DNA from: Candidatus Multivoradales bacterium | GTDB lineage: Bacteria; Acidobacteriota; Thermoanaerobaculia; Multivoradales; J023 | DNA: 64,000 bases | NCBI GenBank assembly: GCA_965248925.1 | Contig: CBDFLE010000005.1 | Span: forward strand, 1,504,001-1,568,000 | Direction of reading: 5' to 3' | In this document: one piece after another, positions 1 through 64,000 of the stretch | Layout: each line of letters begins with the position of its first letter | How positions within the stretch are numbered: the stretch's first letter is position 1 | Notes under the pieces: model-generated | Database searches by the model: none | The model's input: the letters and a program-made list of their open reading frames with translations, nothing else | What the model was told of the DNA's origin: nothing | Position numbers and translations under genes: made by a program

Positions 1-964
1 CATGGGTGGCGGCCAGCGCCGCCACCACCTGCGCCGCGTCGGCATCGCTCACCGGTTGATCGGCAGCAACGATCCTCTCGACCACCGGCCGCAACTGCGA
101 GTCGCGCTCCAAGGCGAGAATCATCGGGTAGGTCATTTTGCCTTCCCGCAAGTCGGTGAACAACTCCTTGCCGGTGGTAGCGGCATCGCCGGTGAGGTCG
201 AGCAGGTCATCGATAGCCTGGAAGGCGACGCCGAGGTGCAAGCCATAGTCGCTCAACGCCGCCCGCTGTTCCCCCTCCAACCCACCGGCCAAGGCGCCCG
301 CCGACATTGCCCAGCGGAAGACTGACGCCGTCTTGCCTTCGACCACTCGGAAGTAGGACTCGCGCCCCAACCCGAACCGACCGCGGCTCTCGAGCTGAAT
401 CGACTCGGCGAAGATCATCTCCTCCACGGTGGCGAGGAGTTCGCTCAGCAGGCCCGGCAGACCACAGCGCTCGACCCGGCGCAAAGCTTCGATCAACACC
501 CAATCGCCAGCGAAGACCGAGGCCGCGTTGCTGTGTACCGCCCGCGCCGTCGGCGCGCCGCGGCGCACATCGCTGTGATCGACCACATCGTCGTGCAACA
601 AAGTCGCTGAATGTACCAGCTCTACCGCCACCGCCAGATCCACCACTCGCGGATCGATGCCGCTACCGGCCCTGGCCGCCAGCGCCACGCACATTGGTCG
701 CAGCCTCTTGCCACCGAGGTCTAGCAAATGGCTGGCGGCCCGGCCCACCAACTGCGGGCGGCGCGGGAAGGTGGCCAGCTCGGCCTCGATCGAGGCCATG
801 TCGCGACCGATAAAGTGCGCCAAATCAGCTAGTTTTTCAGCCAGTGCCTCAAGGCCCTGGCCGACACAGATGCCCTCGAGCCGAGCCAGCAGCTCGACCT
901 CCGGCGCCAGCTCTACGGCCGGGACGGACAGCGCGACCGCCTTGGTCTCCACCGCCGCCTTCAC
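1..964 (-). CDS. Polyprenyl diphosphate synthase (IspB/CrtE-type trans-prenyltransferase), 3' end outside the window
   Basis: Not in the ORF track because it has no stop in the window. Manual translation from GTG 964 (GTGA overlap with the regulator's stop) gives GGKRLRP, ELVHSATLLHDDVVD..DVRRG (first DDxxD motif), GKTASVF, AFQAIDDLLD (second motif) and DLREGKMTYP. Confidence 0.92.
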   Translation of the reverse strand, partial: MKAAVETKAVALSVPAVELAPEVELLARLEGICVGQGLEALAEKLADLAHFIGRDMASIEAELATFPRRPQLVGRAASHLLDLGGKRLRPMCVALAARAGSGIDPRVVDLAVAVELVHSATLLHDDVVDHSDVRRGAPTARAVHSNAASVFAGDWVLIEALRRVERCGLPGLLSELLATVEEMIFAESIQLESRGRFGLGRESYFRVVEGKTASVFRWAMSAGALAGGLEGEQRAALSDYGLHLGVAFQAIDDLLDLTGDAATTGKELFTDLREGKMTYPMILALERDSQLRPVVERIVAADQPVSDADAAQVVAALAATH

Positions 965-1551
965 GAGTCTGTCTCCAACTGCATCACCTTCTCCGGTTTC
1001 CGACCCCGATCCGCCCGCGCCGCATTAACCAGCAGCTTGAGCCCCAGCCGACCCACCAAACCACCTTTGAGGAAAACCTCGATCGCCGAATCGGTCAGCT
1101 CGATCAGCGATTCCATAGAACTCAGCCGCTCGCGCAACACCGCCGCCTCGGGCGACGAATCGCCGTCCAAACGCGGAATCCACTCGTGCAAACTCTCCCG
1201 CACCGGATCCCACTCCCGCCGTTTGCGAATCTGCACGATCGACCGGATCACCTTCTCCAGATCTGTCGCCGGGCGGAAAACCACCTTGCGCGAACCCGGA
1301 ATCTTCTCAGGAAACACCAGGCCCCACTGGCGCAAATCGCGGCAAGCCATCGACACCGCGCCCCGGCTCATCTCCAACCCGGCCATGATCGCATCGCTGT
1401 CAGCCGGCTCGGCCCGCGACAGCAGCCAGGCGAAGACCCGTGCAGTAGCCGGCGAGATCCCCCAGAATGTGCCCATCGCTCCCCACAGCTGAACAAAAGC
1501 CTGCTGCACTTGCGCCAGTTCACTCTCCGGCGGTTGATCGTCTCTAATCAT
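961..1551 (-). CDS. GbsR/MarR-family winged-helix transcriptional regulator
   Basis: 196 aa. FVQLWGAMGTFWGISPATARVFAWLL...GLEMSRGAVSMACRDLRQWGLV...PGSRK matches the GbsR-type MarR pattern. Translationally coupled to the prenyltransferase. Confidence 0.85.
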   Translation of the reverse strand: MIRDDQPPESELAQVQQAFVQLWGAMGTFWGISPATARVFAWLLSRAEPADSDAIMAGLEMSRGAVSMACRDLRQWGLVFPEKIPGSRKVVFRPATDLEKVIRSIVQIRKRREWDPVRESLHEWIPRLDGDSSPEAAVLRERLSSMESLIELTDSAIEVFLKGGLVGRLGLKLLVNAARADRGRKPEKVMQLETDS

Positions 1552-1582
1552 CGCCCAGGAGGGTACAACTACCGCCTCAAGA

Positions 1583-1612
1583 TTTCAAGTTTTTTTGAAA
1601 GTTCTGGAACTT
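1583..1612. promoter_or_regulatory. Two adjacent AT-rich palindromes, candidate operator for the GbsR/MarR regulator
   Basis: TTTCAA-N6-TTGAAA (1583-1600) and AAGTTC-TG-GAACTT (1599-1612), 32-61 bp upstream of the regulator start codon. The operator role is inferred. Confidence 0.5.
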
Positions 1613-1755
1613 CGCGCCAGTCAAGTTCCGATGGGCGAACCGACCGACACAGAATAGGGCATTGTCGACCCGCCGCCAAATCGGCACCCGCGAGGCCTCC
1701 GAGGGCCTGGGGAGCAGAGTTGAACCGAGTATCGAGATCGGTTAAATTGCCGTTG

Positions 1756-1785
1756 CTTGACAAGGCACCTCCAAGATACTCCTAT
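1756..1785 (+). promoter_or_regulatory. Possible htpG promoter
   Basis: CTTGACA (1756-1762), a 16-nt spacer, then CTCCTAT (1779-1785). This loosely resembles a heat-shock CTTGAAA...CCCCAT promoter and lies ~50 bp upstream of the ATG. Confidence 0.35.
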
Positions 1786-1837
1786 CACCATGCCGAAATC
1801 GCCCGCCCGGGCGCCCCAACCCAGTCGAGGATTGACC

Positions 1838-3970
1838 ATGGCCAAGAAAGTCGACCCGCAGAAAAGCGAATCAAAAGACAGCAAGGAAGTCGCTAAGAAT
1901 AAGCCAAAGCCCGCCGCCAAGGCTGCCAAGACCCCAACCGCAAAGACCACGCCGGCAAAGACCACGCCGGCAAAGACCAGAATGTCCGGCTCCAAAACCG
2001 CCAGTCCCCCCAAGGCCGCCAAGACCGAGACCCATACTTTTCAAACCGAAGCCAAGCAACTGCTGGATTTGATGATCCACTCCCTTTACACGCAGAAAGA
2101 GATCTTTCTGCGTGAGCTGATCTCGAATGCTTCAGACGCTCTCGACCACCTGCGCTTCGAGGCCCTGACTCGTGATGATTTGGAACTTGGCGACGCCGAA
2201 CTGGTGATTCGCTTGGAACCCGACGCCGAGGCCCGCACCCTGACCATCCACGACAATGGCATCGGCATGAGCAGCGACGAGGTGAAAGCCAATATCGGCA
2301 CGATCGCCCGGTCAGGCAGCCGCGAGCTGATGGAGCGGATCAAGAAAGAGCCCGCTGGCGAAGCAGTCAAGGAGCTGATCGGCCAGTTCGGCGTCGGCTT
2401 TTACTCCGCCTTCATGGTTGCTGACAAGGTATCGCTGGTCACTCGCCGGGCCGACCAGGACACGGCCACCTTCTGGAGTTCGACCGGCGACGGCGAGTAT
2501 CAGCTGGGAGCCGGCCAACGAGCTGGCCGTGGTACCTCGATCACTTTGCACCTGAAGCCCGAGGACCGCGATGGCGGGCTTGAGGACTTTGCCGACAATT
2601 GGGTGCTACGCCGAGTCGTCAAGCGCTACTCCGACTTCGTCGCTTACCCGATCAAGATGTGCGAAGAGCGCGAGGAAACCGAGACCGACGCGGCCGGCCA
2701 GCCGGTCAAGGACGCGCCCAAGAGTACAGTTGTCGAGGACAAGACCCTCAATTCACAGAAGCCGATCTGGACCCGGCCGCAGTCCGAGGTCGAAGACAAG
2801 GACTATACCGAGTTTTACAAACACATCTCCAGCGATTGGAACGAACCCCTGGAGCGGTTGAGCCTGTCTGCCGAGGGCCGCATCGAGTACCAAGCGCTGC
2901 TCTTCATCCCTTCAGAAGCGCCTTACGATCTCTACTACCACGCCTATGAGTTCGGTCTGCGGCTCTATGTTCGCCAGGTGATGGTGATGGAGCGCTGCGA
3001 AGACCTGCTGCCCCGCTACCTGCGCTTCGTCCGTGGAGTGGTCGATTCGGCCGACCTACCGCTCAACATCTCCCGTCAGCGGTTGCAAGAAGATCGCCAC
3101 ATTGGCCAGATCCGCAAGTGGTTGACCAAGAAGCTGCTCGACACTTTCGCCACCCTACAAAAAGATAAAGAAGAGCAGTATCTGAAGCTCTGGGAGCACT
3201 TTGGCAAGGCGCTCAAAGAAGGCCTGAGTTCGGACTTCGACAACAAGGAAAAGCTGCTAGAGCTAGTCTTGTTCGAGTCCTCCAACGATCGCGAAAAGCT
3301 AACCACCCTGGGCGGCTACGTCAGCCGCATGCAAGAGGGCCAAGACGAGATCTTCTACCTCACCGGCGAGTCTCGCGCCGTGGTCGAAAGTTCACCCCAC
3401 CTGGAGGCTTTCCAAGACAAAGGCATCGAGGTGCTCTATCTGGTCGACACCGTCGACGAGCTGCTGGTGCAACACCTAATGGAGCACGATGGCAAGCGTC
3501 TCAAGTCGGTCGGCAAAGGTACCGTCGAGCTCGGCTCGGATGAAGAGAAAGAAGCCACCAAGAAAGCGTTGGAAGAGAAAGAGACCGAACTCAAGGATAT
3601 GCTTGAGTCGTTCCAGAAACGTCTCGACGACGAGATCAAGGTAGTACGCTTGTCGAGCCGCCTGACCGCCTCCCCGGCCTGCCTGGTGGGCGCCGAGCAC
3701 GATTACAGCCCGCAGATGGAACGCCTGCTACAGAAAGGCCAAGGCGGCGGCCCGAAGCAGCGCCGCATCTTGGAGCTAAACCCCGAACACGCCCTGGTCC
3801 AGGAACTACAAAAACGTTTCGCCGCCAACGCTGAAGATCCGCTGGTGGGCGACTACGCCGAACTGCTGATGGGCTATGCGCTGCTTGCTGAAGGCTCCGA
3901 GATCGTCGATCCGGTACGCTTCAACAAGTTGATGGTGGAGGCTCTAGGGCGGGGGTTGAGCGGCAGCTAG
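1838..3970 (+). CDS. htpG: Molecular chaperone HtpG (Hsp90) with N-terminal low-complexity extension
   Basis: FQTEAKQLLDLMIHSLYTQKEIFLRELISNASDA, DNGIGM, IGQFGVGFYSAFMV, DLPLNISR and ILELNPEH. Start placed at ATG 1838, with GAGG at 1827-1830. Confidence 0.97.
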   Translation: MAKKVDPQKSESKDSKEVAKNKPKPAAKAAKTPTAKTTPAKTTPAKTRMSGSKTASPPKAAKTETHTFQTEAKQLLDLMIHSLYTQKEIFLRELISNASDALDHLRFEALTRDDLELGDAELVIRLEPDAEARTLTIHDNGIGMSSDEVKANIGTIARSGSRELMERIKKEPAGEAVKELIGQFGVGFYSAFMVADKVSLVTRRADQDTATFWSSTGDGEYQLGAGQRAGRGTSITLHLKPEDRDGGLEDFADNWVLRRVVKRYSDFVAYPIKMCEEREETETDAAGQPVKDAPKSTVVEDKTLNSQKPIWTRPQSEVEDKDYTEFYKHISSDWNEPLERLSLSAEGRIEYQALLFIPSEAPYDLYYHAYEFGLRLYVRQVMVMERCEDLLPRYLRFVRGVVDSADLPLNISRQRLQEDRHIGQIRKWLTKKLLDTFATLQKDKEEQYLKLWEHFGKALKEGLSSDFDNKEKLLELVLFESSNDREKLTTLGGYVSRMQEGQDEIFYLTGESRAVVESSPHLEAFQDKGIEVLYLVDTVDELLVQHLMEHDGKRLKSVGKGTVELGSDEEKEATKKALEEKETELKDMLESFQKRLDDEIKVVRLSSRLTASPACLVGAEHDYSPQMERLLQKGQGGGPKQRRILELNPEHALVQELQKRFAANAEDPLVGDYAELLMGYALLAEGSEIVDPVRFNKLMVEALGRGLSGS
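1940..1979 (+). repeat. 15-bp tandem repeat (2.7 copies) encoding AKTTP-AKTTP-AKT in the HtpG N-terminal tail
   Basis: GCAAAGACCACGCCG at 1940-1954 and 1955-1969, plus GCAAAGACCA at 1970-1979. Confidence 0.9.
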
Positions 3971-3999
3971 CTTGCTGCCCGCACCTGCTCCAGCCTCTT

Positions 4000-4022
4000 C
4001 GTCCGCCCTCCTCGGGCGGACG
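4000..4022. terminator. GC-rich hairpin between the convergent htpG and ADOP genes; possible terminator
   Basis: CGTCCGCCC-TCCTC-GGGCGGACG, a perfect 9-bp stem. No strong U-tract on either side. Confidence 0.45.
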
Positions 4023-4066
4023 GTATTCTCTAACACGGGATGTCAATCCCTTGCGACTGTAAGCGG

Positions 4067-6487
4067 TCACTTCTCATCCAGCAGCAGAGTGGGCTTCAAG
4101 CGCGCTACTCTCCGAGCCGGCAAAAACGACGCCAAGATACCCATCGCCAGGAGTAAGACCGCCCCCAGGAAAAATGCCGGGCCGTCGAGAGCACTAATGC
4201 CGTGAATCCAACCCTTCAAAAGACGGGTGACCGCCAAAGCCCCAAAGACGCCAAAAACTACACCCATGACAGCAAGCCACGCGCCTTCCCTAAAGACCAA
4301 GCTGACAACATCGCGCCGCGAGGCGCCAAAGGCCATTCGCACACCCATCTCGTGCCTTCGCAACGACACCGAGTACGACATCACGCCATAGATCCCAGCC
4401 AATGCCAAAATCACGGCAACCAAAGCAAACCGCCCCAGCAACTGAGCCATGATTCCCGTACCCGCAATATCATCCTGTAGAATCTCTTCCAAGGCCTTCA
4501 CTTCGTAGATCGGAATACCAGCTTGCGCGCCAGCAACCGCCGCTTGCACCGCGGTCGCCAAGCTCATTGGATCGCCCGACATGCTACGCACTGCGAAGGT
4601 CATATCCGTAGGCACTTCAGTGCGCTGCTGGTAGCTGAAGAAGATCGTCGGCAACACCGGATCCTCGAGCCCGCCTTGTTGGAAATCTGCCACCACACCG
4701 ACAACCCGCCAAGAATCCCCACCGAGGGTCAGCTGCAGCAGCAGAGGATCCTTGCCGCCGAAACTCAGTCTGGCCAAAGACTGGTTGACCACCACCGCTC
4801 TTTCGCCGGCAAAGGAATCTTGCGCCTCAATAGGACGGCCGTTGACTATCGGCGCTCTCAGCACTGAGAAGTAGTCCGGGCTAACAGTTAGGAAATCTGC
4901 GATCGGCTCACGGCCCGCCTGGGGCAATTCCCGGCCAGCTACAGCGTACCTGATTGCCGCCGCTGACTCGCCGGGCATGGCGTCGGCAAAAGCAAAGCCC
5001 TCAACTCCAGGAAGAACGCCAACACTATCGAGAATACTCTCATAGCGCCGCGAAAGAACCTCTCGGCGATCTTCTGGAGATTGGAGGCGCGCCGCATCCG
5101 ACATCGAAGTCTTGAAGGTCAAGATCCCCTCTGCCTCGAATCCAGGATAGGTCGTCTGGAGATACTGGAAGCTCCTGATCAAGAGCAAGGCCGCAACCAG
5201 CAGCACAAAAGACATGGTCATCTCTGCAACGACAAAGGCGCGCCGCAGCCACTTCTTCCGCCGGCTACCTTGCGATCGGCTATCTTGTTCCTTAACTAGA
5301 CCCGCCAGGTTCGGAGATCGCAGGAGTAGAACCGGAGCGAGGCCAAAAAAAGCGCCAGCGGAGAGCGACAACAGCACGGTAAAGAGCAAGATTCGGCCAT
5401 CCATGACGACGTTCTCCAACCGAGGAATGTCTGCCGGTACCACCGATTGGAGGTACTGCGTCCCCCAGCTTCCAAATACCAGCCCCAGCACGCCGCCCAT
5501 CACACATAACATCAGAGCCTCGCTCAAGGACAACCGAATCAACTCTCCTCGACCAGCCCCCAAAGACGTTCGCAGAGCAAACTCCTGCTGTTGGTCCACT
5601 GCCCGAGCCAACAACATACTAGAGATGTTGAAAACCGCGATCAGATGCACCGCCAGAACGGCAAGAATGAAGATCATTGCCACCAGATGAAAGTCCTCGC
5701 CGTAGATCTCCTGGTACAGGGAAAGTAGCCGGAACCCCCGATGTTCGTTGCTTCCAGGATAGGCCGCGGCGAGCCGCCCGGCGATACTCTTGAGTTCCTC
5801 GGCAACCTCCTCCTGACCACTATCTGGATGCAATCGGGCTATCACCGTCAGGGATTCTAGCTGTCGGTTATTGCGCTCTTCTTCACTCAAGTCGAGCGGA
5901 ACCCAGATCGCAGCATCGCGGGAAAGCACCTGGAATTCCGCAGGGATAACACCCACAACCTCATAGGCCGATCCATCGAGGTCTATGGTCAGGCCGGCCA
6001 GGCTGGAGGAACCCATCTGACTCTTCCAAAAACTCTCGCTCAGCATCGCCAAACGCTGTTTGGATCGCTCCTCCGCGCTGCTGAAGGTCCTACCGCGTAG
6101 CGCGTTGACATCGAATAGCGAAAAGAAGCTGGCACTCACCTCCAAACCCTTGACCCGCAGAGTCTGATCGCCGCCAACCAGATTGAATCCTCGCCCTCTC
6201 AAGGCGGTAGCCTCGAACCCCTGCGCTTGCTCGTCCAAATCAAGAAAGTCAAGCCAAGTCAGGGGGGAACGGTCCCAGTCGTAGTAGTCGTCGGTACCAT
6301 ATATGCGGTACAAGCTGGACGGATTTTCAAAGGGCAGTGGGTCGAGGACAAGTGGATCGAGAATGCTGAAGACCGCAGTGCTGGCACCGATACCGACAGC
6401 CAACACAAGAACAGCAATGGCGGCAAAGGCAGGATCCTTACGGAGCCTCCGTAGTGAGTATCGAAGATCTTGACCCAACGACATCAT
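4067..6487 (-). CDS. ADOP-type (acidobacterial duplicated orphan permease) MacB/FtsX-domain ABC permease
   Basis: 806 aa. QDLRYSLRRLRKDPAFAAIAVLVLAVGIGASTAVFS, a duplicated periplasmic plus FtsX layout, GIYGVMSYSVSLRRHEMGVRMAFGA and C-terminal LPARRVARLKP. RBS AAGGAG. Confidence 0.9.
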   Translation of the reverse strand: MMSLGQDLRYSLRRLRKDPAFAAIAVLVLAVGIGASTAVFSILDPLVLDPLPFENPSSLYRIYGTDDYYDWDRSPLTWLDFLDLDEQAQGFEATALRGRGFNLVGGDQTLRVKGLEVSASFFSLFDVNALRGRTFSSAEERSKQRLAMLSESFWKSQMGSSSLAGLTIDLDGSAYEVVGVIPAEFQVLSRDAAIWVPLDLSEEERNNRQLESLTVIARLHPDSGQEEVAEELKSIAGRLAAAYPGSNEHRGFRLLSLYQEIYGEDFHLVAMIFILAVLAVHLIAVFNISSMLLARAVDQQQEFALRTSLGAGRGELIRLSLSEALMLCVMGGVLGLVFGSWGTQYLQSVVPADIPRLENVVMDGRILLFTVLLSLSAGAFFGLAPVLLLRSPNLAGLVKEQDSRSQGSRRKKWLRRAFVVAEMTMSFVLLVAALLLIRSFQYLQTTYPGFEAEGILTFKTSMSDAARLQSPEDRREVLSRRYESILDSVGVLPGVEGFAFADAMPGESAAAIRYAVAGRELPQAGREPIADFLTVSPDYFSVLRAPIVNGRPIEAQDSFAGERAVVVNQSLARLSFGGKDPLLLQLTLGGDSWRVVGVVADFQQGGLEDPVLPTIFFSYQQRTEVPTDMTFAVRSMSGDPMSLATAVQAAVAGAQAGIPIYEVKALEEILQDDIAGTGIMAQLLGRFALVAVILALAGIYGVMSYSVSLRRHEMGVRMAFGASRRDVVSLVFREGAWLAVMGVVFGVFGALAVTRLLKGWIHGISALDGPAFFLGAVLLLAMGILASFLPARRVARLKPTLLLDEK

Positions 6488-6532
6488 GGCTTCTCCTTGT
6501 TGCGGTGCAAAACTCAGCTGCTGCTCGACAGG

Positions 6533-7579
6533 CTACACAGACCCGGGCAACGACCTCAAGAACTCTAGGACCTCTGGAACAGTAATACCGGTTCGTTCCG
6601 CCAACAGCTGATGAGTACTGTCGATGTGTTCGGCCAACTTGATCATTTCTGTGACGAAATCGTCCCGCTCTTTGAGCCGGGAGACGAAAAACTCCGGGGA
6701 ACCGACGATGAAGAGTAGCCGGATCAGGCCAGTGAGCACCTCAAAATAGTCGAACCCCTCGAGAAGAATGCCACCTTGGCGCGAGTACTCCGCGAAGATT
6801 GTCGCCCGCAGAGACTCCTCGTACGCACCCACTAGCAGCATGGTCCAGGCAAGGTCTTTCCGCGGATCACCAATCGTGGCGCCTCCCCAGTCGATGATAA
6901 CCGGAGGACCTGCGGCAGGTAGCAACACGTTACCAGGGTGAAAATCTCCGTGCACGATTCCCGGATGCTCGCAAGGAACGTCTTTGAGTCTTACTCCTAG
7001 CCAATTCCATACCGGTACGAATCCAGGCATGGCCAGTCTCTTTATATCGTTCAGTAAAGAAGGCATCAGCCCCAACAGATAGCCATAGGGGTCGCTTTCC
7101 TCCCACTGCATGAGCTCCTCCCTTGCCGCTTCCCACTCCGTTTGATGGATAGAGACGAACTCCTTACAGAACAATGACAGCAATTGCTCCTTGCCTTCCT
7201 CTGAAGCTGCATAGTAGGCAGCCTTCAGGGTTGTGCCATCCACTCTTTCCATCAAGATGACGGGGCGGGAAAACACCGAATCCGCCGTGCCGAGGGAGAT
7301 GGGTCTCGCAACCTGGAGACCAGCTTGTCTGACTGCAGAAGTGGTCTCGAACTCATTTCGTGCCATCTCGTCGGACTTGCCAACAAAGAGCTTGAGTACA
7401 TAGTGACTGACAGCCCGCTTTTTGCCACTGCCGGCTTCTACAGCGAATGAATAGATATCAGCTTCCATCCCGACAAACAGTTTCTCGAGATCATAGACCC
7501 GGCTGTTAGCACTGACCTTGAGGACGGTGCGCGCCAAGTCGGCAACCCCCTCTTGAATTGCTCGTTCTATAGCCACCAC
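6533..7579 (-). CDS. Aminoglycoside phosphotransferase (APH)-family kinase
   Basis: 348 aa. VLKLF lysine, Brenner motif HGDFHPGNV, IIDWGG and GDPRKDLA. GTG start with RBS AAGGGA, 14 bp after the exporter stop. Confidence 0.85.
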   Translation of the reverse strand: MVAIERAIQEGVADLARTVLKVSANSRVYDLEKLFVGMEADIYSFAVEAGSGKKRAVSHYVLKLFVGKSDEMARNEFETTSAVRQAGLQVARPISLGTADSVFSRPVILMERVDGTTLKAAYYAASEEGKEQLLSLFCKEFVSIHQTEWEAAREELMQWEESDPYGYLLGLMPSLLNDIKRLAMPGFVPVWNWLGVRLKDVPCEHPGIVHGDFHPGNVLLPAAGPPVIIDWGGATIGDPRKDLAWTMLLVGAYEESLRATIFAEYSRQGGILLEGFDYFEVLTGLIRLLFIVGSPEFFVSRLKERDDFVTEMIKLAEHIDSTHQLLAERTGITVPEVLEFLRSLPGSV

Positions 7580-7593
7580 GTTTCCCTTTCAAG

Positions 7594-9321
7594 TCAGACA
7601 GTACCGGCCTCCAGGCCACTTCGGTCCAAGCTAGGCAAATCCTCCACGTCACTCCTTCGAGCTACGGCAGCCCCTTGACTGATCGTATCTGAGACTAACT
7701 TGCCGTCTTCCAGCTTCACCATCCGATCACCCAAATGGTAGTAACGATCGTCGTGGCTAATTACGATGATTGTCTTACCCGCAGCCCTCAGATCTTGTAG
7801 CAGGTTCAGATAGAAGAACTCTTTGAACTGCGGATCCTGGTCAGCAGCCCACTCGTCAAAAATGTAAATCGGCCGATCTTCGAGATAGGCAGTCAACAGC
7901 ACTAGCCGCTTTCGCTGACCCTGAGAGAGCTTGACGGTGGAGAACCGACCGTCCTTGATCTCCACCTTATGATCCAACTGCAACTTTGCTAAATACTCGC
8001 GACAACGCTCGCTGGATGACTCGGTTTCTAAGCCCGCCAATCTTTCAAAGATGAAAAAATCTGAAAAAGTAACTGTGAACAGCTGTCGATACTGTTCGAT
8101 AGTATCCTCAGAGACAACCTTTCCACCGATCAGGACTTGACCGCTCTCGGGTCGGTAAAGGCCCGCCACAATCTTCGCCAAAGTAGTCTTGCCACTGCCA
8201 TTGCCGCCGATAACGAACAAGATCTCGCCTGGGTTCACTGTCAGATCAATCGGCCCAAGAGTAAAGTTATCGCCCTCCCTTTCGTGGTAGTAGTTGTGGG
8301 TGACTCCATCCAGACGAATGTCGCCAAACTCGCTCGCTCCGTTTCCCCTCAACGCCAGGGACGATGGCGGAAGTTCTAGTTCAAAGTTTCTCCGGAAACT
8401 GTTCAGATTAAGCCCGTAACCCTCGATCTTCTTCATCGACACCTTGGCATTGGCGAGTTCCGGAATCACATCCAGTATCTTGAGCACTGATTCTTTGGCG
8501 TACAGCAGCGTTAAAGTGAAAGCCGTCAACACACTTACTTCCAGATCAATAAAGCTGGCTGCGCCATAGAGCACGAAGCCGATGAATAAAAGAAACGATA
8601 TTTTTCCCCAACTCTTGACCAGATTGTAAGCATGGTGACCAGCGAAAGCCAGTCGCCGGTAGTTCTTGGCTGAACCCATGAGATCTTGAGAGAGAAAGCT
8701 TTGTCGACGCACCGCGTGGAGCTTCAGCTCCTTGAATCCACCGGAGATAGCCTTGAAGTTGTCGACCAGATCGTCCCAGTGCTCACGCGCCCGCCCCAAC
8801 AACCTCTCGGCTCTCTTCATTGGCACTTTGTAGGTCATGTAGAGCAAAATCATGAAAACCAGGAGGACCGCCACCGTGATGGGCGCGAGCAGATACAGGT
8901 AGACCAGGCACCCAGTGACAATGGCGATACTGACCATCAACTCAGGAATCTTGAGCAGAGTTCCACCGATAGCCGCGACATCCTGAGTCAGTACGGCGAA
9001 GACCCTGCTTTCGCCGATCTTCTCGTAGTCACGGCAGGGCAGCGCCAGGATCTGCTGGCAGAGGCTGACCCGCAAGTCAAATCCAGACCGACTGGTGAGG
9101 TAAAGGGTGGTGATACGCGACGCATAGCCGGTCAGAAAAACCAGCCCCAGAAGAAGGAAGAAACTCCAAGCGTTTGCTGGAACCCAGGCATCGTCAGCAC
9201 CAAGTTCAGCACTGATCAAACCCAGCAGTGCTGCATTGCTGGCGCCACCGAGCACGCTCAGAACGCCGATCAAGGCGAACAGTGGGGGAGAGTATCGAGC
9301 CAACATGAGCAGAAATTTCAC
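7594..9321 (-). CDS. Cyclic peptide export ABC transporter (SyrD/PvdE family, fused TMD+NBD)
   Basis: GFKELKLH, FTLGPIDL, Walker A GGNGSGKTT, signature LSQGQRKRL, FDEWAADQDPQFK and ISHDDRY. Start placed at GTG 9321, 7 nt after AAGGAG. Confidence 0.93.
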   Translation of the reverse strand: MKFLLMLARYSPPLFALIGVLSVLGGASNAALLGLISAELGADDAWVPANAWSFFLLLGLVFLTGYASRITTLYLTSRSGFDLRVSLCQQILALPCRDYEKIGESRVFAVLTQDVAAIGGTLLKIPELMVSIAIVTGCLVYLYLLAPITVAVLLVFMILLYMTYKVPMKRAERLLGRAREHWDDLVDNFKAISGGFKELKLHAVRRQSFLSQDLMGSAKNYRRLAFAGHHAYNLVKSWGKISFLLFIGFVLYGAASFIDLEVSVLTAFTLTLLYAKESVLKILDVIPELANAKVSMKKIEGYGLNLNSFRRNFELELPPSSLALRGNGASEFGDIRLDGVTHNYYHEREGDNFTLGPIDLTVNPGEILFVIGGNGSGKTTLAKIVAGLYRPESGQVLIGGKVVSEDTIEQYRQLFTVTFSDFFIFERLAGLETESSSERCREYLAKLQLDHKVEIKDGRFSTVKLSQGQRKRLVLLTAYLEDRPIYIFDEWAADQDPQFKEFFYLNLLQDLRAAGKTIIVISHDDRYYHLGDRMVKLEDGKLVSDTISQGAAVARRSDVEDLPSLDRSGLEAGTV

Positions 9322-9354
9322 GACCAAGCTCCTTCTACCGGTTGTTCTTGTTGT

Positions 9355-12300
9355 TTACTTGGAGTTTCTTGCAACACTCAACAAATCTCCAGCCAGCTGC
9401 AACCGCTGGCCCAGTATGTTCGCCAGCGGTATCACATCGGGTTCGCGGACGATCGAGAAATGGTCTCCCTGCACGAGGTGCACCTCGAGTTCAGCGGCCA
9501 AGCCTTGCCAACCTCCATCCAGGTCTTTGGGCTCCATTCTTGTTCTTTTCTCAGCCAGGAACAGGTCTAATTTCCCCGCGTACGACGAGGGACAGAACTG
9601 ACTCAAGGCATCGACATGCCGTTCAAAGTTGACGTAAAGTTCTTTCAGCTGCGACAGCGTTACGCTGCTAGGTAGGTGCCCAGCCCGTGTTAGGGTAGCC
9701 TGAAATCTAGGCATGGCCTCCTCGACCGTCTTGAGATTACCCTTGGTTCGGGACAGGAACTTCCTCTGACTTTCGTCAAGACCGAGCTGTTGGCCAAAGC
9801 TGACCAGACGGCTGAGCCCCTTGAGCTGAGCCATCTCTTGCAGCACCCAGATCTTGGAATCGATCAAACCTAGAAATGCTACCTCACCCCCTGCCGCCTC
9901 TATCTGGCGAGCCATCTCAAAGGCGATGAAGCCTCCCATCGACCAGCCACTCAAGAAGTAGGGGCCGTGGGATTGCACTTTACGAATCTCGCCGGCATAA
10001 CGTTGAGCCATTCCCTCGATTGTCGTCGTCGCGGCTTTCCCCTCTATACTGGTATCGCGCAAGCCGTAGAAAGGCCCCTCTCTGCCCAGGAGGCGTGCCA
10101 GGCGGGCGTAGCAGAAAATTTCGCCGCCGGTGGGGTGAACGCAGAACAATGGTGGTCGACTGCCACCGTTCTGCAGACACATCAGGGGTGAGGTAGTGTC
10201 GCCCGCCACCGTAGCCTGCTGTTCCAACTGGCATTTCAGCGCCATTCTGATGACTTCATACAGCGCTCTTATATTGCTCGTCCCTTCTTCATGCACCACC
10301 ATTCCGACTTTGTATTCTGCCGAGCCCGGTTGTAAGTAATCCATGAACCACAGACGGTGCTGACCGAAAATCTGGTGGGACTGCTCCGCCGCGCTGCCCT
10401 GCGCTGTCTCACCTCGGGCCAGGAAGGCTTCTACCTTCTCCGCCAAACCGGCTATTGTCGGAGTATCGAAGAGATCGATCAGCGGTAGATCGACTGCGAA
10501 GGTTTCATGGATGCGTAGCATCACCTGGGGAGCAATTAGAGAATGTCCGTGAAGGTCGAAGAAGTCCTCGTGAATTCCGACGCTCTTTAGTACCAAGAGT
10601 CGTCTCCACATCCCTACCAGCAACCTCTCCACCATCGTTCGCGGCGCGGTGGTATCACGCTCCTGAAGTCCGCTCTGCGGCGTCGGCAGTGAGCGCCGAT
10701 CGATCTTGCCACTCGGGGTTAGAGGCAGAGCCTGCAGCTCAACGAAGGTCTGCGGAATCATGTAATCGGGCAGACTTTTCGCCAGGAATCTGGGCAGCTC
10801 TGCGGGATCGAATTCGCCATCCCCGGAGACAACCAAGTAAGCTATTAACCGGCTGGTGGTGGGCCCATCCGGGAGTATGGCCGCCACAGCTTCACAAACT
10901 CGCGGGTGTGCCTCCAAGGCCGTATCGATTTCTCCCGGTTCTATTCTGAAGCCCCGCACCTTGACTTGCTGATCGATTCGTCGCAGGAAATCGATCTCGC
11001 CGCTTGCCCGCCAGCGCGCCAGATCGCCGGTGCGGTAGAGGCGCTCTCCAGCCTCGACGGAGAAACGATCGGGAACAAAACTTGTGGCGGTAAACGCTGG
11101 CCGGTCAAGATAGCCACGGGCCAGGGCAACGCCGCCAATCAACAGTTCTCCTGGAACCCCGGCCGGCGCCTGCGCGCCTAGGGAATCACACAGGTAGATC
11201 TTGGTGTGATCGATGGCACAACCGATCGGTGGCAGGGTCTCTGTACAAGAAGCTGGGTTGCTGTCGGTCCAGGAAGTTACTACGTGGCCTTCCGTGGGCC
11301 CGTAATGATTGTTCAGAGTCGAAAGTTTCTGGCGGCGAAAAAATTCCCGCACCGCGGTGGTCAAGCGCAGTTGTTCACCAGCGATAAAGGTCTCTCGCAA
11401 GGCCCGGGGAATGCGCTTACGCTGCACGGCAGCCTCGGCCATTTGCTGCAGAGCAACGAAGGGTAGGAACATGCGTTCTACCGGTTGCTGATTCATCCTC
11501 TCCAGGAGATTCGGCGTATCGCGGCGTAGCTGCTCGTCAACCAGCACCAGGGTGCCACCGGCGCACCAGGTCGAGAAGATCTCCTGAACCGACACGTCAA
11601 AGCTCAGCGAGGCAAACTGCAACGTTAGACCACCGCCAAACCGTGACTGGCTGAGTTGCCAGCGGATGAGGTTGACTAGCGCTCCCTGCGGCATCGCCAC
11701 TCCCTTGGGCCGGCCGGTAGAGCCCGAGGTGTAGATCACGTAGGCGAGACTGTCTGCGAGCGACACTGTGCGGGGGTCCTTGGCCGGCATCGCCGCCCAG
11801 CTCCCCCGGTCTCGGTCGAGACAGAGCAGCTCGCACGACAGCGGCGGCAGTCGCACAAGCAACCGTTGCTGAGTCAGCAGCGCGGTCACCTCAGCATCCT
11901 CGATCATAAATGCCAGACGCTCTTCGGGATAGGACGGATCGAGGGGCAAGTAGGCGCCGCCGGCCTTCAGTACCGCCAACACCGCGATCATCATCTCGAG
12001 CGAACGCTCTGCCATGATTCCCACCACGACGTCCGGTCCCACCCCCAACGAGGCTAGTTTGTGCGCCAGCCGATTGGCCTGACGATCAAGCTCGCCATAA
12101 CTTAGCCGTGCGGCGGCGAAGATTGCCGCGATGGCTTCTGGCTGCCGCTGTACCTGCTGCTGGAAAAGCTCGGTAAGAGTCCCTGTTGGCGGCCATCCAT
12201 CTCCCGTATCGTTCCATTCCACGATCTGCTGGCGCTCCGCTTTGGAAAGCAGGTCGAACCGCAGTAGGGATCGCTCAGGTGTCGTAGCGATGGCTAGCAG

Positions 12301-15300
12301 TAGACGCTGGAAATACTCTATATAGCGCTCGACAGTAGTACCATCGAACAGTTCGCTCGAGTATTCCAGTACTCCCCGCATCCGCCCCGCATCCTCGGTC
12401 ATACTGAGCAGTAGGTCGAATCTAGCGGTGGTCTGTTCGCTGTCGAAGTCCTCAATCTCGAGATCCCCGACAGCAGTAGGTGCTGAAGGTAAGTTCTGAA
12501 ATGCCAACATCACTTGAAAAAGGGGAGAATAGGAGAGGGCGCGTTCCGGCTGAAGTTCTTCGACTAACCACTCAAACGGCAAGTCTTGGTGAGCAAAGGC
12601 CTCGAGCGCCACCGCCCGAACATTCGCCAGAAAGGCCTCGAAACTGGGGTTGCCGGAAAGATCCGAGCGCAGCACTAAAGTGTTGACGAAGAAGCCGATC
12701 AAAGGCTCGATCTCCAGGCGGCTGCGGCCGGCGATCGGCGACCCGACGACAATATCCTGCTGTCGCGAGATGCGCATCAGAAGGGTTTGAAATGCTGCTA
12801 GTATCACCATGTAGAGTGTCGCGCCGCAGCGGCGCCCCAGGGCTTCGAGTGCTTCAGTCACGGCTACCGACAACTCAAATCCAAGAGTCCCTCCGCGAAG
12901 GCTCTGAAGAGCTGGGCGTGGTCGATCAGTGGGGAGTTCCAGAAGCGGTGGCGCGTCTGCAAGTTTGTGACGCCAATATTTCAACTGCACTTCAGCTGGG
13001 CCGCCTTCCAACCACTGTCGCTGCCATGCGGCGAAATCTACGTACTGCACCGGCAGCTTTGCTAGAGGCGAGTCCTGGCCGGTGGAATAGGCGCTGTAGA
13101 GTTCGCCAAGCTCCTGCGAGAGCAATCCCATCGACCAACCATCGCTGATCACATGATGCAAGGTAATCAACAGCACATGCCGCTCGGCTGCCTGGCGAAG
13201 CATACGGGTTCGGATCAGAGGCCCAGAGGTGAGATCAAAGAGCAGTGCGGCTTCCTCGCCAACCAATCGACCCGTCTCGACCTCGCGATCCTCAGGTGAC
13301 AAGTCCGCAAGATCCACCAACGGTAGCCGCCACGGCCCCAGACGAGTGATCACCTGCGCCGGCCCTGCGGCTCCGAGAAAGAAAGTCGTACGCAGGCTCT
13401 CGTGACGCTGCAAAACCTCGACGAATGCACGCTCGAGCGCTGCGATCATCAATCGACCTTCGAGACGCAGGGCCAACGGCATGTTGTAAGCGGGGCTATC
13501 TGGCATCAGCTGGTGCAGGAACCACAGGCGTTGTTGAGCATAGGACAGCGGCAACTCACCTTCCCGTGGCGCCCGATTGATCGGCTCTACGTTCGCCGAA
13601 TCGCCCCGCAACTCAGTATCGATAACGGCTCCGAGCTGACGAATCGTCGACTCCTCGAAAAGGGTACGCAACTGCAGCTCGAGACCCAGGGAAGCTTGCA
13701 AGCGTGAGATGAGCTGCGTCGCCAACAAGGAATGACCACCGAGTTCGAAGAAACTCAAGTCGATATCGCACTGCTTTTGGCCCAGGAGTTCGCACCAGAT
13801 GTTGCTCAGTAACTCTTCGATCGGCGTACGTGGCGCAGTGAAGTCGCCGTCCTTCGCCGAACGTTTCTGGGGTTCCGGCAGGGCCTTGCGATCCACCTTG
13901 CTATTGGCATTCAGCGGCAACTCGGCCAAGAACACATAGTCCGGCGGCACCATGTACTCGGGCAACTTCAACCGCGCCAGCTGGCGCAGTTCCGCGGCTG
14001 TTGGAGCTGTCGGCGCGGCACTCACCACATAGGCCGCCAGGCGCAGGCCGGCTGGGGTTTCCCGCGCCACCACCAACACCTGCTCGACGCCGGCCTGCTC
14101 ACCCAGCACCGCCTCGATCTCCCCCAGCTCGATGCGGAAACCGCGAATCTTCACCTGATGATCGAAACGACCGAGGAAATCGATCTCTCCCTCAGCCCGG
14201 TAGCGAGCCCGGTCGCCGGTGCGATACAGACGTCCTCCCGGCGCTGTCGCGAAGGGATCGGGAACGAAAACCGCCGCGGTCAAAGCTGGCCGGCCGAAGT
14301 AGCCTTGGGCGAGCCCGTCGCCAGCGATCAACAGCTCCCCAGGAACACCGATCGGCCCCCAGCGAAGGTACTCGTCGACCAAGTGGACACGGGAATTGGA
14401 GATCGGAACGCCAATCGGCACCGCTGTCGCGCTCTCTTCGAGGTGGTCCAGCCGGTGGCATACCGCAAAAGTGGTGCTCTCGGTCGGCCCATAGCCGTTG
14501 ATCAACTGCCGCGGCCGATCTTGGTGGTCGAGCACCGCCCGCACCCAGCGAGGGTCCGCGGCCTCGCCGCCAAAGATCACCTGTCGCATACCGCGGAAGG
14601 CACCGGGGAGTTCTTGTCCCACCTGGTCAAACACCGCCGCCGTTAGAAACAGCGTGGTGATCTTCTTCGCCCGCAGCTCGGCCGCCAACAGCGCGGGTGA
14701 GACCAGCGTCTGCTGAGCAATGCCCACCACCGCGCCGCCGTGCAGCAAAGCCCCCCAGATCTCGAAAGTGGCGACGTCGAAGGACGTATTGCACCCCTGC
14801 GCGATGCGCTCGTCACCGACCAGCTGGAGGTAATTGGTCGCCACCAGCAAACGCGTGATCGCCTGCTGCGGCACCGCCACTCCCTTCGGCCGGCCGGTCG
14901 AACCCGAGGTGTACATCACATAGGCCAGGCTCTCGGCCGCCGCCAAGGGCTCGAGCGATGCGGTCTTCTCCTGCTCCACCTCCGGCGCGGTATCGAGGCA
15001 GATCACCTTGCCAGAGAAGGCCGGCAGCTCGCTAGCCACCGCTGTCTCACTCAACACGATCTCGACTCCCGAGTCCTCCAACATCAGCCCTAGCCGCGTC
15101 GCCGGATAGGCCAAGTCGAGCGGCACATAGGCGCCGCCGGCCTTCAAGATCGCCAACATGGCGACGATCATCCGCGGCGAACGAGCCGCGTACAGACCCA
15201 CTAGGGTGCCGGCCTCGACACCACGGCGGCGCAAGTAGCGGGCCAGCTGGTTGGCCGCGCCGTCCAACGCGCCATAGCTCAAGAACTGATCCTCGTAGGC

Positions 15301-18300
15301 CACCGCCACCGCCTGCGGGTGGGCTAAGGCCTGCACCGCAAACAACTCCGGCAGCGACGCTTCGCGCGGATAGACGGTAGCCGTGTCCGACCATGCGACC
15401 AACTGCGCCTGCTCACTCGCCGGCAACAACGGCAGCTGCCACAGCTGCCGCTCCGGATCCGAGACCACCCCATCTAGCAACACCCGCAGATGGCCCGCCA
15501 GACGCTGAATCGTCACCTCGTCGAAGAGATCGACGTTGTACTCCAAGCCGCCGCTGAGCCCCTCTTGGCCTTCCTCTAGGTTGAGGCTCAGGTCCCACTT
15601 CGAGGTTTTCCAGGCGAATTCGACCGGGTAGGTCTGCAAACCCGGTATCGCCGCCGTCCGCAGAATGCTCCGGTGCAGGCTGAAAGCTACCTGGAACAGC
15701 GGCGAGTAACTCAGGCTGCGCTGCGGAGCCAGCTCGTCGACCAGCCGCTCGAAAGGCAGATCTTGATGGTTCAATGCCCCCAACGTAGCTTCTCGAACCC
15801 CCGCCAACAGCTGTCGGAAGCCGAGCTCGTCGGCCACCTCGGTGCGCACCACCAGGGTGTTGACGAAGAAACCGATCAGGCCTTCGAGCTGCGAACGGTG
15901 GCGGCCGGAAACCGGCGTGCCGACGCAGATATCGCGCTGACTCGTGTAGCGCATCAGAAGCGTCATGAAGGCGCCCAGGAGCACCATGTAGAGAGTCGCT
16001 CCCTGAGTCTGGCCGAGGGATTCAAGAGCTTCGCTCAGCGCCTGCGGCAGGCGCAGATCCAACACAGCGCCGCGCTGACTCAGAACTGCGGGCCGCGCGC
16101 GATCCGTCGGCAGCTCCAACAGCGGCGGCGCGCCGGCCAGACGCTGGCGCCAATAGGCGAGCTGGGCAGCGCCCAGATCTCCTTCTTCTAACCAGCGCTG
16201 CTGCCAGGCGGAGTAGTCTACATATTGCACCGGCAGTTCCGCCAGCGGCGAGGCTTTCCCCGCCGAATAGGCGGTGTGCAACGCGGCCAGCTCGCGCATC
16301 AACACTTCCTGCGACCAACCATCGCTGATGATGTGGTGCGTGGTCAGCATCAAGATGTGGTCGTCCGGAGCCAGGCGCAGCAGCAGAACTCGGAACAGCG
16401 GACCGGTGCTCAGAGTGAAGGGGCGGCCAGATTCTTCTTCGACCCAGCGGTCCGCTACCCCTCGCCGCCAAGCCGCCGGCAAGGCGCTCAGATCGACCAC
16501 CGGCAGCCGCCAGCGGCCGGCGGCGGCGACCACTTGCCGCGGCAGGCCGCCCGACGCTTCGAAACGGGTGCGCAGCACCTCGTGCCGGCGCACGATCTCA
16601 GCCAGGGCCTGCTCCACCGGCGCCAGATCAGAGTGCCCCGCGATGCCCAGCACTAGCGGCACGTTATAAGCCGAGCTGTGCGGATTCATCTGGTCGATGA
16701 ACCACAGCCGCCGTTGGGCGAAGGACAGCGCCAGCGGCTCGCCATTGCGGGCTAGACGCGCGAGCGGCAGGCTAGCGTCATGGGCTTCCAGGAGTGCCGC
16801 ATCGATCGTCTGCGCCAGGCCGCGGGCGGTCGGGGTCTCGAAGAGAGTCTGGAGCGCTATTTCGACCCCGAGCACATCGCCCAGACGCGAAATCATCCGG
16901 GTGGCCAGCAGCGAATGGCCACCCAGGGTGAAAAAGTCGTCATCGATTCCTTGGCAATCGACCCCTAGGATCTCCGAGAAGCACTCCACCACCGTCGTCT
17001 CGGTCACACTCCGTGGGGCCACTCTTTCGCTGGCTATGAGCCCTATCTCATCCGGCTCCGGCAGGGCCTTGCGATCCACCTTGCCATTGGCATTCAGCGG
17101 CAACTCGGCCAAGAACACATAGTCCGGCGGCACCATGTACTCGGGCAACTTCAACCGCGCCAGCTGGCGCAGTTCCGCGGCTGTTGGAGCTGTCGGCGCG
17201 GCACTCACCACATAGGCCGCCAGGCGCAGGCCGGCTGGGGTTTCCCGCGCCATCACCAACACCTGCTCGACGCCGGCCTGCTCACCCAGCACCGCCTCGA
17301 TCTCCCCCAGCTCGATGCGGAAACCGCGAATCTTCACCTGATGATCGAAACGACCGAGGAACTCCACTGCACCTCCGGCCCGATAGCAGACCCGGTCGCC
17401 CGTGTGGTAGAGCCGGCCGCCAGGCTGGCTGGAGAACGGATTGGGCACGAACTTCTCAGCGGTCAGTGTGGGCCGCCGGAAATAACCCCACGCCAAGCCG
17501 TCACCACCGATCAGCAGTTCGCCAGCCACCCCCATCGGCACCCTGCCCGAGTGTCGATCCACCACCTCCAACGTGCTATTCGCCAAAGCCCTGCCGATCG
17601 CTACCGTCGTCGCTTCGGCTGGCACCTCCTCTACCCTCTGCCACGAAGCAAAAGTAGTGCTCTCCGTCGGCCCATAAACGTGCAGTAGGTGCTCCGGACT
17701 CCCAGCCCCGAGCACCGCCCGCACCCAGCGCGGATCGATCGCCTCGCCACCAAAGAGCACCTGCCGCAGACCAGCCAAGGCGCCAGGCGCTTCGCTACCT
17801 ATCTGGTGAAACACCGCCGTGGTTAGAAACAGCGTGGTGATCCTCTTCGCCCGCAGCTCGGCCGCCAACAACGTGGGCGAGATCAGCGTCTGCTGGGCAA
17901 TGCCCACCACCGCGCCGCCGTGCAGCAAGGCTCCCCAGATCTCGAAAGAGGCAGCGTCGAAGGACGTATTGGAGGCCTGCGCGACGCGCTCGTCACCTAC
18001 CAGCTGGAGGTAGTTGGTCGCCACCAGCAAACGCGCGATCGCCTGCTGCGGCACCGCCACTCCCTTCGGCCGCCCGGTCGAACCCGAGGTGTACATCACA
18101 TAGGCCAGGCTCTCGGCCGCCGCCAAGGGCTCGAGCGGTGCGGTCTTCTCCTGCTCCACCTCCGGCGCAGTATCGAGGCAGATCACCTTGCCAGAGAAGG
18201 CCGGCAGCTCGCTGGCCACCGCCGTCTCACTCAAAACGATCTCGACTCCCGAGTCCTCCAACATCAGCCCCAGCCGCGCCGCCGGATACGCCAAGTCGAG

Positions 18301-21300
18301 CGGCACATAGGCGCCGCCCGCCTTCAAGATCGCCAGCATGGCGACGATCATCTGCGGCGAACGACCCGCGTACAGACCCACCAGGGTGCCGGCCTCGACA
18401 CCACGGCGGCGCAAGTAGCGGGCCAGCTGGTTGGCCGCACCGTCCAAGGCGCGATAGCTCAAGACCTGATCCTCGTAGGCCACCGCCACCGCCTGCGGGT
18501 GGATCAGGGCCTGCACCGCAAACAACTCCGGCAGCGACGCTTCGCGCGGATAGGCGGTAGCCGTTTCCGACCATGCTACCAGCTGCGCCTGCTCACTCGC
18601 CGGCAACAACGGCAGCTGCCAGAGCTGCCGCTCCGGATCCGAGACCACCCCATCTAGCAACACCCGCAGGTGGCCCGCCAGGCGCTGAATCGTCACCTCG
18701 TCGAAGAGATCTACGTTGTACTCCAAGCCGCCGCTGAGCCCCTCTTGGCCTTCCTCCAGGCTGAGGCTCAGGTCCCACTTCGAGGTTTTCCAGGCGAATT
18801 CGACCGGGTAGGTCTGCAAACCCGGTATCGCCGCCGTCCGCAGAATGCTCCGGTGCAGGCTGAAGGCTACTTGGAATAGCGGCGAGTAACTCAGGCTGCG
18901 CTGCGGAGCCAGCTCGTCGACCAGCCGCTCGAAAGGCAGATCTTGATGGCTCAATGCCCCCAACGTAGCTTCTCGAACCCCAGCCAACAGCTGTCGGAAG
19001 CCGAGTTCGTCGGCCACCTCGGTGCGCACCACCAGGGTGTTGACGAAGAAACCGATCAGGCCTTCGAGCTGCGAACGGTGGCGGCCGGAAACCGGCGTGC
19101 CGACGCAGATATCGCGCTGACTCGTGTAGCGCATCAGAAGCGTCATGAAGGCGCCCAGGAACACCATGTAGAGAGTCGCTCCCTGAGTCTGGCCGAGGGA
19201 CTCAAGAGCTTCGCTCAGCGCCCGCGGCAGGCGCAGATCCAACACCGCGCCGCGCTGACTCAGAACTGCGGGTCGCGCGCGATCCGCCGGCAACTCCAAC
19301 AGCGGCGGCGCGGCGGCTAGACGCTGGCGCCAATAGGCGAGCTGGGCAGCGCCCAGATCCCCTTCTTCTAACCAGCGCTGCTGCCAGGCGGCGTAGTCCG
19401 CATATTGCACCGGCAGTTCCGCCAGCGGCGAGGCTTTCCCCGCCGAATAGGCGGTGTGCAACGCGGCCAGCTCGCGCATCAACACTTCCTGCGACCAACC
19501 ATCGCTGATGATGTGGTGCGTGGTCAACATTAAGATGTGGTCGTCCGGAGCCAGGCGCAGCAGCAGAACTCGGAACAGCGGACCGGTGCTCAGAGTGAAG
19601 GGGCGGCCAGATTCTTCTTCGACCCAGCGGTCCGCTACCCCTCGCCGCCAAGCCGCCGGCAAGGCGCTCAGATCGACCACCGGCAGCCGCCAGCGGCCGG
19701 CGGCGGCGATCACTTGCCGCGGCAGGCCGCCCGACGCTTCGAAACGGGTGCGCAGCACCTCGTGCCGGCGCACGATCTCAGCCAGGGCCTGCTCCACCGG
19801 CGCCAGATCAGAGTGCCCCGCGATGCCCAGCACTAGCGGCACGTTATAAGCCGAGCTGTGCGGATTCATCTGGTCGATGAACCACAGCCGCCGTTGGGCG
19901 AAGGACAGCGCCAGCGGCTCGCCATTGCGGGCTAGACGCGCGAGCGGCAGGCTAGCGTCATGGGCTTCCAGGAGTGCCGCATCGATCGTCTGCGCCAGGC
20001 CGCGGGCGGTCGGGGTCTCGAAGAGAGTCTGGAGCGCTATTTCGACCCCGAGCACATCGCCCAGACGCGAAATCATCCGGGTGGCCAGCAGCGAATGGCC
20101 ACCCAGGGTGAAAAAGTCGTCATCGATTCCTTGGCAATCGACCCCTAGGATCTCCGAGAAGCACTCCACCACCGTCGTCTCGGTCACACTCCGTGGGGCC
20201 ACTCTTTCGCTGGCTATGAGCCCTATCTCATCCGGCTCCGGCAGGGCCTTGCGATCCACCTTGCCATTGGCATTCAGCGGCAACTCGGCCAAGAACACAT
20301 AGTCCGGCGGCACCATGTACTCGGGCAACTTCAACCGCGCCAGCTGGCGCAGTTCCGCGGCTGTTGGAGCTGTCGGCGCGGCACTCACCACATAGGCCGC
20401 CAGGCGCAGGCCGGCTGGGGTTTCCCGCGCCACCACCAACACCTGCTCGACGCCGGCCTGCTCACCCAGCACCGCCTCGATCTCCCCCAGCTCGATGCGG
20501 AAACCGCGAATCTTCACCTGATGATCGAAACGACCGAGGAAATCGATCTCTCCCTCAGCCCGGTAGCGAGCCCGGTCGCCGGTGCGATACAGACGTCCTC
20601 CCGGCGCTGTCGCGAAGGGATCGGGAACGAAAACCGCCGCGGTCAAAGCTGGCCGGCCGAAGTAGCCTTGGGCGAGCCCGTCGCCAGCGATCAACAGCTC
20701 CCCAGGAACACCGATCGGCCCCCAGCGAAGGTACTCGTCGACCAAGTGGACACGGGAATTGGAGATCGGAACGCCAATCGGCACCGCTGTCGCGCTCTCT
20801 TCGAGGTGGTCCAGCCGGTGGCATACCGCAAAAGTGGTGCTCTCGGTCGGCCCATAGCCGTTGATCAACTGCCGCGGCCGATCTTGGTGGTCGAGCACCG
20901 CCCGCACCCAGCGAGGGTCCGCGGCCTCGCCGCCAAAGATCACCTGTCGCATACCGCGGAAGGCACCGGGGAGTTCTTGTCCCACCTGGTCAAACACCGC
21001 CGCCGTTAGAAACAGCGTGGTGATCTTCTTCGCCCGCAGCTCGGCCGCCAACAGCGCGGGTGAGACCAGCGTCTGCTGAGCAATGCCCACCACCGCGCCG
21101 CCGTGCAGCAAAGCCCCCCAGATCTCGAAAGTGGCGACGTCGAAGGACGTATTGCACCCCTGCGCGATGCGCTCGTCACCGACCAGCTGGAGGTAATTGG
21201 TCGCCACCAGCAAACGCGTGATCGCCTGCTGCGGCACCGCCACTCCCTTCGGCCGGCCGGTCGAACCCGAGGTGTACATCACATAGGCCAGGCTCTCGGC

Positions 21301-24300
21301 CGCCGCCAAGGGCTCGAGCGATGCGGTCTTCTCCTGCTCCACCTCCGGCGCGGTATCGAGGCAGATCACCTTGCCAGAGAAGGCCGGCAGCTCGCTAGCC
21401 ACCGCTGTCTCACTCAACACGATCTCGACTCCCGAGTCCTCCAACATCAGCCCTAGCCGCGTCGCCGGATAGGCCAAGTCGAGCGGCACATAGGCGCCGC
21501 CGGCCTTCAAGATCGCCAACATGGCGACGATCATCCGCGGCGAACGAGCCGCGTACAGACCCACTAGGGTGCCGGCCTCGACACCACGGCGGCGCAAGTA
21601 GCGGGCCAGCTGGTTGGCCGCGCCGTCCAACGCGCCATAGCTCAAGAACTGATCCTCGTAGGCCACCGCCACCGCCTGCGGGTGGGCTAAGGCCTGCACC
21701 GCAAACAACTCCGGCAGCGACGCTTCGCGCGGATAGACGGTAGCCGTGTCCGACCATGCGACCAACTGCGCCTGCTCACTCGCCGGCAACAACGGCAGCT
21801 GCCACAGCTGCCGCTCCGGATCCGAGACCACCCCATCTAGCAACACCCGCAGATGGCCCGCCAGACGCTGAATCGTCACCTCGTCGAAGAGATCGACGTT
21901 GTACTCCAAGCCGCCGCTGAGCCCCTCTTGGCCTTCCTCTAGGTTGAGGCTCAGGTCCCACTTCGAGGTTTTCCAGGCGAATTCGACCGGGTAGGTCTGC
22001 AAACCCGGTATCGCCGCCGTCCGCAGAATGCTCCGGTGCAGGCTGAAAGCTACCTGGAACAGCGGCGAGTAACTCAGGCTGCGCTGCGGAGCCAGCTCGT
22101 CGACCAGCCGCTCGAAAGGCAGATCTTGATGGTTCAATGCCCCCAACGTAGCTTCTCGAACCCCCGCCAACAGCTGTCGGAAGCCGAGCTCGTCGGCCAC
22201 CTCGGTGCGCACCACCAGGGTGTTGACGAAGAAACCGATCAGGCCTTCGAGCTGCGAACGGTGGCGGCCGGAAACCGGCGTGCCGACGCAGATATCGCGC
22301 TGACTCGTGTAGCGCATCAGAAGCGTCATGAAGGCGCCCAGGAGCACCATGTAGAGAGTCGCTCCCTGAGTCTGGCCGAGGGATTCAAGAGCTTCGCTCA
22401 GCGCCTGCGGCAGGCGCAGATCCAACACAGCGCCGCGCTGACTCAGAACTGCGGGCCGCGCGCGATCCGTCGGCAGCTCCAACAGCGGCGGCGCGCCGGC
22501 CAGACGCTGGCGCCAATAGGCGAGCTGGGCAGCGCCCAGATCTCCTTCTTCTAACCAGCGCTGCTGCCAGGCGGAGTAGTCCACATATTGCACCGGCAGT
22601 TCCGCCAGCGGCGAGGCTTTCCCCGCCGAATAGGCGGTGTGCAACGCGGCCAGCTCGCGCATCAACACTTCCTGCGACCAACCATCGCTGATGATGTGGT
22701 GCGTGGTCAGCATCAAAATGTGGTCGTCCGGAGCCAGGCGCAGCAGCAGAACTCGGAACAGCGGACCGGTGCTCAGAGTGAAGGGGCGGCCAGATTCTTC
22801 TTCGACCCAGCGGTCCGCTACCCCTCGCCGCCAAGCCGCCGGCAAGGCGCTCAGATCGACCACCGGCAGCCGCCAGTGGCCGGCGGCGGCGATCACTTGC
22901 CGCGGCAGGCCGCCCGACGCTTCGAAACGGGTGCGCAGCACCTCGTGCCGGCGCACGATCTCAGCCAGGGCCTGCTCCACCGGCGCCAGATCAGAGTGCC
23001 CCGCGATGCCCAGCACTAGCGGCACGTTATAAGCCGAGCTGTGCGGATTCATCTGGTCGATGAACCACAGCCGCCGTTGGGCGAAGGACAGCGCCAGCGG
23101 CTCGCCATTGCGGGCTAGACGCGCGAGCGGCAGGCTAGCGTCATGGGCTTCCAGGAGTGCCGCATCGATCGTCTGCGCTAGGCCGCGGGCGGTCGGGGTC
23201 TCGAATAGGGCGCGCAGCGGCACTTCGACCTTGAACGCCTCGCGCAACCGTGAACGCAGTTGCACTGCCAACAACGAGTGACCACCGAGGGCGAAGAAGT
23301 CGCCATCGATATCAGGGCACTCGACGCCAAGGACACGGGAGAAACACTTCAGCACCAACTCTTCAGTTCCGCTCCGCGGAGCCGCCGATCCTTGGTCAGC
23401 AGACCTACGTTGATCCGGCTCCGGCAGCGCCTGCCGATCTACCTTACCGTTGGCGGTTAACGGCAACTCGGTCAGGAAAACGAATTCTGCGGGCACCATG
23501 TACTCGGGTAGCTTCAACAGAGCCAACTTGCGCAGCTCCACCACCGCCGGCGGCGGTGCCGCGCTACTCACTACATATGCCACCAAACGCCGGTCCCCGG
23601 GAGATTCGCGCGCCAGCACCAACACTTGGTCGACGTCGGCCTGTTCGCCCAGTACTTTTTCGATCTCGCCCAATTCGACGCGGAAACCATGGATCTTGAC
23701 TTGATAGTCGACCCGGTCGAGGAATTCGATGCTGCCATCTACTCGATACCGGCCCAGATCCCCGGTCCGGTACAGTCGTGCTCCCGCCGTCGCCGCAAAA
23801 CGGTCGGGCATGAACGCAGCAGCAGTGCGAGCGCTTTCACCGAGGTAGCCGCGCCCCACCCCGACCCCGCCGACACAAAGTTCCCCGGCGGCTCCCAGGG
23901 GTTGCGGCTCAAGCCAGCGATCGAGTACATAGAGACGCAACTTGGCTAGCGGCCGGCCGATCGGCACACCCGCCGCGCCGAACTCTCGCGGCTCGCGAAT
24001 GAGCTGATGGGTCACGTCGTCGGAGCACTCGGTTGGACCGTAAGCGTTGACCAGCGGAATATCTGGGAAAGTCTCCAGCCAGCGCTGACAGAGGCCCGGC
24101 GGCAGAGCCTCGCCGGTGGGTATCAACCAGCGCAAACGACTCAGCCGGCTAGCCGTGGTGGAGGCCTGCAACTCGCCGAGCAAGACCTGCAATAACGAGG
24201 GTACGGTCTCGAAAATCGTGATCTGTTCTACTTCGAGCTGTTCGATCAACAAACCCGCATCATGAGTGATCCGATCGCCAAATATCGCCACCCGTCCGCC

Positions 24301-27300
24301 GACTAACAGCGGAGCAAAGAACTGCCAGACCGAGATGTCGAAGCACTGGCTGGCGGTCTGCGCCACTGCATCGCCCGCCGTCAAGGTCAGGTCTTCGATC
24401 TTGTTGAAAAGGTGGTTGACCATGCCCCGCTGTTCGACCATCGCTCCCTTCGGTACTCCGGTCGAGCCCGAAGTGAAGATCACATAAGCGAGATCGCTGA
24501 GGCTGCTCTTCCGCCGCATTTTGCTAGCGGCTGATTCTTCGGCCAGCAGGCTCTCGAGACCCTGAAGCTGTGGTGCCCCGACCACCGCATCGTCTGCCAG
24601 TGCTTCACGCAGAGACGGCAAGTAACGGTCACTGGCAAGAACCAGCGGCGCAGCGCTGGAATCAAGGATCAGTCGTTGCCGAGCCACCGGGTGGTGAGGA
24701 TCGAGAGGTAGGTAGGCAGCACCGGCCTTGAAGACAGCCAGAATCGCGGTGAGTAAGTCGAGACCGCGATCGGCCAGCAGGGCCACCACGACGTTGGCAG
24801 CTACCCCGCGTAGGACCAGCGCTCTCGCCAACCGATCGGCCCGCTGATCGAGCTGGCGATAGCTCAGTCGATCGCCGCCGCAGCTGGCGGCTACCGCCAT
24901 CGGTGTGCGCTCGACCTGAGCCGCGAAGAGATCGGCCAGGCAGCGGGGTTGAGGGAATTGCTCGCTGCTATCGTTCCACTCGGCGAGCAATTGATGGCGC
25001 TCAGCAGCTGAAATCAATGGCAGTTCGCGGAGCAGCTGCTGGGGATCCTCCACCACCGCACCGAGAAGACGCTGAAAATGGCTCAGTAAACGGCGAACGG
25101 TGACCTCGTCGAACAGGTCCGAGTTGAATTCCACCTCCGCGCTGAGCCCTTCTTCGGCGCTGCCCATGAACAACGTAAGATCGAACTTCGCGGTGCCGTT
25201 GGCGACCTCGAGAGGCGCCATCTCGATCCCCGGCAGCCGGCCGGCAACCTGCGGCACGTCGTCCGCGAACATGACCTGGAAGAGGGGCGAATGGCTCAGA
25301 CTGCGCTGCGGTTGCAGCTCTTCTACCAACACCTCGAAAGGCATATCCTGGTAGGTGTAGGCATCTAGAACGACCTGCCGCGAACGCTCGATCAAGTCGC
25401 CGAAAGTCGATTCGCCGTGCAACTGCGACCGCAGCACCAGAGTGTTGGCGAAGAAACCGATCATGTTTTCGCTCTCCACCCGCTGGCGCCCGGCGATCGG
25501 CGTACCGACACAGATATCCTGCTGCCCAGTGTGGCGGTGGAGCAGAGCGTTGAAGGCCGCCGACAGCAGCATGAAACGAGTCACGGAGCGCTGCCTGCAC
25601 AGTGCTTTCAGATCTTGCCGTAGAGACTGCGAAAGGTTTATTCGCAAGTGCCCGCCGCGGAAACTTTGCGTCGCCGGACGAGGTCGATCGGTAGCCAGCT
25701 CGAGGACGTTCGGAGCGCCGGCGAGCTGCTGTCGCCAATAGGAAAGATGCTGCTCGAGCACTTCGCCGCGGAGCCATCCGCGCTGCCAATGTGCATAGTC
25801 CGGATACTGGATGGCAAGGGGCAGGAGTGGGGACGGCCGACCCGCAATAAGGGCTCCGTACAAGGCGGTCAGCTCTTCGATCAACACCCCGACCGACCAG
25901 CCATCGCTGACGATGTGGTGCAGGGTGAGGAGAAATGCGTATTCCTCGTCCCGCAGACGCAGCAGGGTCGCCCGGAAAAGCGGACCGGTGGTCAGATCGA
26001 ACGAAGTTCGAGCCTCCTCGACCACCCGGCGCTCAATTTCGAGTTGGCCAGCCACCGTTGCCAGCGACCGCAAGTCCACCTGGTCGAGGCGCATCGGCAG
26101 GTCGTCGTGAACCACCTGTCGCGGACTGCCGTCGGTGGATTCAAAAGTCGTGCGCAATGCTTCGTGCCGCGCCACCACTTCCTGGAGAGCCTGCCGCAGG
26201 GGTGCCTCTTGCAAGCGACCGTAGAGACGCACCGCGGTGCTGATGTTGTAGGCCGGGTTGTCTGGTTCGAGTTCGGCAAGAAACCACAGGCGCTGTTGAT
26301 TGAACGATAGAACCAGGCTCTGGTCGCGGGCCACTGGTGCAAGCTCGGGCTGGGCCAGGTGCCGCCCATGAGCCTGGGCCTCCTCGACCATCTTGGCGAA
26401 ACCAGCCACCGTCGGTTGTTCGAACAGGGTTTGCAGCGGCAGTTCGACCCTGAACTTCTCCTGCACCCGGGAAATAGCTCGACTGGCTAGCAGGGAGTGA
26501 CCGCCCAGCGCGAAAAAATTGTCGTGAATCCCCACCCGCTCGGCCCGCAGAAGTTCACTCCAGAGGCCGGCCAAGAGTTCTTCCAGCGGGGTGCGGGGAG
26601 CCGCCGAAGATTCTTCTTCAACGTTCCACTGCGGCTTTGGCAGAGCGGCTCGATGGACCTTGCCGTTAGGTTGCAGCGGCAGCCCCGCAATCTCCACAAA
26701 AGCCACCGGCACCATGTAAGCCGGCAGCTTGGTCTCAAGGAACTCGCGCAGCACGGCACGGCTGAGCGCCGGCTCAGCGGTCGGCACCACATAGGCCACA
26801 AGTCGGGCATTCGCCGGTATTTCATTGTCGGCGATGACGACCGCGTCCTGTACCTGCGGATGCTGCCGCAGCACCACTTCGATCTCTCCCAACTCGATGC
26901 GGAAGCCACGCAACTTCACTTGCTGATCGGTACGGCCGAGGAAGACCAAATGGCCATCGGGGAGGTAGCGCACCATGTCGCCACTGCGATAGAGGCGCGC
27001 CCCAGGCAGCGTGGAAAAGGGATCGGGAACAAATGCCTCGGCGCTCAATGCAGGCCGACGGAGATAGCCACGGGCGAGCTGTACACTGCTGACATGAAGT
27101 TCACCTGCCATGCCAGTCGGCACCAGGCCAAGTTCTCGGTCGAGAACGCAACATCGGGTATTCTCGAGCGGCCGGCCAATCGGTACCTCGGGCAACCTAC
27201 CGCGATCCTCCGCGGAGATCGCCTGCAAATCGATCCTGGTCACTACGACGGTGGTCTCAGTGGGCCCATAAGTATTGAACGTCGGGCCGCGGGTCGCCGC

Positions 27301-29742
27301 GGTCCAGGTCGCCGCACACTCAGCGAGAGCTTGCTCGCCACCAAACGCGGTCAGGCGCACCGAGGCCGGAAACTCCACCACACCTGCCGCAACAGCAAAG
27401 GAAAGCTCGTGCCAATAAGCCGTAGGCAGGATCAAGACGGTGATCGCATGGGCCTCGAGAGCGGCAAAGAAATCGCTGGTAGAGCGCAGCATCGATGTTT
27501 CGCGTAGCACCAAGACAGCACCCTGTTGCAGGGTAGAGAAGATCTCCTCGATGCAGGAGTCAAAGCTAATCGAAGAGAATTGCAGCACCCGATCCGAGGA
27601 TTTGATCCCATAGCTTCGTATCACCGACTCGGTGTAGTGGGCCAAGCCGCGGTGGGTTGTCATCACCCCTTTGGGTTGGCCGGTAGAGCCAGACGTGTAG
27701 ACTATGTAGGCTAGATTGTCGGCCGTGACTGCAACCCGCGGTGCCACCGAGCCACCCGCAGCGACCGACGACCAGCCACAGTCGAGACAAAGTCGAGGGC
27801 AGGCCAGCCTCGCGAAGCTGTGCTCCAGTTGTTCCTCGGTCAGCAGCACCGAGCAACGAGAATCTTCAGCCATGAAGAGCAAACGATCCTGCGGATACGC
27901 GGGATCAAGCGGCACAAAAGCTCCCCCTGCCTTGAGGATCCCCAGGACCCCGACGATCAGCTCCAGGGAGTGGTGCAGGCAGATACCTACCAACACGTCG
28001 GGTCCCACTCCGAGTTTGCGCAAGTAGTTTGCCAGCTGATTGCCACGGCGATCGAGCTCGCCGTAGCTCAGCTGCCGACCACGGTAGCTCACCGCCACGG
28101 CCTCCGGGGTGGCCAAGGCCTGAGCCTCTAGCAAGCTGACTTCTGAGATTTCACCCCAACCTCGCCAGCGCGGCCCTTCCCGCCATTCGTAGACCAGCTG
28201 ATGGGTCTCCTCGGCGGACAGCAGGGCGAGCCGCGACAGGGGCTGGTCTGGGTTGGTCAGGCAGCTCTCGAGGAGAATCTCGAAGCGCCGCGCAAACCGC
28301 TTCCCGGTCAGCGGTGCGAACAGGTCGGCTGCAAAGTGGAAGCTCGCTTCCAGGCCGTCTGCCCGCTTCCACATCTGCAGATCGAGGTCATACATCGAAG
28401 CCTCGAGTTCGGTCGTCACCTGTTCCAGGCGCAGAGCCGGCTGGCCCTGGTCCCAACGCTCTTCAGCGGTGAAAGCAAAGCCGGCTTGAAATACCGGGTT
28501 GCGACTCGGATCCCGCTCAATACCGAGGTGCTCGACCACCTTGTCGAAGGACAGATCCTGGTGGCTCCTGGCGGCGATGACTACATTTGCCACGCGTCGA
28601 ATCAGCCGGCGAAAATTCAGCTCGCCCCCGAGGTCGGTACGCAACGCCAGGACATCGACAAAGAAGCCCATGACCTGTTCTAGAACCTGACGGCTACGAT
28701 TCGAGCTGGGGATGCCGACCACCAAGTCCTGCTGCCCCGACTGGCGGTAGAGAAAGACCTTGAACAGCGCCAACAGGGCAATAAAGAGAGTCGCCCCTTC
28801 GCCAGCCGCCAGAGCCTCCATCGCCTCCATCCGTCCGCTGCTTATCCAGATCGAGCAATGAACCCCGCGTGAGCTGCGCCGCGACGGCCGGGCCCAGTCG
28901 GTGGGCAACTCGAGAGCGACCGGCGCTCCCTGCAAACACTGACGCCAAAACTCGACGCCGCGTTCAAGCACCGCGCCCTGCAGGCGCTGGCGCTGCCAAA
29001 AAGCGTAGTCGGCGTACTGTAGCGGCGGTTCGGGCAGGACCAGCGCTCGTCCCCGGGAGAACGCTTGGAAAAAAGCCCCGAGTTCCTTCATAAAAATATT
29101 CAACGACTCGTCATCGGTGAGGATGTGGTGCGTATTTACGAGCAACAGGTGTTCGCCGCTCAGCAGTACCACCGTAACCCGCCAGGGCGGAGCCGCACCC
29201 AAGTCGAAAGGACGTCGGGCATGGGCCGAGGCCAACTGCCGGGCTTCAATTTCACCGTCGTCACCGGCCAGCATACTTAGATCGATCAGCGGCACAGGTA
29301 AGCGAAACGCCTCCACCACCACTTGCACCGGCTGCCCGTCGACCGCCGGAAAACGGCTGCGCAAAATCTCATGCCGCCGAATGACCGCGCCGAGACTCGC
29401 CTCGAGAGCCGCGAGCTGGAGCTGGCCACGGACCCGGAAGGTCAGAGGAATGTGGTAAACGGAGCTGGTGGGCTCCATCTGGTGCACCAACCACAGCCCC
29501 TCTTGACCGAAGGACAGCGGCAACGGTTCGCCGCGCGGCGCGCGCTCGATCGACTCCCCGCCCTGGCCATTTCCCTGCACCTGGCGCAGCAGATCCAGCA
29601 ACTCCAGCTTGGCGCTGGCCATCTGTTCGAGCAGCTCGCCGGTCATCGCGCCCTCAGGCGCCCGATAGCGCAACCGATCCTGGTCGGCCCAAATGCGGAT
29701 ATCCGCCTGCCGCAGTTTGGCAAGGAGTTCCAACGGCGTCAT
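9355..29742 (-). CDS. Six-module NRPS: TubC-N-type docking domain, (C-A-T)x6, C relic, TE
   Basis: 6795 aa. Six C motifs (HHILTDD, HHIVSDG, HHIISDG x3, HHVISDG), six A3 motifs (Y/F)TSGSTG, six T motifs GHSL and a TE (GWSMGG...GDH). No E or N-MT domains seen. A codes read by eye: A1 DSEIAGTVVK, A2 DIWEITADDK, A3/A5 DVFFIGGTFK, A4 DAFFLGVTFK, A6 DVQFFAHVVK. ATGA overlap with the PKS stop. Confidence 0.97.
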   Translation of the reverse strand: MTPLELLAKLRQADIRIWADQDRLRYRAPEGAMTGELLEQMASAKLELLDLLRQVQGNGQGGESIERAPRGEPLPLSFGQEGLWLVHQMEPTSSVYHIPLTFRVRGQLQLAALEASLGAVIRRHEILRSRFPAVDGQPVQVVVEAFRLPVPLIDLSMLAGDDGEIEARQLASAHARRPFDLGAAPPWRVTVVLLSGEHLLLVNTHHILTDDESLNIFMKELGAFFQAFSRGRALVLPEPPLQYADYAFWQRQRLQGAVLERGVEFWRQCLQGAPVALELPTDWARPSRRSSRGVHCSIWISSGRMEAMEALAAGEGATLFIALLALFKVFLYRQSGQQDLVVGIPSSNRSRQVLEQVMGFFVDVLALRTDLGGELNFRRLIRRVANVVIAARSHQDLSFDKVVEHLGIERDPSRNPVFQAGFAFTAEERWDQGQPALRLEQVTTELEASMYDLDLQMWKRADGLEASFHFAADLFAPLTGKRFARRFEILLESCLTNPDQPLSRLALLSAEETHQLVYEWREGPRWRGWGEISEVSLLEAQALATPEAVAVSYRGRQLSYGELDRRGNQLANYLRKLGVGPDVLVGICLHHSLELIVGVLGILKAGGAFVPLDPAYPQDRLLFMAEDSRCSVLLTEEQLEHSFARLACPRLCLDCGWSSVAAGGSVAPRVAVTADNLAYIVYTSGSTGQPKGVMTTHRGLAHYTESVIRSYGIKSSDRVLQFSSISFDSCIEEIFSTLQQGAVLVLRETSMLRSTSDFFAALEAHAITVLILPTAYWHELSFAVAAGVVEFPASVRLTAFGGEQALAECAATWTAATRGPTFNTYGPTETTVVVTRIDLQAISAEDRGRLPEVPIGRPLENTRCCVLDRELGLVPTGMAGELHVSSVQLARGYLRRPALSAEAFVPDPFSTLPGARLYRSGDMVRYLPDGHLVFLGRTDQQVKLRGFRIELGEIEVVLRQHPQVQDAVVIADNEIPANARLVAYVVPTAEPALSRAVLREFLETKLPAYMVPVAFVEIAGLPLQPNGKVHRAALPKPQWNVEEESSAAPRTPLEELLAGLWSELLRAERVGIHDNFFALGGHSLLASRAISRVQEKFRVELPLQTLFEQPTVAGFAKMVEEAQAHGRHLAQPELAPVARDQSLVLSFNQQRLWFLAELEPDNPAYNISTAVRLYGRLQEAPLRQALQEVVARHEALRTTFESTDGSPRQVVHDDLPMRLDQVDLRSLATVAGQLEIERRVVEEARTSFDLTTGPLFRATLLRLRDEEYAFLLTLHHIVSDGWSVGVLIEELTALYGALIAGRPSPLLPLAIQYPDYAHWQRGWLRGEVLEQHLSYWRQQLAGAPNVLELATDRPRPATQSFRGGHLRINLSQSLRQDLKALCRQRSVTRFMLLSAAFNALLHRHTGQQDICVGTPIAGRQRVESENMIGFFANTLVLRSQLHGESTFGDLIERSRQVVLDAYTYQDMPFEVLVEELQPQRSLSHSPLFQVMFADDVPQVAGRLPGIEMAPLEVANGTAKFDLTLFMGSAEEGLSAEVEFNSDLFDEVTVRRLLSHFQRLLGAVVEDPQQLLRELPLISAAERHQLLAEWNDSSEQFPQPRCLADLFAAQVERTPMAVAASCGGDRLSYRQLDQRADRLARALVLRGVAANVVVALLADRGLDLLTAILAVFKAGAAYLPLDPHHPVARQRLILDSSAAPLVLASDRYLPSLREALADDAVVGAPQLQGLESLLAEESAASKMRRKSSLSDLAYVIFTSGSTGVPKGAMVEQRGMVNHLFNKIEDLTLTAGDAVAQTASQCFDISVWQFFAPLLVGGRVAIFGDRITHDAGLLIEQLEVEQITIFETVPSLLQVLLGELQASTTASRLSRLRWLIPTGEALPPGLCQRWLETFPDIPLVNAYGPTECSDDVTHQLIREPREFGAAGVPIGRPLAKLRLYVLDRWLEPQPLGAAGELCVGGVGVGRGYLGESARTAAAFMPDRFAATAGARLYRTGDLGRYRVDGSIEFLDRVDYQVKIHGFRVELGEIEKVLGEQADVDQVLVLARESPGDRRLVAYVVSSAAPPPAVVELRKLALLKLPEYMVPAEFVFLTELPLTANGKVDRQALPEPDQRRSADQGSAAPRSGTEELVLKCFSRVLGVECPDIDGDFFALGGHSLLAVQLRSRLREAFKVEVPLRALFETPTARGLAQTIDAALLEAHDASLPLARLARNGEPLALSFAQRRLWFIDQMNPHSSAYNVPLVLGIAGHSDLAPVEQALAEIVRRHEVLRTRFEASGGLPRQVIAAAGHWRLPVVDLSALPAAWRRGVADRWVEEESGRPFTLSTGPLFRVLLLRLAPDDHILMLTTHHIISDGWSQEVLMRELAALHTAYSAGKASPLAELPVQYVDYSAWQQRWLEEGDLGAAQLAYWRQRLAGAPPLLELPTDRARPAVLSQRGAVLDLRLPQALSEALESLGQTQGATLYMVLLGAFMTLLMRYTSQRDICVGTPVSGRHRSQLEGLIGFFVNTLVVRTEVADELGFRQLLAGVREATLGALNHQDLPFERLVDELAPQRSLSYSPLFQVAFSLHRSILRTAAIPGLQTYPVEFAWKTSKWDLSLNLEEGQEGLSGGLEYNVDLFDEVTIQRLAGHLRVLLDGVVSDPERQLWQLPLLPASEQAQLVAWSDTATVYPREASLPELFAVQALAHPQAVAVAYEDQFLSYGALDGAANQLARYLRRRGVEAGTLVGLYAARSPRMIVAMLAILKAGGAYVPLDLAYPATRLGLMLEDSGVEIVLSETAVASELPAFSGKVICLDTAPEVEQEKTASLEPLAAAESLAYVMYTSGSTGRPKGVAVPQQAITRLLVATNYLQLVGDERIAQGCNTSFDVATFEIWGALLHGGAVVGIAQQTLVSPALLAAELRAKKITTLFLTAAVFDQVGQELPGAFRGMRQVIFGGEAADPRWVRAVLDHQDRPRQLINGYGPTESTTFAVCHRLDHLEESATAVPIGVPISNSRVHLVDEYLRWGPIGVPGELLIAGDGLAQGYFGRPALTAAVFVPDPFATAPGGRLYRTGDRARYRAEGEIDFLGRFDHQVKIRGFRIELGEIEAVLGEQAGVEQVLVVARETPAGLRLAAYVVSAAPTAPTAAELRQLARLKLPEYMVPPDYVFLAELPLNANGKVDRKALPEPDEIGLIASERVAPRSVTETTVVECFSEILGVDCQGIDDDFFTLGGHSLLATRMISRLGDVLGVEIALQTLFETPTARGLAQTIDAALLEAHDASLPLARLARNGEPLALSFAQRRLWFIDQMNPHSSAYNVPLVLGIAGHSDLAPVEQALAEIVRRHEVLRTRFEASGGLPRQVIAAAGRWRLPVVDLSALPAAWRRGVADRWVEEESGRPFTLSTGPLFRVLLLRLAPDDHILMLTTHHIISDGWSQEVLMRELAALHTAYSAGKASPLAELPVQYADYAAWQQRWLEEGDLGAAQLAYWRQRLAAAPPLLELPADRARPAVLSQRGAVLDLRLPRALSEALESLGQTQGATLYMVFLGAFMTLLMRYTSQRDICVGTPVSGRHRSQLEGLIGFFVNTLVVRTEVADELGFRQLLAGVREATLGALSHQDLPFERLVDELAPQRSLSYSPLFQVAFSLHRSILRTAAIPGLQTYPVEFAWKTSKWDLSLSLEEGQEGLSGGLEYNVDLFDEVTIQRLAGHLRVLLDGVVSDPERQLWQLPLLPASEQAQLVAWSETATAYPREASLPELFAVQALIHPQAVAVAYEDQVLSYRALDGAANQLARYLRRRGVEAGTLVGLYAGRSPQMIVAMLAILKAGGAYVPLDLAYPAARLGLMLEDSGVEIVLSETAVASELPAFSGKVICLDTAPEVEQEKTAPLEPLAAAESLAYVMYTSGSTGRPKGVAVPQQAIARLLVATNYLQLVGDERVAQASNTSFDAASFEIWGALLHGGAVVGIAQQTLISPTLLAAELRAKRITTLFLTTAVFHQIGSEAPGALAGLRQVLFGGEAIDPRWVRAVLGAGSPEHLLHVYGPTESTTFASWQRVEEVPAEATTVAIGRALANSTLEVVDRHSGRVPMGVAGELLIGGDGLAWGYFRRPTLTAEKFVPNPFSSQPGGRLYHTGDRVCYRAGGAVEFLGRFDHQVKIRGFRIELGEIEAVLGEQAGVEQVLVMARETPAGLRLAAYVVSAAPTAPTAAELRQLARLKLPEYMVPPDYVFLAELPLNANGKVDRKALPEPDEIGLIASERVAPRSVTETTVVECFSEILGVDCQGIDDDFFTLGGHSLLATRMISRLGDVLGVEIALQTLFETPTARGLAQTIDAALLEAHDASLPLARLARNGEPLALSFAQRRLWFIDQMNPHSSAYNVPLVLGIAGHSDLAPVEQALAEIVRRHEVLRTRFEASGGLPRQVVAAAGRWRLPVVDLSALPAAWRRGVADRWVEEESGRPFTLSTGPLFRVLLLRLAPDDHILMLTTHHIISDGWSQEVLMRELAALHTAYSAGKASPLAELPVQYVDYSAWQQRWLEEGDLGAAQLAYWRQRLAGAPPLLELPTDRARPAVLSQRGAVLDLRLPQALSEALESLGQTQGATLYMVLLGAFMTLLMRYTSQRDICVGTPVSGRHRSQLEGLIGFFVNTLVVRTEVADELGFRQLLAGVREATLGALNHQDLPFERLVDELAPQRSLSYSPLFQVAFSLHRSILRTAAIPGLQTYPVEFAWKTSKWDLSLNLEEGQEGLSGGLEYNVDLFDEVTIQRLAGHLRVLLDGVVSDPERQLWQLPLLPASEQAQLVAWSDTATVYPREASLPELFAVQALAHPQAVAVAYEDQFLSYGALDGAANQLARYLRRRGVEAGTLVGLYAARSPRMIVAMLAILKAGGAYVPLDLAYPATRLGLMLEDSGVEIVLSETAVASELPAFSGKVICLDTAPEVEQEKTASLEPLAAAESLAYVMYTSGSTGRPKGVAVPQQAITRLLVATNYLQLVGDERIAQGCNTSFDVATFEIWGALLHGGAVVGIAQQTLVSPALLAAELRAKKITTLFLTAAVFDQVGQELPGAFRGMRQVIFGGEAADPRWVRAVLDHQDRPRQLINGYGPTESTTFAVCHRLDHLEESATAVPIGVPISNSRVHLVDEYLRWGPIGVPGELLIAGDGLAQGYFGRPALTAAVFVPDPFATAPGGRLYRTGDRARYRAEGEIDFLGRFDHQVKIRGFRIELGEIEAVLGEQAGVEQVLVVARETPAGLRLAAYVVSAAPTAPTAAELRQLARLKLPEYMVPPDYVFLAELPLNANSKVDRKALPEPQKRSAKDGDFTAPRTPIEELLSNIWCELLGQKQCDIDLSFFELGGHSLLATQLISRLQASLGLELQLRTLFEESTIRQLGAVIDTELRGDSANVEPINRAPREGELPLSYAQQRLWFLHQLMPDSPAYNMPLALRLEGRLMIAALERAFVEVLQRHESLRTTFFLGAAGPAQVITRLGPWRLPLVDLADLSPEDREVETGRLVGEEAALLFDLTSGPLIRTRMLRQAAERHVLLITLHHVISDGWSMGLLSQELGELYSAYSTGQDSPLAKLPVQYVDFAAWQRQWLEGGPAEVQLKYWRHKLADAPPLLELPTDRPRPALQSLRGGTLGFELSVAVTEALEALGRRCGATLYMVILAAFQTLLMRISRQQDIVVGSPIAGRSRLEIEPLIGFFVNTLVLRSDLSGNPSFEAFLANVRAVALEAFAHQDLPFEWLVEELQPERALSYSPLFQVMLAFQNLPSAPTAVGDLEIEDFDSEQTTARFDLLLSMTEDAGRMRGVLEYSSELFDGTTVERYIEYFQRLLLAIATTPERSLLRFDLLSKAERQQIVEWNDTGDGWPPTGTLTELFQQQVQRQPEAIAAIFAAARLSYGELDRQANRLAHKLASLGVGPDVVVGIMAERSLEMMIAVLAVLKAGGAYLPLDPSYPEERLAFMIEDAEVTALLTQQRLLVRLPPLSCELLCLDRDRGSWAAMPAKDPRTVSLADSLAYVIYTSGSTGRPKGVAMPQGALVNLIRWQLSQSRFGGGLTLQFASLSFDVSVQEIFSTWCAGGTLVLVDEQLRRDTPNLLERMNQQPVERMFLPFVALQQMAEAAVQRKRIPRALRETFIAGEQLRLTTAVREFFRRQKLSTLNNHYGPTEGHVVTSWTDSNPASCTETLPPIGCAIDHTKIYLCDSLGAQAPAGVPGELLIGGVALARGYLDRPAFTATSFVPDRFSVEAGERLYRTGDLARWRASGEIDFLRRIDQQVKVRGFRIEPGEIDTALEAHPRVCEAVAAILPDGPTTSRLIAYLVVSGDGEFDPAELPRFLAKSLPDYMIPQTFVELQALPLTPSGKIDRRSLPTPQSGLQERDTTAPRTMVERLLVGMWRRLLVLKSVGIHEDFFDLHGHSLIAPQVMLRIHETFAVDLPLIDLFDTPTIAGLAEKVEAFLARGETAQGSAAEQSHQIFGQHRLWFMDYLQPGSAEYKVGMVVHEEGTSNIRALYEVIRMALKCQLEQQATVAGDTTSPLMCLQNGGSRPPLFCVHPTGGEIFCYARLARLLGREGPFYGLRDTSIEGKAATTTIEGMAQRYAGEIRKVQSHGPYFLSGWSMGGFIAFEMARQIEAAGGEVAFLGLIDSKIWVLQEMAQLKGLSRLVSFGQQLGLDESQRKFLSRTKGNLKTVEEAMPRFQATLTRAGHLPSSVTLSQLKELYVNFERHVDALSQFCPSSYAGKLDLFLAEKRTRMEPKDLDGGWQGLAAELEVHLVQGDHFSIVREPDVIPLANILGQRLQLAGDLLSVARNSK
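9380..10190 (-). other. Terminal type I thioesterase domain of the NRPS
   Basis: PLFCVHPTGG, GPYFLSGWSMGG, LGLIDS and GDHFSIV. Boundaries approximate. Confidence 0.92.
13874..23205. repeat. Tandem ~3.18-kb triplication (2.9 copies) of an NRPS module (modules 3-5)
   Basis: Copies begin at 13874, 17057 and 20237 (offsets 3183 and 3180). Identical shadow ORFs recur at an offset of 6363 (e.g. 14001/20364, 15673/22036) and 3180 (16697/19877). Similarity ends at ~23205, inside T2. Confidence 0.95.
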
Positions 29743-32700
29743 AGCGTGCCCTCTTTCATCCCCGCCGGCAGAGCCAAATCTGCTTTTTCGGCGTCTGCTT
29801 GCGCAGCCCAGCGCAGAGTCTCGATAATCTCCGCCTGCTCCGCGACGGTGGGCAACTCGAATAGAGAGCGCAGGGGCAACTCCACTCCGAAAGTCTCTCG
29901 CAGACGCGAGAACAGCTGGGTGCCGAGCAGCGAATGCCCACCGAGTTCGAAGAAGCTATCGTGCCGGCCAACTCCCTCGATCGCCAGCAGCGACTCCCAG
30001 ATAGCGGCGATGCTGCGCTCGCTGTCACCGTCAGGGGCAACGAAAACAGTCACCAATTCCGGGCGCGGATGGCGGTCAGCTCCGCCAGTATCATCGCGGG
30101 CATCCTGGAGCTTCACCCATTGATCGAATCTGGCCCGCAAATCGCCTGTCGATTGGATGATCTGAGAGACCCCATCGATGCTGGCAATCAGGCGCTGAAA
30201 GACTTCCCAGCCTTCCTCCGGCAACATCTCGAAGCGGGCGAGAGTCCTGCCCATGATCTCGTGTTGAGCTTCGTCAAGTTGCCAGGAATCCCAGTTGACC
30301 GAGATCCAGGGCTGCGTTGACGAACGGTTGTGCGCGTGGCAGAAAGCATCCATGAAGAGATTCGCCGCGGCGTAGCCTGCCAGGCCCAACCCGCCGAGGA
30401 CCGAAGACAGAGACGACATCAGCAGACAGAAATCGAGCTGCCGATCCGCCAGCAACTGCTGCAGCACGTAGAGACCATGGACCTTTGGCTGGAAATGGCT
30501 CTCGCAAACTTCGCGCCCGATCTGCGCCACCGCTTGGAAGGAAGCCCCGTCAGTAATACCCGCGGCATGGATCACGCCGTGCAGCGTACTGAAACGTTCG
30601 TCGACCTGGCCTAGCACTATGCGCATCTGCTCCGCGTCAGCCACGTCGGCTTGAAGCAAGAGAATTTCGGCTCCTTGGGACTGCAAAGTCGCTATCGCCT
30701 GGATTCTCTGGCTGGTCGGATCCTCCTCAGCATGAGCCGCCAGCCATTGCGGCCATTCATCTTGGGCTGGCAATCCCGAGCGGCCCAGCAACACCAGGCG
30801 TGCTTCGTAGTCGCGAACCAAGCGGTGGGCGAGCTGCAAGCCAACCCCGCCTAGCCCACCGGTAATCAGGTAGACCCCTCTCCGACGCAGCCTTGGAGTG
30901 GGCTTGGGAGCGCCTTCCAAGCGCACCGGCTCGAAGCTCTGAACCCAACGCTGGGCATCGCGATAGGCCACCGTGAGCTCATCTGTTGGCGCCAGGAGTT
31001 CAGCCGTCAAACACTGCACCAGCCGCCCCTCTAGCGGCGTGCCAGCCGCCGGTAGCACGAGGTCGAAACTGCGGCAGGTGACATTTAGGTATTCCTGGGG
31101 TATCACCCGCACGGCGGCGAGTACCGTCGCCTTCTCCGGCTCAAGTTCCTCACTTGCGGTCACCGATTGCACCCCGCCCGACAGCAGATGCAGGTCGAGC
31201 GGCGCGTTGCTGCCGCTTTGGCCGATCGCCCGAGTCAGCCGGAGCAGGCTGTAGAAACCAACTTCCTGGGCGCTGGCGAAGCGGTCGGCAAAGTCATCCA
31301 CCGCCGCTGCCGAATCGAGAAGCCAGGCGTGAAGAATCGATCCGGGAAATGTATCGAGCGCTGCGAACAGCTCGCTATAGTTCTCCGGCGATCGCGGCTC
31401 GACGACGAAACGAGTTGGCGAGAGCTGCCTAAAAGCCTGCCCACGCTGCACAGTGACGACCCTGCAACCCCGTTCTTCGAGGCCCACCACCAGCTTTTGG
31501 GTGAATTCGCAGCCGTCGCTGAAGACCAGCCAATCGCGGTCCGCCGCCGCTACCTCGAGCGGCGCTTGGGGGGGCAACGAGGACTTCCAGCCGGGCAAAT
31601 AGAACCAATCACTGATATCAGGTTTCTTGCCCTCGTCGACCCATTGCGAGCGGCTAGCTCCGGGGGGGGTTGAAGGCTCGATCCAGTAGCGCTGACGGGT
31701 GAAGGCGTAGGTTGGCAGCGGCACCCGATGGCGACTCTCGTCGACGTAGAGGCGTTGCCAGTCGACCCTCGCCCCCGCCATCCACAGCCGGCCCAAGGCA
31801 CTCAGCAGCTGAGCCTGATCGGCCCGCCGTTCGTGCACATGCCGCATCGACGCCACCACCGCTTGGTCGCGGCCACTGTGCTGGCGCACCAGGGTCCCCA
31901 GAGTTTGGCCCGGACCAACTTCCAGATAGATCCTCTTGGGCTCAGCCAACAGGGTCTCTAAACCTTTGGCCAAACGCACCGTGCGGTACAGATGCCGCGC
32001 CCAGTAAGCTGGATCGGTCGCTTCCTCGGCCTCGATCCAAGTCCCGGTGACATTGGAGACGAAGGGGATGCGCGGCGCTTTGAGCACCATCGAAGCGACC
32101 AGCTCTTCCAGATCTCGGGCGATCGGTTCCATCATGCTGGAGTGGAAAGCGTGCGAGGTCTGTAAGCGGTGGCTCTCCAAGCCACGGCCGGCGAGCTGCT
32201 GCTCGAACTCTTGCAAGGCCTCTTCGGGTCCGGCGACAACACACAGCGCGGCACCGTTGACCGCCGCCAGAGAGAGCTCGCCGCTCAACCCGGCCTGGCA
32301 TTCGTCCTCCGCCAGAGGCACCGCGAGCATGCCGCCGGCAGGCAACTCTTGGATCATCCGCGCCCGCAGGGCGACCAGGCAGAGGGCGTCGTCAAGGCTC
32401 ATCACGCCGGCCAGACAGGCGGCGACATATTCGCCAAGACTGTAGCCAATCATCGCCTGTGGCCGTATACCCCACTCCATCCACTGCCGGGCCAACGCGT
32501 ACTCGATGACGAAGACCGCTGGTTGCGCCAAATCGGTGCGGAAGATCGGCGAGGCCGCCGCTGAATCTGCCCCGTCACGGCCCAGCAAGGAGCGCAGATC
32601 GGGGGCAGCCTCCGGCTCGCCATCGCTCACCGCGGCGCCAGAGAACAGCAGCGAGCGGATGTCGAGTCTGAGATAGGGACGCAGCAGCTCGGCGCACTGG

Positions 32701-35700
32701 TTAATCGCGGCGCGGAAGGCCGACTCCTGCTGGTACAACCCGGCTCCCATGTCGACGTAGTGATCGCCAAGGCCCGGCAGTAGGAAGGTCACCGGTCGTT
32801 CACTCGCTCGACTGATGCTGGTCAGCAATCGGCGCGGGGAGACCTTAGTCAGTACTTCGCGGGCATCTTCACCACTGCGACAGACCAAGATCTGCCGGTG
32901 CTCCAGGCGTCGCCTGCCAACCTGCAGAGTGAAGGCGACATCGGCCAGAGGGACTTGCGGGGACTTCCCCAAATAACTTGCCAAATTCGCCGTCGCCGCC
33001 GCTAACGCACTCTCGGTCTTGGCTGACAACAGCAGCAGTTGCCAGGGTCGCGAAAGCCCGGCCTCAGCTACCGCTGGCGCCTCCTCAAGCACAAAATGTA
33101 CGTTGGTGCCACCGAGGCCGAGGGCATTGACCGCGGCCCGCCGCGGCTTACCGTTGGAGCACCATTCGCGCCCCTCGGTCTGTACGTAAAAGGGACTGGA
33201 GTCGAAGTCGATCTGCGGATTCGGGCTCTCGAAATGCAGCATCGGTGGCAGCTGCTGGTGATGGAAAGCGCAGGCCATCTTGATCAAGCTGGCGGCTCCC
33301 GAAGCACGATCCATATGGCCGACATTGGTCTTCAGCGAACCAATGCCACAGAACTGGCGTTCGGCGGTCTCACGGCGGTAGGCACGGGTCAAGGCGGTCA
33401 CCTCGATCGGGTCACCGAGCTCGGTGGCAGTTCCGTGAGCCTCGATGTACTCGATCGACTCAGCCGCCACTCCGGCATCCAGCAGCGCGGCGCTCACCGC
33501 TGCCACCTGGCCCTCGACACTCGGCGCGGTGTAACCCACCTTCAGCGACCCGTCGTTGTTCATCGCCGAGCCCTTGATCACGGTGTAGATCGTGTCGCCA
33601 TCAGCAACGGCATCGCCGAGACGCTTGAGGACCAGAATGGCGACACCATTGCTGCTCAGGGCTCCTTTGGCGCGAGCGTCGAAAGTGCGAGTGTGACCGT
33701 CATCAGACTCGATGCCGCCTTCCTGGAAGAGATAGCCCACCGCATGCGGCACCGCTATGCGGGCTCCTCCGGCCAAGGCGATATCGCACTCACCGTCTAG
33801 CAGACTGCGACGGGCCATGTGGGTAGCCACCGCCGAGGTCGAGCAGAAGGTCTGAACGGTCACACTCGGTCCGGTCAGGTTGAGCTTGTACGACACCCGC
33901 GTGGCCAGCGAGTCGTTGGTGTTGCTGATGCCGGCTTGCAAAACCATCGCCGGATTGGTCTCGGCCTGGGCGGAGCGCACCAAGTTGTTAAACAGATAGG
34001 TACTGCTGTTGGTGCCGCCGAACACGCCGATCAAACCGGCATAGCTGCCAGAGTTGTAACCGGCGTGTTCGAGAGCTTCCCAAGAACACTCGAGAAACAG
34101 CCTTTGCTGGGGATCGAGCACGCTGGCTTCCATCGGCGAGAAGCCAAAGAGCTGGGCATCGAACTGATCGATGTCGTCGATTACCGCGCTAGCCCGCACG
34201 TAGTTGGGATCGGCGAGTTCCGCGGCGCTGACTCCAGCCTGCAAAAGCTCTTCTTCGCTGAGTGCCGAGATCGACTCGACCCCCTGCACCAAGTTGCTCC
34301 AGAACTGATCGACATCGGTGGCTCCCGGGAAGCGCCCGGCCATGCCGATGATGGCGACATCATCACGCTCCACCTGCCGGCGGAGGCACTCGCGGCGGCG
34401 GCGCAGCTCACTTTCGGCGGCCGACTCGCTCTCTAACTCCTCCTCTTCGGCATTCAGCAGTCGAGCCAACGAGCGCACGGTGGGAGCCTCGTAGAGCGCC
34501 ACCGGCGACAGCTCGACATCAAGCGCACTTTTGATCTCGTTGACCACTTGCAATCCGATCAACGAGGTGCCGCCCAAGTCAAAGAAGTTGTCGTCGATGC
34601 CAACACTCTCAAGGTTGAGAACTCGCTGCCAGATGTCGCCGATCTCGCGTTCCAGCTCGCTATCGGCGGCAACGTACTCGACACCGAGAACCGGTCGCGA
34701 ATGGCTCGCCACCTGAGACTGCCGCGATTCGGCGATCGCGTCGAACATCTTGTTCACCGAAAAATCCTGGCTGCCTTCGAGCAGAGTCTGGAACTCAAGG
34801 GTCGACACCACCATGCTCGAGAGGTCTCCCGACAAGATACGCTCCACCGCTTCCATGCCCTCGGTGAAGGAGATGCCAAAGCGGCGACGGCTTTCACGGA
34901 AGAACTCCTGCGCTTCCTGGTGGAAGCCCTCGAGTCCCTGCGACCAACTGTCCCACTGCCACTCACCCCAGGCGATCGCGGCCACTCGCCGATGGCGCGA
35001 AGGCAGTAGGGCGTAACTGTCGAGAAAGGCGTTGGCGGCGGCGTAGTCCACTTGCCCAGGGCCACCGCCAGTGATTCCCGAGGTCGAGGAGAAGAGCAGC
35101 AGGAAATCCAACGGCGGGGCGGTGGACAAAGCCTCTTCGAGGGCCAAGACGCCCTGCACTTTGGGGGCCAGAATCTCGGCCGATAATTGCCGGGTTTTCA
35201 GCTGCACGAGACCCTGCGGCGGAACTGCCGCGGTGTGAATAACTCCGTGGATCGCGCCAAAGTGCTCCAGCGCCTCTGCCACCGCCGCGCCGATCGCCCG
35301 CTGATCGGCGACATCGGCGCTCAGCGCCAGGACCTCGGCACCGGCCGCTTCGAGCGCCAGCACTCCGCGCAGCTTGCGCGCCAGGTCGGTGTCGGTATCT
35401 GCCGCGGCCACAAGCAGCGGCCATTCCTCCCGCGGCGGCAGGGTCGAACGTCCGAGCAACACCAAACGGGCACCTACGCTCCTAAAGAGATGCTCGGCAA
35501 GCGCCATGGCGATGCCACCGAGACCGCCGGTGATCAAATAGACACCCTCGCGACGCCAGGAAGGGCAACCATCCGTCGGCACCGCGGTCGACTGCCTCTC
35601 GTACCGTCGCAGCCAGCGCTCGGCCGAGCGTATAGCCACGATCTGGTCGGCGGGCTCGCCTGCCCTGATCTCCGCAGCCAGCAGAGCGGCGAGGGCCGGA

Positions 35701-38700
35701 ACCGCTGGGGCTGCTGGATCGGCGAAATCCGCCAAGGCCACGTCGATCATCCGACAGCTGATGTTCTCGTGCTCCTGGGGAATCACCTTGCACGGCCCCA
35801 TCAACGCTGCCTTGACCGGCTCGACCAAGTCACCTTCCAGCACTCGGAACTGCCGGTTGGAGACCAGCACCAGATCGACGTTCTCAAAACCACCCCGATC
35901 AGCCAACGTCTGGGTTAACAGGATGACGCCATGGAAACCCAAATCGAGGCCCGCTGCGACCTCGGCAACCTCGGCCGGCTGCTGACTTGCCGCCGTAACA
36001 CTCCACAGATGGATAACCCCGCAAGGCACCTGGTGGCCAGTGAGCAGCCGCTCGTAGTCGGCCCGGCGGCCAGGATTGATGGCGTAGGATCCTTCGGCGT
36101 GGCGGATGAAACGATCGCCGGCCGCGACCGTCACCACCTCCTCGCCGACTTCGCGAAGTTGCTCAGCCAGGGCCAATCCCAGACCTTGACCGTCGATCAT
36201 GACCCACCACGGCCGCCCCTCGCCGGACCCCGCGGCGGGCTCAGGAGACGGCAGGGCAAGGCTGTCAACAGCACCAGCGGAGGTCCGCGGCAGGGCTTTC
36301 AGCAGCACCACGGCAGGCACGCTCTGCTCCTCGGACAGCTGCTCGCGGAGGCCGTTTTCGAGGGCACCGACCAAGGTCGCATCCTCCACCTTGGCGACGG
36401 CACGGAGAAAGGCCCGCCGTTGACGATGGCGAATGCTGGGAGCGGGCTCGGGCAGGTCGCGAATGGCGAACAAATTGTAGAGCACCGAGCCTTTGAGCAG
36501 CGGGTCCTGCTCGATAACCACTTGGAATCCACGCTCCTGTAGCAACCGCTCGATCTGTTCCAAGCGACCCTCCAGGTCGTGCACCTCGATGACGATCTGG
36601 CGGATCAATTTCCAATGCTCCTCACGCAAGCCGGCCAGCACCTCGAGCTCTGCTTTCTGCACGTCGATCTTCAGCAGATCAATACAGCCGACCTCGCACT
36701 CGTCGATCACATCCGAGAGCACCCGCAGGCGACATTCGAAAGTCTCACTACGGAAGCGCTCTTCGAGCAGGCCGTCGGCGAAACCCAACAACTCGCCAAC
36801 CCCCTTGATGCCGGCATCGCGCTCGCGCTCCATCATCAACTTGAGAATCTCTTTCTCTTCTTCCTTGTCGGCGTGAAAGGAGGACATTCCCGAACTTTTG
36901 GGATAGAAAGTGAACTCGGCCATCGCCGCACGATCGGCGATGCCAAAATTGAACAATCGGGCATTCACCTGATTGAGAGCGATATTGAGACGCAGCTTGT
37001 CGAACAACGGCGGCGCCGGCTCAAAGGCATAGATCAGAGGGTCTTTGCAGGCTTGGTGGGCAAAGAGGGTGAAGGAACCAATGTTGGCGCCAACATCAAA
37101 CACGCACGCTCCGTCGCGCAGCTCGATGCCATTGCGGCGGTAGATCTCCTTCTCGAAGATATCCTCATAGAAGTGCTCCGCCTCGGTCTGGCCCTGGCAA
37201 ACCACCTCCATGCCGTTGGGCCAGGTCTGCACCCGCTCCCCTTCGACCACGGCAGCAGGTAGTTCGGTCGGTACCACGTAGGCCACCAGACTCTCGCCGG
37301 CGCCGCGAGGCTCGGTGTGAACCTCACGGACGCCTGACTGGGCGAGCAGCAGCGCCGTCACCTGCTGCTCTCGCTCACCGCTCCCGACCACCACCTCGGC
37401 CGAATCGGCGGCGCTGTCCTCGGCCTCTTCGCGATGCCACACCGGGGCGTAGAACCAGTCGTCATAGGCCTCCTTGTGCAGGTCGGCAAGGTGGCGCTCG
37501 ATCACCGAACTCTGTGGCGCGGCCTTGGCGCTGGTCTGGAGCCAATAGCTCTGGCGCTCGAAGGGGTAGCCAGGCAGCGGTATGCGGCCGCGTTGCAAAC
37601 GGTGGGTCGCTGCCCAGTCGACCGCGACACCGGTCATCCACAGCCGACCCATGCTAGCGAGCAAGAAGGCTCGATCCGGCTGCCGGTTGTACAAGGCCCG
37701 CAGGGTCGATGCGGTCCGCGCGCCGCGCGCCGCATCACACTCGGGATGCTGTTTGGCGAAGGAGATTAGGGATTGGCCTGGTCCGACTTCCACCAGTGTC
37801 GAGTCGCTGCTCAGGAGTTGGCCAAGACCGTCGCTGAATCTCACCGTCTCGCAGAGATGGCGGATCCAGTAGCTCGGGTCGACCGCTTCTTCAGGTCGGA
37901 TCCAGGTGCCGGTGACATTCGACACGTAGGGAATCTGTGGCGCGGCGAGTTCGAAACTCTCGATCAGCTCTCGTAACGGCGTGGCGATCGCCGCCATCAT
38001 CGGCGAATGGGCGGCGATCGAACCGGCCAGGCGGCGGTAGACCACCCCCCGCTGCTGCAACTCCACCTCGAGCACCACGACCGCCTCGAGCGGTCCGGAA
38101 ACCACCTGCAAGCTGGGACCGTTGACCACCGCGATGACCAGGTCGTCACCGAGCAGCGGCTCGAGCTCCGCGGCAGGCAAGGGTACGGCGACCATGGCGC
38201 CGGGAGGCAGCTCATCGATCAAACGCGCCCGGCGGCAAACCAGGGTCAGGGCATCTTCCAGGGTGATGACTCCGGCCAGGCAGGCGGCCACGTACTCACC
38301 CAAGCTGTAGCCGAGAAGGGCCTGCGGACGCACCCCCCAGTCGAACAGCAGGTGGGCCATCGCATAGTCGATCACGAACACCATCAAGTGAGCAAAGACG
38401 GTGCTCTGCTGCTGGCCATCGCCAAGGTCCGCGCCCCGCACTCGCAACATATTCCGCATGTCGAGCTTGGTGGAGCGCTCACCCTCGGGCTCACTGTCTT
38501 CAGCAACATCGGAAAAGAGCTGATCGCGCAAGTCAGAGCCGAGTTCGTCGCGGAGCAGCTCGCAACACCTATCGACGGTGCGGCGAAAAGCGGGCTCTTG
38601 GCGATAGAGTCCCAAACCCATGTCCGGGTAGTGATCGCCGACCCCAGGCAATAGAAAGCTCACCTGGCGGTCACGACGAACCTCAGCATGGGTTTCCAGC

Positions 38701-41700
38701 CGGCTGCCATCTGCCAAACCGGCGACGGCATCTTTGAGATCTAGGGCCACTAAGGCTCGGCGGTGCTCAAAAAGGCGGCGGCCGGCTTGCAAGGTGTAGG
38801 CGAGATCACCGAGCTCGACAGTGGGACGGCTTTCCAGGTATTGGCCTAGGTTGCTGGTGGCCTGTTCGAGAGCGGCCGCGGTGCGGGCCGAAAGCACCAA
38901 CAATTGCCACTCTCTCGAGGGGTTCTCGGCCGCTGGCGGCGCCTCCTCAAGAATCATGTGGACGTTGGTGCCACCGACTCCGAGGCTACTCACCCCGGCC
39001 CGTCGTCTGCCCTTCGCCGGTGCCGGCCAAAGCTGCAACTCAGTGCTGATATAGAACGGGCTACCGTCGAGACCGAGTTTTGGATTGGCTTGCTCGAAGT
39101 GCAGGGTCGGCGGTAGGCATTGGTGCTCGAGGGCCAACACCACCTTGATCAAGCTGGCGACTCCGGCGGCCCGATCCAGGTGCCCGACGTTAGCCTTCAC
39201 CGATCCCAAGGCGCAGAAACTCTGGTCGCTGGTGTGCTGGCGAAAAGCTCGGCTGAGGGCGATCACCTCGATCGGATCACCGAGCGGCGTGGCGGTGCCG
39301 TGGGCCTCGACCAACTGCAAGCTGTCCGCGCTGACCGCCGCTTGGTCCAGCGCCCGCTGCACCACCGCGGTCTGAGCATCGACGCTGGGAGCGGTGTAGC
39401 CGATCTTCAGCGAGCCGTCGTTGTTGATCGCCGAGCCCTTGATCACCGCGCGGATGTTGTCGCCGTCGGCGACAGCGTCTTCGAGACGCTTGAGCACCAG
39501 CAGGCCGACCCCTTCGCCGAACACCGTGCCGGTGCCACGGGCATCAAAACAACGGGTGTGGCCATCGTCGGAGACGTACTCCCCCTGGGTGAAGCTGTAG
39601 CCCGTCTTCTGCGGAACGTGCAGCGAAACACCTCCGGCCAGCGCCATATCGGCTTCGCCGTCGAGCAAGGTGCGCACCGCGAGATGGATCGCCACGGCCG
39701 AGGTGGAACAGAAAGTCTGCACCGTGAAACTCGGCCCCGTGAGGTTCAGCTTGTAAGACACCCGGGTGGCCAGCGAATCTCGGTCATTGGCGATCGAGGC
39801 CTCCAAACCCACCATCCAGCGCAGGATCTCCGGATCCTGGAGGTGGCCCATCAAGTAGGTGCTGATATTCGATCCACCAAAGACCGCCACCCGGCCGTCG
39901 CAGCGCAGCGAGTCATAGCCGGCGTTCTCCAGCGCTTGCCAGGAACACTCCAGAAAGAGCCGGTGCTGCGGATCGGTGTAGGTGGCCTCGCGCGGGCTGA
40001 AACCAAAGAACTCAGCGTCGAACAGATCGGAGTCTTCGAGAATCGGCCGTGCAGCGACGTAGTCTTCGCGACCATAGTCGGCCGGGTCGACACCTGCCTC
40101 GGCCAGTTCTTCCTCAGTAAAGTAGGAGACCGACTCCACCCCATCGCGGAGGTTGCGCCAGAACTCCTCGGCGTCGCGAGCGCCGGGAAAACGACAGCTC
40201 AAGCCGATGATGGCGATGGCACCGCTGCCGCCCCCCGGGGGCGTACGAGGACGCGGCGTGGCTTCTTGCAGCGGCTTGCTGGGGCCGGTTTGGGCAGCCA
40301 AGCGTTTGGCCAGCTCGGTGATTGTCGGCGCTTCGAACAGAAACACCGGCGAGAGCTGCACCTCGAGCTCTTTCTGCAGCTCCGAAACCACCTGGATGGC
40401 GGTCAAAGAGGTGCCCCCGAGATCGAAATAGTTGTCGTCGATACCGATCTTGTCAATGCCCAGACTGCGCTGCCAGACCTCGACGATCTTCGCCTCCAGA
40501 TGGTCGCTCGGCGGCATGTAGGCGCTCTGTAGATTGGGGCGCGAATACACCGCCGTCGGGCGATTCGCCGCCGTCGGGTCGGCGCCCCCGCGGCGCTCGA
40601 CCCAGAGTTCGAGGCGAGCCTGTAGGTCGCCGGTAGAATTGACCACTTGGGGTCCCGGTAGAGCGCTGACCAGGCGCTCGAAAGCCGCCACACCTTCACT
40701 CGGCGACATCTCAAACTCGGCGATGGTCTTGCCGATCACCTGATGCTGGGATGGGCTGAGCTGCCAGGTATCCCAAGCGACCGCCAGCCAAGGCGAGAGA
40801 CCTCCACCGCGCTGACGGCTCAGGCAGAAGGAATCCATGAAGGCATTGGCGGCGGCGTAAGCAACTAACCCAAGGCCGCCCAAGACCGTCGACAACGAAG
40901 ACATCAGCAAACAGAAGTCGAGTTCGCGCCCAGCCAAGATCTCATCCAGGACCCGCAGACCGTCGATCTTGGGGCGGAAATGCCATTCCGCTTGCTGACG
41001 CGTGATGTCCTGAATCACCCCAAAGGCCGCCGGGTCGGAAATGCCGGCGGCGTGAATGACCCCATGCAACTCGCCAAACTCATCCAGCAGACGAGCCAGG
41101 ACCTCCTCCATGCCCTGTTTGTCGGCAACGTCGGCGGCAAGCACCAGCACCTTGGCACCGCACTCCTCGAGCCGGCGTACCAGGCGGATCTTCTCGCTCA
41201 GCGCGTTGTCTGCTCCATGTTCGCTGAGATACTCGTCCCAATCCCCAACCGGCGGCAGCACCGAGCGCCCGACCAGCACCAGCCGTGCTTGGTAAGTGCT
41301 GGCCAGATGATCGGCCAGCACTCGGGCGACGCCACCGAGACCGCCGGTGATCAGATAGACCCCATGGTGGCGGAGATTGACCTCGCCAGCAGCCGCGGCC
41401 GGTACTTGGAGAGGAGTAAATTCCAAGCGGAAGCGCTGGCCACCGCGCCAGGCCACCCGCCCCTGGCCAACCGCTCCGGCGGCGGTGACCTCGGCGCAGA
41501 ACTCTTGGAGACGCGGCCCGTCGGCGGCTAGCTCGGCGGCTACCACGTCGATGCTGCGGCAGCGCAGGGTCGGAAATTCCTGCGGGATGATCTGGGTCGG
41601 GCCCAGCAACGTCGCCTTGGCCGGCAGCAGCCGGTCGCTGTCGAAGACCCGGTGCAGCCGATCGGAAATCACCATCATGTCGAGCGAGGTGGTCAAATAG

Positions 41701-44700
41701 TGGCCACCGAAAGTCTGCGCCAGGTGGATCAAGCTGAAATAGCCAAGTTCTTGCAGAGCCTGCGGCTCGACCGGATTGTCGCCGGTGACCGTCCACAGAT
41801 GCAGCAGCCGGCTCGGCAGCTGATCACGCTCTTTCAGTCCGCGGCACAAGCGCTTGTAGTGGTCGCGACGGCCCGGTTGAAGGGTCCAGGCAGCACCGTC
41901 CTGGCCACTGGAAAAATCATCAGCAGCCTCGACCAAGACCACTTCCCGGCCAGACTCCTGCAAGGCGCCGGCAACCCGTCCCCCGATACCGAGCCGATCG
42001 CAAAAGATCAGCCAACGTTCGCCGCGGGCTGGCGCCGAGAACCTGGGCACACTGGCGGCTTGCCATGCGGGCAGATAGAACCAGTCGGCGATCTGCGACT
42101 TCTTGCCCGCGCCGGTGGACGGCGTGACCGCGGCCGTCGCAGCTGGCGGCACCCAATAGCTGACGTTGTCGAAGGCATAGGTCGGCAATGCCAGCCGGCG
42201 GCGGCGCTCGCCGCCGTAGAATTTGACCCAGTCGACTTCGACCCCGGCCAGCCACAACTTGCCCACCGTGGTCAGCAGGAAGGCCGAGTCGTCGAGCTGC
42301 CGCAACAGGCCATGGGAAACGGTGGCCAACACCACCCGCTCGCCGCTCGCCTCACGATCCGGATGCTGCCGCACGAAGGAGCCCAGGGACTGGCCCGGCC
42401 CGACTTCGAGCAGCACCGCGTTGTCCCGCTGAAGGATCTCGTCCAGACCCTGCGCGAATCGCACCGTCTGGCAGAGGTGACGCCCCCAGTAGGCGGGATC
42501 GGTCGCCTCGTCATCGGTAATCCAGGTACCGGTAGCATTGGCAACGTACGGAACCCGCGGCGGCTTGAGTTCGAAGGTTCCGAGCAGTGCCTCGAGTTCT
42601 TTTGCCACCGGCTTCATCATCGACGAATGAACCGCTCGCGAAGTCTGCAACCGGCGGCAGGCGACCTGCCTATTGTTCAGCAGTGACTCCAGGGCGTTGA
42701 TCGCCGATTCGGGACCCGAAACCACCCCCATCGCCGGACCGTTGATCACCGCCAGACTCAATTCGTCACCCAGCAAGGCCTCGATCTCGGCGGTCGGCAG
42801 CGGCAGCGCAAGCATTGCCCCCGGGGGCTGCTCTTCGATCAACTGTGCCCGACGAACGGTCAAGGCGAGGGCATCTCTCAACTCCAGCACGCCGGCGATG
42901 CAGGCGGCGGCGTATTCGCCCAGGCTGTGGCCGATCAACGCCGTCGGCACCAGCCCCCAACTTTCCAACAAACGGGCCAGGGCAATCTCGACGACGATGA
43001 TCGCCGAGTGGGTGAGGGCCATATTGCCGAAGGTCTCTACCGCCGGCTCGGCCGGGCCATCCCCTCCTCTTGCCAACTGGCGAAAGTCCGGCCGAGCCGG
43101 TGCCTCGGCCCCAGCACTAGGGAACAACACCGGGCGCAGATCCTGGCCCAAGAGGGGGAGCAACAGCTCGGCACACTTGTCGACCTGACGCTGAAACACC
43201 GGTTCGCTAGCGTAGAGGCCGGCGGTCATTCCGGGGAATTGATCACCGACGCCGGGGAAGAGAAAGACCACCTCGCGGTCGCGATGCTCTTGGTACGCAG
43301 TCAGCAGCCGACTCGGCTCCGCCCCACCGAGACAGGCCACCGCATCGCCAAGATCCTGGCACACCGCAATCCGCCGGTGGTTGAAGGCACTGCGGCCGAG
43401 GTGCAGGGTGTGGGCGACATCGGCCAGATCGAACTCGGGATGGGCGCTGAGGTGATCGCGCAGCCGCTGACCCGCTGCGGTGAGAGCGGTATCGGTCTTG
43501 CTCGATAGAGCGACCAGCTGCCAGGGTCGTGGTGAAGGGGTCGCGGGGGTGCGCGGCGGCGCCTCCTCCAACACGACGTGAGCGTTGGTCCCCCCCAAGC
43601 CAAAAGAGTTGACCCCCGCCCGGCGCGGCGCACCGGCAGTGGTCCACGGTTTGGTCGTGGTGTTGACATAGAACGGCGAGGCATCCCAGTCGGCGTCCGG
43701 GTTGGGATTCTCGAAATGCAGACTGGGTGGGATCTCGCGATGATTCAATGCCTGCGCTGCGCAGATCAAGCCGGTGACCCCGGAGGCTCGATCCATATGC
43801 CCGATACTGGTCTTGATCGAAGACAGAGCACACTTCTGCCGGCCCTGCACCTCGCCGAAAGCCCGCATCAGGGCTGCGATCTCGATCGAATCTCCCAGCT
43901 GGGTTCCAGTGCCGTGAGCCTCGATGTAGGAAATGGTCGCCGGATCGACCTCGGCATTGGCCAGTGCTTCGGCGATGACCGCGCTCTGGCCGCGCAGGCC
44001 CGGAGCGGTGTAACCCACCCGCTCTATCCCGTCGTTGTTGACCGCCGAACCCTTGATCACGGCGTAGATCGAGTCGCTGTCGGCCAGCGCATCTTCCAAC
44101 CGTTTGAGCATCACGATGCCCAAACCCTGGCCCATGACGCTGCCGTTGGCTTGGGCGTCGAAGGCTCGGCAATGGCCGTCCGGAGAGAGGATGCCTCCCT
44201 CTTGGAAGACATAGCCATGACCTTGGGGAAAGCTGATCGCCACTCCACCGGCCAAGGCCCCGTCGCATTCGCCGATAACCAGGCTCTGACAAGCCAGGTG
44301 CACGGCCACCAAAGAGGTCGAGCAGAAGGTCTGAATCGACAAGCTCGGCCCCTTGAGATCGAGCTTGTAGGACACCGTCGAGGCCAACGAGTCGCGCTCG
44401 TTGCCCACCGCCAGCTGTAAGCCGCCGATCAACTCCATCAACTCGGGATGGGTCGCCAGGTTGTTCTGCACGTAACTTTGAAATCCCGAACCGGCAAAGA
44501 CGCCAATCAATCCAGGGAAAGTCTCGGGACAGAGGGCGGCGTCCTCAAGCGCCTCCACCGCACTTTGCAGGAACAGCCGGTGCTGCGGATCCATTACCTC
44601 CGCTTCGCGCGGGGTGTAGCCAAAGAAGGAAGCATCGAAAAGGTCCGCCTGCTCGACCAAGGTCCCAGCCGCCACGTATTGCGGCTGCCGCATCAACTCC

Positions 44701-44861
44701 GGATCCACCCCAGCAGCCAACAGCTCGCGCTCGGAGAAATGGCGAATAGACTCCACCCCGGCGCGGATGTTGCGCCACAGCTCGGCTGGGCTGTCCGCGC
44801 CCGGGAATCGCCCCGACATACCGACAATGGCGACTTCCGAACCGTGGTAATCCTCTGACAT
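29739..44861 (-). CDS. Type I modular PKS, modules 5-7: KS-AT-KR-ACP, KS-AT-KR(O-MT insert)-ACP, KS-AT-KR-ACP
   Basis: Three KS (QTFCSTS, EAHGT, GH), AT serines GHSLG/GYSLG/GYSLG, three KR (YLITGGLGG...YAAAN) and ACPs LGGTSL/LGGTSL/LGGHSL. Start placed at ATG 44861 (MSEDYHGSEVAIVG), which has a GGAG/GAGG RBS and lies 22 bp after the upstream PKS stop. ~5040 aa. Confidence 0.96.
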   Translation of the reverse strand: MSEDYHGSEVAIVGMSGRFPGADSPAELWRNIRAGVESIRHFSERELLAAGVDPELMRQPQYVAAGTLVEQADLFDASFFGYTPREAEVMDPQHRLFLQSAVEALEDAALCPETFPGLIGVFAGSGFQSYVQNNLATHPELMELIGGLQLAVGNERDSLASTVSYKLDLKGPSLSIQTFCSTSLVAVHLACQSLVIGECDGALAGGVAISFPQGHGYVFQEGGILSPDGHCRAFDAQANGSVMGQGLGIVMLKRLEDALADSDSIYAVIKGSAVNNDGIERVGYTAPGLRGQSAVIAEALANAEVDPATISYIEAHGTGTQLGDSIEIAALMRAFGEVQGRQKCALSSIKTSIGHMDRASGVTGLICAAQALNHREIPPSLHFENPNPDADWDASPFYVNTTTKPWTTAGAPRRAGVNSFGLGGTNAHVVLEEAPPRTPATPSPRPWQLVALSSKTDTALTAAGQRLRDHLSAHPEFDLADVAHTLHLGRSAFNHRRIAVCQDLGDAVACLGGAEPSRLLTAYQEHRDREVVFLFPGVGDQFPGMTAGLYASEPVFQRQVDKCAELLLPLLGQDLRPVLFPSAGAEAPARPDFRQLARGGDGPAEPAVETFGNMALTHSAIIVVEIALARLLESWGLVPTALIGHSLGEYAAACIAGVLELRDALALTVRRAQLIEEQPPGAMLALPLPTAEIEALLGDELSLAVINGPAMGVVSGPESAINALESLLNNRQVACRRLQTSRAVHSSMMKPVAKELEALLGTFELKPPRVPYVANATGTWITDDEATDPAYWGRHLCQTVRFAQGLDEILQRDNAVLLEVGPGQSLGSFVRQHPDREASGERVVLATVSHGLLRQLDDSAFLLTTVGKLWLAGVEVDWVKFYGGERRRRLALPTYAFDNVSYWVPPAATAAVTPSTGAGKKSQIADWFYLPAWQAASVPRFSAPARGERWLIFCDRLGIGGRVAGALQESGREVVLVEAADDFSSGQDGAAWTLQPGRRDHYKRLCRGLKERDQLPSRLLHLWTVTGDNPVEPQALQELGYFSLIHLAQTFGGHYLTTSLDMMVISDRLHRVFDSDRLLPAKATLLGPTQIIPQEFPTLRCRSIDVVAAELAADGPRLQEFCAEVTAAGAVGQGRVAWRGGQRFRLEFTPLQVPAAAAGEVNLRHHGVYLITGGLGGVARVLADHLASTYQARLVLVGRSVLPPVGDWDEYLSEHGADNALSEKIRLVRRLEECGAKVLVLAADVADKQGMEEVLARLLDEFGELHGVIHAAGISDPAAFGVIQDITRQQAEWHFRPKIDGLRVLDEILAGRELDFCLLMSSLSTVLGGLGLVAYAAANAFMDSFCLSRQRGGGLSPWLAVAWDTWQLSPSQHQVIGKTIAEFEMSPSEGVAAFERLVSALPGPQVVNSTGDLQARLELWVERRGGADPTAANRPTAVYSRPNLQSAYMPPSDHLEAKIVEVWQRSLGIDKIGIDDNYFDLGGTSLTAIQVVSELQKELEVQLSPVFLFEAPTITELAKRLAAQTGPSKPLQEATPRPRTPPGGGSGAIAIIGLSCRFPGARDAEEFWRNLRDGVESVSYFTEEELAEAGVDPADYGREDYVAARPILEDSDLFDAEFFGFSPREATYTDPQHRLFLECSWQALENAGYDSLRCDGRVAVFGGSNISTYLMGHLQDPEILRWMVGLEASIANDRDSLATRVSYKLNLTGPSFTVQTFCSTSAVAIHLAVRTLLDGEADMALAGGVSLHVPQKTGYSFTQGEYVSDDGHTRCFDARGTGTVFGEGVGLLVLKRLEDAVADGDNIRAVIKGSAINNDGSLKIGYTAPSVDAQTAVVQRALDQAAVSADSLQLVEAHGTATPLGDPIEVIALSRAFRQHTSDQSFCALGSVKANVGHLDRAAGVASLIKVVLALEHQCLPPTLHFEQANPKLGLDGSPFYISTELQLWPAPAKGRRRAGVSSLGVGGTNVHMILEEAPPAAENPSREWQLLVLSARTAAALEQATSNLGQYLESRPTVELGDLAYTLQAGRRLFEHRRALVALDLKDAVAGLADGSRLETHAEVRRDRQVSFLLPGVGDHYPDMGLGLYRQEPAFRRTVDRCCELLRDELGSDLRDQLFSDVAEDSEPEGERSTKLDMRNMLRVRGADLGDGQQQSTVFAHLMVFVIDYAMAHLLFDWGVRPQALLGYSLGEYVAACLAGVITLEDALTLVCRRARLIDELPPGAMVAVPLPAAELEPLLGDDLVIAVVNGPSLQVVSGPLEAVVVLEVELQQRGVVYRRLAGSIAAHSPMMAAIATPLRELIESFELAAPQIPYVSNVTGTWIRPEEAVDPSYWIRHLCETVRFSDGLGQLLSSDSTLVEVGPGQSLISFAKQHPECDAARGARTASTLRALYNRQPDRAFLLASMGRLWMTGVAVDWAATHRLQRGRIPLPGYPFERQSYWLQTSAKAAPQSSVIERHLADLHKEAYDDWFYAPVWHREEAEDSAADSAEVVVGSGEREQQVTALLLAQSGVREVHTEPRGAGESLVAYVVPTELPAAVVEGERVQTWPNGMEVVCQGQTEAEHFYEDIFEKEIYRRNGIELRDGACVFDVGANIGSFTLFAHQACKDPLIYAFEPAPPLFDKLRLNIALNQVNARLFNFGIADRAAMAEFTFYPKSSGMSSFHADKEEEKEILKLMMERERDAGIKGVGELLGFADGLLEERFRSETFECRLRVLSDVIDECEVGCIDLLKIDVQKAELEVLAGLREEHWKLIRQIVIEVHDLEGRLEQIERLLQERGFQVVIEQDPLLKGSVLYNLFAIRDLPEPAPSIRHRQRRAFLRAVAKVEDATLVGALENGLREQLSEEQSVPAVVLLKALPRTSAGAVDSLALPSPEPAAGSGEGRPWWVMIDGQGLGLALAEQLREVGEEVVTVAAGDRFIRHAEGSYAINPGRRADYERLLTGHQVPCGVIHLWSVTAASQQPAEVAEVAAGLDLGFHGVILLTQTLADRGGFENVDLVLVSNRQFRVLEGDLVEPVKAALMGPCKVIPQEHENISCRMIDVALADFADPAAPAVPALAALLAAEIRAGEPADQIVAIRSAERWLRRYERQSTAVPTDGCPSWRREGVYLITGGLGGIAMALAEHLFRSVGARLVLLGRSTLPPREEWPLLVAAADTDTDLARKLRGVLALEAAGAEVLALSADVADQRAIGAAVAEALEHFGAIHGVIHTAAVPPQGLVQLKTRQLSAEILAPKVQGVLALEEALSTAPPLDFLLLFSSTSGITGGGPGQVDYAAANAFLDSYALLPSRHRRVAAIAWGEWQWDSWSQGLEGFHQEAQEFFRESRRRFGISFTEGMEAVERILSGDLSSMVVSTLEFQTLLEGSQDFSVNKMFDAIAESRQSQVASHSRPVLGVEYVAADSELEREIGDIWQRVLNLESVGIDDNFFDLGGTSLIGLQVVNEIKSALDVELSPVALYEAPTVRSLARLLNAEEEELESESAAESELRRRRECLRRQVERDDVAIIGMAGRFPGATDVDQFWSNLVQGVESISALSEEELLQAGVSAAELADPNYVRASAVIDDIDQFDAQLFGFSPMEASVLDPQQRLFLECSWEALEHAGYNSGSYAGLIGVFGGTNSSTYLFNNLVRSAQAETNPAMVLQAGISNTNDSLATRVSYKLNLTGPSVTVQTFCSTSAVATHMARRSLLDGECDIALAGGARIAVPHAVGYLFQEGGIESDDGHTRTFDARAKGALSSNGVAILVLKRLGDAVADGDTIYTVIKGSAMNNDGSLKVGYTAPSVEGQVAAVSAALLDAGVAAESIEYIEAHGTATELGDPIEVTALTRAYRRETAERQFCGIGSLKTNVGHMDRASGAASLIKMACAFHHQQLPPMLHFESPNPQIDFDSSPFYVQTEGREWCSNGKPRRAAVNALGLGGTNVHFVLEEAPAVAEAGLSRPWQLLLLSAKTESALAAATANLASYLGKSPQVPLADVAFTLQVGRRRLEHRQILVCRSGEDAREVLTKVSPRRLLTSISRASERPVTFLLPGLGDHYVDMGAGLYQQESAFRAAINQCAELLRPYLRLDIRSLLFSGAAVSDGEPEAAPDLRSLLGRDGADSAAASPIFRTDLAQPAVFVIEYALARQWMEWGIRPQAMIGYSLGEYVAACLAGVMSLDDALCLVALRARMIQELPAGGMLAVPLAEDECQAGLSGELSLAAVNGAALCVVAGPEEALQEFEQQLAGRGLESHRLQTSHAFHSSMMEPIARDLEELVASMVLKAPRIPFVSNVTGTWIEAEEATDPAYWARHLYRTVRLAKGLETLLAEPKRIYLEVGPGQTLGTLVRQHSGRDQAVVASMRHVHERRADQAQLLSALGRLWMAGARVDWQRLYVDESRHRVPLPTYAFTRQRYWIEPSTPPGASRSQWVDEGKKPDISDWFYLPGWKSSLPPQAPLEVAAADRDWLVFSDGCEFTQKLVVGLEERGCRVVTVQRGQAFRQLSPTRFVVEPRSPENYSELFAALDTFPGSILHAWLLDSAAAVDDFADRFASAQEVGFYSLLRLTRAIGQSGSNAPLDLHLLSGGVQSVTASEELEPEKATVLAAVRVIPQEYLNVTCRSFDLVLPAAGTPLEGRLVQCLTAELLAPTDELTVAYRDAQRWVQSFEPVRLEGAPKPTPRLRRRGVYLITGGLGGVGLQLAHRLVRDYEARLVLLGRSGLPAQDEWPQWLAAHAEEDPTSQRIQAIATLQSQGAEILLLQADVADAEQMRIVLGQVDERFSTLHGVIHAAGITDGASFQAVAQIGREVCESHFQPKVHGLYVLQQLLADRQLDFCLLMSSLSSVLGGLGLAGYAAANLFMDAFCHAHNRSSTQPWISVNWDSWQLDEAQHEIMGRTLARFEMLPEEGWEVFQRLIASIDGVSQIIQSTGDLRARFDQWVKLQDARDDTGGADRHPRPELVTVFVAPDGDSERSIAAIWESLLAIEGVGRHDSFFELGGHSLLGTQLFSRLRETFGVELPLRSLFELPTVAEQAEIIETLRWAAQADAEKADLALPAGMKEGTL
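36459..37230 (-). other. FkbM-family SAM-dependent methyltransferase domain embedded in PKS module 6
   Basis: FYEDIF, VFDVGANIGSFTL, IYAFEPAP, FTFYP, IDLLKIDVQKAELEVLAG and QIVIEVH. Confidence 0.9.
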
Positions 44862-44883
44862 GCCTCGATCTCCGTGGTTTCGT

Positions 44884-47800
44884 CTAGGCTTGAGGGCCGC
44901 GCTGGGTCCGCCCTCGGCGCCTTTGTTGTTGTGCTCTTTGGCGACGCGACGCTCCGCGCTCACGTCGCTGATCGAGATGCTCAGACTGATCTCCCGACTG
45001 TTCGACAAACTCCGTCATGGCCCGCACGGTCGAGGACTCGTAGAGCGCATACATCGGAATTTCCACTCTGAGCGCATCTTTCATGATGCGGGTCAAATCG
45101 ACTCCGAGCAGCGAGTTGCCGCCGAGTTCGAAGAAACTGTCGTGTACGCCGATTTCTTCGAGGCGTAGCAATTGGCGCCAAATGCCCGCGATCTGCTGCT
45201 CTAACTTGCTCGCTGGCGCCACGAACGAGACCCCTAGCAGCGGCCGCGGATGGAAAGGCCGCTCCCCTTGGTCAGCCCGCACCGCCTCGAGGATGGTGGC
45301 GACATTGAAATGCCGGCTGAGTCGCAACATGACGCGGAAGTCGACGGTCGACACCACCACCCGCGGCACCGGCACCGACAAGGTTCGTTCGATAGCCGTC
45401 ATGCCTTCCTCGAAAGAGACCCCGAACTTGCGCCGGTTTTTCTTGAAGAAGGCCTGGATCAAGGGGTCGAAACCCATCAGTCCTTCCTGCCACGCATCCC
45501 ACTGCCACTCCCCCCAGTCGAGAGCCAGCACCCGCTGGCCGGCCTGGGATCGAGCGACGGCGAAAGCATCAAGAAAGGCATTGGCGGCGCTGTAGTCGAC
45601 CTGGCCCGGACCGCCACCGGTGGCGGAGTTCATCGAGGAGAAAAGCAACATGAAGTCCAGTGGCAGCTGGGCTGTGACCTGTGCCAACACCAGAGTACCC
45701 TGGACTTTAGGGGTCAATACCGCGGCGGCGGCCTCGCGTGTGCTCAGCTGCATCAGCCCAGCGGCTGGCACACCGGCGGTGTGGAATACCCCGTTCAGGG
45801 TGCCGAAAGCCTCTAGGGTCTGGTCGACTGCACGCTGCATCTGCCGCCGGTCGGCGACATCGGCGGTGAGCACCAACACTTCGGCGCCCGCCTCTTCGAG
45901 GGCCATCACCTGGTGGATCTTGTCGGCCACGGAGCCCTCTACTTCTAGTTGCTCGGCCCAAGTCTCGCGGGTGGGTAGTCCGGAGCGGCTGAGCAATGCA
46001 AGGCGGGCACCGCGGGTGGCGAAGAGATGTCTGGCCACCGCCAGGCCGATACCACCGAGCCCGCCGGTGATCAAGTAAACCCCTTCTCGGCGCAGCGGCG
46101 TTTGGCCAACCCCTGCCGGCAGCTCCAGGGGCTCGAATTCTTGCACCCAACGGCGGCCGCCGCGCAGCGCGATCATCGTCTCACCCGCAGAGCCAGCCAA
46201 CTCGGCGAAGAGCTGCTCGAGCAACTCCCCCTCTTGCGGGCTGTCCGCAGGCGGCAGGACGACATCAATGCTGTGACAGGTGGTCTGCGGGTACTCCTGC
46301 GGGATCACCCGGCAGGGCCCGATCAGTGGCGACACCTCGACTCGCAGATTCTCCTCGCCAGTCACTGATTGCAGGCCATCAGAGACCACGGCCAGACGCA
46401 GCGCACGGTCAGCACAGATATCGCCCATCGCCTGGGCCAGGCTGATCAGAGGGTAGAAACCACGATCGAGAGCCGCCTCGATCTCGTCCGCCTGAGCGCC
46501 CGCCTCATCGCTCAAGCTCCACAGGTGAATCACCCTATCCGGCAGCCGTTGATCACTCTTCATCTCGGCGAGTAGCTGGCGGATTTGATCTTGCTGACAC
46601 GGATCGAGGGCATAGGTTCCGCGCCCCAGACGAGTGAACGACTCAGCGAGGGTCACCTGGGTAACCTGGAGACCGCCCTGCACCAAGCGTTCGACCAGCC
46701 GGCTGCCCAGGCCTTTCTCACCCCCCAACACCAAGCAAGAGCCGCCCTCGACCGCCGCGGCGTCGGCGTGCCCCTGGCCACTACTGACGCTGAAAGAGGG
46801 CACGGTCTGATTCCACACCGGAACGAAGAACCACTGCGAAGGCTCCGGGTTCTTGTCGAACTTGTCAAGTGAGACAGCCCCTTCCTCGGCGCTCTCCTCG
46901 GCCCCCGCTAGGGCCGCACCGCCGGCCTGAATCTGACGTAGCGATAGGGGCTCGATCCAGAACCGTTGGCGCTCAAAGGGATAGGTCGGCAGCGGTAGAC
47001 GGTGGCGCTCTTCACCGGCACTAAAACCACTCCAATCGATCCCCACTCCCACCGCCCACAGCCGCCCAACGGTGTCGAGAAGGAAGGCTTGATCTGGCCG
47101 CGTCTCATGTGCTGGACGGAGGGTCGGCGCGATCACCCGCGGATGCCCCCGCCGGCATTCGGGGTGGAGCTTGACGAACGAGCACAGCCCCTGGCCAGGG
47201 CCGACTTCGATCAAAGCTGCCTCGGGTTCTTCGAGCAAGGTCCGCACCCCGTCGGCAAAACGTACGGTCTCGCACATGTGGCGAATCCAATACTCGGGAT
47301 CGGTGGCTTGCGCGGGCTCGATCCAAGTCCCTGTCAAGTTGGAGACGAAGGGAATTTGCGGCGGGGCGAGCTGTGCTTCGCGCAACAATTCACGAACCTC
47401 ATCACCGATCTCCGCCAACAGCGGTGAGTGTATGAGGTGGTTGGCCGCGAGTCGCTGGCAGATCAAGTCGCGACTTTCGAGTTTCTGCTGCAGCGCGTCC
47501 AGCGCTGCTTTCGGCCCCGAGACCAACGACACCGAGGGAGCGTTGACCGCAGCGAGCGAGAGCTCGTCGCTGAGCAGTTCCAGCACCTCTTCCTCAGGCA
47601 AGGGAACCGCCAGAATACCGCCGGCGGGCATCCGCTCCTGCATCAAGCGAGAACGCCTGGCCACCAGTCGCAAAGCCCCTTCCAAACTAAAGACCCCGGC
47701 CAGACAGGCGGCAACATATTCCCCCATGCTGTGTCCGATCAGCGCTTGCGGCAGGATCCCCCAACTCATCAACAGTCGGGCCAAGGCATATTCCACAACA

Positions 47801-50800
47801 AAAGTGGCGGGCTGGGAGAAGCGCAACTCGTTCAGCGGGCCGGCAGCTTCGTCGCGCTCACCACCGCCGCGACCCAACAGGTGGCGCAGACTGGGCGGGC
47901 TCTTGGTGCGTGCCACGGCGTCCGCAGGCATGCCAGAGAACAGCAGCTGCCGCAGGTCGATGCCGTCAAGTTCGTCCTCGAGCAACTCTGCGCAGCGATC
48001 CACTTCTTGCCGAAACACCGCCTCTTGCTGGTAGAGGCCGGCGCTCATATCGAGGTAGTGGTCTCCGGTCGGGAAGAGGAACACTACCCGCGGCGGCATC
48101 TTTCTAGCCCTGCCGCAGGAGACTCCATCGGCATCCGGCGCGGCCAGCTGCGCCACCGCTTCTTCGGCGTCACGGGTCACGGCAAAGCGCCGCTGCTCGA
48201 ACTCACGGCGGCCCATCTGGAGGGTGAAAGCGACATCCGGCAGCGGACTCTTCGCAGTCGAACCCATCGACTCGCGCAACAAGAGCGACGCCAGCGACGA
48301 CGACGCGGTGTCTCGCGCCGCCACCGTGCGGGCCGAAATCGGCAGCAGCTGCCAGGCCCGCGAAACACCACTCGGCTGGCGCTGGGGCGCCTCTTCAAGC
48401 ACCACATGGACATTGGTACCGCCAACCCCGAGGGAGTTGACACCGGCGCGACGTGGCCGGCCATTGCTCTTCCATTCGAGCCGTTTGTTGTTAACAAAGA
48501 ACGGGCTCGCCGCGAGTTCGATCTTGGGATTGGGCTCTTCGAAGTGAAGGGTAGGCGGCAGGACTTCTTCGCGCAGCGCCAAGACCGTCTTGATCAAACC
48601 AGCGACACCGGCCGCCCGGTCGAGATGGCCAAAATTGCTTTTTACCGAGCCGATGGCGCAGAACCCGCATGCCTCGGTGCCGAGACGGAAAGCCTTGGTC
48701 AGGGCCGCCGCTTCCACCGGATCACCGAGGTCGGTCGCCGAGCCGTGGGCCTCGACATAGCCAATGCTCTCGGCCCTAACCCCGGCATGGTCGAGAGCCA
48801 TGGCGATCGCCTCCGCCTGCCCTTCGATACTCGGAGCGGTGTAGCCGATCTTCAACGAGCCATCGTTGTTGATCGCCGAACCCTTGATCACCGCGTGGAT
48901 GGTGTCTCGGTCGGCCAATGCATCAGCCAGCCGCTTCATCACCACCACACCGACGCCGTCGCCAAAGACCGTCCCCTGTGCTTTAGCGTCGAAGGAACGG
49001 GTGTGGCCGTCCGGCGAGTCCTGGCCACCGGGATCGAAGCGATAGCCCACCTTCTGCGGCACGCGGATCGAAACCCCACCGGCCAGGGCGATGTCGCTCT
49101 CGCCGGTGAGTAGACTTTGGGCGCCCAGGTGAGTCGCCACCAAGGAGGTCGAGCAAAAGGTCTGCACCGCCATGCTCGGTCCCCTGAGGTTGAGTTTGTA
49201 GGACACGCGGGTGGTCAGCGAGTCACGATCGTTGGTGATCGCCGTCTCTAACTCGCTGACCGAATCCATAAACTCGGGCGACCCCAACATGCCGAGCAAG
49301 TAGGTGCTGATATTCGAGCCAGCGAAGAGGCTGATCGCCCCAGCGTAGCGCTGGGCGTCGTAACCAGCATGCTCCAGAGCTGTCCAGGCGGTCTCCAAGA
49401 AGACCCGATGTTGAGGATCCATCAACTCGGCTTCGCGAGGGCTGAAACCAAAGAAGGCGCTGTCGAAGAGTTCCACCCCGTCGAGCACCGGCCGCACGCG
49501 GACGTAGTTAGGGTCCTTGAACTCCTCCTCCGGCACCCCGGCAGCCAGCAACTCCTCGTCGCTGAAGATGGAGAGGGTCTCGACCCCTGCCTCGAGATTG
49601 CTCCAGAATTCCTCGACATCCCTGGCGCCGGGAAAACGCCCTGCCATGCCGATGATGGCGATCTCCTGCCGGCCGTCTGTCGACGGCCTCTGGCGGCGAC
49701 GCTCGACCGCCGCCGCTAGCGCCGCGGTGGGCTGCTCGGCAGTCTGCGGCAGCAGTCGCTTGGCGAGCTCGCTGACACTTGGCGCGGCAAAGAGGAGATT
49801 CGGCGAGATCTGGCCACCGAACTCTTCCTGCAACGCCACCGTCACCTGGATAGCGGTCAATGAGGTGCCGCCGAGATCGAAGTAGTTGTCGTGCAGGCCA
49901 ACTTCCTCGACACCCAGGATCCGTTGGAAGATCTCCGCGATACGACGCTCGCCGAAACTTTGCGCCGCCACAAAGGGGGTCTGCAAATTGGGTCGGGCGT
50001 AGAGTGACGGGGACACGGTCTCGACCACCGCCCGGTGCTCGATCCACTGCTCCAGCCGGGTACCGAGATCGCTCGGGGAGTGCACCAGATGCGTCGCCGA
50101 GGAGGCCAGTACTCGACGGAAAGCCTCGATCCCCTGCTCCGCCGTCATCCCTCTGCCTTCTTCGCTCAACATCATTCGGAACTCGCCCAAGTCCGCCTCC
50201 GAACCGTGTTCGCGGAGTTCCCGCAGCTCGTCCCCGTGAACCTCCCAGATATCCCAATTGACGGTGGTCCAACGCCCCGGCGAGCGCCGATTGCGCTGCT
50301 CGGCGAAGGCGTCCATGAAGAGGTTGGCGGAGGCGTAAGCGCCCATGGTCAAGCCGCCGAGAACCGCTGAAGTCGACGAGAACAAGAGACGGAAATCGAG
50401 TTTGCGATCCGCCAGCACTTGCTCCAGCACCCAGAGTCCCTGCACCTTGGGACGAAAATGCGCTACACACTTCTCGCGGCTGATCTCGGCCAGCAAGCCA
50501 AAGGCTTCGGGCCGCACCAGTCCGGCGGCGTGGAGCAAACCATCGATCGTACCGAAGCGCTCCTCCGCCTGCTCGACTACCTGCTGCATGCGCTCCGGGT
50601 CGGCGACATCGGCCGCCAGCACCAACACTTCGGCACCGAGTTCTTCGAGACGCTGGAGTCGGCGGATCTTGTGCGCCAATTCATCGGCTATCCCAGCGTT
50701 GTCGACATACTCAGCCCAACTGTCTCTCGCAGGAAGCTCCGAACGGCCGGTCAAAATCAGCTTGGCGTCGAGTTCACGAGCGAGGTATTCGGCCAAGACG

Positions 50801-53800
50801 AAGCCGATGCCGCCGAGCCCACCGGTGATCAGGTAGACACCCTCTCGGCGCAGCTTGTCGAGGCCCTCGGGCGAGGCCAGCGGCGCCGACTCGAAGTCTT
50901 GCACCCAGCGACCGCTCGCGCGCAAAGCGACCATCCGATCCGGCAGATCCGCGGCCAGCTCGTCTCGCAGCCGCTCGCTGAGTGACTCGGCTTCGGTTAC
51001 TGAGTCCGTCACTTCGAGATCGATGACTCGACAGGCGACCTGGGGATATTCCTGGGGAATGACTTTGCAAGGCCCCAAAAGGGTCGCTTTCTCGGGCCAG
51101 AGCTTCTCCGTTCCGGCAACTGACCACAGACCATTTGCCACCACATCGATCGCCCAGGGCCGGGTCGCAGCGACTTCGCAAAAGGCCCGCACCAAGTGGA
51201 TCAGGCTGTAGAAGCCGCGCTCCTGAGTCTCTTCGAAGGGGCTCGACCGCACCGCCTCGGAGCCGCTTAAGCTCCACAGATCCACCACCCTCGAAGGTAG
51301 TCTGTCCTCGTTATGCAAGGTCTTTAGCAGATCCTGATACTGATCAGCCTGCCCCGGGTCGAGGACGAATTCGCTCGCGCTCTGGCGCTCGAAAGCGGCA
51401 CCCGCGACCACCGTCGTGACCCTGTGGCCCGCGCTCGTCAAGCGCTCGGCCAAGCACCTGCCCACGCTCAGAGCATCGGCCAGCAGCAGCCAGCTGGTCG
51501 CTGCCGCCGGCTCCTCGCCGCTGTTTGAGGGGTCACTCGGCGACAAATCCGTGGGCCGCCAAATCGGTCGGTAGAACCACTCCTCCGGATCTCCCTTGAC
51601 CTCGACCGCAGCCGTCCGCAGCCGCCCCTGCTCGGGGCCAATCCAGAAACGCTGGTCGGCGAACGGGTAGGTCGGCAGCGGCACCCGGCGCCGCTTCTCA
51701 TAGCGGTAGAAGGCCGTCCAGTCGATCCGCACACCGGCTAGCCAGAGCTTGCCCAGAGTGCGCAGCAGAAGATCTTGGTCCGGCTGGCGCAGGAAGGCCG
51801 CCGGCAGGGTAGCGAGCACCGGCTGGGCGGTCTGCGGGCTGTAGGCGGGATGCTGCTTGACCATGGACCCCAGGGACTGGCCGGGCCCCACTTCGACCAA
51901 CACTCGATCGCCGCCGTCGATCAACTTCTGCAAGCAGTCGTGAAAAAGCACCGGCCGGCACAGATGATGTGCCCAATACGCCGGATCCATAGCTTCTTCA
52001 TCAAGGATCCAACGGCCGGTGACATTCGAGACGAAGGGAATGCGCGGTCGCCGCAGCTCGGTCTTTTCGAGCAAGCGGGTGAAGGGCTCGACAATCGGCT
52101 CCATCATGTACGAGTGGAAAGCGTGCGACGTGGCCAGCCGCCGGCAAGCCACTTCCTTCGCCGTCAAGTGCTCCGCCAGCGCCGCGATGGCGGCCTCGGA
52201 CCCGGCCAGCACCGACATTGCCGGCCCATTGACCGCCGCCAACGACAGCTCGGAGCCGAGCAGGGGCTCGACCTCGCGCCGCGACAAAGGCACTGCCAAC
52301 ATCCCCCCCGGCGGTAGCTGATCGATCATTTGCGCCCGCAAGGTCACCAGCTCTAAAGCCGCGTCCAGGCTCAGCACGCCGGACAGGCAGGCCGCGGTGT
52401 ACTCGCCAAGGCTGTAGCCAGCCATCGCTTGCGGCTCACCGACCCATTCGATCAACAACTGTGCGAGGGAGTATTCGACGGCGAAGATCGCCGGATGCAC
52501 GTTGGCGGTGCGATTGAGGAGGCGGCTGGCGTCATCGCTCGGCACGCCGCCCCGGAGCAGGCTGCGCAGATCCGGCTTGGCAGCCTCGCCGCCGCCTTGC
52601 TGCGCCGCCGGAAAAAGGAGTTCGAGCAGCCCGTGGTCAAGCCACGGCACCAGCTTCTCAGCACAGAGATCCAAATGGCGGCGAAAGGTGGGCTCAGAAT
52701 CGTAAAGCCCCTGGGCCATGCCGACGTACTGATCACCCAGCCCCGGAAAAAGGAAAGCTACAGATCTGTTCGTTGACTGGTCGAAATAGCTGAACAGGCG
52801 CTGCGGGTCGCGCTGCGCCAACGCCGAGCCGAGATCCTCGACACTCTTGCCCACCAGCACCCGCCGGTGCGGCAGCAATCGGCGGCCGCGCTGCAGGGTG
52901 TGGGTGAAATCGGCCACCTCGGCCTCGGGATGCTGCTGCAGATGCTCGGCCAGGCGATCGGTCAACTGCTCCAGAGCCGCCTCCGTTTTAGCCGACAACA
53001 CCACCAGCTGGGCAGCCCGAGATGGGCTGGCCGGAGCCGCCGGAGGCGCTTCTTCGAGCACAAAGTGGACATTGGTGCCGCCGATACCGAGGGCGTTGAC
53101 CCCGGCCCGGCGCGGCGCCTCGCCGGCAGGCCAGGGAGTGAGTTCCGTGTTGACACAAAAAGGACTCTCGGCGAGGCGAGTCTCCGGATTGGGGCGCTTG
53201 AAGTGCAGGCTGGCTGGTATCTGGCTGTGGTGAAGGGCCAGCGCGGTTTTGATCAGGCTGGTCGCCCCGGCGGCGCGATCCAGGTGCCCCATGTTGGTCT
53301 TCACTGAACCCAGGGCGCAGGAGAATTCTCTGCCCACGTCGGCGAAGGCTTTGGACAAAGCGGCGACCTCGATCGGATCGCCGAGTTCGGTGCCGGTGCC
53401 GTGGGCTTCGACATAGCTCAGCGTCGCCGGCTCGACGCCGGCCTCCACCATCGCCGCCGCGATGACCTGCGCCTGGGTGTCGACGCTCGGCGCCGTATAG
53501 CCGACCTTCAGCGAACCGTCGTTGTTCATCGCCGTGCCCCTGATGACGGCGTAGATCTGATCGCCATCGGCTTGCGCTTCGTCCAACCGCTTGAGCACCA
53601 GCAACGCCACCGCGTTGCCCACCACCGCCCCCTGCCCCGCCGCATCGAAAGCTCGGGTGTGGCCGTCGGGCGAATCGATGCTGCCTGTCTGCCACTGATA
53701 GCCAACGCGATGGGGCACGGCAATCCGCACGCCGCCCGCCAGCGCGAGGTCACAGTCGCCACGGGCCAGACTGCGACAGGCCAGGTGATTGGCCACCGCC

Positions 53801-56800
53801 GAGGTCGAGCAGAAGGTCTGCACCGCGATACTGGGCCCGGTAAGACCGAGCTTGTAGGACACTTTGGTGGTCAGAGAATCGGCAGAGTTGACGATTCCAG
53901 CCTGCATTGGATCGACTGCGGCGGCGGTCTGCGGATCACTGATGATTTGATTGAGCAGGTAGGTGCTTATATTTGAGCCGCCGAAGACGCCGATCGCTCC
54001 ACCGTACTGCTGCGAATCGTAGCCAGCATTCTCCAGCGCTTCCCAAGCAGCTTCGAGAAAGAAGCGATGCTGCGGATCCATCAACTCCGCCTCCCGCGGC
54101 GAGTAGCCGAACAGCTCGGCGTCGAAGCGGTCGATGTCCTCCAGCACTGCACCGGCCTTGACGTAAGTCGGATCCCGTAACAAGGCCTCTTCGACGCCAG
54201 CGGCCCGTAGCTCTTCGTCGCTGAAGAAAGTCACCGACTCGACCCCCTGCTGCAAGTTGCGCCACAGCTCGGTCGTGTTGCGGGCTCCGGGGAAGCGTCC
54301 TGCCATGCCAATGATAGCAATGTGAGACTCAACTTCCGGCCCGGTTGCCCGCCGTCTGCGGACGGCCAGCCGGGGCTTTGCTCCGCCTGCCGCCACCGCA
54401 GCGGGAGCCAGGGCTCGGGCCAGGGTCGATGCCGTCGGCGCTTCATAGAGTAGAGTTGCCGGCACGTCGCGACCGACGACCTGCTTGAGTTCAGCGGTGA
54501 CCTGCAAACCGAGCAGAGAATTGCCGCCGAGATCGAAGAAGTTGTCGTCGACGCCAACTTGCTCGACCCCGAGCAGGCGCTGCAAGATCTCAGCGACCCG
54601 CCGCTCGAGTTCCTCGACCGACAAATCCGGGGGTGGAGTGTCGCCAGTTCTGGCCGGCGCCGCGACCACGCCGAAACCGCGCAAGAGGTTGTCCAGGGTG
54701 AACTTGCGACCGAGTTCGAAGAGGGTCGGCAGGCGCCGTGGGGTGACGACGATCCTTGCCTCCGCCTGCGCCAAAGCGCGCTCGAAAGCACGGCCCCCGC
54801 GGTCGAAATCGATCCCGAAGCGCTGCCGGCTAGCGGCAAAGAAATTGCGCATCTGCGGCGCAAAGTCGGTCAACCCTTCCTGCCATGCATCCCACTGCCA
54901 CTCATTCCAATCGATGGCGATAGTGCGCTGGCCACGGGCTGAGCGCTGCGCCGCGAAAGCATCGAGGAAAGCATTGGCGGCGCAGTAATCGACCTGTCCA
55001 GGACCACCGCCGGTGAGCGCCACCACCGAGGAGAAGAGAGCCATGAAGTCGAGCTGATGGTCAGCGAAGACCCGGTCGAGCACCCAGGAGCCCTGGATTT
55101 TCGGCGCCAGCACCTGAGCAGCCATTTCCCGGGTCTTGAGCTGCGCTAGTCCAGCGCCGGGTACCCCGGCGGCATGCACCACCCCATCGATCTTGCCGAA
55201 ATGCTCCAGCGCCTGCTCGACGGCCCGGCGCAGCTCTACTTCCACCGTGACATCGGCGACCAGCACCAGAACTTCGGCACCGAGATCTTCGAGTTCTTGC
55301 AGCCTTTCGAGGCGATCCGCCACCTGGCCCGGCCGCGTGCGGCTAACCAAGACCAACTTGGCTGCGAAGTGCCGGACCAGATGCTCAGCAAGTCCGAGAC
55401 CGAGGCCACCGAGGCCGCCGGTGATCAGATAGACCCCGCCTTGACGCAGCGGCGTCACCACCTCCTCAGGCGCTGGTAGCGGGACGAAAGTCTCCACCCA
55501 GCGCTCTCCTTGCCGGTAGGCCGCCACCGTATGCCCACCCTGCTCGGCGGTTTCCAGGGGCTCGGCCATGAGCTCGTCGAGCAAAGCTCGCAACTCACCA
55601 GACTGACTCCAGCTCGCCTCGCCGGCAGCACCATGCAGGTCGAGATCGAGGCTGCGGCAGCGCAGCAGCGGGAGTTCCAGAGGCGCCACCCGGCAAGGAC
55701 CGAGAAGGGTGGCACTTTGCGGGTGCAGTACTTCCTCGCCGGTGATCCGATGGATGCCGCTCGACACCACGGTGAGTTCGATCTCAGTCGCATCGCGGAG
55801 TTCACCGAGTCCCTGAATGCACGCCAGCAGGCTATAAAAGCCATACTCCAGCTGGTCCACCAGACAATCTTCCGGGATGCTGTTCGCGACCTCTTCGACC
55901 GCCAAGCTCCACAGATGTACGATCCGCCGCGGCGCGGCGTCGAGGTCGGCTAGGAGCTGGCGGAAATCTTCCAGCTCAGCGGGGCGTAGAGTCCACGAGC
56001 GATCGTTATGGCGGACGAACTCTGCGCCCACCTCGACCACCCACACCACTTGGCCAAGCTGTTCGAGACGCGCCGCCAGGGCGGCGCCGAGGCCGCCACT
56101 GTCGACCAGCAAGAGCCACGGATCGGCTTTGTCCGACAGCGGGTCAGCAGCCAACAGAGGCAGCGGCTGAGGGCGCCACTGGGGGCTGTAGAGCCAATCG
56201 TCGAAGGCTGCCGGCGCCTCAGCCAGATAGACCTTGAGTTCAGCTGGCACGTCTGGCGCGCTCGGCCCCGCCGAGGATTCCACCCAATAAGATTGGCGTT
56301 CGAAGGGATAGGTCGGTAAGGCTAGACGACGGCGTTGTTGAGCGGCGAAGAACGCGGCGCCGTCGATGTCCACCCCGCGCAGCCAGAGTTCACCGACGGT
56401 GCGCAGCAGGCGAGCTATCTCGTCGAGCTGCTCGCCGCTGCCGGTCGTGGACTCGAAACCCAGCACGGCGAGATTGCATTCGGCCGTCGCCGACAAATCA
56501 GACCCGCCATCGAGTTGCTGTCCGACGCCGATTTCGAGCAGCAGCCGATAGCGGTCGTCCGCCTCCTGCTCAGTAGCGTCAGGGCAGTCCAGCGGCCGAC
56601 TCATCCAGCGGCGCCAATAGGCAGGGTCAGTGACCTCCTGCGCGCTAAGTCTGATGCCACTAGGCGACAGAAGAGGGATCGCTGGAGCCCCCAGACTCTC
56701 CGTCAACGACTCCCCTGGGGCAACCCCATTGGGCGTCACAGAGGCCACCTGCGCCAACTCACGAGCCCGCCGACCCACCAGATCCGCCGCGTCCCCGAGG

Positions 56801-59800
56801 CTCAGAACCCCAGCCAGGCAAGCAGCCGCCGCCTCGCCAAGACCCTGCCCCTGGAGGGCCGACGGACGGATTCCCCAGCTCAGCAATTGGCGCCCTAGGG
56901 CGAGCTGGTTGGCGAACAGCAGTGCCGCAGCCAACCAAGGTGGAGCCGATTCCAGCTCGCGGTCGGGCCCGAGTTCAAAGCCAAAACGCTCAGCACACTG
57001 GTCGACAACCTCGCGGTAGACCTTCTCTCGCCGGTAGCACTCCTCGCCCCAGAGATCCGCCCCAGCTGTCAGATCGGTGAACTGAAAGGTGACGCTGGCG
57101 GGAGCTTCGTCATGATGCCGTGAGCGTATCTGCTCAGAATCGCCTCGGCGCAAGGAGCTAACTGCCTGGCCGGCTTGGTCAGCGACCACTAGCCGGCGAT
57201 GTTCCATAGCCCGCCGGCCCAACATCAGCGTGTAGGCCACATCGGCTAGGCTGCTAGACGGATTCTCCTCAAGATACCCACACAAGTTGTCGCACACCGT
57301 GGCGAGCGCGGAATCGGTACGCGCCGAGACCAGCAACAGTTGCCACTGGCGAGCCGGCCCGGAAGGCGCCTCGGAAGGTGCCTCTTCCAGCACCACATGG
57401 ACGTTGGTGCCACCCATTCCGAGCGAGTTGACCCCAGCCCGGCGCGGCCCACTGACGCTCTCCCATTCCGTCAACTCGCTGACCACGAAGAAAGGTGAAG
57501 CCGACAAGTGGAGCTTCGGATTCGGCCGTTCAAAGTGCAGGGTCGCCGGGATCCGGCGATGGCGCAGAGCCAGCGCGGTCTTGATCAAACCGGTCACACC
57601 GGAAGCCTTGTCGAGATGGCCAAGATTGCTCTTGGCCGAGCCGATGCCGCAGAAGCCTAGTCGCTTGGTGGTCTGGCGGAAGGCCTTGGTCAAGGCAGCG
57701 AACTCGATCGGATCCCCCAGCGGCGTCGCCGTGCCGTGAGCTTCGACGTAGCTCACCGATTCCGCTTCGACCCCAGCCTCGGCAAGGGCCGCAGCCACCA
57801 CCGCGGCTTGACCGTCGACGCTGGGAGCGTGAAAACCAACTTTGAGCGAACCGTCGTTATTGATCGCCGAGCCCTTGATCACCGCGTAAATCTGGTTGCC
57901 GTCACGCCGCGCGTCACTGAGCCGCTTGAGAGCTACCACAGCGACGCCATCACCCAGCGGCGTACCCCGGGCGGCGGCGTCGAAGCTGCGGGTGTGCCCA
58001 TCGGCGGAATCGGTGCCTCCCTCTTGGTAGAGATAACCGACCCGCACCGGCACGCGGATGGCGGAACCGCCGGCCAGAACCAGATCGCTATCACCGCTCA
58101 GCAGACTCTGCCGCGCCATGTGAACCGCCACCAAAGATGTCGAGCAATGAGTTTGGACGCTGACCGCCGGCCCCCTGAGGTCGAGTTTGTAGGCGGTCCG
58201 GGTCGATAGCGAATCTTTGTCGTTGCTGATCACGGTGCTCAACACCGTCGCCATATCCGCCATCTCGGGATCGGCCAGCTGGCTCAGCCAATAGGTGCTG
58301 ATATTGGTGCCTGCGAACACCCCGATCGCGCCGCCAAACTGCTCCGGATCCTGACCCGCGTCCTCCAGGGCTTCCCAGGAACACTCCAGAAACAGCCGCT
58401 GCTGCGGATCGGTCAACCTCGCTTCACTCGGAGTGAAATCAAAGAACGAGGCATCAAAGAGGTCTACATCGTCGAGCACCGGACGCGATTTGACGTAGTT
58501 GTCTTGGGCGATCAGTTCCGGGGCTACGCCGGCAGCCAGCAACTCGGGGTCACTAAAGGTGGAGATCCCTTCCCTCCCCTCGACCAACAGCTGCCACAAC
58601 TGCTGACTGCTCCGGGCGCCGGGAAAGCGACCGGCCATGCCGACAATCGCGATGTCTTCGTGCTGATATCCACCGCGATGGACACCGTCGACATCCTGGG
58701 TCGGCGCCTCTCGTGGCTCGGAACCGCGGCTCAAGACCTGGGCCAAGGTAGCGACCGTCGGCGCTTCATAGAGGCTGACCTCGTCGATCTTCAGACCAAG
58801 GGTCGAGGCCAACTCCAGGGTCAGTTGCTGACCGATTAACGAGTTGCCTCCAAGGTCGAAGAAATTGTCGTTGCGCCCTACTCGGTCCAGCCCTAGCCCG
58901 CGGCGCCAGATCTCACTGATCTGCTGCTCCAGCTCGCTGGCCGGCGGCACATGCCGGGTGCTCAATTCCGGCCGCGGGTGAATACCGGCGGCAAGGCCCG
59001 GTGAGCTTACCGGCTCTGCAGTCAGGCCAAAGAGGTTGGCGGCGGTCGCTCGGCGGCTGTCACGCTGCACGATGGCGAAAGCTCGCGGAGAGACAATCAG
59101 CTGCGGTTCTGGCTGCCCCAAGCACCAAACCAGCGCCCGCATCCCCTGCTCGAAGTCCACCCCATAGCGTGCCCGGCAGGTCTTCAGATAGGTCTGGAAC
59201 TCGGGCCGGAAACCAGCCAATGACTGGTCCCAGAGTCCCCACTGCCACCAGCCCCAGTTGATCGAGAGGACCCGTCCGGGAAGATCAGAGTTGACCGCCA
59301 TGGCGTCGAGAAAGGCATTGGCCGCGCAGTAGTCCAGCTGGCCGATGCCACCACCGGTGACGGCGATAACCGACGAAAACAGGACTACGAAATCCAGTTC
59401 TAAGCTAGCCAGCACTTCTTCCAGCACCCGCGTACCCTGAACCTTGGCCGCCAGCGCTCGCGCCACCATCTGTCGAGTCTTGAATCGCACCAGGCCAGCA
59501 CCGGGAATCCCCGCCGCATGGAACACACCATCGATGCCACCGAAACGTTCTGTAGCCTGCTGGATCGCGCGACCCATGGCCAGCGAATCGGCAACGTCAG
59601 CCTGCAAGATCAGAACTTCGGAGCCCAACTTCTCGATCGCCAAGATCTTGCGAATCCGCTCCTCGGGGCCATCCGCGGCAGCAGCCTCTCGTTCGACAAC
59701 TTCCTGCCAAGTGTCACGTTGCGGCAATGCGGAACGCCCCAGCAGCACGATTCTGGCGGCACAGCTGCGCGCCAACTCCTCGGCCAAACCCAGGCCAACC

Positions 59801-62800
59801 CCACCGAGACCGCCGGTGATCAGATAAACACCACCCTGACGCAAACCTGCCAGCGCCGATTCTGCTGGCTCTACTGCGACCTGCTGGAATCGCTCCACCC
59901 AGCGTTCCTTGGCGCGGTAGGCAACCCTCTCTGGATGCCCGCCAGCTGCCCTGGCGGTGAGTTCCTCCACAGTCGAGTCGACCAGGAGTTGCAGCGCCGC
60001 GGCATCGTCCGGCGGTGGCTCCAGGTCGACGCTATGGCAGCTCAACCACGGCAGCTCCAGGGGAAGCACCCGGCACGGACCGGTCAGCAGCGCCTTCTCT
60101 GGCTGGCTCGCCGGGTCAGCCGGCAACCTGTGCAAGCCGCTCGAAACCACTGTCAGGTCAATATCCGCGGCATCTCGTACTCGGTCCACGGCCTGTGCCA
60201 AGAACAGCAAGCTGTAGAAGCTCAGCTCGATCTGCCTCTCGCGCGCCGCGGAATCCACGCCGCAGTGGTCGAAGTTCCACAGATGGACAATCTGCTGTGG
60301 AACCTGGTCCAGGGCAGCGAGCAACGAGCGATAGTCTTCGACTGCAGTGGGATCGATGGTCCAAACACCGTCGTCCGAGTTCGAAAACGCCGCCCCCGCC
60401 AGCACCCGATACACCCGGTGCCCGTCCCTCTCCAACCGCGCGGCGACGGCCTGGCCAAGACCTGCCCGATCGAGAAAAAACAGCCATGTACGCGCCTCGA
60501 CCTCTCCTCCGTCCGCACCTTCCGACGGACCCAGACACCACTGCGGAACCGTGAACCAATCCTCGAATTCGAGCCGCGGGTCGCTATCGTCAAACTTCTC
60601 CAAGAGCTGTGCTGCCGCGGAATCAGCGGCTCGCGGAGGACCAAACCAGAAGCTCTGGCGCTCAAAGGGGTAAGTCGGTAAGTCGACGAAAGATCGTTGC
60701 TCCCCGCGGTTGAACGCCCGCCAGTCGATTTCCACTCCGGCCAGCCACAGCTGACCGAGATTGTGCAAGAGGGCCGCTTGCGGCGCCAACTGACCGACCA
60801 CCAACGAGCAGAGAACTTGCGACTCGACACTCTGCCCAAGTTTCCGCGCCAGTCCGCTCAGCATGTCGTCCGGACCGATCTCCAACAGCAGCGCACCTTC
60901 CTCACCCGCCGCGTCACGCAGCACTGCGGTGCAGGATTCCACCGATGCCGAGCGGCTCCATAAATCGGAATTCTCCGCCTCCTCGAGATCGACCTGGCGC
61001 CCCGTCGCCAGCGACAGCAGTGGGATGCGGGGCACCAGCAACTCAATCTCAGCAGACTCCGCGAGACTCCTATCCACCAAGGCAGAGCCCACCGCCACTC
61101 GCAACAGAGCCTCTTCGAGAGTGAAAACACCGGCTAAGCAGGCGGCGACATCGAGACCCACTCCTACCCCGATCAACCGTCCTGGCTCGACCCCCCAAGC
61201 CATCCACATTCTGGCCAGTGAGTACTGAATCGAGAATTGCCTTGGCGCCGCCACCTGCGGTTTAGCAGTGGCCTTCAACCAATCAATGAGTTCTAGACCG
61301 GTGTGCGCACGCAGCAGGTCCCGACAATGATCCAGCTGGCGGCGGAAATAACCCTCGACCGAGTAGAGTTCAAGGACGGGTTCGAGCGATGCCAACTTTG
61401 AATCGGCGAACAAGAAGCTCACCGAGGGCTGGTGCGGGCTGACCGTAGAACTCAGAACGCGCTCGGCATCGCCCTCGCGGAGGGCTGCGGCGGCCTCCGC
61501 GGCGCCACGGCACAGCACCATACGTCGGCGGTCGAGAGCCTCGCGACCGAGCTGGGAAGTAAAGGCAACATCGGCAAGTTCGACTTCCGTACTCTCCAGG
61601 AAATCCGCCAGCTCAGCGCTCACCGCTGCCAGCGCGCTGCCGGTCTTTGCCGAACACAACAGCAACTGCCATAGGCGGGATTCCCCAGAGGGCGCCACGG
61701 CCGGCGGTTCCTCGAGGACCACATGGGCATTGGTACCGCCGAAACCGAAGGAGCTCACTCCGGCCAGCGCCGGCGGCGCATCTTCCCTGCCACCTAACTC
61801 CCATTCCTCAAGGCCATCGACCACCCGCAATGCCTGCCCGGCCAGCAAAGCGTTCGCGGTGTCAGGGTGAAAATGCAAGCTCGGCGGCACCCGTCGATGC
61901 TGAAAAGCGAGCACTACTTTGATCAGACCGGCGATGCCCGCCGCGGCCTCGAGATGGCCTAGATTGCTCTTTACCGAGCCGATAGCGCAGGGCTCGGCGT
62001 CCCTCCGATCCACTCCGACTACCGCTCCCAAAGCAGACAACTCGATAGAATCGCCAAGTTCGGTTCCGGTACCGTGAGTCTCAACATAATGCACCGCTGC
62101 TGGCGATACACCGGCCTGATTGTAGGCTTGGCGTAACACCTCCTCTTGAGCAAAACGATTGGGCGCCGTCAGACCATTACTGGCTCCATCCTGATTGACT
62201 GCCACGCCGCGAATCTGGGAGTAAATCCGATTGCCATCGGCGAGCGCACTACTTAGGGGCTTGAGCAGAACCAGGCCAACGCCCTCACTGCGAACGTAGC
62301 CATCGGCAGCCGCGGCGAACACCTTGCACCGGCCGTCGGCAGCCATCAATCCCGCTTTGCTAAAGACCATCGTCGTCTCTGGCAACAGGATCAGGTTGAC
62401 CCCTCCTGCCAGCGCCAGAGTCGACTCTCCGGAACGCAGGCTCTGGCAAGCCGCGTGAACCGCCACTAAAGACGATGAACACGCGGTGTCGAGAGCCAGG
62501 CTCGGCCCTTGAAAGTCAAACGAGTAAGAGATCCGGTTGGCAGCGATCGAGCCGGCGTTACCGGTCCCGACGTAGGCGTCAATCTGCGCTCGGTCGCGAA
62601 TCTGCAGCTGGCCGTAGTCGCTCGTCGCCAGGCCGACAAAGACCCCCGTTTTGGAACCGCGCAGCCGCCCCGGCGCCAACGCAGCATGCTCGAAAGTCTG
62701 CCAAGCGACCTCGAGCAACAACCGCTGCTGTGGATCCATGCGTTCGGCTTCGCGCGGCGAGATGCCGAAGAAGCGCGCGTCGAATAGATCCACGCGGTCG

Positions 62801-63366
62801 AGGAAGCCACCCCAGCAAGTGCTCATTTTGCCGGCGGCGGTCAAATCACGATCGAACAGCTGCTCCACCGGCCAACGATCAGCCGGCACTTCACCAATCG
62901 CGTCAATGCCGTCTCGTAACAGAGGCCAGAACTCGGTCAAATGCCCGGCGCCCGGAAACCTGCAACCCATGCCGATGATCGCTATCGGTTCGTCGGCATC
63001 TAGACTGGAGACCGCGACTCTCGGCGACGGTGCCGGGTCGTCGCTAGTAGCCAGTTGCACCGCCAAGTGTCCTGCCAACGCATCGATCGTCGGATGGTCG
63101 TAGAGCAGCGTCGCCTCCAGCCCCAGTCCCAACCATTCCTCGAGCTCTCCGGAGAGACCCACCGTCTCGCGAGAGGCCAAACCGTAGCTGGAAAAAGGCT
63201 CTCGGACATCGACCTCCTGCGCCGTGCAGCCCAAGATTTCCGCCACACGATGGGCCAGCCAGAGCCGAAGCTCCGAGGCACTCGGAACGCCCCCCTGCCG
63301 GCCCGCGCCAGCGGGCGAATCCACCCCAGCATCAGACTTGGCTCCTCGCTTACCTTTCCTAGCCAT
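44884..63366 (-). CDS. Type I modular PKS: loading ACP plus modules 1-4 (KS-AT0-KR-ACP x2, KS-AT-KR-ACP x2)
   Basis: 6160 aa. N-terminal ACP (YGLASR); KS1 DTACSSS, KS2 QTHCSTS, KS3/4 QTFCSTS. AT1 (GVGVG) and AT2 (GQGLG) lack the serine; AT3 GYSLG/HAFH; AT4 GHSMG/HLIH. Four KR; ACPs GGNS, GGNS, GGTS, GGNS. No DH motif (HxxxGxxxxP) and no ER seen. 8-bp overlap with the FAAL. Confidence 0.96.
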   Translation of the reverse strand: MARKGKRGAKSDAGVDSPAGAGRQGGVPSASELRLWLAHRVAEILGCTAQEVDVREPFSSYGLASRETVGLSGELEEWLGLGLEATLLYDHPTIDALAGHLAVQLATSDDPAPSPRVAVSSLDADEPIAIIGMGCRFPGAGHLTEFWPLLRDGIDAIGEVPADRWPVEQLFDRDLTAAGKMSTCWGGFLDRVDLFDARFFGISPREAERMDPQQRLLLEVAWQTFEHAALAPGRLRGSKTGVFVGLATSDYGQLQIRDRAQIDAYVGTGNAGSIAANRISYSFDFQGPSLALDTACSSSLVAVHAACQSLRSGESTLALAGGVNLILLPETTMVFSKAGLMAADGRCKVFAAAADGYVRSEGVGLVLLKPLSSALADGNRIYSQIRGVAVNQDGASNGLTAPNRFAQEEVLRQAYNQAGVSPAAVHYVETHGTGTELGDSIELSALGAVVGVDRRDAEPCAIGSVKSNLGHLEAAAGIAGLIKVVLAFQHRRVPPSLHFHPDTANALLAGQALRVVDGLEEWELGGREDAPPALAGVSSFGFGGTNAHVVLEEPPAVAPSGESRLWQLLLCSAKTGSALAAVSAELADFLESTEVELADVAFTSQLGREALDRRRMVLCRGAAEAAAALREGDAERVLSSTVSPHQPSVSFLFADSKLASLEPVLELYSVEGYFRRQLDHCRDLLRAHTGLELIDWLKATAKPQVAAPRQFSIQYSLARMWMAWGVEPGRLIGVGVGLDVAACLAGVFTLEEALLRVAVGSALVDRSLAESAEIELLVPRIPLLSLATGRQVDLEEAENSDLWSRSASVESCTAVLRDAAGEEGALLLEIGPDDMLSGLARKLGQSVESQVLCSLVVGQLAPQAALLHNLGQLWLAGVEIDWRAFNRGEQRSFVDLPTYPFERQSFWFGPPRAADSAAAQLLEKFDDSDPRLEFEDWFTVPQWCLGPSEGADGGEVEARTWLFFLDRAGLGQAVAARLERDGHRVYRVLAGAAFSNSDDGVWTIDPTAVEDYRSLLAALDQVPQQIVHLWNFDHCGVDSAARERQIELSFYSLLFLAQAVDRVRDAADIDLTVVSSGLHRLPADPASQPEKALLTGPCRVLPLELPWLSCHSVDLEPPPDDAAALQLLVDSTVEELTARAAGGHPERVAYRAKERWVERFQQVAVEPAESALAGLRQGGVYLITGGLGGVGLGLAEELARSCAARIVLLGRSALPQRDTWQEVVEREAAAADGPEERIRKILAIEKLGSEVLILQADVADSLAMGRAIQQATERFGGIDGVFHAAGIPGAGLVRFKTRQMVARALAAKVQGTRVLEEVLASLELDFVVLFSSVIAVTGGGIGQLDYCAANAFLDAMAVNSDLPGRVLSINWGWWQWGLWDQSLAGFRPEFQTYLKTCRARYGVDFEQGMRALVWCLGQPEPQLIVSPRAFAIVQRDSRRATAANLFGLTAEPVSSPGLAAGIHPRPELSTRHVPPASELEQQISEIWRRGLGLDRVGRNDNFFDLGGNSLIGQQLTLELASTLGLKIDEVSLYEAPTVATLAQVLSRGSEPREAPTQDVDGVHRGGYQHEDIAIVGMAGRFPGARSSQQLWQLLVEGREGISTFSDPELLAAGVAPELIAQDNYVKSRPVLDDVDLFDASFFDFTPSEARLTDPQQRLFLECSWEALEDAGQDPEQFGGAIGVFAGTNISTYWLSQLADPEMADMATVLSTVISNDKDSLSTRTAYKLDLRGPAVSVQTHCSTSLVAVHMARQSLLSGDSDLVLAGGSAIRVPVRVGYLYQEGGTDSADGHTRSFDAAARGTPLGDGVAVVALKRLSDARRDGNQIYAVIKGSAINNDGSLKVGFHAPSVDGQAAVVAAALAEAGVEAESVSYVEAHGTATPLGDPIEFAALTKAFRQTTKRLGFCGIGSAKSNLGHLDKASGVTGLIKTALALRHRRIPATLHFERPNPKLHLSASPFFVVSELTEWESVSGPRRAGVNSLGMGGTNVHVVLEEAPSEAPSGPARQWQLLLVSARTDSALATVCDNLCGYLEENPSSSLADVAYTLMLGRRAMEHRRLVVADQAGQAVSSLRRGDSEQIRSRHHDEAPASVTFQFTDLTAGADLWGEECYRREKVYREVVDQCAERFGFELGPDRELESAPPWLAAALLFANQLALGRQLLSWGIRPSALQGQGLGEAAAACLAGVLSLGDAADLVGRRARELAQVASVTPNGVAPGESLTESLGAPAIPLLSPSGIRLSAQEVTDPAYWRRWMSRPLDCPDATEQEADDRYRLLLEIGVGQQLDGGSDLSATAECNLAVLGFESTTGSGEQLDEIARLLRTVGELWLRGVDIDGAAFFAAQQRRRLALPTYPFERQSYWVESSAGPSAPDVPAELKVYLAEAPAAFDDWLYSPQWRPQPLPLLAADPLSDKADPWLLLVDSGGLGAALAARLEQLGQVVWVVEVGAEFVRHNDRSWTLRPAELEDFRQLLADLDAAPRRIVHLWSLAVEEVANSIPEDCLVDQLEYGFYSLLACIQGLGELRDATEIELTVVSSGIHRITGEEVLHPQSATLLGPCRVAPLELPLLRCRSLDLDLHGAAGEASWSQSGELRALLDELMAEPLETAEQGGHTVAAYRQGERWVETFVPLPAPEEVVTPLRQGGVYLITGGLGGLGLGLAEHLVRHFAAKLVLVSRTRPGQVADRLERLQELEDLGAEVLVLVADVTVEVELRRAVEQALEHFGKIDGVVHAAGVPGAGLAQLKTREMAAQVLAPKIQGSWVLDRVFADHQLDFMALFSSVVALTGGGPGQVDYCAANAFLDAFAAQRSARGQRTIAIDWNEWQWDAWQEGLTDFAPQMRNFFAASRQRFGIDFDRGGRAFERALAQAEARIVVTPRRLPTLFELGRKFTLDNLLRGFGVVAAPARTGDTPPPDLSVEELERRVAEILQRLLGVEQVGVDDNFFDLGGNSLLGLQVTAELKQVVGRDVPATLLYEAPTASTLARALAPAAVAAGGAKPRLAVRRRRATGPEVESHIAIIGMAGRFPGARNTTELWRNLQQGVESVTFFSDEELRAAGVEEALLRDPTYVKAGAVLEDIDRFDAELFGYSPREAELMDPQHRFFLEAAWEALENAGYDSQQYGGAIGVFGGSNISTYLLNQIISDPQTAAAVDPMQAGIVNSADSLTTKVSYKLGLTGPSIAVQTFCSTSAVANHLACRSLARGDCDLALAGGVRIAVPHRVGYQWQTGSIDSPDGHTRAFDAAGQGAVVGNAVALLVLKRLDEAQADGDQIYAVIRGTAMNNDGSLKVGYTAPSVDTQAQVIAAAMVEAGVEPATLSYVEAHGTGTELGDPIEVAALSKAFADVGREFSCALGSVKTNMGHLDRAAGATSLIKTALALHHSQIPASLHFKRPNPETRLAESPFCVNTELTPWPAGEAPRRAGVNALGIGGTNVHFVLEEAPPAAPASPSRAAQLVVLSAKTEAALEQLTDRLAEHLQQHPEAEVADFTHTLQRGRRLLPHRRVLVGKSVEDLGSALAQRDPQRLFSYFDQSTNRSVAFLFPGLGDQYVGMAQGLYDSEPTFRRHLDLCAEKLVPWLDHGLLELLFPAAQQGGGEAAKPDLRSLLRGGVPSDDASRLLNRTANVHPAIFAVEYSLAQLLIEWVGEPQAMAGYSLGEYTAACLSGVLSLDAALELVTLRAQMIDQLPPGGMLAVPLSRREVEPLLGSELSLAAVNGPAMSVLAGSEAAIAALAEHLTAKEVACRRLATSHAFHSYMMEPIVEPFTRLLEKTELRRPRIPFVSNVTGRWILDEEAMDPAYWAHHLCRPVLFHDCLQKLIDGGDRVLVEVGPGQSLGSMVKQHPAYSPQTAQPVLATLPAAFLRQPDQDLLLRTLGKLWLAGVRIDWTAFYRYEKRRRVPLPTYPFADQRFWIGPEQGRLRTAAVEVKGDPEEWFYRPIWRPTDLSPSDPSNSGEEPAAATSWLLLADALSVGRCLAERLTSAGHRVTTVVAGAAFERQSASEFVLDPGQADQYQDLLKTLHNEDRLPSRVVDLWSLSGSEAVRSSPFEETQERGFYSLIHLVRAFCEVAATRPWAIDVVANGLWSVAGTEKLWPEKATLLGPCKVIPQEYPQVACRVIDLEVTDSVTEAESLSERLRDELAADLPDRMVALRASGRWVQDFESAPLASPEGLDKLRREGVYLITGGLGGIGFVLAEYLARELDAKLILTGRSELPARDSWAEYVDNAGIADELAHKIRRLQRLEELGAEVLVLAADVADPERMQQVVEQAEERFGTIDGLLHAAGLVRPEAFGLLAEISREKCVAHFRPKVQGLWVLEQVLADRKLDFRLLFSSTSAVLGGLTMGAYASANLFMDAFAEQRNRRSPGRWTTVNWDIWEVHGDELRELREHGSEADLGEFRMMLSEEGRGMTAEQGIEAFRRVLASSATHLVHSPSDLGTRLEQWIEHRAVVETVSPSLYARPNLQTPFVAAQSFGERRIAEIFQRILGVEEVGLHDNYFDLGGTSLTAIQVTVALQEEFGGQISPNLLFAAPSVSELAKRLLPQTAEQPTAALAAAVERRRQRPSTDGRQEIAIIGMAGRFPGARDVEEFWSNLEAGVETLSIFSDEELLAAGVPEEEFKDPNYVRVRPVLDGVELFDSAFFGFSPREAELMDPQHRVFLETAWTALEHAGYDAQRYAGAISLFAGSNISTYLLGMLGSPEFMDSVSELETAITNDRDSLTTRVSYKLNLRGPSMAVQTFCSTSLVATHLGAQSLLTGESDIALAGGVSIRVPQKVGYRFDPGGQDSPDGHTRSFDAKAQGTVFGDGVGVVVMKRLADALADRDTIHAVIKGSAINNDGSLKIGYTAPSIEGQAEAIAMALDHAGVRAESIGYVEAHGSATDLGDPVEAAALTKAFRLGTEACGFCAIGSVKSNFGHLDRAAGVAGLIKTVLALREEVLPPTLHFEEPNPKIELAASPFFVNNKRLEWKSNGRPRRAGVNSLGVGGTNVHVVLEEAPQRQPSGVSRAWQLLPISARTVAARDTASSSLASLLLRESMGSTAKSPLPDVAFTLQMGRREFEQRRFAVTRDAEEAVAQLAAPDADGVSCGRARKMPPRVVFLFPTGDHYLDMSAGLYQQEAVFRQEVDRCAELLEDELDGIDLRQLLFSGMPADAVARTKSPPSLRHLLGRGGGERDEAAGPLNELRFSQPATFVVEYALARLLMSWGILPQALIGHSMGEYVAACLAGVFSLEGALRLVARRSRLMQERMPAGGILAVPLPEEEVLELLSDELSLAAVNAPSVSLVSGPKAALDALQQKLESRDLICQRLAANHLIHSPLLAEIGDEVRELLREAQLAPPQIPFVSNLTGTWIEPAQATDPEYWIRHMCETVRFADGVRTLLEEPEAALIEVGPGQGLCSFVKLHPECRRGHPRVIAPTLRPAHETRPDQAFLLDTVGRLWAVGVGIDWSGFSAGEERHRLPLPTYPFERQRFWIEPLSLRQIQAGGAALAGAEESAEEGAVSLDKFDKNPEPSQWFFVPVWNQTVPSFSVSSGQGHADAAAVEGGSCLVLGGEKGLGSRLVERLVQGGLQVTQVTLAESFTRLGRGTYALDPCQQDQIRQLLAEMKSDQRLPDRVIHLWSLSDEAGAQADEIEAALDRGFYPLISLAQAMGDICADRALRLAVVSDGLQSVTGEENLRVEVSPLIGPCRVIPQEYPQTTCHSIDVVLPPADSPQEGELLEQLFAELAGSAGETMIALRGGRRWVQEFEPLELPAGVGQTPLRREGVYLITGGLGGIGLAVARHLFATRGARLALLSRSGLPTRETWAEQLEVEGSVADKIHQVMALEEAGAEVLVLTADVADRRQMQRAVDQTLEAFGTLNGVFHTAGVPAAGLMQLSTREAAAAVLTPKVQGTLVLAQVTAQLPLDFMLLFSSMNSATGGGPGQVDYSAANAFLDAFAVARSQAGQRVLALDWGEWQWDAWQEGLMGFDPLIQAFFKKNRRKFGVSFEEGMTAIERTLSVPVPRVVVSTVDFRVMLRLSRHFNVATILEAVRADQGERPFHPRPLLGVSFVAPASKLEQQIAGIWRQLLRLEEIGVHDSFFELGGNSLLGVDLTRIMKDALRVEIPMYALYESSTVRAMTEFVEQSGDQSEHLDQRRERGASRRQRAQQQRRRGRTQRGPQA

Positions 63367-64000
63367 GAGCTGACCTTCCCTTCCGATCGTTGCCCACAGG
63401 TCCTTGAGACCCAGCGACCGTCGTCACCGTTCCGTCAAGGAACTGGCGGCGGCAGACTTGGCGACAGACTTTGCCACTGGTGGTCTTGGCGAGACCTCTG
63501 GGGGGCAACAGACAAATCCGCTGCACCCGCACACCAAACGCCTCTGACACTGTCCGGCGGATCACGGCGCAAATGGCGTCAGCGTCTACCTCAGATCTTC
63601 GGCCCATCACTTCAGCCATCAGAATTAGCTTCTCCTGACGCCTCTCAGGAATAGAAAACGCGACGCAACAACCAGATCGGACAGAGGGATGGCAGCGCTC
63701 CACCAAGCGTTCAATGTCTTGGGGAAAATGATTGCGTCCATCGATGATGATCAAGTCCTTGATGCGTCCTGTAATGAACAACTCACCTTCCTTGAGGAAG
63801 CCACAATCGCCGGTGCGCAGAAAAGGGCCCGCCGCGGATCCCGCCAGCCGTGCGCCAAAGCTCTCGCGCGTCTCCTGCGGCAAATTCCAATAGCCCTGTG
63901 CAACACTGCCTCCGGCGAGCCAAATCTCACCCGGCCGGTCTTCCGCACAGCGCCTCGAAGCGGCATCGACAATGGCTACCTCGAGCCCAGATCCAAGCCG
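63359..64000 (-). CDS. Fatty acyl-AMP ligase (FAAL), C-terminal part; 5' end outside the window
   Basis: The frame is open from base 64000: EVAIVD...GEIWLAGGSVAQGYWN...FLRTGDCGF...LFITGRIKDLIIIDGRNHFPQDIE...VAFSI...KTTSGKV. It sits directly upstream of an ACP-initiated PKS. Confidence 0.9.
   Translation of the reverse strand, partial: RLGSGLEVAIVDAASRRCAEDRPGEIWLAGGSVAQGYWNLPQETRESFGARLAGSAAGPFLRTGDCGFLKEGELFITGRIKDLIIIDGRNHFPQDIERLVERCHPSVRSGCCVAFSIPERRQEKLILMAEVMGRRSEVDADAICAVIRRTVSEAFGVRVQRICLLPPRGLAKTTSGKVCRQVCRRQFLDGTVTTVAGSQGPVGNDRKGRSAHG

What the first reader, a model, noticed from the sequence alone, without database searches (positions are those of the whole stretch)
4067..64000. 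Apparently uncharacterised FAAL / 7-module KR-only PKS / 6-module NRPS line for a polyol-lipopeptide
Seen: a FAAL, a loading ACP, seven consecutive KS-AT-KR-ACP modules with no DH, ER or aminotransferase, one O-MT, then six C-A-T modules and a TE. Established: FAAL-ACP primes with a fatty acid and KR-only modules leave beta-hydroxyls. Inference: the product is an acyl chain extended by up to 14 carbons carrying about 7 oxygens (one probably methylated), amide-linked to X-Dab-Val/Ala-Ile-Val/Ala-Pro. The FAAL-PKS-NRPS lipopeptides I know (puwainaphycin, occidiofungin, mycosubtilin) have far fewer PKS modules and build a beta-amino acid with an aminotransferase. A lipid-polyol-cationic peptide amphiphile could be a new membrane-active scaffold.
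Basis: partly seen in the sequence, partly recalled or inferred. Interest (0 to 1): 0.9.

Follow-up and report, generated by a model that had tools for sequence, protein, structure and literature searches.

The report
Orphan fatty-acid-primed polyol lipopeptide gene cluster
A roughly 65-kb gene cluster encodes an assembly line that should join a fatty acid, a long many-hydroxyl chain and six amino acids into a lipopeptide with no characterised close relative.

Summary
The cluster is real and largely as described. All genes lie on the minus strand. They are a FAAL (only its last 213 aa are in the window), a loading ACP, seven KS-x-KR-ACP modules with no DH, ER or aminotransferase, one in-line methyltransferase, six C-A-T modules, a TE, an ABC exporter, a kinase and a permease.

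Three corrections matter:
- The AT domains of modules 1 and 2 are dead. They lack the active-site serine and about 70-100 aa, and no discrete AT lies in the cluster.
[quoted passage not shown] This is a "glycolate" extender cassette that lacks the usual acyl-CoA dehydrogenase.
- AT4, AT5 and AT6 carry specificity motifs (HLIH, RAVH, IAAH) that are unique among 233 family ATs. AT6 plus the FkbM-type MT is orthologous to AT-MT-ACP units, and the MT is 49% identical to the MT of a Sorangium protein a source names putative methoxymalonyl-CoA synthase.

The chain may therefore carry more oxygens than seven. The nearest proteins in 5.8 billion are at most 50% (PKS) and 46% (NRPS) identical.

Verdict: an orphan cluster and a new variant of a known kind, of moderate interest.

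The parts
63359..64000 (-). FAAL gene, C-terminal 213 aa. The full 628-aa gene continues to window-equivalent 65245 (= L001 4359-6245).
   Evidence: Pfam AMP-binding 206.5 bits plus AMP-dom_DIP2-like. The best NCBIfam models are all fatty-acid--AMP ligases, but below their cut-offs (PRK05850 448 bits against 775).
44884..63366 (-). PKS-A (6160 aa from the longest ORF): loading ACP, then modules 1-4, each KS-(AT or dead AT)-KR-ACP.
   Evidence: Pfam tiles. Active-site alignments.
60427..61473 (-). Degenerate AT of module 1 (AT0-1): GVGVG in place of GxSxG, with the small-subdomain and YASH region deleted.
   Evidence: Best solved relative is ZmaA-AT 4QBU, E 8.9e-27.
56083..57150 (-). Degenerate AT of module 2 (AT0-2): GQGLG in place of GxSxG, with the same kind of deletion.
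29739..45008 (-). PKS-B (5089 aa from the longest ORF; the database version has 5040 aa): modules 5-7. Module 6 is KS-AT-MT-KR-ACP.
   Evidence: Pfam tiles. One search lists the window's own protein, P0001.
36522..38657 (-). AT6 (GYSLG / IAAH) and the FkbM-family methyltransferase of module 6. This is the candidate in-line methoxymalonate unit.
   Evidence: Pfam PF05050 61.8 bits. TIGR01444 102.6 bits against a cut-off of 37.7. AT6 is 60-61% and the MT 73-75% identical to the AT-MT-ACP units of P0042 and P0243. The MT is 48.6% identical to the MT of P0414, which one source names putative methoxymalonyl-CoA synthase.
9355..29742 (-). NRPS (6795 aa): TubC_N docking domain, six C-A-T modules and a TE (GWSMG). 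Its ATG overlaps the stop codon of PKS-B (ATGA).
   Evidence: Pfam tiles. A-domain codes. C and TE motifs.
14000..16800 (-). About 2.8 kb that recurs with 99-100% identity at 20363-23163, so NRPS modules 5 and 3 are near-identical. The modules repeat in tandem with a period of 3180-3183 nt.
   Evidence: A3 and A5 are 99.8% identical and C3 and C5 99.6%.
7594..9327 (-). ABC exporter of the cyclic-peptide-transporter type.
   Evidence: TIGR01194 435.8 bits against a cut-off of 286.2. Pfam ABC_tran and ABC_membrane.
6533..7579 (-). APH-family phosphotransferase (348 aa). It may confer self-resistance or phosphorylate the product.
   Evidence: Pfam APH 96.8 bits. Only weak NCBIfam hits to macrolide and aminoglycoside kinases.
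4067..6487 (-). ADOP-family duplicated MacB/FtsX permease. This is the probable cluster edge.
   Evidence: TIGR03434 738.5 bits against a cut-off of 622.3.

Best explanation
This is an intact, uncharacterised hybrid assembly line for a lipid-polyol-hexapeptide.

Shown from domains:
- A FAAL loads a fatty acid on the N-terminal ACP of PKS-A.
- Seven KS modules each add two carbons, and each has a complete KR and no DH or ER. Every beta-keto group should therefore stay as a hydroxyl, at C3, C5, C7, C9, C11, C13 and C15 of the finished acyl chain.
- A C domain behind a TubC-type docking domain then attaches six amino acids: X, Dab-like, Val-like, Ile, Val-like and Pro-like.
- There are no epimerisation domains, so all residues are probably L.
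- A type I TE releases the product, and a cyclic-peptide-type ABC exporter removes it.

Inferred:
1. Modules 1 and 2 have dead ATs, so they must be malonylated in trans, by a neighbouring AT, by FabD or by the genome's other discrete AT.
2. AT3 and AT7 (HAFH) load malonate.
3. AT6, and probably AT4, load a glycerate-derived hydroxymalonyl unit made by the adjacent FkbH/ACP/3-hydroxyacyl-CoA-dehydrogenase cassette.
4. The FkbM-type MT fused behind AT6 methylates that unit's alpha-hydroxyl. This would give extra oxygens at C4 (OMe) and C8 (OH).
5. Release is probably by macrocyclisation.
For: Domain order and intact active sites.

Dead ATs.

The cluster holds no discrete AT. The genome has only two free-standing candidates, a 321-aa frame and an 813-aa frame on contig C6.

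FkbH cassette:
- FkbH is the only copy in the genome (1 match, 263.7 bits against a cut-off of 146.65).
- It sits about 2.3 kb from the FAAL start with an 82-aa ACP and a 3HCDH.
- In 2 of 4 relatives' FkbH loci examined (G008:C36 and G033:C5), the cassette likewise abuts a FAAL-led line of KR-only modules, including a dead-AT module, then NRPS and TE.
- The same ACAD-less three-gene form recurs in G012.

AT specificity:
- 217 of 233 family ATs have xAFH. HLIH, RAVH and IAAH each occur once, only in this cluster.
- None of the five has the Gln after the serine that marks methylmalonyl ATs (rule from PMC4207774, passages read).
- ZmaA-AT, which is hydroxymalonyl-ACP specific, is the best solved match for all five. 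Its margin over malonyl-specific CurL is 78-105 bits for AT4-6 against 32-55 bits for AT3 and AT7.
- In the AT tree, AT6 is sister to the AT of an AT-MT-ACP unit in P0042, and AT4 joins them with support 0.907. P0042 shows no KR in my domain scan or in its precomputed Pfam list.

Methyltransferase:
- The AT-ACP-MT(PF05050) family includes a Sorangium protein that one source names putative methoxymalonyl-CoA synthase (P0414), and a Haliangium member.
- HliQ (AT-ACP-O-MT) is assigned to the methoxymalonyl-ACP cassette in PMC4768178 (passages).
- This cluster's MT is 48.6% identical to the P0414 MT.
- 49 of the 143 top representatives I scanned of the 150 listed carry this MT, many as 740-920-aa AT-carrier-MT or MT-AT-carrier proteins.

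Peptide: codes. DAFFLGVTFK = Ile, with Val as a minor product, in PMC2533009 Table 1.

Orphan status: the best non-self matches are 48-50% (59% over the MT part) for PKS-B and at most 46% for the NRPS. The cluster's own proteins are singletons. No orthologue was found in 40 related genomes.
Against: - The acyl-CoA-dehydrogenase step needed to reach hydroxymalonyl-ACP has no gene within 20 kb on either side. The best candidate, 59% identical to G008's cassette ACAD, lies on another contig among unrelated genes.
- In G008 and G033 every live AT is HAFH or HPFH although an FkbH cassette is present. Motif deviation is therefore not required for cassette use, and the cassette could serve another step.
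- The carrier-recognition (RXR/MXW) motif does not separate AT4-6 from AT3 and AT7.
- The SorC-like ATs are closer to AT7 (51%) than to AT6 (45%).
- An MT placed between AT and KR is also where beta-O-methylating PKS MTs sit (recalled).
- The HLIH, RAVH and IAAH motifs differ from each other, which could equally mean relaxed constraint.
- Dab, Val and Pro rest on recalled codes, and no specificity predictor was run.
- Nothing shows that the cluster is expressed.
Confidence: 0.6

Rival explanations
1. A plain malonate-only line. All seven modules use malonyl-CoA and the MT methylates the beta-hydroxyl made by KR6, giving a simple 1,3-polyol with one methoxy group. The FkbH cassette belongs to another pathway or supplies something else, such as a glyceryl acceptor or starter.
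For: - The MT lies between AT and KR, the usual place for beta-O-methylating PKS MTs (placement rule recalled).
- The cassette lacks the ACAD.
- FkbH-linked relatives have only HAFH or HPFH ATs.
- In G024 the cassette lies among glycosyltransferase and lipid genes, with no PKS in the 17 kb read.
- All five live ATs have a bulky hydrophobic residue after the serine, which fits malonyl as well.
Against: - The genome's single FkbH sits beside the FAAL.
- Three unique non-xAFH motifs fall exactly in modules 4-6.
- AT6 and the MT travel together as an AT-MT-ACP unit in P0042, which shows no KR and so makes no beta-hydroxyl to methylate.
- The MT family is the one found in the SorC-like and HliQ proteins.
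- The MT profile finds no solved PKS O-MT. The best hit, at E 0.0055, is an unrelated protein.
Confidence: 0.25
2. A decaying or partly skipped cluster. The two dead ATs, the missing ACAD and the recent internal duplication are signs of erosion, so modules 1-2 are skipped or the line makes nothing.
For: - Dead ATs.
- No trans-AT in the cluster.
- ACAD absent.
- Singleton cluster with no orthologue in 40 relatives.
Against: - Three uninterrupted ORFs of 5089-6795 codons.
- All KS, KR and carrier catalytic residues are intact, including those of modules 1-2.
- Dead ATs are common in intact relatives: P0003, P0005, G004, G008 and G033.
- PMC4768178 notes an inactive AT with no complementary trans-AT in the hli cluster, which was expressed heterologously and gave haliangicin (figure legend and abstract).
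- The ACAD-less cassette recurs in G012.
Confidence: 0.1
3. The cluster for a compound that is already known but not represented in the databases and papers I could search.
For: MIBiG and antiSMASH could not be run. Subscription journals are mostly absent from the paper library.
Against: No protein above 50% (PKS) or 46% (NRPS) identity among 5.8 billion, including NCBI and UniRef named entries. Four literature searches gave no FAAL plus long polyol plus peptide compound.
Confidence: 0.05

Closest known systems
Mycosubtilin/iturin and puwainaphycin-type FAAL-PKS-NRPS lipopeptide lines. A same-family example is G004:C269 (FAAL-ACP-KS-AT0-ACP-AMT-C-A-T...).
   Same: FAAL and ACP priming, a first KS whose AT is non-functional, direct hand-over to NRPS modules, and a terminal TE (PMC4219810 seen as abstract only).
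   Different: Those lines have one PKS module and an aminotransferase that makes a beta-amino fatty acid. Here there is no aminotransferase, a KR stands in its place, and six further KR-only modules follow.
Zwittermicin A synthase (ZmaA) and its hydroxymalonyl-ACP pathway.
   Same: ZmaA-AT is the best solved match of all five live ATs and of AT0-1. Both use KS-AT-KR-ACP modules that give a polyol, and both have an FkbH-type cassette with an ACP and a 3HCDH.
   Different: - No FAAL in Zma (recalled).
- Zma has the ACAD (ZmaE, recalled) and aminomalonyl genes, and far fewer ketide units.
- ZmaA's motif is GAAH. Here the motifs are IAAH, HLIH and RAVH.
Methoxymalonyl-ACP cassettes of haliangicin (HliH-K, HliQ) and soraphen (SorC-type 'methoxymalonyl-CoA synthase').
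   Same: The FkbH, ACP and 3HCDH genes are shared. The MT is an FkbM-family (PF05050) MT next to an AT, 47-49% identical to the MTs of the Sorangium (P0414) and Haliangium (P0445) members.
   Different: There the AT-ACP-MT is a free-standing protein of about 860 aa and an ACAD is present. Here the AT-MT pair sits inside an elongation module between KS and KR, and no ACAD is linked.
Uncharacterised KR-only multimodular PKSs: P0005 (Thermoanaerobaculia MAG), P0003 and P0002 (metagenomes), P0004 (Idiomarina xiamenensis).
   Same: An N-terminal ACP followed by four or five KS-AT/AT0-KR-ACP modules, frequent dead ATs, and GYSxG/HAFH ATs. Identity is 44-49% per module.
   Different: None of these four shows an MT in my domain scan. 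Their genomic context could not be read, and no product is known for any of them.
Polyhydroxy beta-amino acid residues of cyanobacterial peptides (pahayokolide/tychonamide type).
   Same: A polyhydroxylated polyketide stretch joined to an NRPS peptide (PMC13252402, listing and abstract only).
   Different: That abstract speaks of beta-amino polyketide units. This cluster has no aminotransferase and has seven ketide extensions.

Membership tests
FAAL-primed hybrid PKS-NRPS lipopeptide line (mycosubtilin/puwainaphycin type) | Fatty acyl-AMP ligase with a dedicated loading carrier. | tested here: met
   FAAL of 628 aa: AMP-binding plus a DIP2-like C-terminal domain, with the best NCBIfam hits all FAALs though below their cut-offs. 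ACP at residues 36-101 of PKS-A.
FAAL-primed hybrid PKS-NRPS lipopeptide line (mycosubtilin/puwainaphycin type) | In-line aminotransferase that converts the beta-keto group to a beta-amino group. | tested here: not met
   No PF00202 hit in PKS-A, PKS-B or the NRPS. The relative G004:C269 does have it (184 bits).
FAAL-primed hybrid PKS-NRPS lipopeptide line (mycosubtilin/puwainaphycin type) | NRPS C-A-T modules ending in a TE. | tested here: met
   Six C-A-T modules and a TE with GWSMG.
Glycolate (hydroxy-/methoxymalonyl-ACP) extender pathway (FkbGHIJK, Zma, Hli) | [quoted passage not shown] | tested here: met
   TIGR01686 263.5 bits against 146.65. PP-binding 28.5 bits against 20.8 for the 82-aa ORF. 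3HCDH_N 170 bits. Single FkbH in the genome.
Glycolate (hydroxy-/methoxymalonyl-ACP) extender pathway (FkbGHIJK, Zma, Hli) | Linked acyl-CoA-dehydrogenase homologue (FkbI/HliI). | tested here: not met
   None within 20 kb on either side. It is present in the G008 and G024 cassettes and absent in G012. An unlinked candidate, 59% identical, lies on contig C6.
Glycolate (hydroxy-/methoxymalonyl-ACP) extender pathway (FkbGHIJK, Zma, Hli) | O-methyltransferase acting on hydroxymalonyl-ACP. | tested here: inconclusive
   There is no free MT gene. The in-line FkbM-family MT is 48.6% identical to the MT of the SorC-like P0414. Its substrate is not testable in silico.
Glycolate (hydroxy-/methoxymalonyl-ACP) extender pathway (FkbGHIJK, Zma, Hli) | AT that takes an ACP-bound extender (hydrophobic MXW-type carrier motif, non-HAFH/YASH pocket). 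| tested here: inconclusive
   The pocket motifs of AT4-6 deviate. The carrier motif is A/I/V-x-R/Q in AT3-6 alike, so it does not discriminate.
trans-AT PKS | AT-less modules served by a discrete AT encoded in the cluster. | tested here: not met
   Five modules have live cis-ATs. There is no free AT on contig C5.
In-line beta-O-methylating PKS O-MT (stigmatellin/curacin type; recalled) | MT placed between AT and KR. | tested here: met
   MT at residues 2638-2829 of PKS-B, between AT6 and KR6.
In-line beta-O-methylating PKS O-MT (stigmatellin/curacin type; recalled) | Sequence kinship with the solved PKS O-MT structures. | tested here: not met
   - phmmer found 0 PDB hits at E 0.01 or lower.
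- The best profile-search hit was E 0.0055, to an unrelated protein.
- Foldseek returned only generic class I MTs, TM about 0.4.
- That such O-MT entries are in the PDB is recalled.

The most novel reading that the evidence does not exclude
Module 6 is a fusion of an elongation module with an AT-MT unit whose MT belongs to the SorC/HliQ (methoxymalonate) family. Together with an ACAD-less FkbH/ACP/3HCDH cassette, it builds and methylates a glycolate extender in cis on the assembly line, and AT4 takes the unmethylated unit. The product would then be a fatty-acyl chain with an almost fully oxygenated C3-C9 stretch, amide-linked to a cationic hexapeptide. It would be made by a line in which two further modules have no AT of their own. 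That would be a lipopeptide scaffold I found no description of, and a way of supplying glycolate units that I likewise found undescribed.
Probability: 0.3. Interest if true: 0.65.

Novelty: new variant of a known kind. Interest (0 to 1): 0.5.

Why it matters
If it is expressed, the cluster should give a lipid-polyol-peptide amphiphile. This compound type does not appear in any of the paper searches I ran. The producer belongs to a PKS- and NRPS-rich lineage for which I found no characterised product (the lineage itself could not be named). The cluster also offers two testable enzymology questions: how AT-dead modules in a cis-AT line are loaded, and whether an FkbM-type MT fused behind an AT makes methoxymalonate in cis without the usual acyl-CoA dehydrogenase. 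Both bear on engineering oxygen-rich polyketides. It remains a prediction from sequence, and orphan clusters of this general class are common.

Tried and rejected
- **Tyr in GYSxG as a marker of ACP-linked extenders** (idea from Table 2 of PMC4207774): rejected. GYS with HAFH is the commonest type in this family, 160 of 233 ATs.
- **RXR/MXW carrier motif:** does not discriminate here.
- **Linking dead-AT modules specifically to the FkbH cassette:** dropped. Dead ATs are frequent in relatives whose context is unknown (P0003, P0005), and one occurs in the FkbH-free contig G004:C269.
- **Genome-contig scan with the MT region:** 1 locus only, a Longimicrobium MAG contig ending in MT-AT-ACP with no FkbH on its 7 kb.
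- **Metagenome-contig scan with AT6-MT:** 6 loci, none with the AT-MT pair and none with FkbH or 3HCDH.
- **MT against solved structures**, by sequence, profile and fold: nothing specific. The model had mean pLDDT 80.3.
- **Unlinked ACAD on contig C6:** its context is unrelated, so the result is inconclusive.
- **Text search for the 10-residue A-domain codes:** only DAFFLGVTFK was found.
- **KR stereochemistry:** the LDD motif is absent in 7 of 7 KRs and no A-type Trp is seen (rules recalled), so it is not assignable.
- **Organism:** not named by any tool. The best named relatives are Thermoanaerobaculia and Longimicrobiaceae MAGs and Myxococcota. An ADOP permease model scores above its cut-off, and that this model points to Acidobacteriota is my recollection.
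- **Supplementary files:** none were consulted. The haliangicin supplementary figures on the cassette may bear on the HliQ comparison.


Full report
**Layout**

The window is G000:C5:1504001-1568000. All cluster genes are on the minus strand. In order of transcription they are:
- a FAAL gene, of which only the last 213 codons (63359-64000) are in the window. Fetching the neighbouring DNA (L001) shows the whole 628-aa gene, with AMP-binding and DIP2-like domains. Its best NCBIfam matches are all fatty-acid--AMP ligases, though below their cut-offs.
- PKS-A, 44884-63366, 6160 aa.
- PKS-B, 29739-45008, 5089 aa.
- an NRPS, 9355-29742, 6795 aa, whose ATG overlaps the PKS-B stop codon.
- an ABC exporter of the cyclic-peptide type (TIGR01194, 435.8 bits against 286.2).
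- an APH-family kinase.
- an ADOP-family permease.

Lengths are those of the longest ORFs. The database versions of the same proteins are 6146, 5040 and 6763 aa. The TubC-type docking domain at residues 5-54 argues for the long NRPS start.

**Domains**

I tiled the three giant proteins through Pfam.
- PKS-A is ACP, then KS-AT*-KR-ACP twice, then KS-AT-KR-ACP twice.
- PKS-B is KS-AT-KR-ACP, KS-AT-MT(FkbM)-KR-ACP and KS-AT-KR-ACP.
- The NRPS is a docking domain, (C-A-T) x6 and a TE.
- No dehydratase, enoylreductase or aminotransferase family scored anywhere.
- The largest unassigned stretch between an AT and a KR is 176 aa.
- All 7 KS have Cys-His-His, all 7 KR have the GGLGG, Lys, Ser and Tyr positions, and all 8 carriers have the serine.

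**Dead ATs**

The AT-like regions of modules 1 and 2 score 28 and 27 bits against a Pfam cut-off of 32.7. Aligned with the other five, they read GVGVG and GQGLG at the GxSxG active site. They also lack some 70-100 residues, including the stretch that carries the YASH-type motif.

A genome-wide scan for the AT family gave 11 matches:
- the five live cluster ATs;
- the two remnants, both below the cut-off;
- a 321-aa frame (FabD-like);
- an 813-aa frame on contig C6, near a 19,437-aa open frame;
- two inside frames of about 2000 aa.

No discrete AT lies in or near the cluster, so modules 1-2 must be loaded in trans. Dead ATs are not peculiar to this cluster:
- G004:C269, the best match to the PKS-A N-terminus (48%), has FAAL-ACP-KS-AT0-ACP-aminotransferase-C-A-T....
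- The metagenomic KR-only PKSs P0003 and P0005 begin ACP-KS-AT0-KR-ACP and hold further dead ATs.
- A figure legend of the haliangicin paper notes an inactive AT with no complementary trans-AT in hli, a cluster that was expressed heterologously and gave haliangicin (PMC4768178, passages and abstract).

**Upstream cassette**

About 1 kb beyond the FAAL start, and divergently transcribed, lie three genes:
- a 3-hydroxyacyl-CoA dehydrogenase (L001 7231-8097);
- an 82-aa ACP (8208-8456, PP-binding 28.5 bits);
- FkbH (8517-9599; TIGR01686 263.5 bits against 146.65).

It is the only FkbH in the genome. By established knowledge of the Fkb, Zma and Hli pathways, these three proteins plus an acyl-CoA-dehydrogenase homologue turn a glycolytic intermediate into hydroxymalonyl-ACP (PMC4768178 Table 1 lists HliH/I/J/K). 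No such ACAD lies within 20 kb on either side.

FkbH occurs in 12 of the 41 genomes searched, G000 included. I read four of the relatives' loci:
- G008:C36 has the four-gene form with the ACAD.
- G024:C3 has 3HCDH, ACAD and FkbH; its ACP was not checked.
- G012:C409 has the same three-gene form as here.
- G033:C5 has a 382-aa ORF with no Pfam hit (at E up to 0.001) in the ACAD's place.

In G008 and G033 the cassette directly abuts a FAAL-led gene, followed by KR-only modules (one with a dead AT), NRPS modules and a TE. FkbH cassettes beside FAAL-led polyol-peptide lines therefore recur in this lineage. An ACAD 59% identical to G008's exists on contig C6 among unrelated genes, which settles nothing.

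**Which modules might use the cassette**

The five live ATs have these GxSxG and YASH-position motifs:
- AT3: GYSLG / HAFH
- AT4: GHSMG / HLIH
- AT5: GHSLG / RAVH
- AT6: GYSLG / IAAH
- AT7: GYSLG / HAFH

None has the Gln after the serine that marks methylmalonyl ATs. A bulky hydrophobic residue there fits malonyl-CoA as well as hydroxy- or methoxymalonyl-ACP (PMC4207774, passages).

All five have ZmaA-AT, the hydroxymalonyl-ACP-specific AT, as their best solved match. The scores are 226, 271, 240, 252 and 247 bits for AT3 to AT7. Malonyl-specific CurL scores 194, 193, 147, 147 and 192.

In a census of 233 ATs, 217 have xAFH, and HLIH, RAVH and IAAH occur once each. The census comprised 220 ATs from the proteins returned by my two searches (the window's own left out), 8 from G008 and G033, and the 5 here. 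The set is biased toward this family, since this cluster seeded it. It also shows that the Tyr of GYSxG is a clade trait, not a marker of ACP-linked substrates.

In a FastTree of the same set, AT6 is sister to the AT of an AT-MT-ACP unit at the end of P0042, and AT4 joins them with support 0.907. AT5 pairs with AT3. P0042 shows no KR in my scan or in its precomputed Pfam list.

**The methyltransferase**

It is FkbM-family (PF05050 61.8 bits; TIGR01444 102.6 against 37.7).

A whole-library search with AT6-MT listed 150 best representatives. I scanned 143 of them, and 49 carry this MT. Many are proteins of 740-920 aa arranged AT-carrier-MT or MT-AT-carrier.

A search with one of these (P0271) showed a family with exactly AT, PP-binding and PF05050. 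It includes a Sorangium cellulosum protein that one source names 'putative methoxymalonyl-CoA synthase', and a Haliangium ochraceum member. The haliangicin paper lists HliQ (861 aa, AT-ACP-O-MT, top hit that Sorangium protein) in the methoxymalonyl-ACP cassette.

Identities of this cluster's domains:
- MT: 48.6% to the Sorangium MT and 47.2% to the Haliangium MT.
- MT: 73-75% to the MTs of P0042 and P0243.
- AT6: 60-61% to the ATs preceding those MTs, against 49-53% for the other four ATs.

By sequence, profile and fold the MT has no specific solved relative. I could not tie it to the beta-O-methylating PKS MTs whose structures I recall as solved.

Taken together, the most coherent reading is that AT6 and the MT handle a hydroxymalonyl unit and methylate its alpha-hydroxyl, and that AT4 may take the same unit unmethylated.

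The counter-evidence is real:
- The ACAD is missing.
- FkbH-linked relatives have only HAFH or HPFH ATs.
- The SorC-like ATs are nearer to AT7 than to AT6.
- The carrier-recognition motif does not discriminate.
- An MT between AT and KR is also the classic beta-O-MT position.

I put this sub-claim at roughly even odds within the best explanation. About 0.3 goes to the fuller reading set out as the novel case.

**Peptide**

I read the 10-residue codes off the A-domain alignment using recalled Stachelhaus positions:
- A1: DSEIAGTVVK, no assignment. The Glu may hint at a basic side chain, which is speculation.
- A2: DIWEITADDK, Dab-like (recalled).
- A3 and A5: DVFFIGGTFK, Val-like (recalled).
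- A4: DAFFLGVTFK, which activates Ile, with Val as a minor product, in Planktothrix OciB/C (PMC2533009 Table 1).
- A6: DVQFFAHVVK, Pro-like (recalled).

C2-C6 have a single HHxxxDG and there is no E domain, so no D-residues are predicted. C1 reads HHILTDD.

Modules 3 and 5 are almost the same DNA: 14000-16800 against 20363-23163 is 99-100% identical. C4 is 98% identical to C3, while A4 has diverged to 83%. This points to a recent tandem module duplication or gene conversion, and it is worth checking against long reads.

**Novelty**

- The best non-self matches to PKS-B residues 2100-3400 are 48-50% identical over one module (59% over the MT part, P0042). EpoD is at 35%.
- The best matches to the first two NRPS modules are at most 46% identical: Archangium, Thermoanaerobaculia and Longimicrobiaceae.
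- The cluster's own proteins are singletons.
- In 40 related genomes every genome has KS matches, but none has an orthologue. The best are 55% over the ACP-KS part (query residues 17-626, G012) and 48% over 900 aa (G004).
- Four literature searches found no compound that combines a FAAL start, a long KR-only polyol and a peptide.
- MIBiG itself could not be queried.

**Verdict**

- The cluster is an orphan, a new variant of the FAAL-PKS-NRPS lipopeptide kind, with two mechanistic oddities worth testing.
- Interest is 0.5: it is a good discovery target, but it is one of many orphan clusters and rests on sequence alone.

Noticed in passing
L001 7137-7226 (window-equivalent 66137-66226, just outside the window): A perfect tandem octamer, (CAAGAGAG) x 11.2 with 100% matches, ends 4 nt before the GTG start of the 3-hydroxyacyl-CoA dehydrogenase gene that opens the FkbH cassette. 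It might be a slippage-prone switch or a ribosome-binding oddity.
   Followed up: partly
window 14000-16800 and 20363-23163: About 2.8 kb of 99-100% identical DNA occurs twice inside the NRPS gene (modules 5 and 3), within a 3180/3183-nt tandem module repeat. This is either a recent duplication or conversion, or a possible assembly hazard.
   Followed up: partly
G000:C6:381559-398130: A second giant synthase sits in the same genome. A KS match lies in a 19,437-aa open frame, and a discrete AT in an 813-aa frame lies about 14 kb away. It is possibly a trans-AT PKS.
   Followed up: no
G004:C269:24481-57693 (L015-L018): A single 11,070-aa ORF in a same-family genome: FAAL-ACP-KS-AT0-ACP-aminotransferase, then a C-A-T module, a KS-AT module and further C-A-T modules. 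This is the classic beta-amino lipopeptide start fused to the NRPS.
   Followed up: partly
PKS-A and PKS-B, window 29739-63366: KS2-KS7 carry a CSTS active-site motif, whereas KS1 has the usual CSSS. ACP1-ACP7 have the PCP-like GG(N/T/H)SL motif rather than the usual ACP motif. The seven KRs fall into two alternating sequence subtypes: modules 1, 2, 4 and 6 against 3, 5 and 7.
   Followed up: no
L002 13986-18031 (G000:C5:1596986-1601031): An MtrB/PioB-type outer-membrane porin (284 bits) lies next to a multihaem cytochrome with paired CXXCH motifs. This looks like an extracellular electron-transfer module.
   Followed up: no
L003 10889-19854 (G000:C5:1494889-1503854): A probable menaquinone operon lies just below the window. 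By Pfam family it holds a chorismate-binding enzyme, a TPP enzyme, a hydrolase, an enoyl-CoA hydratase, a UbiA prenyltransferase, an enolase-like protein, an AMP-ligase and a UbiE-type methyltransferase. A polyprenyl synthase lies at window 2-964.
   Followed up: no
L010 2-2572 (Longimicrobium MAG contig): A protein cut by the contig end finishes with MT(FkbM)-linker-AT-ACP, and is followed by ABC transporter and LytTR two-component genes. This is another arrangement of the AT, MT and carrier trio.
   Followed up: partly

Follow-up and report, generated by a model that had tools for sequence, protein, structure and literature searches.

The window, the whole 64,000-nucleotide stretch of DNA that was analyzed, contains a lipopeptide gene cluster whose PKS, NRPS, and fatty acyl-AMP ligase (FAAL) genes all lie on the minus strand. 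The 3' part of the FAAL gene (63359 to 64000; PF23024 match) belongs to an open reading frame of 628 amino acids that extends past the window end and encodes an AMP-binding domain and a DIP2-like C-terminal domain. A 3-hydroxyacyl-CoA dehydrogenase gene adjoins the FAAL gene. Translation, Pfam, a motif scan, and our own HMMs gave the order ACP-KS1-AT0-KR-ACP-KS2-AT0-KR-ACP-KS3-AT-KR-ACP-KS4-AT-KR-ACP for PKS 1 (44884 to 63366; 6,160 amino acids) and KS5-AT-KR-ACP-KS6-AT-MT(FkbM type)-KR-ACP-KS7-AT-KR-ACP for PKS 2 (29739 to 45008; 5,089 amino acids). The NRPS (9355 to 29742; 6,795 amino acids) has a TubC-type docking domain, six A domains, and a TE.

Modules 1 and 2 have remnant ATs without the GHSxG serine, the motif reading GVGVG in module 1 (61051 to 61338, minus strand; partial AT match only) and GQGLGE in module 2 (56485 to 56952, minus strand). 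The motif scan found ATs with G[HY]S[LM]GE in modules 3 to 7, and neither the window nor the 19 kb past its upper end yielded a free-standing AT gene; assignment of the KSs to the trans-AT type was rejected on these grounds. As read from the translation, the AT motifs of modules 4 to 6 are unusual (HLIH, RAVH, and IAAH), malonyl ATs having HAFH at this motif. Pfam places an FkbM-type methyltransferase (PF05050) inside module 6 (36522 to 37097, minus strand).

The seven KS domains were read from the translation and a motif scan, with domain bounds taken from HMM envelopes. They match PF00109 and PF02801 with E values of 1e-67 to 1e-187 (four protein pieces), and the Cys-His-His triad described as intact in a previous, sequence-only reading of this DNA is present in every one of them, the first His motif being E[AT]HG[TS][GA]T (EAHGSAT in KS4). 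KS1 (61678 to 63003, minus strand, as for all that follow) is canonical, with DTACSSS (62470 to 62496), GHLEAAAG (61936 to 61959), and SSFGFGGTN. KS2 (57352 to 58671) has QTHCSTS (58135 to 58161), GHLDKASG (57598 to 57621), and NSLGMGGTN, and is the sole H/K pair in both the 828-KS sample described below and the 213 F/R KSs of an 896-sequence set. The remaining five have QTFCSTS and GH[LM]DRA[AS]G: KS3 (53020 to 54339; QTFCSTS, 53800 to 53826; GHLDRAAG, 53266 to 53289; NALGIGGTN), KS4 (48361 to 49680; QTFCSTS, 49144 to 49170; GHLDRAAG, 48607 to 48630; NSLGVGGTN), KS5 at the protein N terminus (43533 to 44852; QTFCSTS, 44313 to 44339; GHMDRASG, 43779 to 43802; NSFGLGGTN, with the loop Phe retained), KS6 (38916 to 40235; QTFCSTS, 39699 to 39725; GHLDRAAG, 39162 to 39185; SSLGVGGTN), and KS7 (33051 to 34376; QTFCSTS, 33834 to 33860; GHMDRASG, 33297 to 33320; NALGLGGTN). 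The motifs are thus as the sequence-only reading reported them, and its range of 33075 to 58655 fits the span from the KS7 end to the KS2 start.

Ordinary cis-AT KSs (DTACSSS/GH[LT][EQ]AAAG/SSFG), of which KS1 is one, share the catalytic triad and the module layout with KS2 to KS7, which depart from this type at three signature positions as well as in the N-terminal part. The N-terminal motif W.N...G.E....F..EEL..AGV...YV, noted previously, was found in KS2 to KS7 and not in KS1. Assignment of KS2 to KS7 as canonical cis-AT KSs was rejected, because they differ at all three sites and only KS1 has DTACSSS/GHxEAAAG/SSFG. The degenerate pattern QT[FYHL]CxTxxVAxH occurs at six sites in the 7.98-Mb genome, exactly at KS2 to KS7, and a reversed control pattern had 0 matches in this genome; the signature at these KSs is therefore not due to chance.

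An AF2 model of KS6 (pLDDT, 94) has the thiolase-type KS fold, with a Foldseek TM score of 0.94 to its nearest structure, OzmN KS2 (4WKY; 53% identity). In the model, Phe175-Cys176 start one helix and Asp354-Arg355 start the helix following His352. OzmN KS2, OzmQ KS1 (4OQJ), ClbC, and ClbI have a like fold (TM, 0.92 to 0.95; 47 to 54% identity), and ClbK is farther (TM, 0.89; 40% identity). 4WKY shares the N-terminal FW..L..G.E.I..FSDEEL..AGV, the Gln-Thr before and Ser-Thr-Ser after the Cys, and GHLD, but unlike KS2 to KS7 it has Ala before the Cys (QTACSTS), GHLDAAAG, and an intact SSFGIGGTN. The fold, sequence, and tree all bear out the view that these KSs are of hybrid type. In contrast to the hybrid-type Ozm and Clb KSs, KS2 to KS7 follow KR-only PKS modules rather than NRPS modules.

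The sample used for co-variation comprised 828 KS domains of 240 related proteins; it is not neutral for KSs because the proteins were picked by likeness to KS6. Of the 165 KSs with Phe, Tyr, or His before the Cys, 151 also had Arg or Lys past the second His; Phe or Tyr occurred without Arg or Lys in 14, Arg without Phe, Tyr, or His in 4, and neither residue in 659. No ordinary KS of this sample had either residue, and the motif was lacking from all 659 KSs not assigned to a signature class. All 139 Met-before-Cys (DTMCSSS) KSs of trans-AT types in the sample lacked the Arg, and the signature lineage is distinct from them. A first tree recovered a single clade of 83, free of intruders (SH, 0.972). 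When the signature columns were left out, 222 of 236 F/Y/H KSs, including all six from the window, fell inside one clade of 228 tips (SH, 0.80), and a tree constrained to a single clade had a log-likelihood 49.5 above that of the free quick search (AU test P value, 0.855), the free trees breaking the lineage into three to four groups with weak backbones. The signature thus marks a real KS lineage, as the earlier reading had proposed from the two residues, and the AU test does not reject a single origin.

The lineage nests among hybrid-type QTACSTS/GHLDxAAG KSs whose members include true post-NRPS ones, and sisters P0075_1748, P0100_1099, and P0059_1118 are preceded by C-A-carrier. A small branch without AT has QTFCSSS/GHLDRAAG (11 KSs). 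On the A1 profile, pattern-matched QTFCSTS members scored 676 to 733 bits, ordinary KSs encoded in those genomes did not exceed 540, and sisters and some N-terminal signature KSs overlapped at about 570 to 612, so that bit score alone does not split the lineage from its sisters. The proposal that KS2 to KS7 were amplified by duplication within the cluster did not hold: they are not mutually grouped, and each signature KS of the window falls in a group with KSs of other phyla; their duplications must therefore be old.

A degenerate DNA pattern, run against representative genomes from 185,579 species, found at least 128 signature KSs. Among the matches listed, 128 of 128 were KS domains, which agrees with the suggested use of the signature as a mining marker, and Arg was present in 67 of 76 full-length matches. 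The taxa among the matches listed are Acidobacteriota, Chloroflexota, Actinomycetota, Cyanobacteriota, Gammaproteobacteria (Rhodanobacter and Idiomarina), and Desulfobacterales; in Acidobacteriota, the phylum of the window, the pattern occurs in 3 of 401 genomes. The lineage is old and widely scattered.

Each of KS2 to KS7 follows a KS-AT-KR-ACP module without a DH (Pfam and own HMMs), in agreement with the earlier statements that these KSs follow KR-only modules and have no NRPS module upstream. Two peculiarities of these modules are the dead ATs in modules 1 and 2 and the methyltransferase in module 6. Among 115 lineage members with readable upstream context, 110 directly follow a KR-containing, DH-free module, the other 5 show no upstream KR by our HMMs, and none comes after a DH module or after an NRPS C-A module; these counts depend on AT, KR, ACP, and DH models built ad hoc from the window and regex seeds, by which divergent domains can be missed. 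The lineage groups with post-NRPS KSs, but none of these 115 members has an NRPS module upstream to hand over the chain. A DH was present in 0 of 89 member-bearing proteins versus 98 of 151 other proteins. In three mixed lines with DH modules (Nonomuraea endophytica, Amycolatopsis vancoresmycina, and Streptomyces radicis contig 27), the KSs preceded by DH-KR modules have DTACSS[ST], and on S. radicis contig 1 the KS beside an adenylation-domain gene has DTACSSS. In all four of these lines, the KSs after KR-only modules bear the signature. There were also seven sister QTACSTS KSs after KS-AT-KR-ACP without the Phe and Arg and eight KSs of neither QTACSTS type nor Met type after KS-KR-ACP.

A third change, absent from the earlier note, affects the SSFGxGGTN loop: in members that lie inside a polypeptide, Leu, Val, Gln, or Met takes the place of its Phe. 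Among 115 such internal members, 0 retain the loop Phe (98 have Leu). It is retained by 33 of 36 members at a protein N terminus, by 503 of 552 ordinary KSs, and by 88 of 93 sisters. The N-terminal signature KSs form their own subclade in the tree without signature columns, and KS5 clusters with N-terminal KSs from other organisms. Subclade X, with KS3 and KS7 (the latter after an MT-bearing module), follows type-a KRs in 26 of 26 classified members, and the Y subclades, with KS4 and KS6, follow type-b KRs in 50 of 50; overall, of 77 classified cases, 76 have a KS subclade that tracks the family of the upstream KR. In the exchange-unit view of cis-AT PKS modules, a KS co-evolves with the AT-KR-ACP upstream of it, and the exchange-unit work (PMC10661043) states that co-evolution of KSs is stronger with upstream domains; our KS subclades agree with this in tracking the upstream KR. 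The part of that work considered here treats ordinary actinomycete cis-AT PKSs and does not name an active-site signature. Nguyen et al. in 2008 reportedly found that KS clades of trans-AT PKSs match substrate type. The resemblance is that a KS clade predicts β-carbon processing by the upstream module; the difference is that five of the seven modules in the window have their own AT.

We think it probable that KS2 to KS7 are elongating KSs of an old, horizontally spread lineage that serves 1,3-polyol modules and has a remodeled active site. The lineage would have arisen within the hybrid-type (QTACSTS/GHLDAAAG) superclade and then radiated in PKS-only settings. Its members carry a coupled remodeling beside the catalytic center, with Phe or Tyr (in the window once His) before the Cys, Arg (in the window once Lys) three residues past the second His, and, in internal KSs, replacement of the conserved Phe of the SSFGxGGTN loop, mostly by Leu. 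The lineage and the upstream KR-ACP seem to move together as a single evolutionary unit. In the predicted route, FAAL would load a fatty acid, canonical KS1 would take the starter and perform the first extension, and KR-only modules would then supply each of KS2 to KS7 with a 3-hydroxyacyl (polyol) chain before the polyol chain is handed to the six-module NRPS. We infer that the three residues cluster in the first or second active-site shell and may tune the acceptance of 3-hydroxyacyl chains. A specific version of this reading, in which Phe before the Cys replaces the packing or gating of the loop Phe, Arg hydrogen bonds the 3-hydroxyl, the KS accepts only fully ketoreduced chains so as to proofread long 1,3-polyols, and subclades match the hydroxyl configuration from two KR families, is rather unlikely.

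A less probable but serious alternative is that the signature is only a lineage marker, in which one ancestor's mutually compensating changes (Ala to Phe ahead of the Cys, loop Phe to Leu, and Ala to Arg) were inherited with KR-only modules with no effect on substrate choice. Ordinary cis-AT KSs take β-hydroxy chains, and sisters and ordinary KSs handle such chains without the signature residues; the Phe gain and loop-Phe loss resemble a volume swap. With one origin, which the AU test does not reject, the association with KR-only modules amounts to a single evolutionary event that descent alone could yield, so that adaptation and descent cannot be separated, and since whole member proteins lack a DH, context and descent are confounded. 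Against this, Arg is retained in 213 of 236 F/Y/H KSs from six phyla, the context persists after recombination into mixed lines, and Arg is lost in Cys-to-Ser terminal KSs of relatives and in P0008_6041, which keeps its Cys (the motifs being GHLLIAAG, GHLVIAAG, and GHLDIAAG); these losses suggest that catalysis, not folding, is what maintains the Arg.

That the changes fit the KS to a protein partner or a mode of chain arrival, rather than to chain chemistry, seems improbable. The loop Phe is indeed kept in 33 of 36 polypeptide-starting KSs, which therefore receive their chain across a docking interface, and lost in all 115 internal ones, and the N-terminal KSs are a separate subclade, but motif positions and model secondary structure put the three sites beside the catalytic Cys and His rather than on the surface, and the F/Y and R are common to internal and N-terminal members. 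Least likely of all is the version from the sequence-only reading, duplication of KSs within the cluster with adaptation to α-heteroatom intermediates (hydroxymalonyl or aminomalonyl derived), for although the unusual AT motifs, the methyltransferase, and the dehydrogenase gene named above would suit it, no FkbH/FkbI/FkbJ-type genes turned up across the window and the 19 kb past its upper end, the window KSs are each nearer to other organisms' KSs than to their neighbors, which largely refutes the duplication part, and the signature occurs in many lines sharing only a KR-only upstream module.

KS gatekeeping is a main obstacle to PKS engineering, and to our knowledge few sequence rules predict cis-AT KS acceptance. 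The three-residue marker finds KSs alone among the matches listed from the representative genomes of 185,579 species and is strongly tied to KR-only (polyol-forming) upstream modules, mixed assembly lines included. The natural variants (Phe/Tyr/His, Arg/Lys, loop Phe/Leu, and Arg-less Cys-to-Ser) suit tests of selectivity near the Cys and His. The signature also flags an uncharacterized family of FAAL-primed polyol lipopeptide clusters, some of them in cultured strains, namely Herpetosiphon aurantiacus DSM 785, Idiomarina xiamenensis 10-D-4, Nonomuraea endophytica DSM 45385, and Streptomyces radicis.

The combination of Phe, Tyr, or His before the catalytic Cys and Arg or Lys after the GHxD motif marks a genuine, widespread ketosynthase (KS) lineage tied to polyol-forming modules. 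A motif scan of the window found all of the motifs claimed in the sequence-only reading where they had been placed, with the Cys-His-His triads intact: DTACSSS/GHLEAAAG in KS1, QTHCSTS/GHLDKASG in KS2, QTFCSTS/GHLDRAAG in KS3, KS4, and KS6, and QTFCSTS/GHMDRASG in KS5 and KS7. A degenerate DNA pattern for the Cys motif matched the whole genome (7.98 Mb, six contigs) at six sites only, those of KS2 to KS7, and its reversed control matched none.

With KS6 as the query against long and short proteins, we excised 828 full KS domains from 240 proteins, window duplicates removed. In this sample, which was selected by likeness to KS6, Phe occurred with Arg in 121 domains, Tyr with Arg in 29, and His with Lys in 1 (the KS2 of the window); 14 had Phe or Tyr without Arg or Lys, 4 had Arg without Phe, Tyr, or His, and 659 had neither. 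KS2 (57352-58671) is the sole His/Lys pair in the protein sets, the other lineage members there combining Phe or Tyr with Arg. The chain that KS2 takes is the first 3-hydroxy fatty acyl chain, not a polyol.

In a FastTree phylogeny of the first 608 KSs, the 83 F/Y/H KSs all came together as a single, intruder-free clade (SH support, 0.972). When both motif blocks were deleted, a tree of 896 KSs still placed 222 of 236 F/Y/H KSs in one 228-tip clade (SH, 0.80); the remainder were an AT-less branch (11 KSs, QTFCSSS/GHLDRAAG) and three strays, on weakly supported backbones. A free quick search with IQ-TREE on a 79-row subsample divided the lineage into four groups; forcing a single clade raised the log-likelihood by 49.5. 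This constrained tree was the best found (p-AU, 0.855), so a single origin is not rejected. Co-occurrence counts and trees thus bear out the proposal that the two residues define a KS subclade. The bit score against the A1 KS lineage profile is no clean divider, since some N-terminal members score about 500 to 610, like the hybrid-type sister KSs. Literature searches on the motif, residue role, products, and KS evolution turned up no earlier account of the signature; the motif strings, looked up in full texts, returned nothing relevant, a weak result because motifs mostly sit in figures. The general principle that KS clades track upstream processing is already known.

Upstream modules were annotated with HMMs made from the AT, KR, ACP, PCP, A, and C domains of the window and an ad hoc DH model, by which divergent domains can be missed. 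Of 151 F/R KSs, 36 were protein initial and 115 had a readable upstream context. A DH-free, KR-containing module preceded 110 of these 115, no KR was seen upstream of the other 5 with these purpose-built HMMs, and none followed a DH module or a C-A module. DH was detected in 0 of 89 member-bearing proteins versus 98 of 151 others, and the DH-free status of the former agrees, by our reading, with precomputed Pfam lists. Four further assembly lines were annotated as a check, with gene order across operons assumed. In Nonomuraea endophytica, the KSs behind three DH-KR modules read DTACSSS/GH[AT]QAAAG, and all four KSs placed behind KR-only modules carry the signature. The same switch between signature and ordinary KSs according to the upstream module was seen in Amycolatopsis vancoresmycina and on contig 27 of Streptomyces radicis, and on contig 1 of the latter the order is adenylation-domain gene, DTACSSS KS-AT-KR-ACP module, QTFCSTS/GHLDRAAG KS.

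The hybrid-type appearance noted for KS2 to KS7 is real. Their sisters in the trees are QTACSTS/GHLD[ATS]AAG KSs, some of them genuinely placed after C-A-carrier modules (P0075_1748, P0100_1099, and P0059_1118), and the nearest solved structures are OzmN KS2 (53% identity), OzmQ KS1, ClbC, ClbI, and ClbK; the aligned sequence of OzmN KS2 (4WKY) reads QTACSTS, GHLDAAAG, and SSFGIGGTN. Because the hybrid superclade also includes KSs after KS-AT-ACP (18) and KS-AT-KR-ACP (7) modules, the missing upstream NRPS is no paradox.

The motif pattern search proposed with the sequence-only reading was run on DNA, one genome per species, and matched at least 128 stretches, all of them KS encoding among the matches listed. 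Those listed come from Acidobacteriota, Chloroflexota (including Herpetosiphon aurantiacus DSM 785), many Actinomycetota, Nostoc, Rhodanobacter, Idiomarina, and Desulfobacterales, and 67 of the 76 full-length KSs among them have Arg. Six Nostoc KSs (stretches L026, L028, L052, L071, L075, and L080) combine QTYCSTS with Thr or Ile in place of the Arg (GHLDTAAG or GHLDIAAG); they form a small side branch and show that the Phe/Tyr-Arg pairing is separable. In a genome sample of the window's own phylum, the pattern was present in 3 of 401, the window's own counted, and it was absent from all 17 same-order and all 21 same-class genomes sampled. This patchy occurrence suggests horizontal spread. For HtpG, encoded in the flank, the nearest proteins are from Acidobacteriota, with identities of at most 73%.

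Amplification by duplication within the cluster, as had been proposed, is contradicted by both trees, in which no window KS clusters with its neighbors, each joining KSs from other organisms instead; recent duplication inside the cluster is thereby ruled out. KS5, the first domain of PKS 2, falls in a subclade mostly of polypeptide-starting KSs, KS3 and KS7 in subclade X, and KS4 and KS6 in subclade Y. The KRs of the window form two sequence families, type a (GGGxGQxDY; KR1, -2, -4, and -6) and type b (LGGLxxxxYAAAN; KR3, -5, and -7), located at 1174-1435, 2639-2885, 4171-4440, and 5757-6016 of the first window PKS (P0001) and at 1211-1468, 3150-3412, and 4706-4963 of the second (P0002). The classical LDD motif was seen in neither family. 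Within the internal clade of the lineage, a type-a KR lies upstream of subclade X (n = 38; SH, 0.96) in 26 of 26 classified cases, and a type-b KR lies upstream of the two Y subclades (n = 35 and n = 79) in 50 of 50, the sole exception to the rule being KS2, the H/K variant. This tracking fits the view, put forward in the accessible part of PMC10661043, that KSs coevolve with upstream domains. Along the line the KR families run a, a, b, a, b, a, b, an order suggesting that the hydroxyl configuration of the polyol follows a pattern.

Both residues of the proposed signature were confirmed, but a further active-site change had been missed. The column that discriminates best, the two defining ones aside, is that of the Phe in the SSFGxGGTN loop, a residue present in 503 of 552 ordinary and 88 of 93 sister KSs, in 33 of 36 protein-initial lineage members, and in none of 115 internal members (98 Leu, 8 Val, 5 Gln, 2 Met, 1 Trp, and 1 gap). 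The window obeys this rule, with Leu in KS2, KS3, KS4, KS6, and KS7 and Phe in KS5. Identity of the loop Phe with the gating Phe of FAS, by what we take to be the numbering of the latter, was rejected: alignment with the FabF-like KS of stretch L138 puts the loop Phe two residues earlier (SFGFGG). In the confident KS6 model (pLDDT, 94), one helix starts at Phe175-Cys176 and the helix just past His352 starts at Asp354-Arg355. By analogy with the known thiolase fold, the active site should be ringed by the SSxG loop and these two helix starts, so the three changed residues probably lie close together and close to C2-C3 of the bound chain.

The sequence-only reading took the signature for an adaptation to polar hydroxylated or alpha-heteroatom-bearing intermediates. 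As to hydroxylated chains, the tie to polyol-forming modules has to be weighed against a single origin, which amounts to one data point, and against other KS types, which likewise accept beta-hydroxy chains. The accessible parts of PMC7327777 and PMC13347036 do not address the role of the residue before Cys. For the Arg, a role in catalysis rather than folding is hinted at by its losses. The terminal KSs of relatives P0004 to P0007, P0014, P0132, and P0135 belong to this lineage but have Ser for the catalytic Cys (QTFSSTS or QSYSSSS), and in these Ser-type domains the Asp-Arg after the second His is gone (GHLLIAAG or GHLVIAAG). P0008_6041, which has kept the Cys, has lost the Arg too; the Arg-less relatives read GHLLIAAG, GHLVIAAG, and GHLDIAAG. 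A terminal Cys-to-Ser KS is likely to be non-condensing, with another role, and has no counterpart in the window. Adaptation to an alpha-heteroatom fails: no FkbH-, FkbI-, or FkbJ-type genes were found in the window or 19 kb past its upper end, where only a 3-hydroxyacyl-CoA dehydrogenase gene adjoins the gene for the priming fatty acyl-AMP ligase (FAAL). The unusual AT motifs of modules 4 to 6 and an FkbM-type methyltransferase domain (PF05050; 36522-37097, minus strand) between the AT and KR of module 6 make one methylated or odd position possible, which cannot explain a signature common to hundreds of KSs.

The window holds a single minus-strand operon comprising the 3' end of the FAAL gene (63359-64000; the full 628-amino-acid gene is on L144, which covers DNA beyond the upper end), PKSs of 6,160 (44884-63366) and 5,089 (29739-45008) amino acids, and a 6,795-amino-acid NRPS (9355-29742) with a TubC-type docking domain, six A domains, and a TE, followed by an ABC transporter, an APH-type kinase, and a MacB/FtsX permease. 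The dehydrogenase gene lies just past the upper end (L144 3231-4097, plus strand) with a two-component system after it, and probably marks the border of the cluster. Each of the seven PKS modules is KS-AT-KR-ACP, none with a DH by Pfam or purpose-built models. The ATs of modules 1 (61051-61338, minus strand; GVGVG) and 2 (56485-56952, minus strand; GQGLGE) are remnants that lack the active-site serine, and no free-standing AT gene was found in the window or 19 kb past its upper end, so both must rely on another AT for loading. The first module of relatives such as P0004 is entirely without an AT. No compound from related clusters was matched in the literature, and the product is linked to none. 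The NRPS modules at 13871-23716 repeat with a period of about 3,180 nt, and copies 6,363 nt apart are 99 to 100% identical over the 300-nt stretches compared; either the modules were duplicated, or homogenized by gene conversion, very recently, or the assembly may be collapsed or expanded here.
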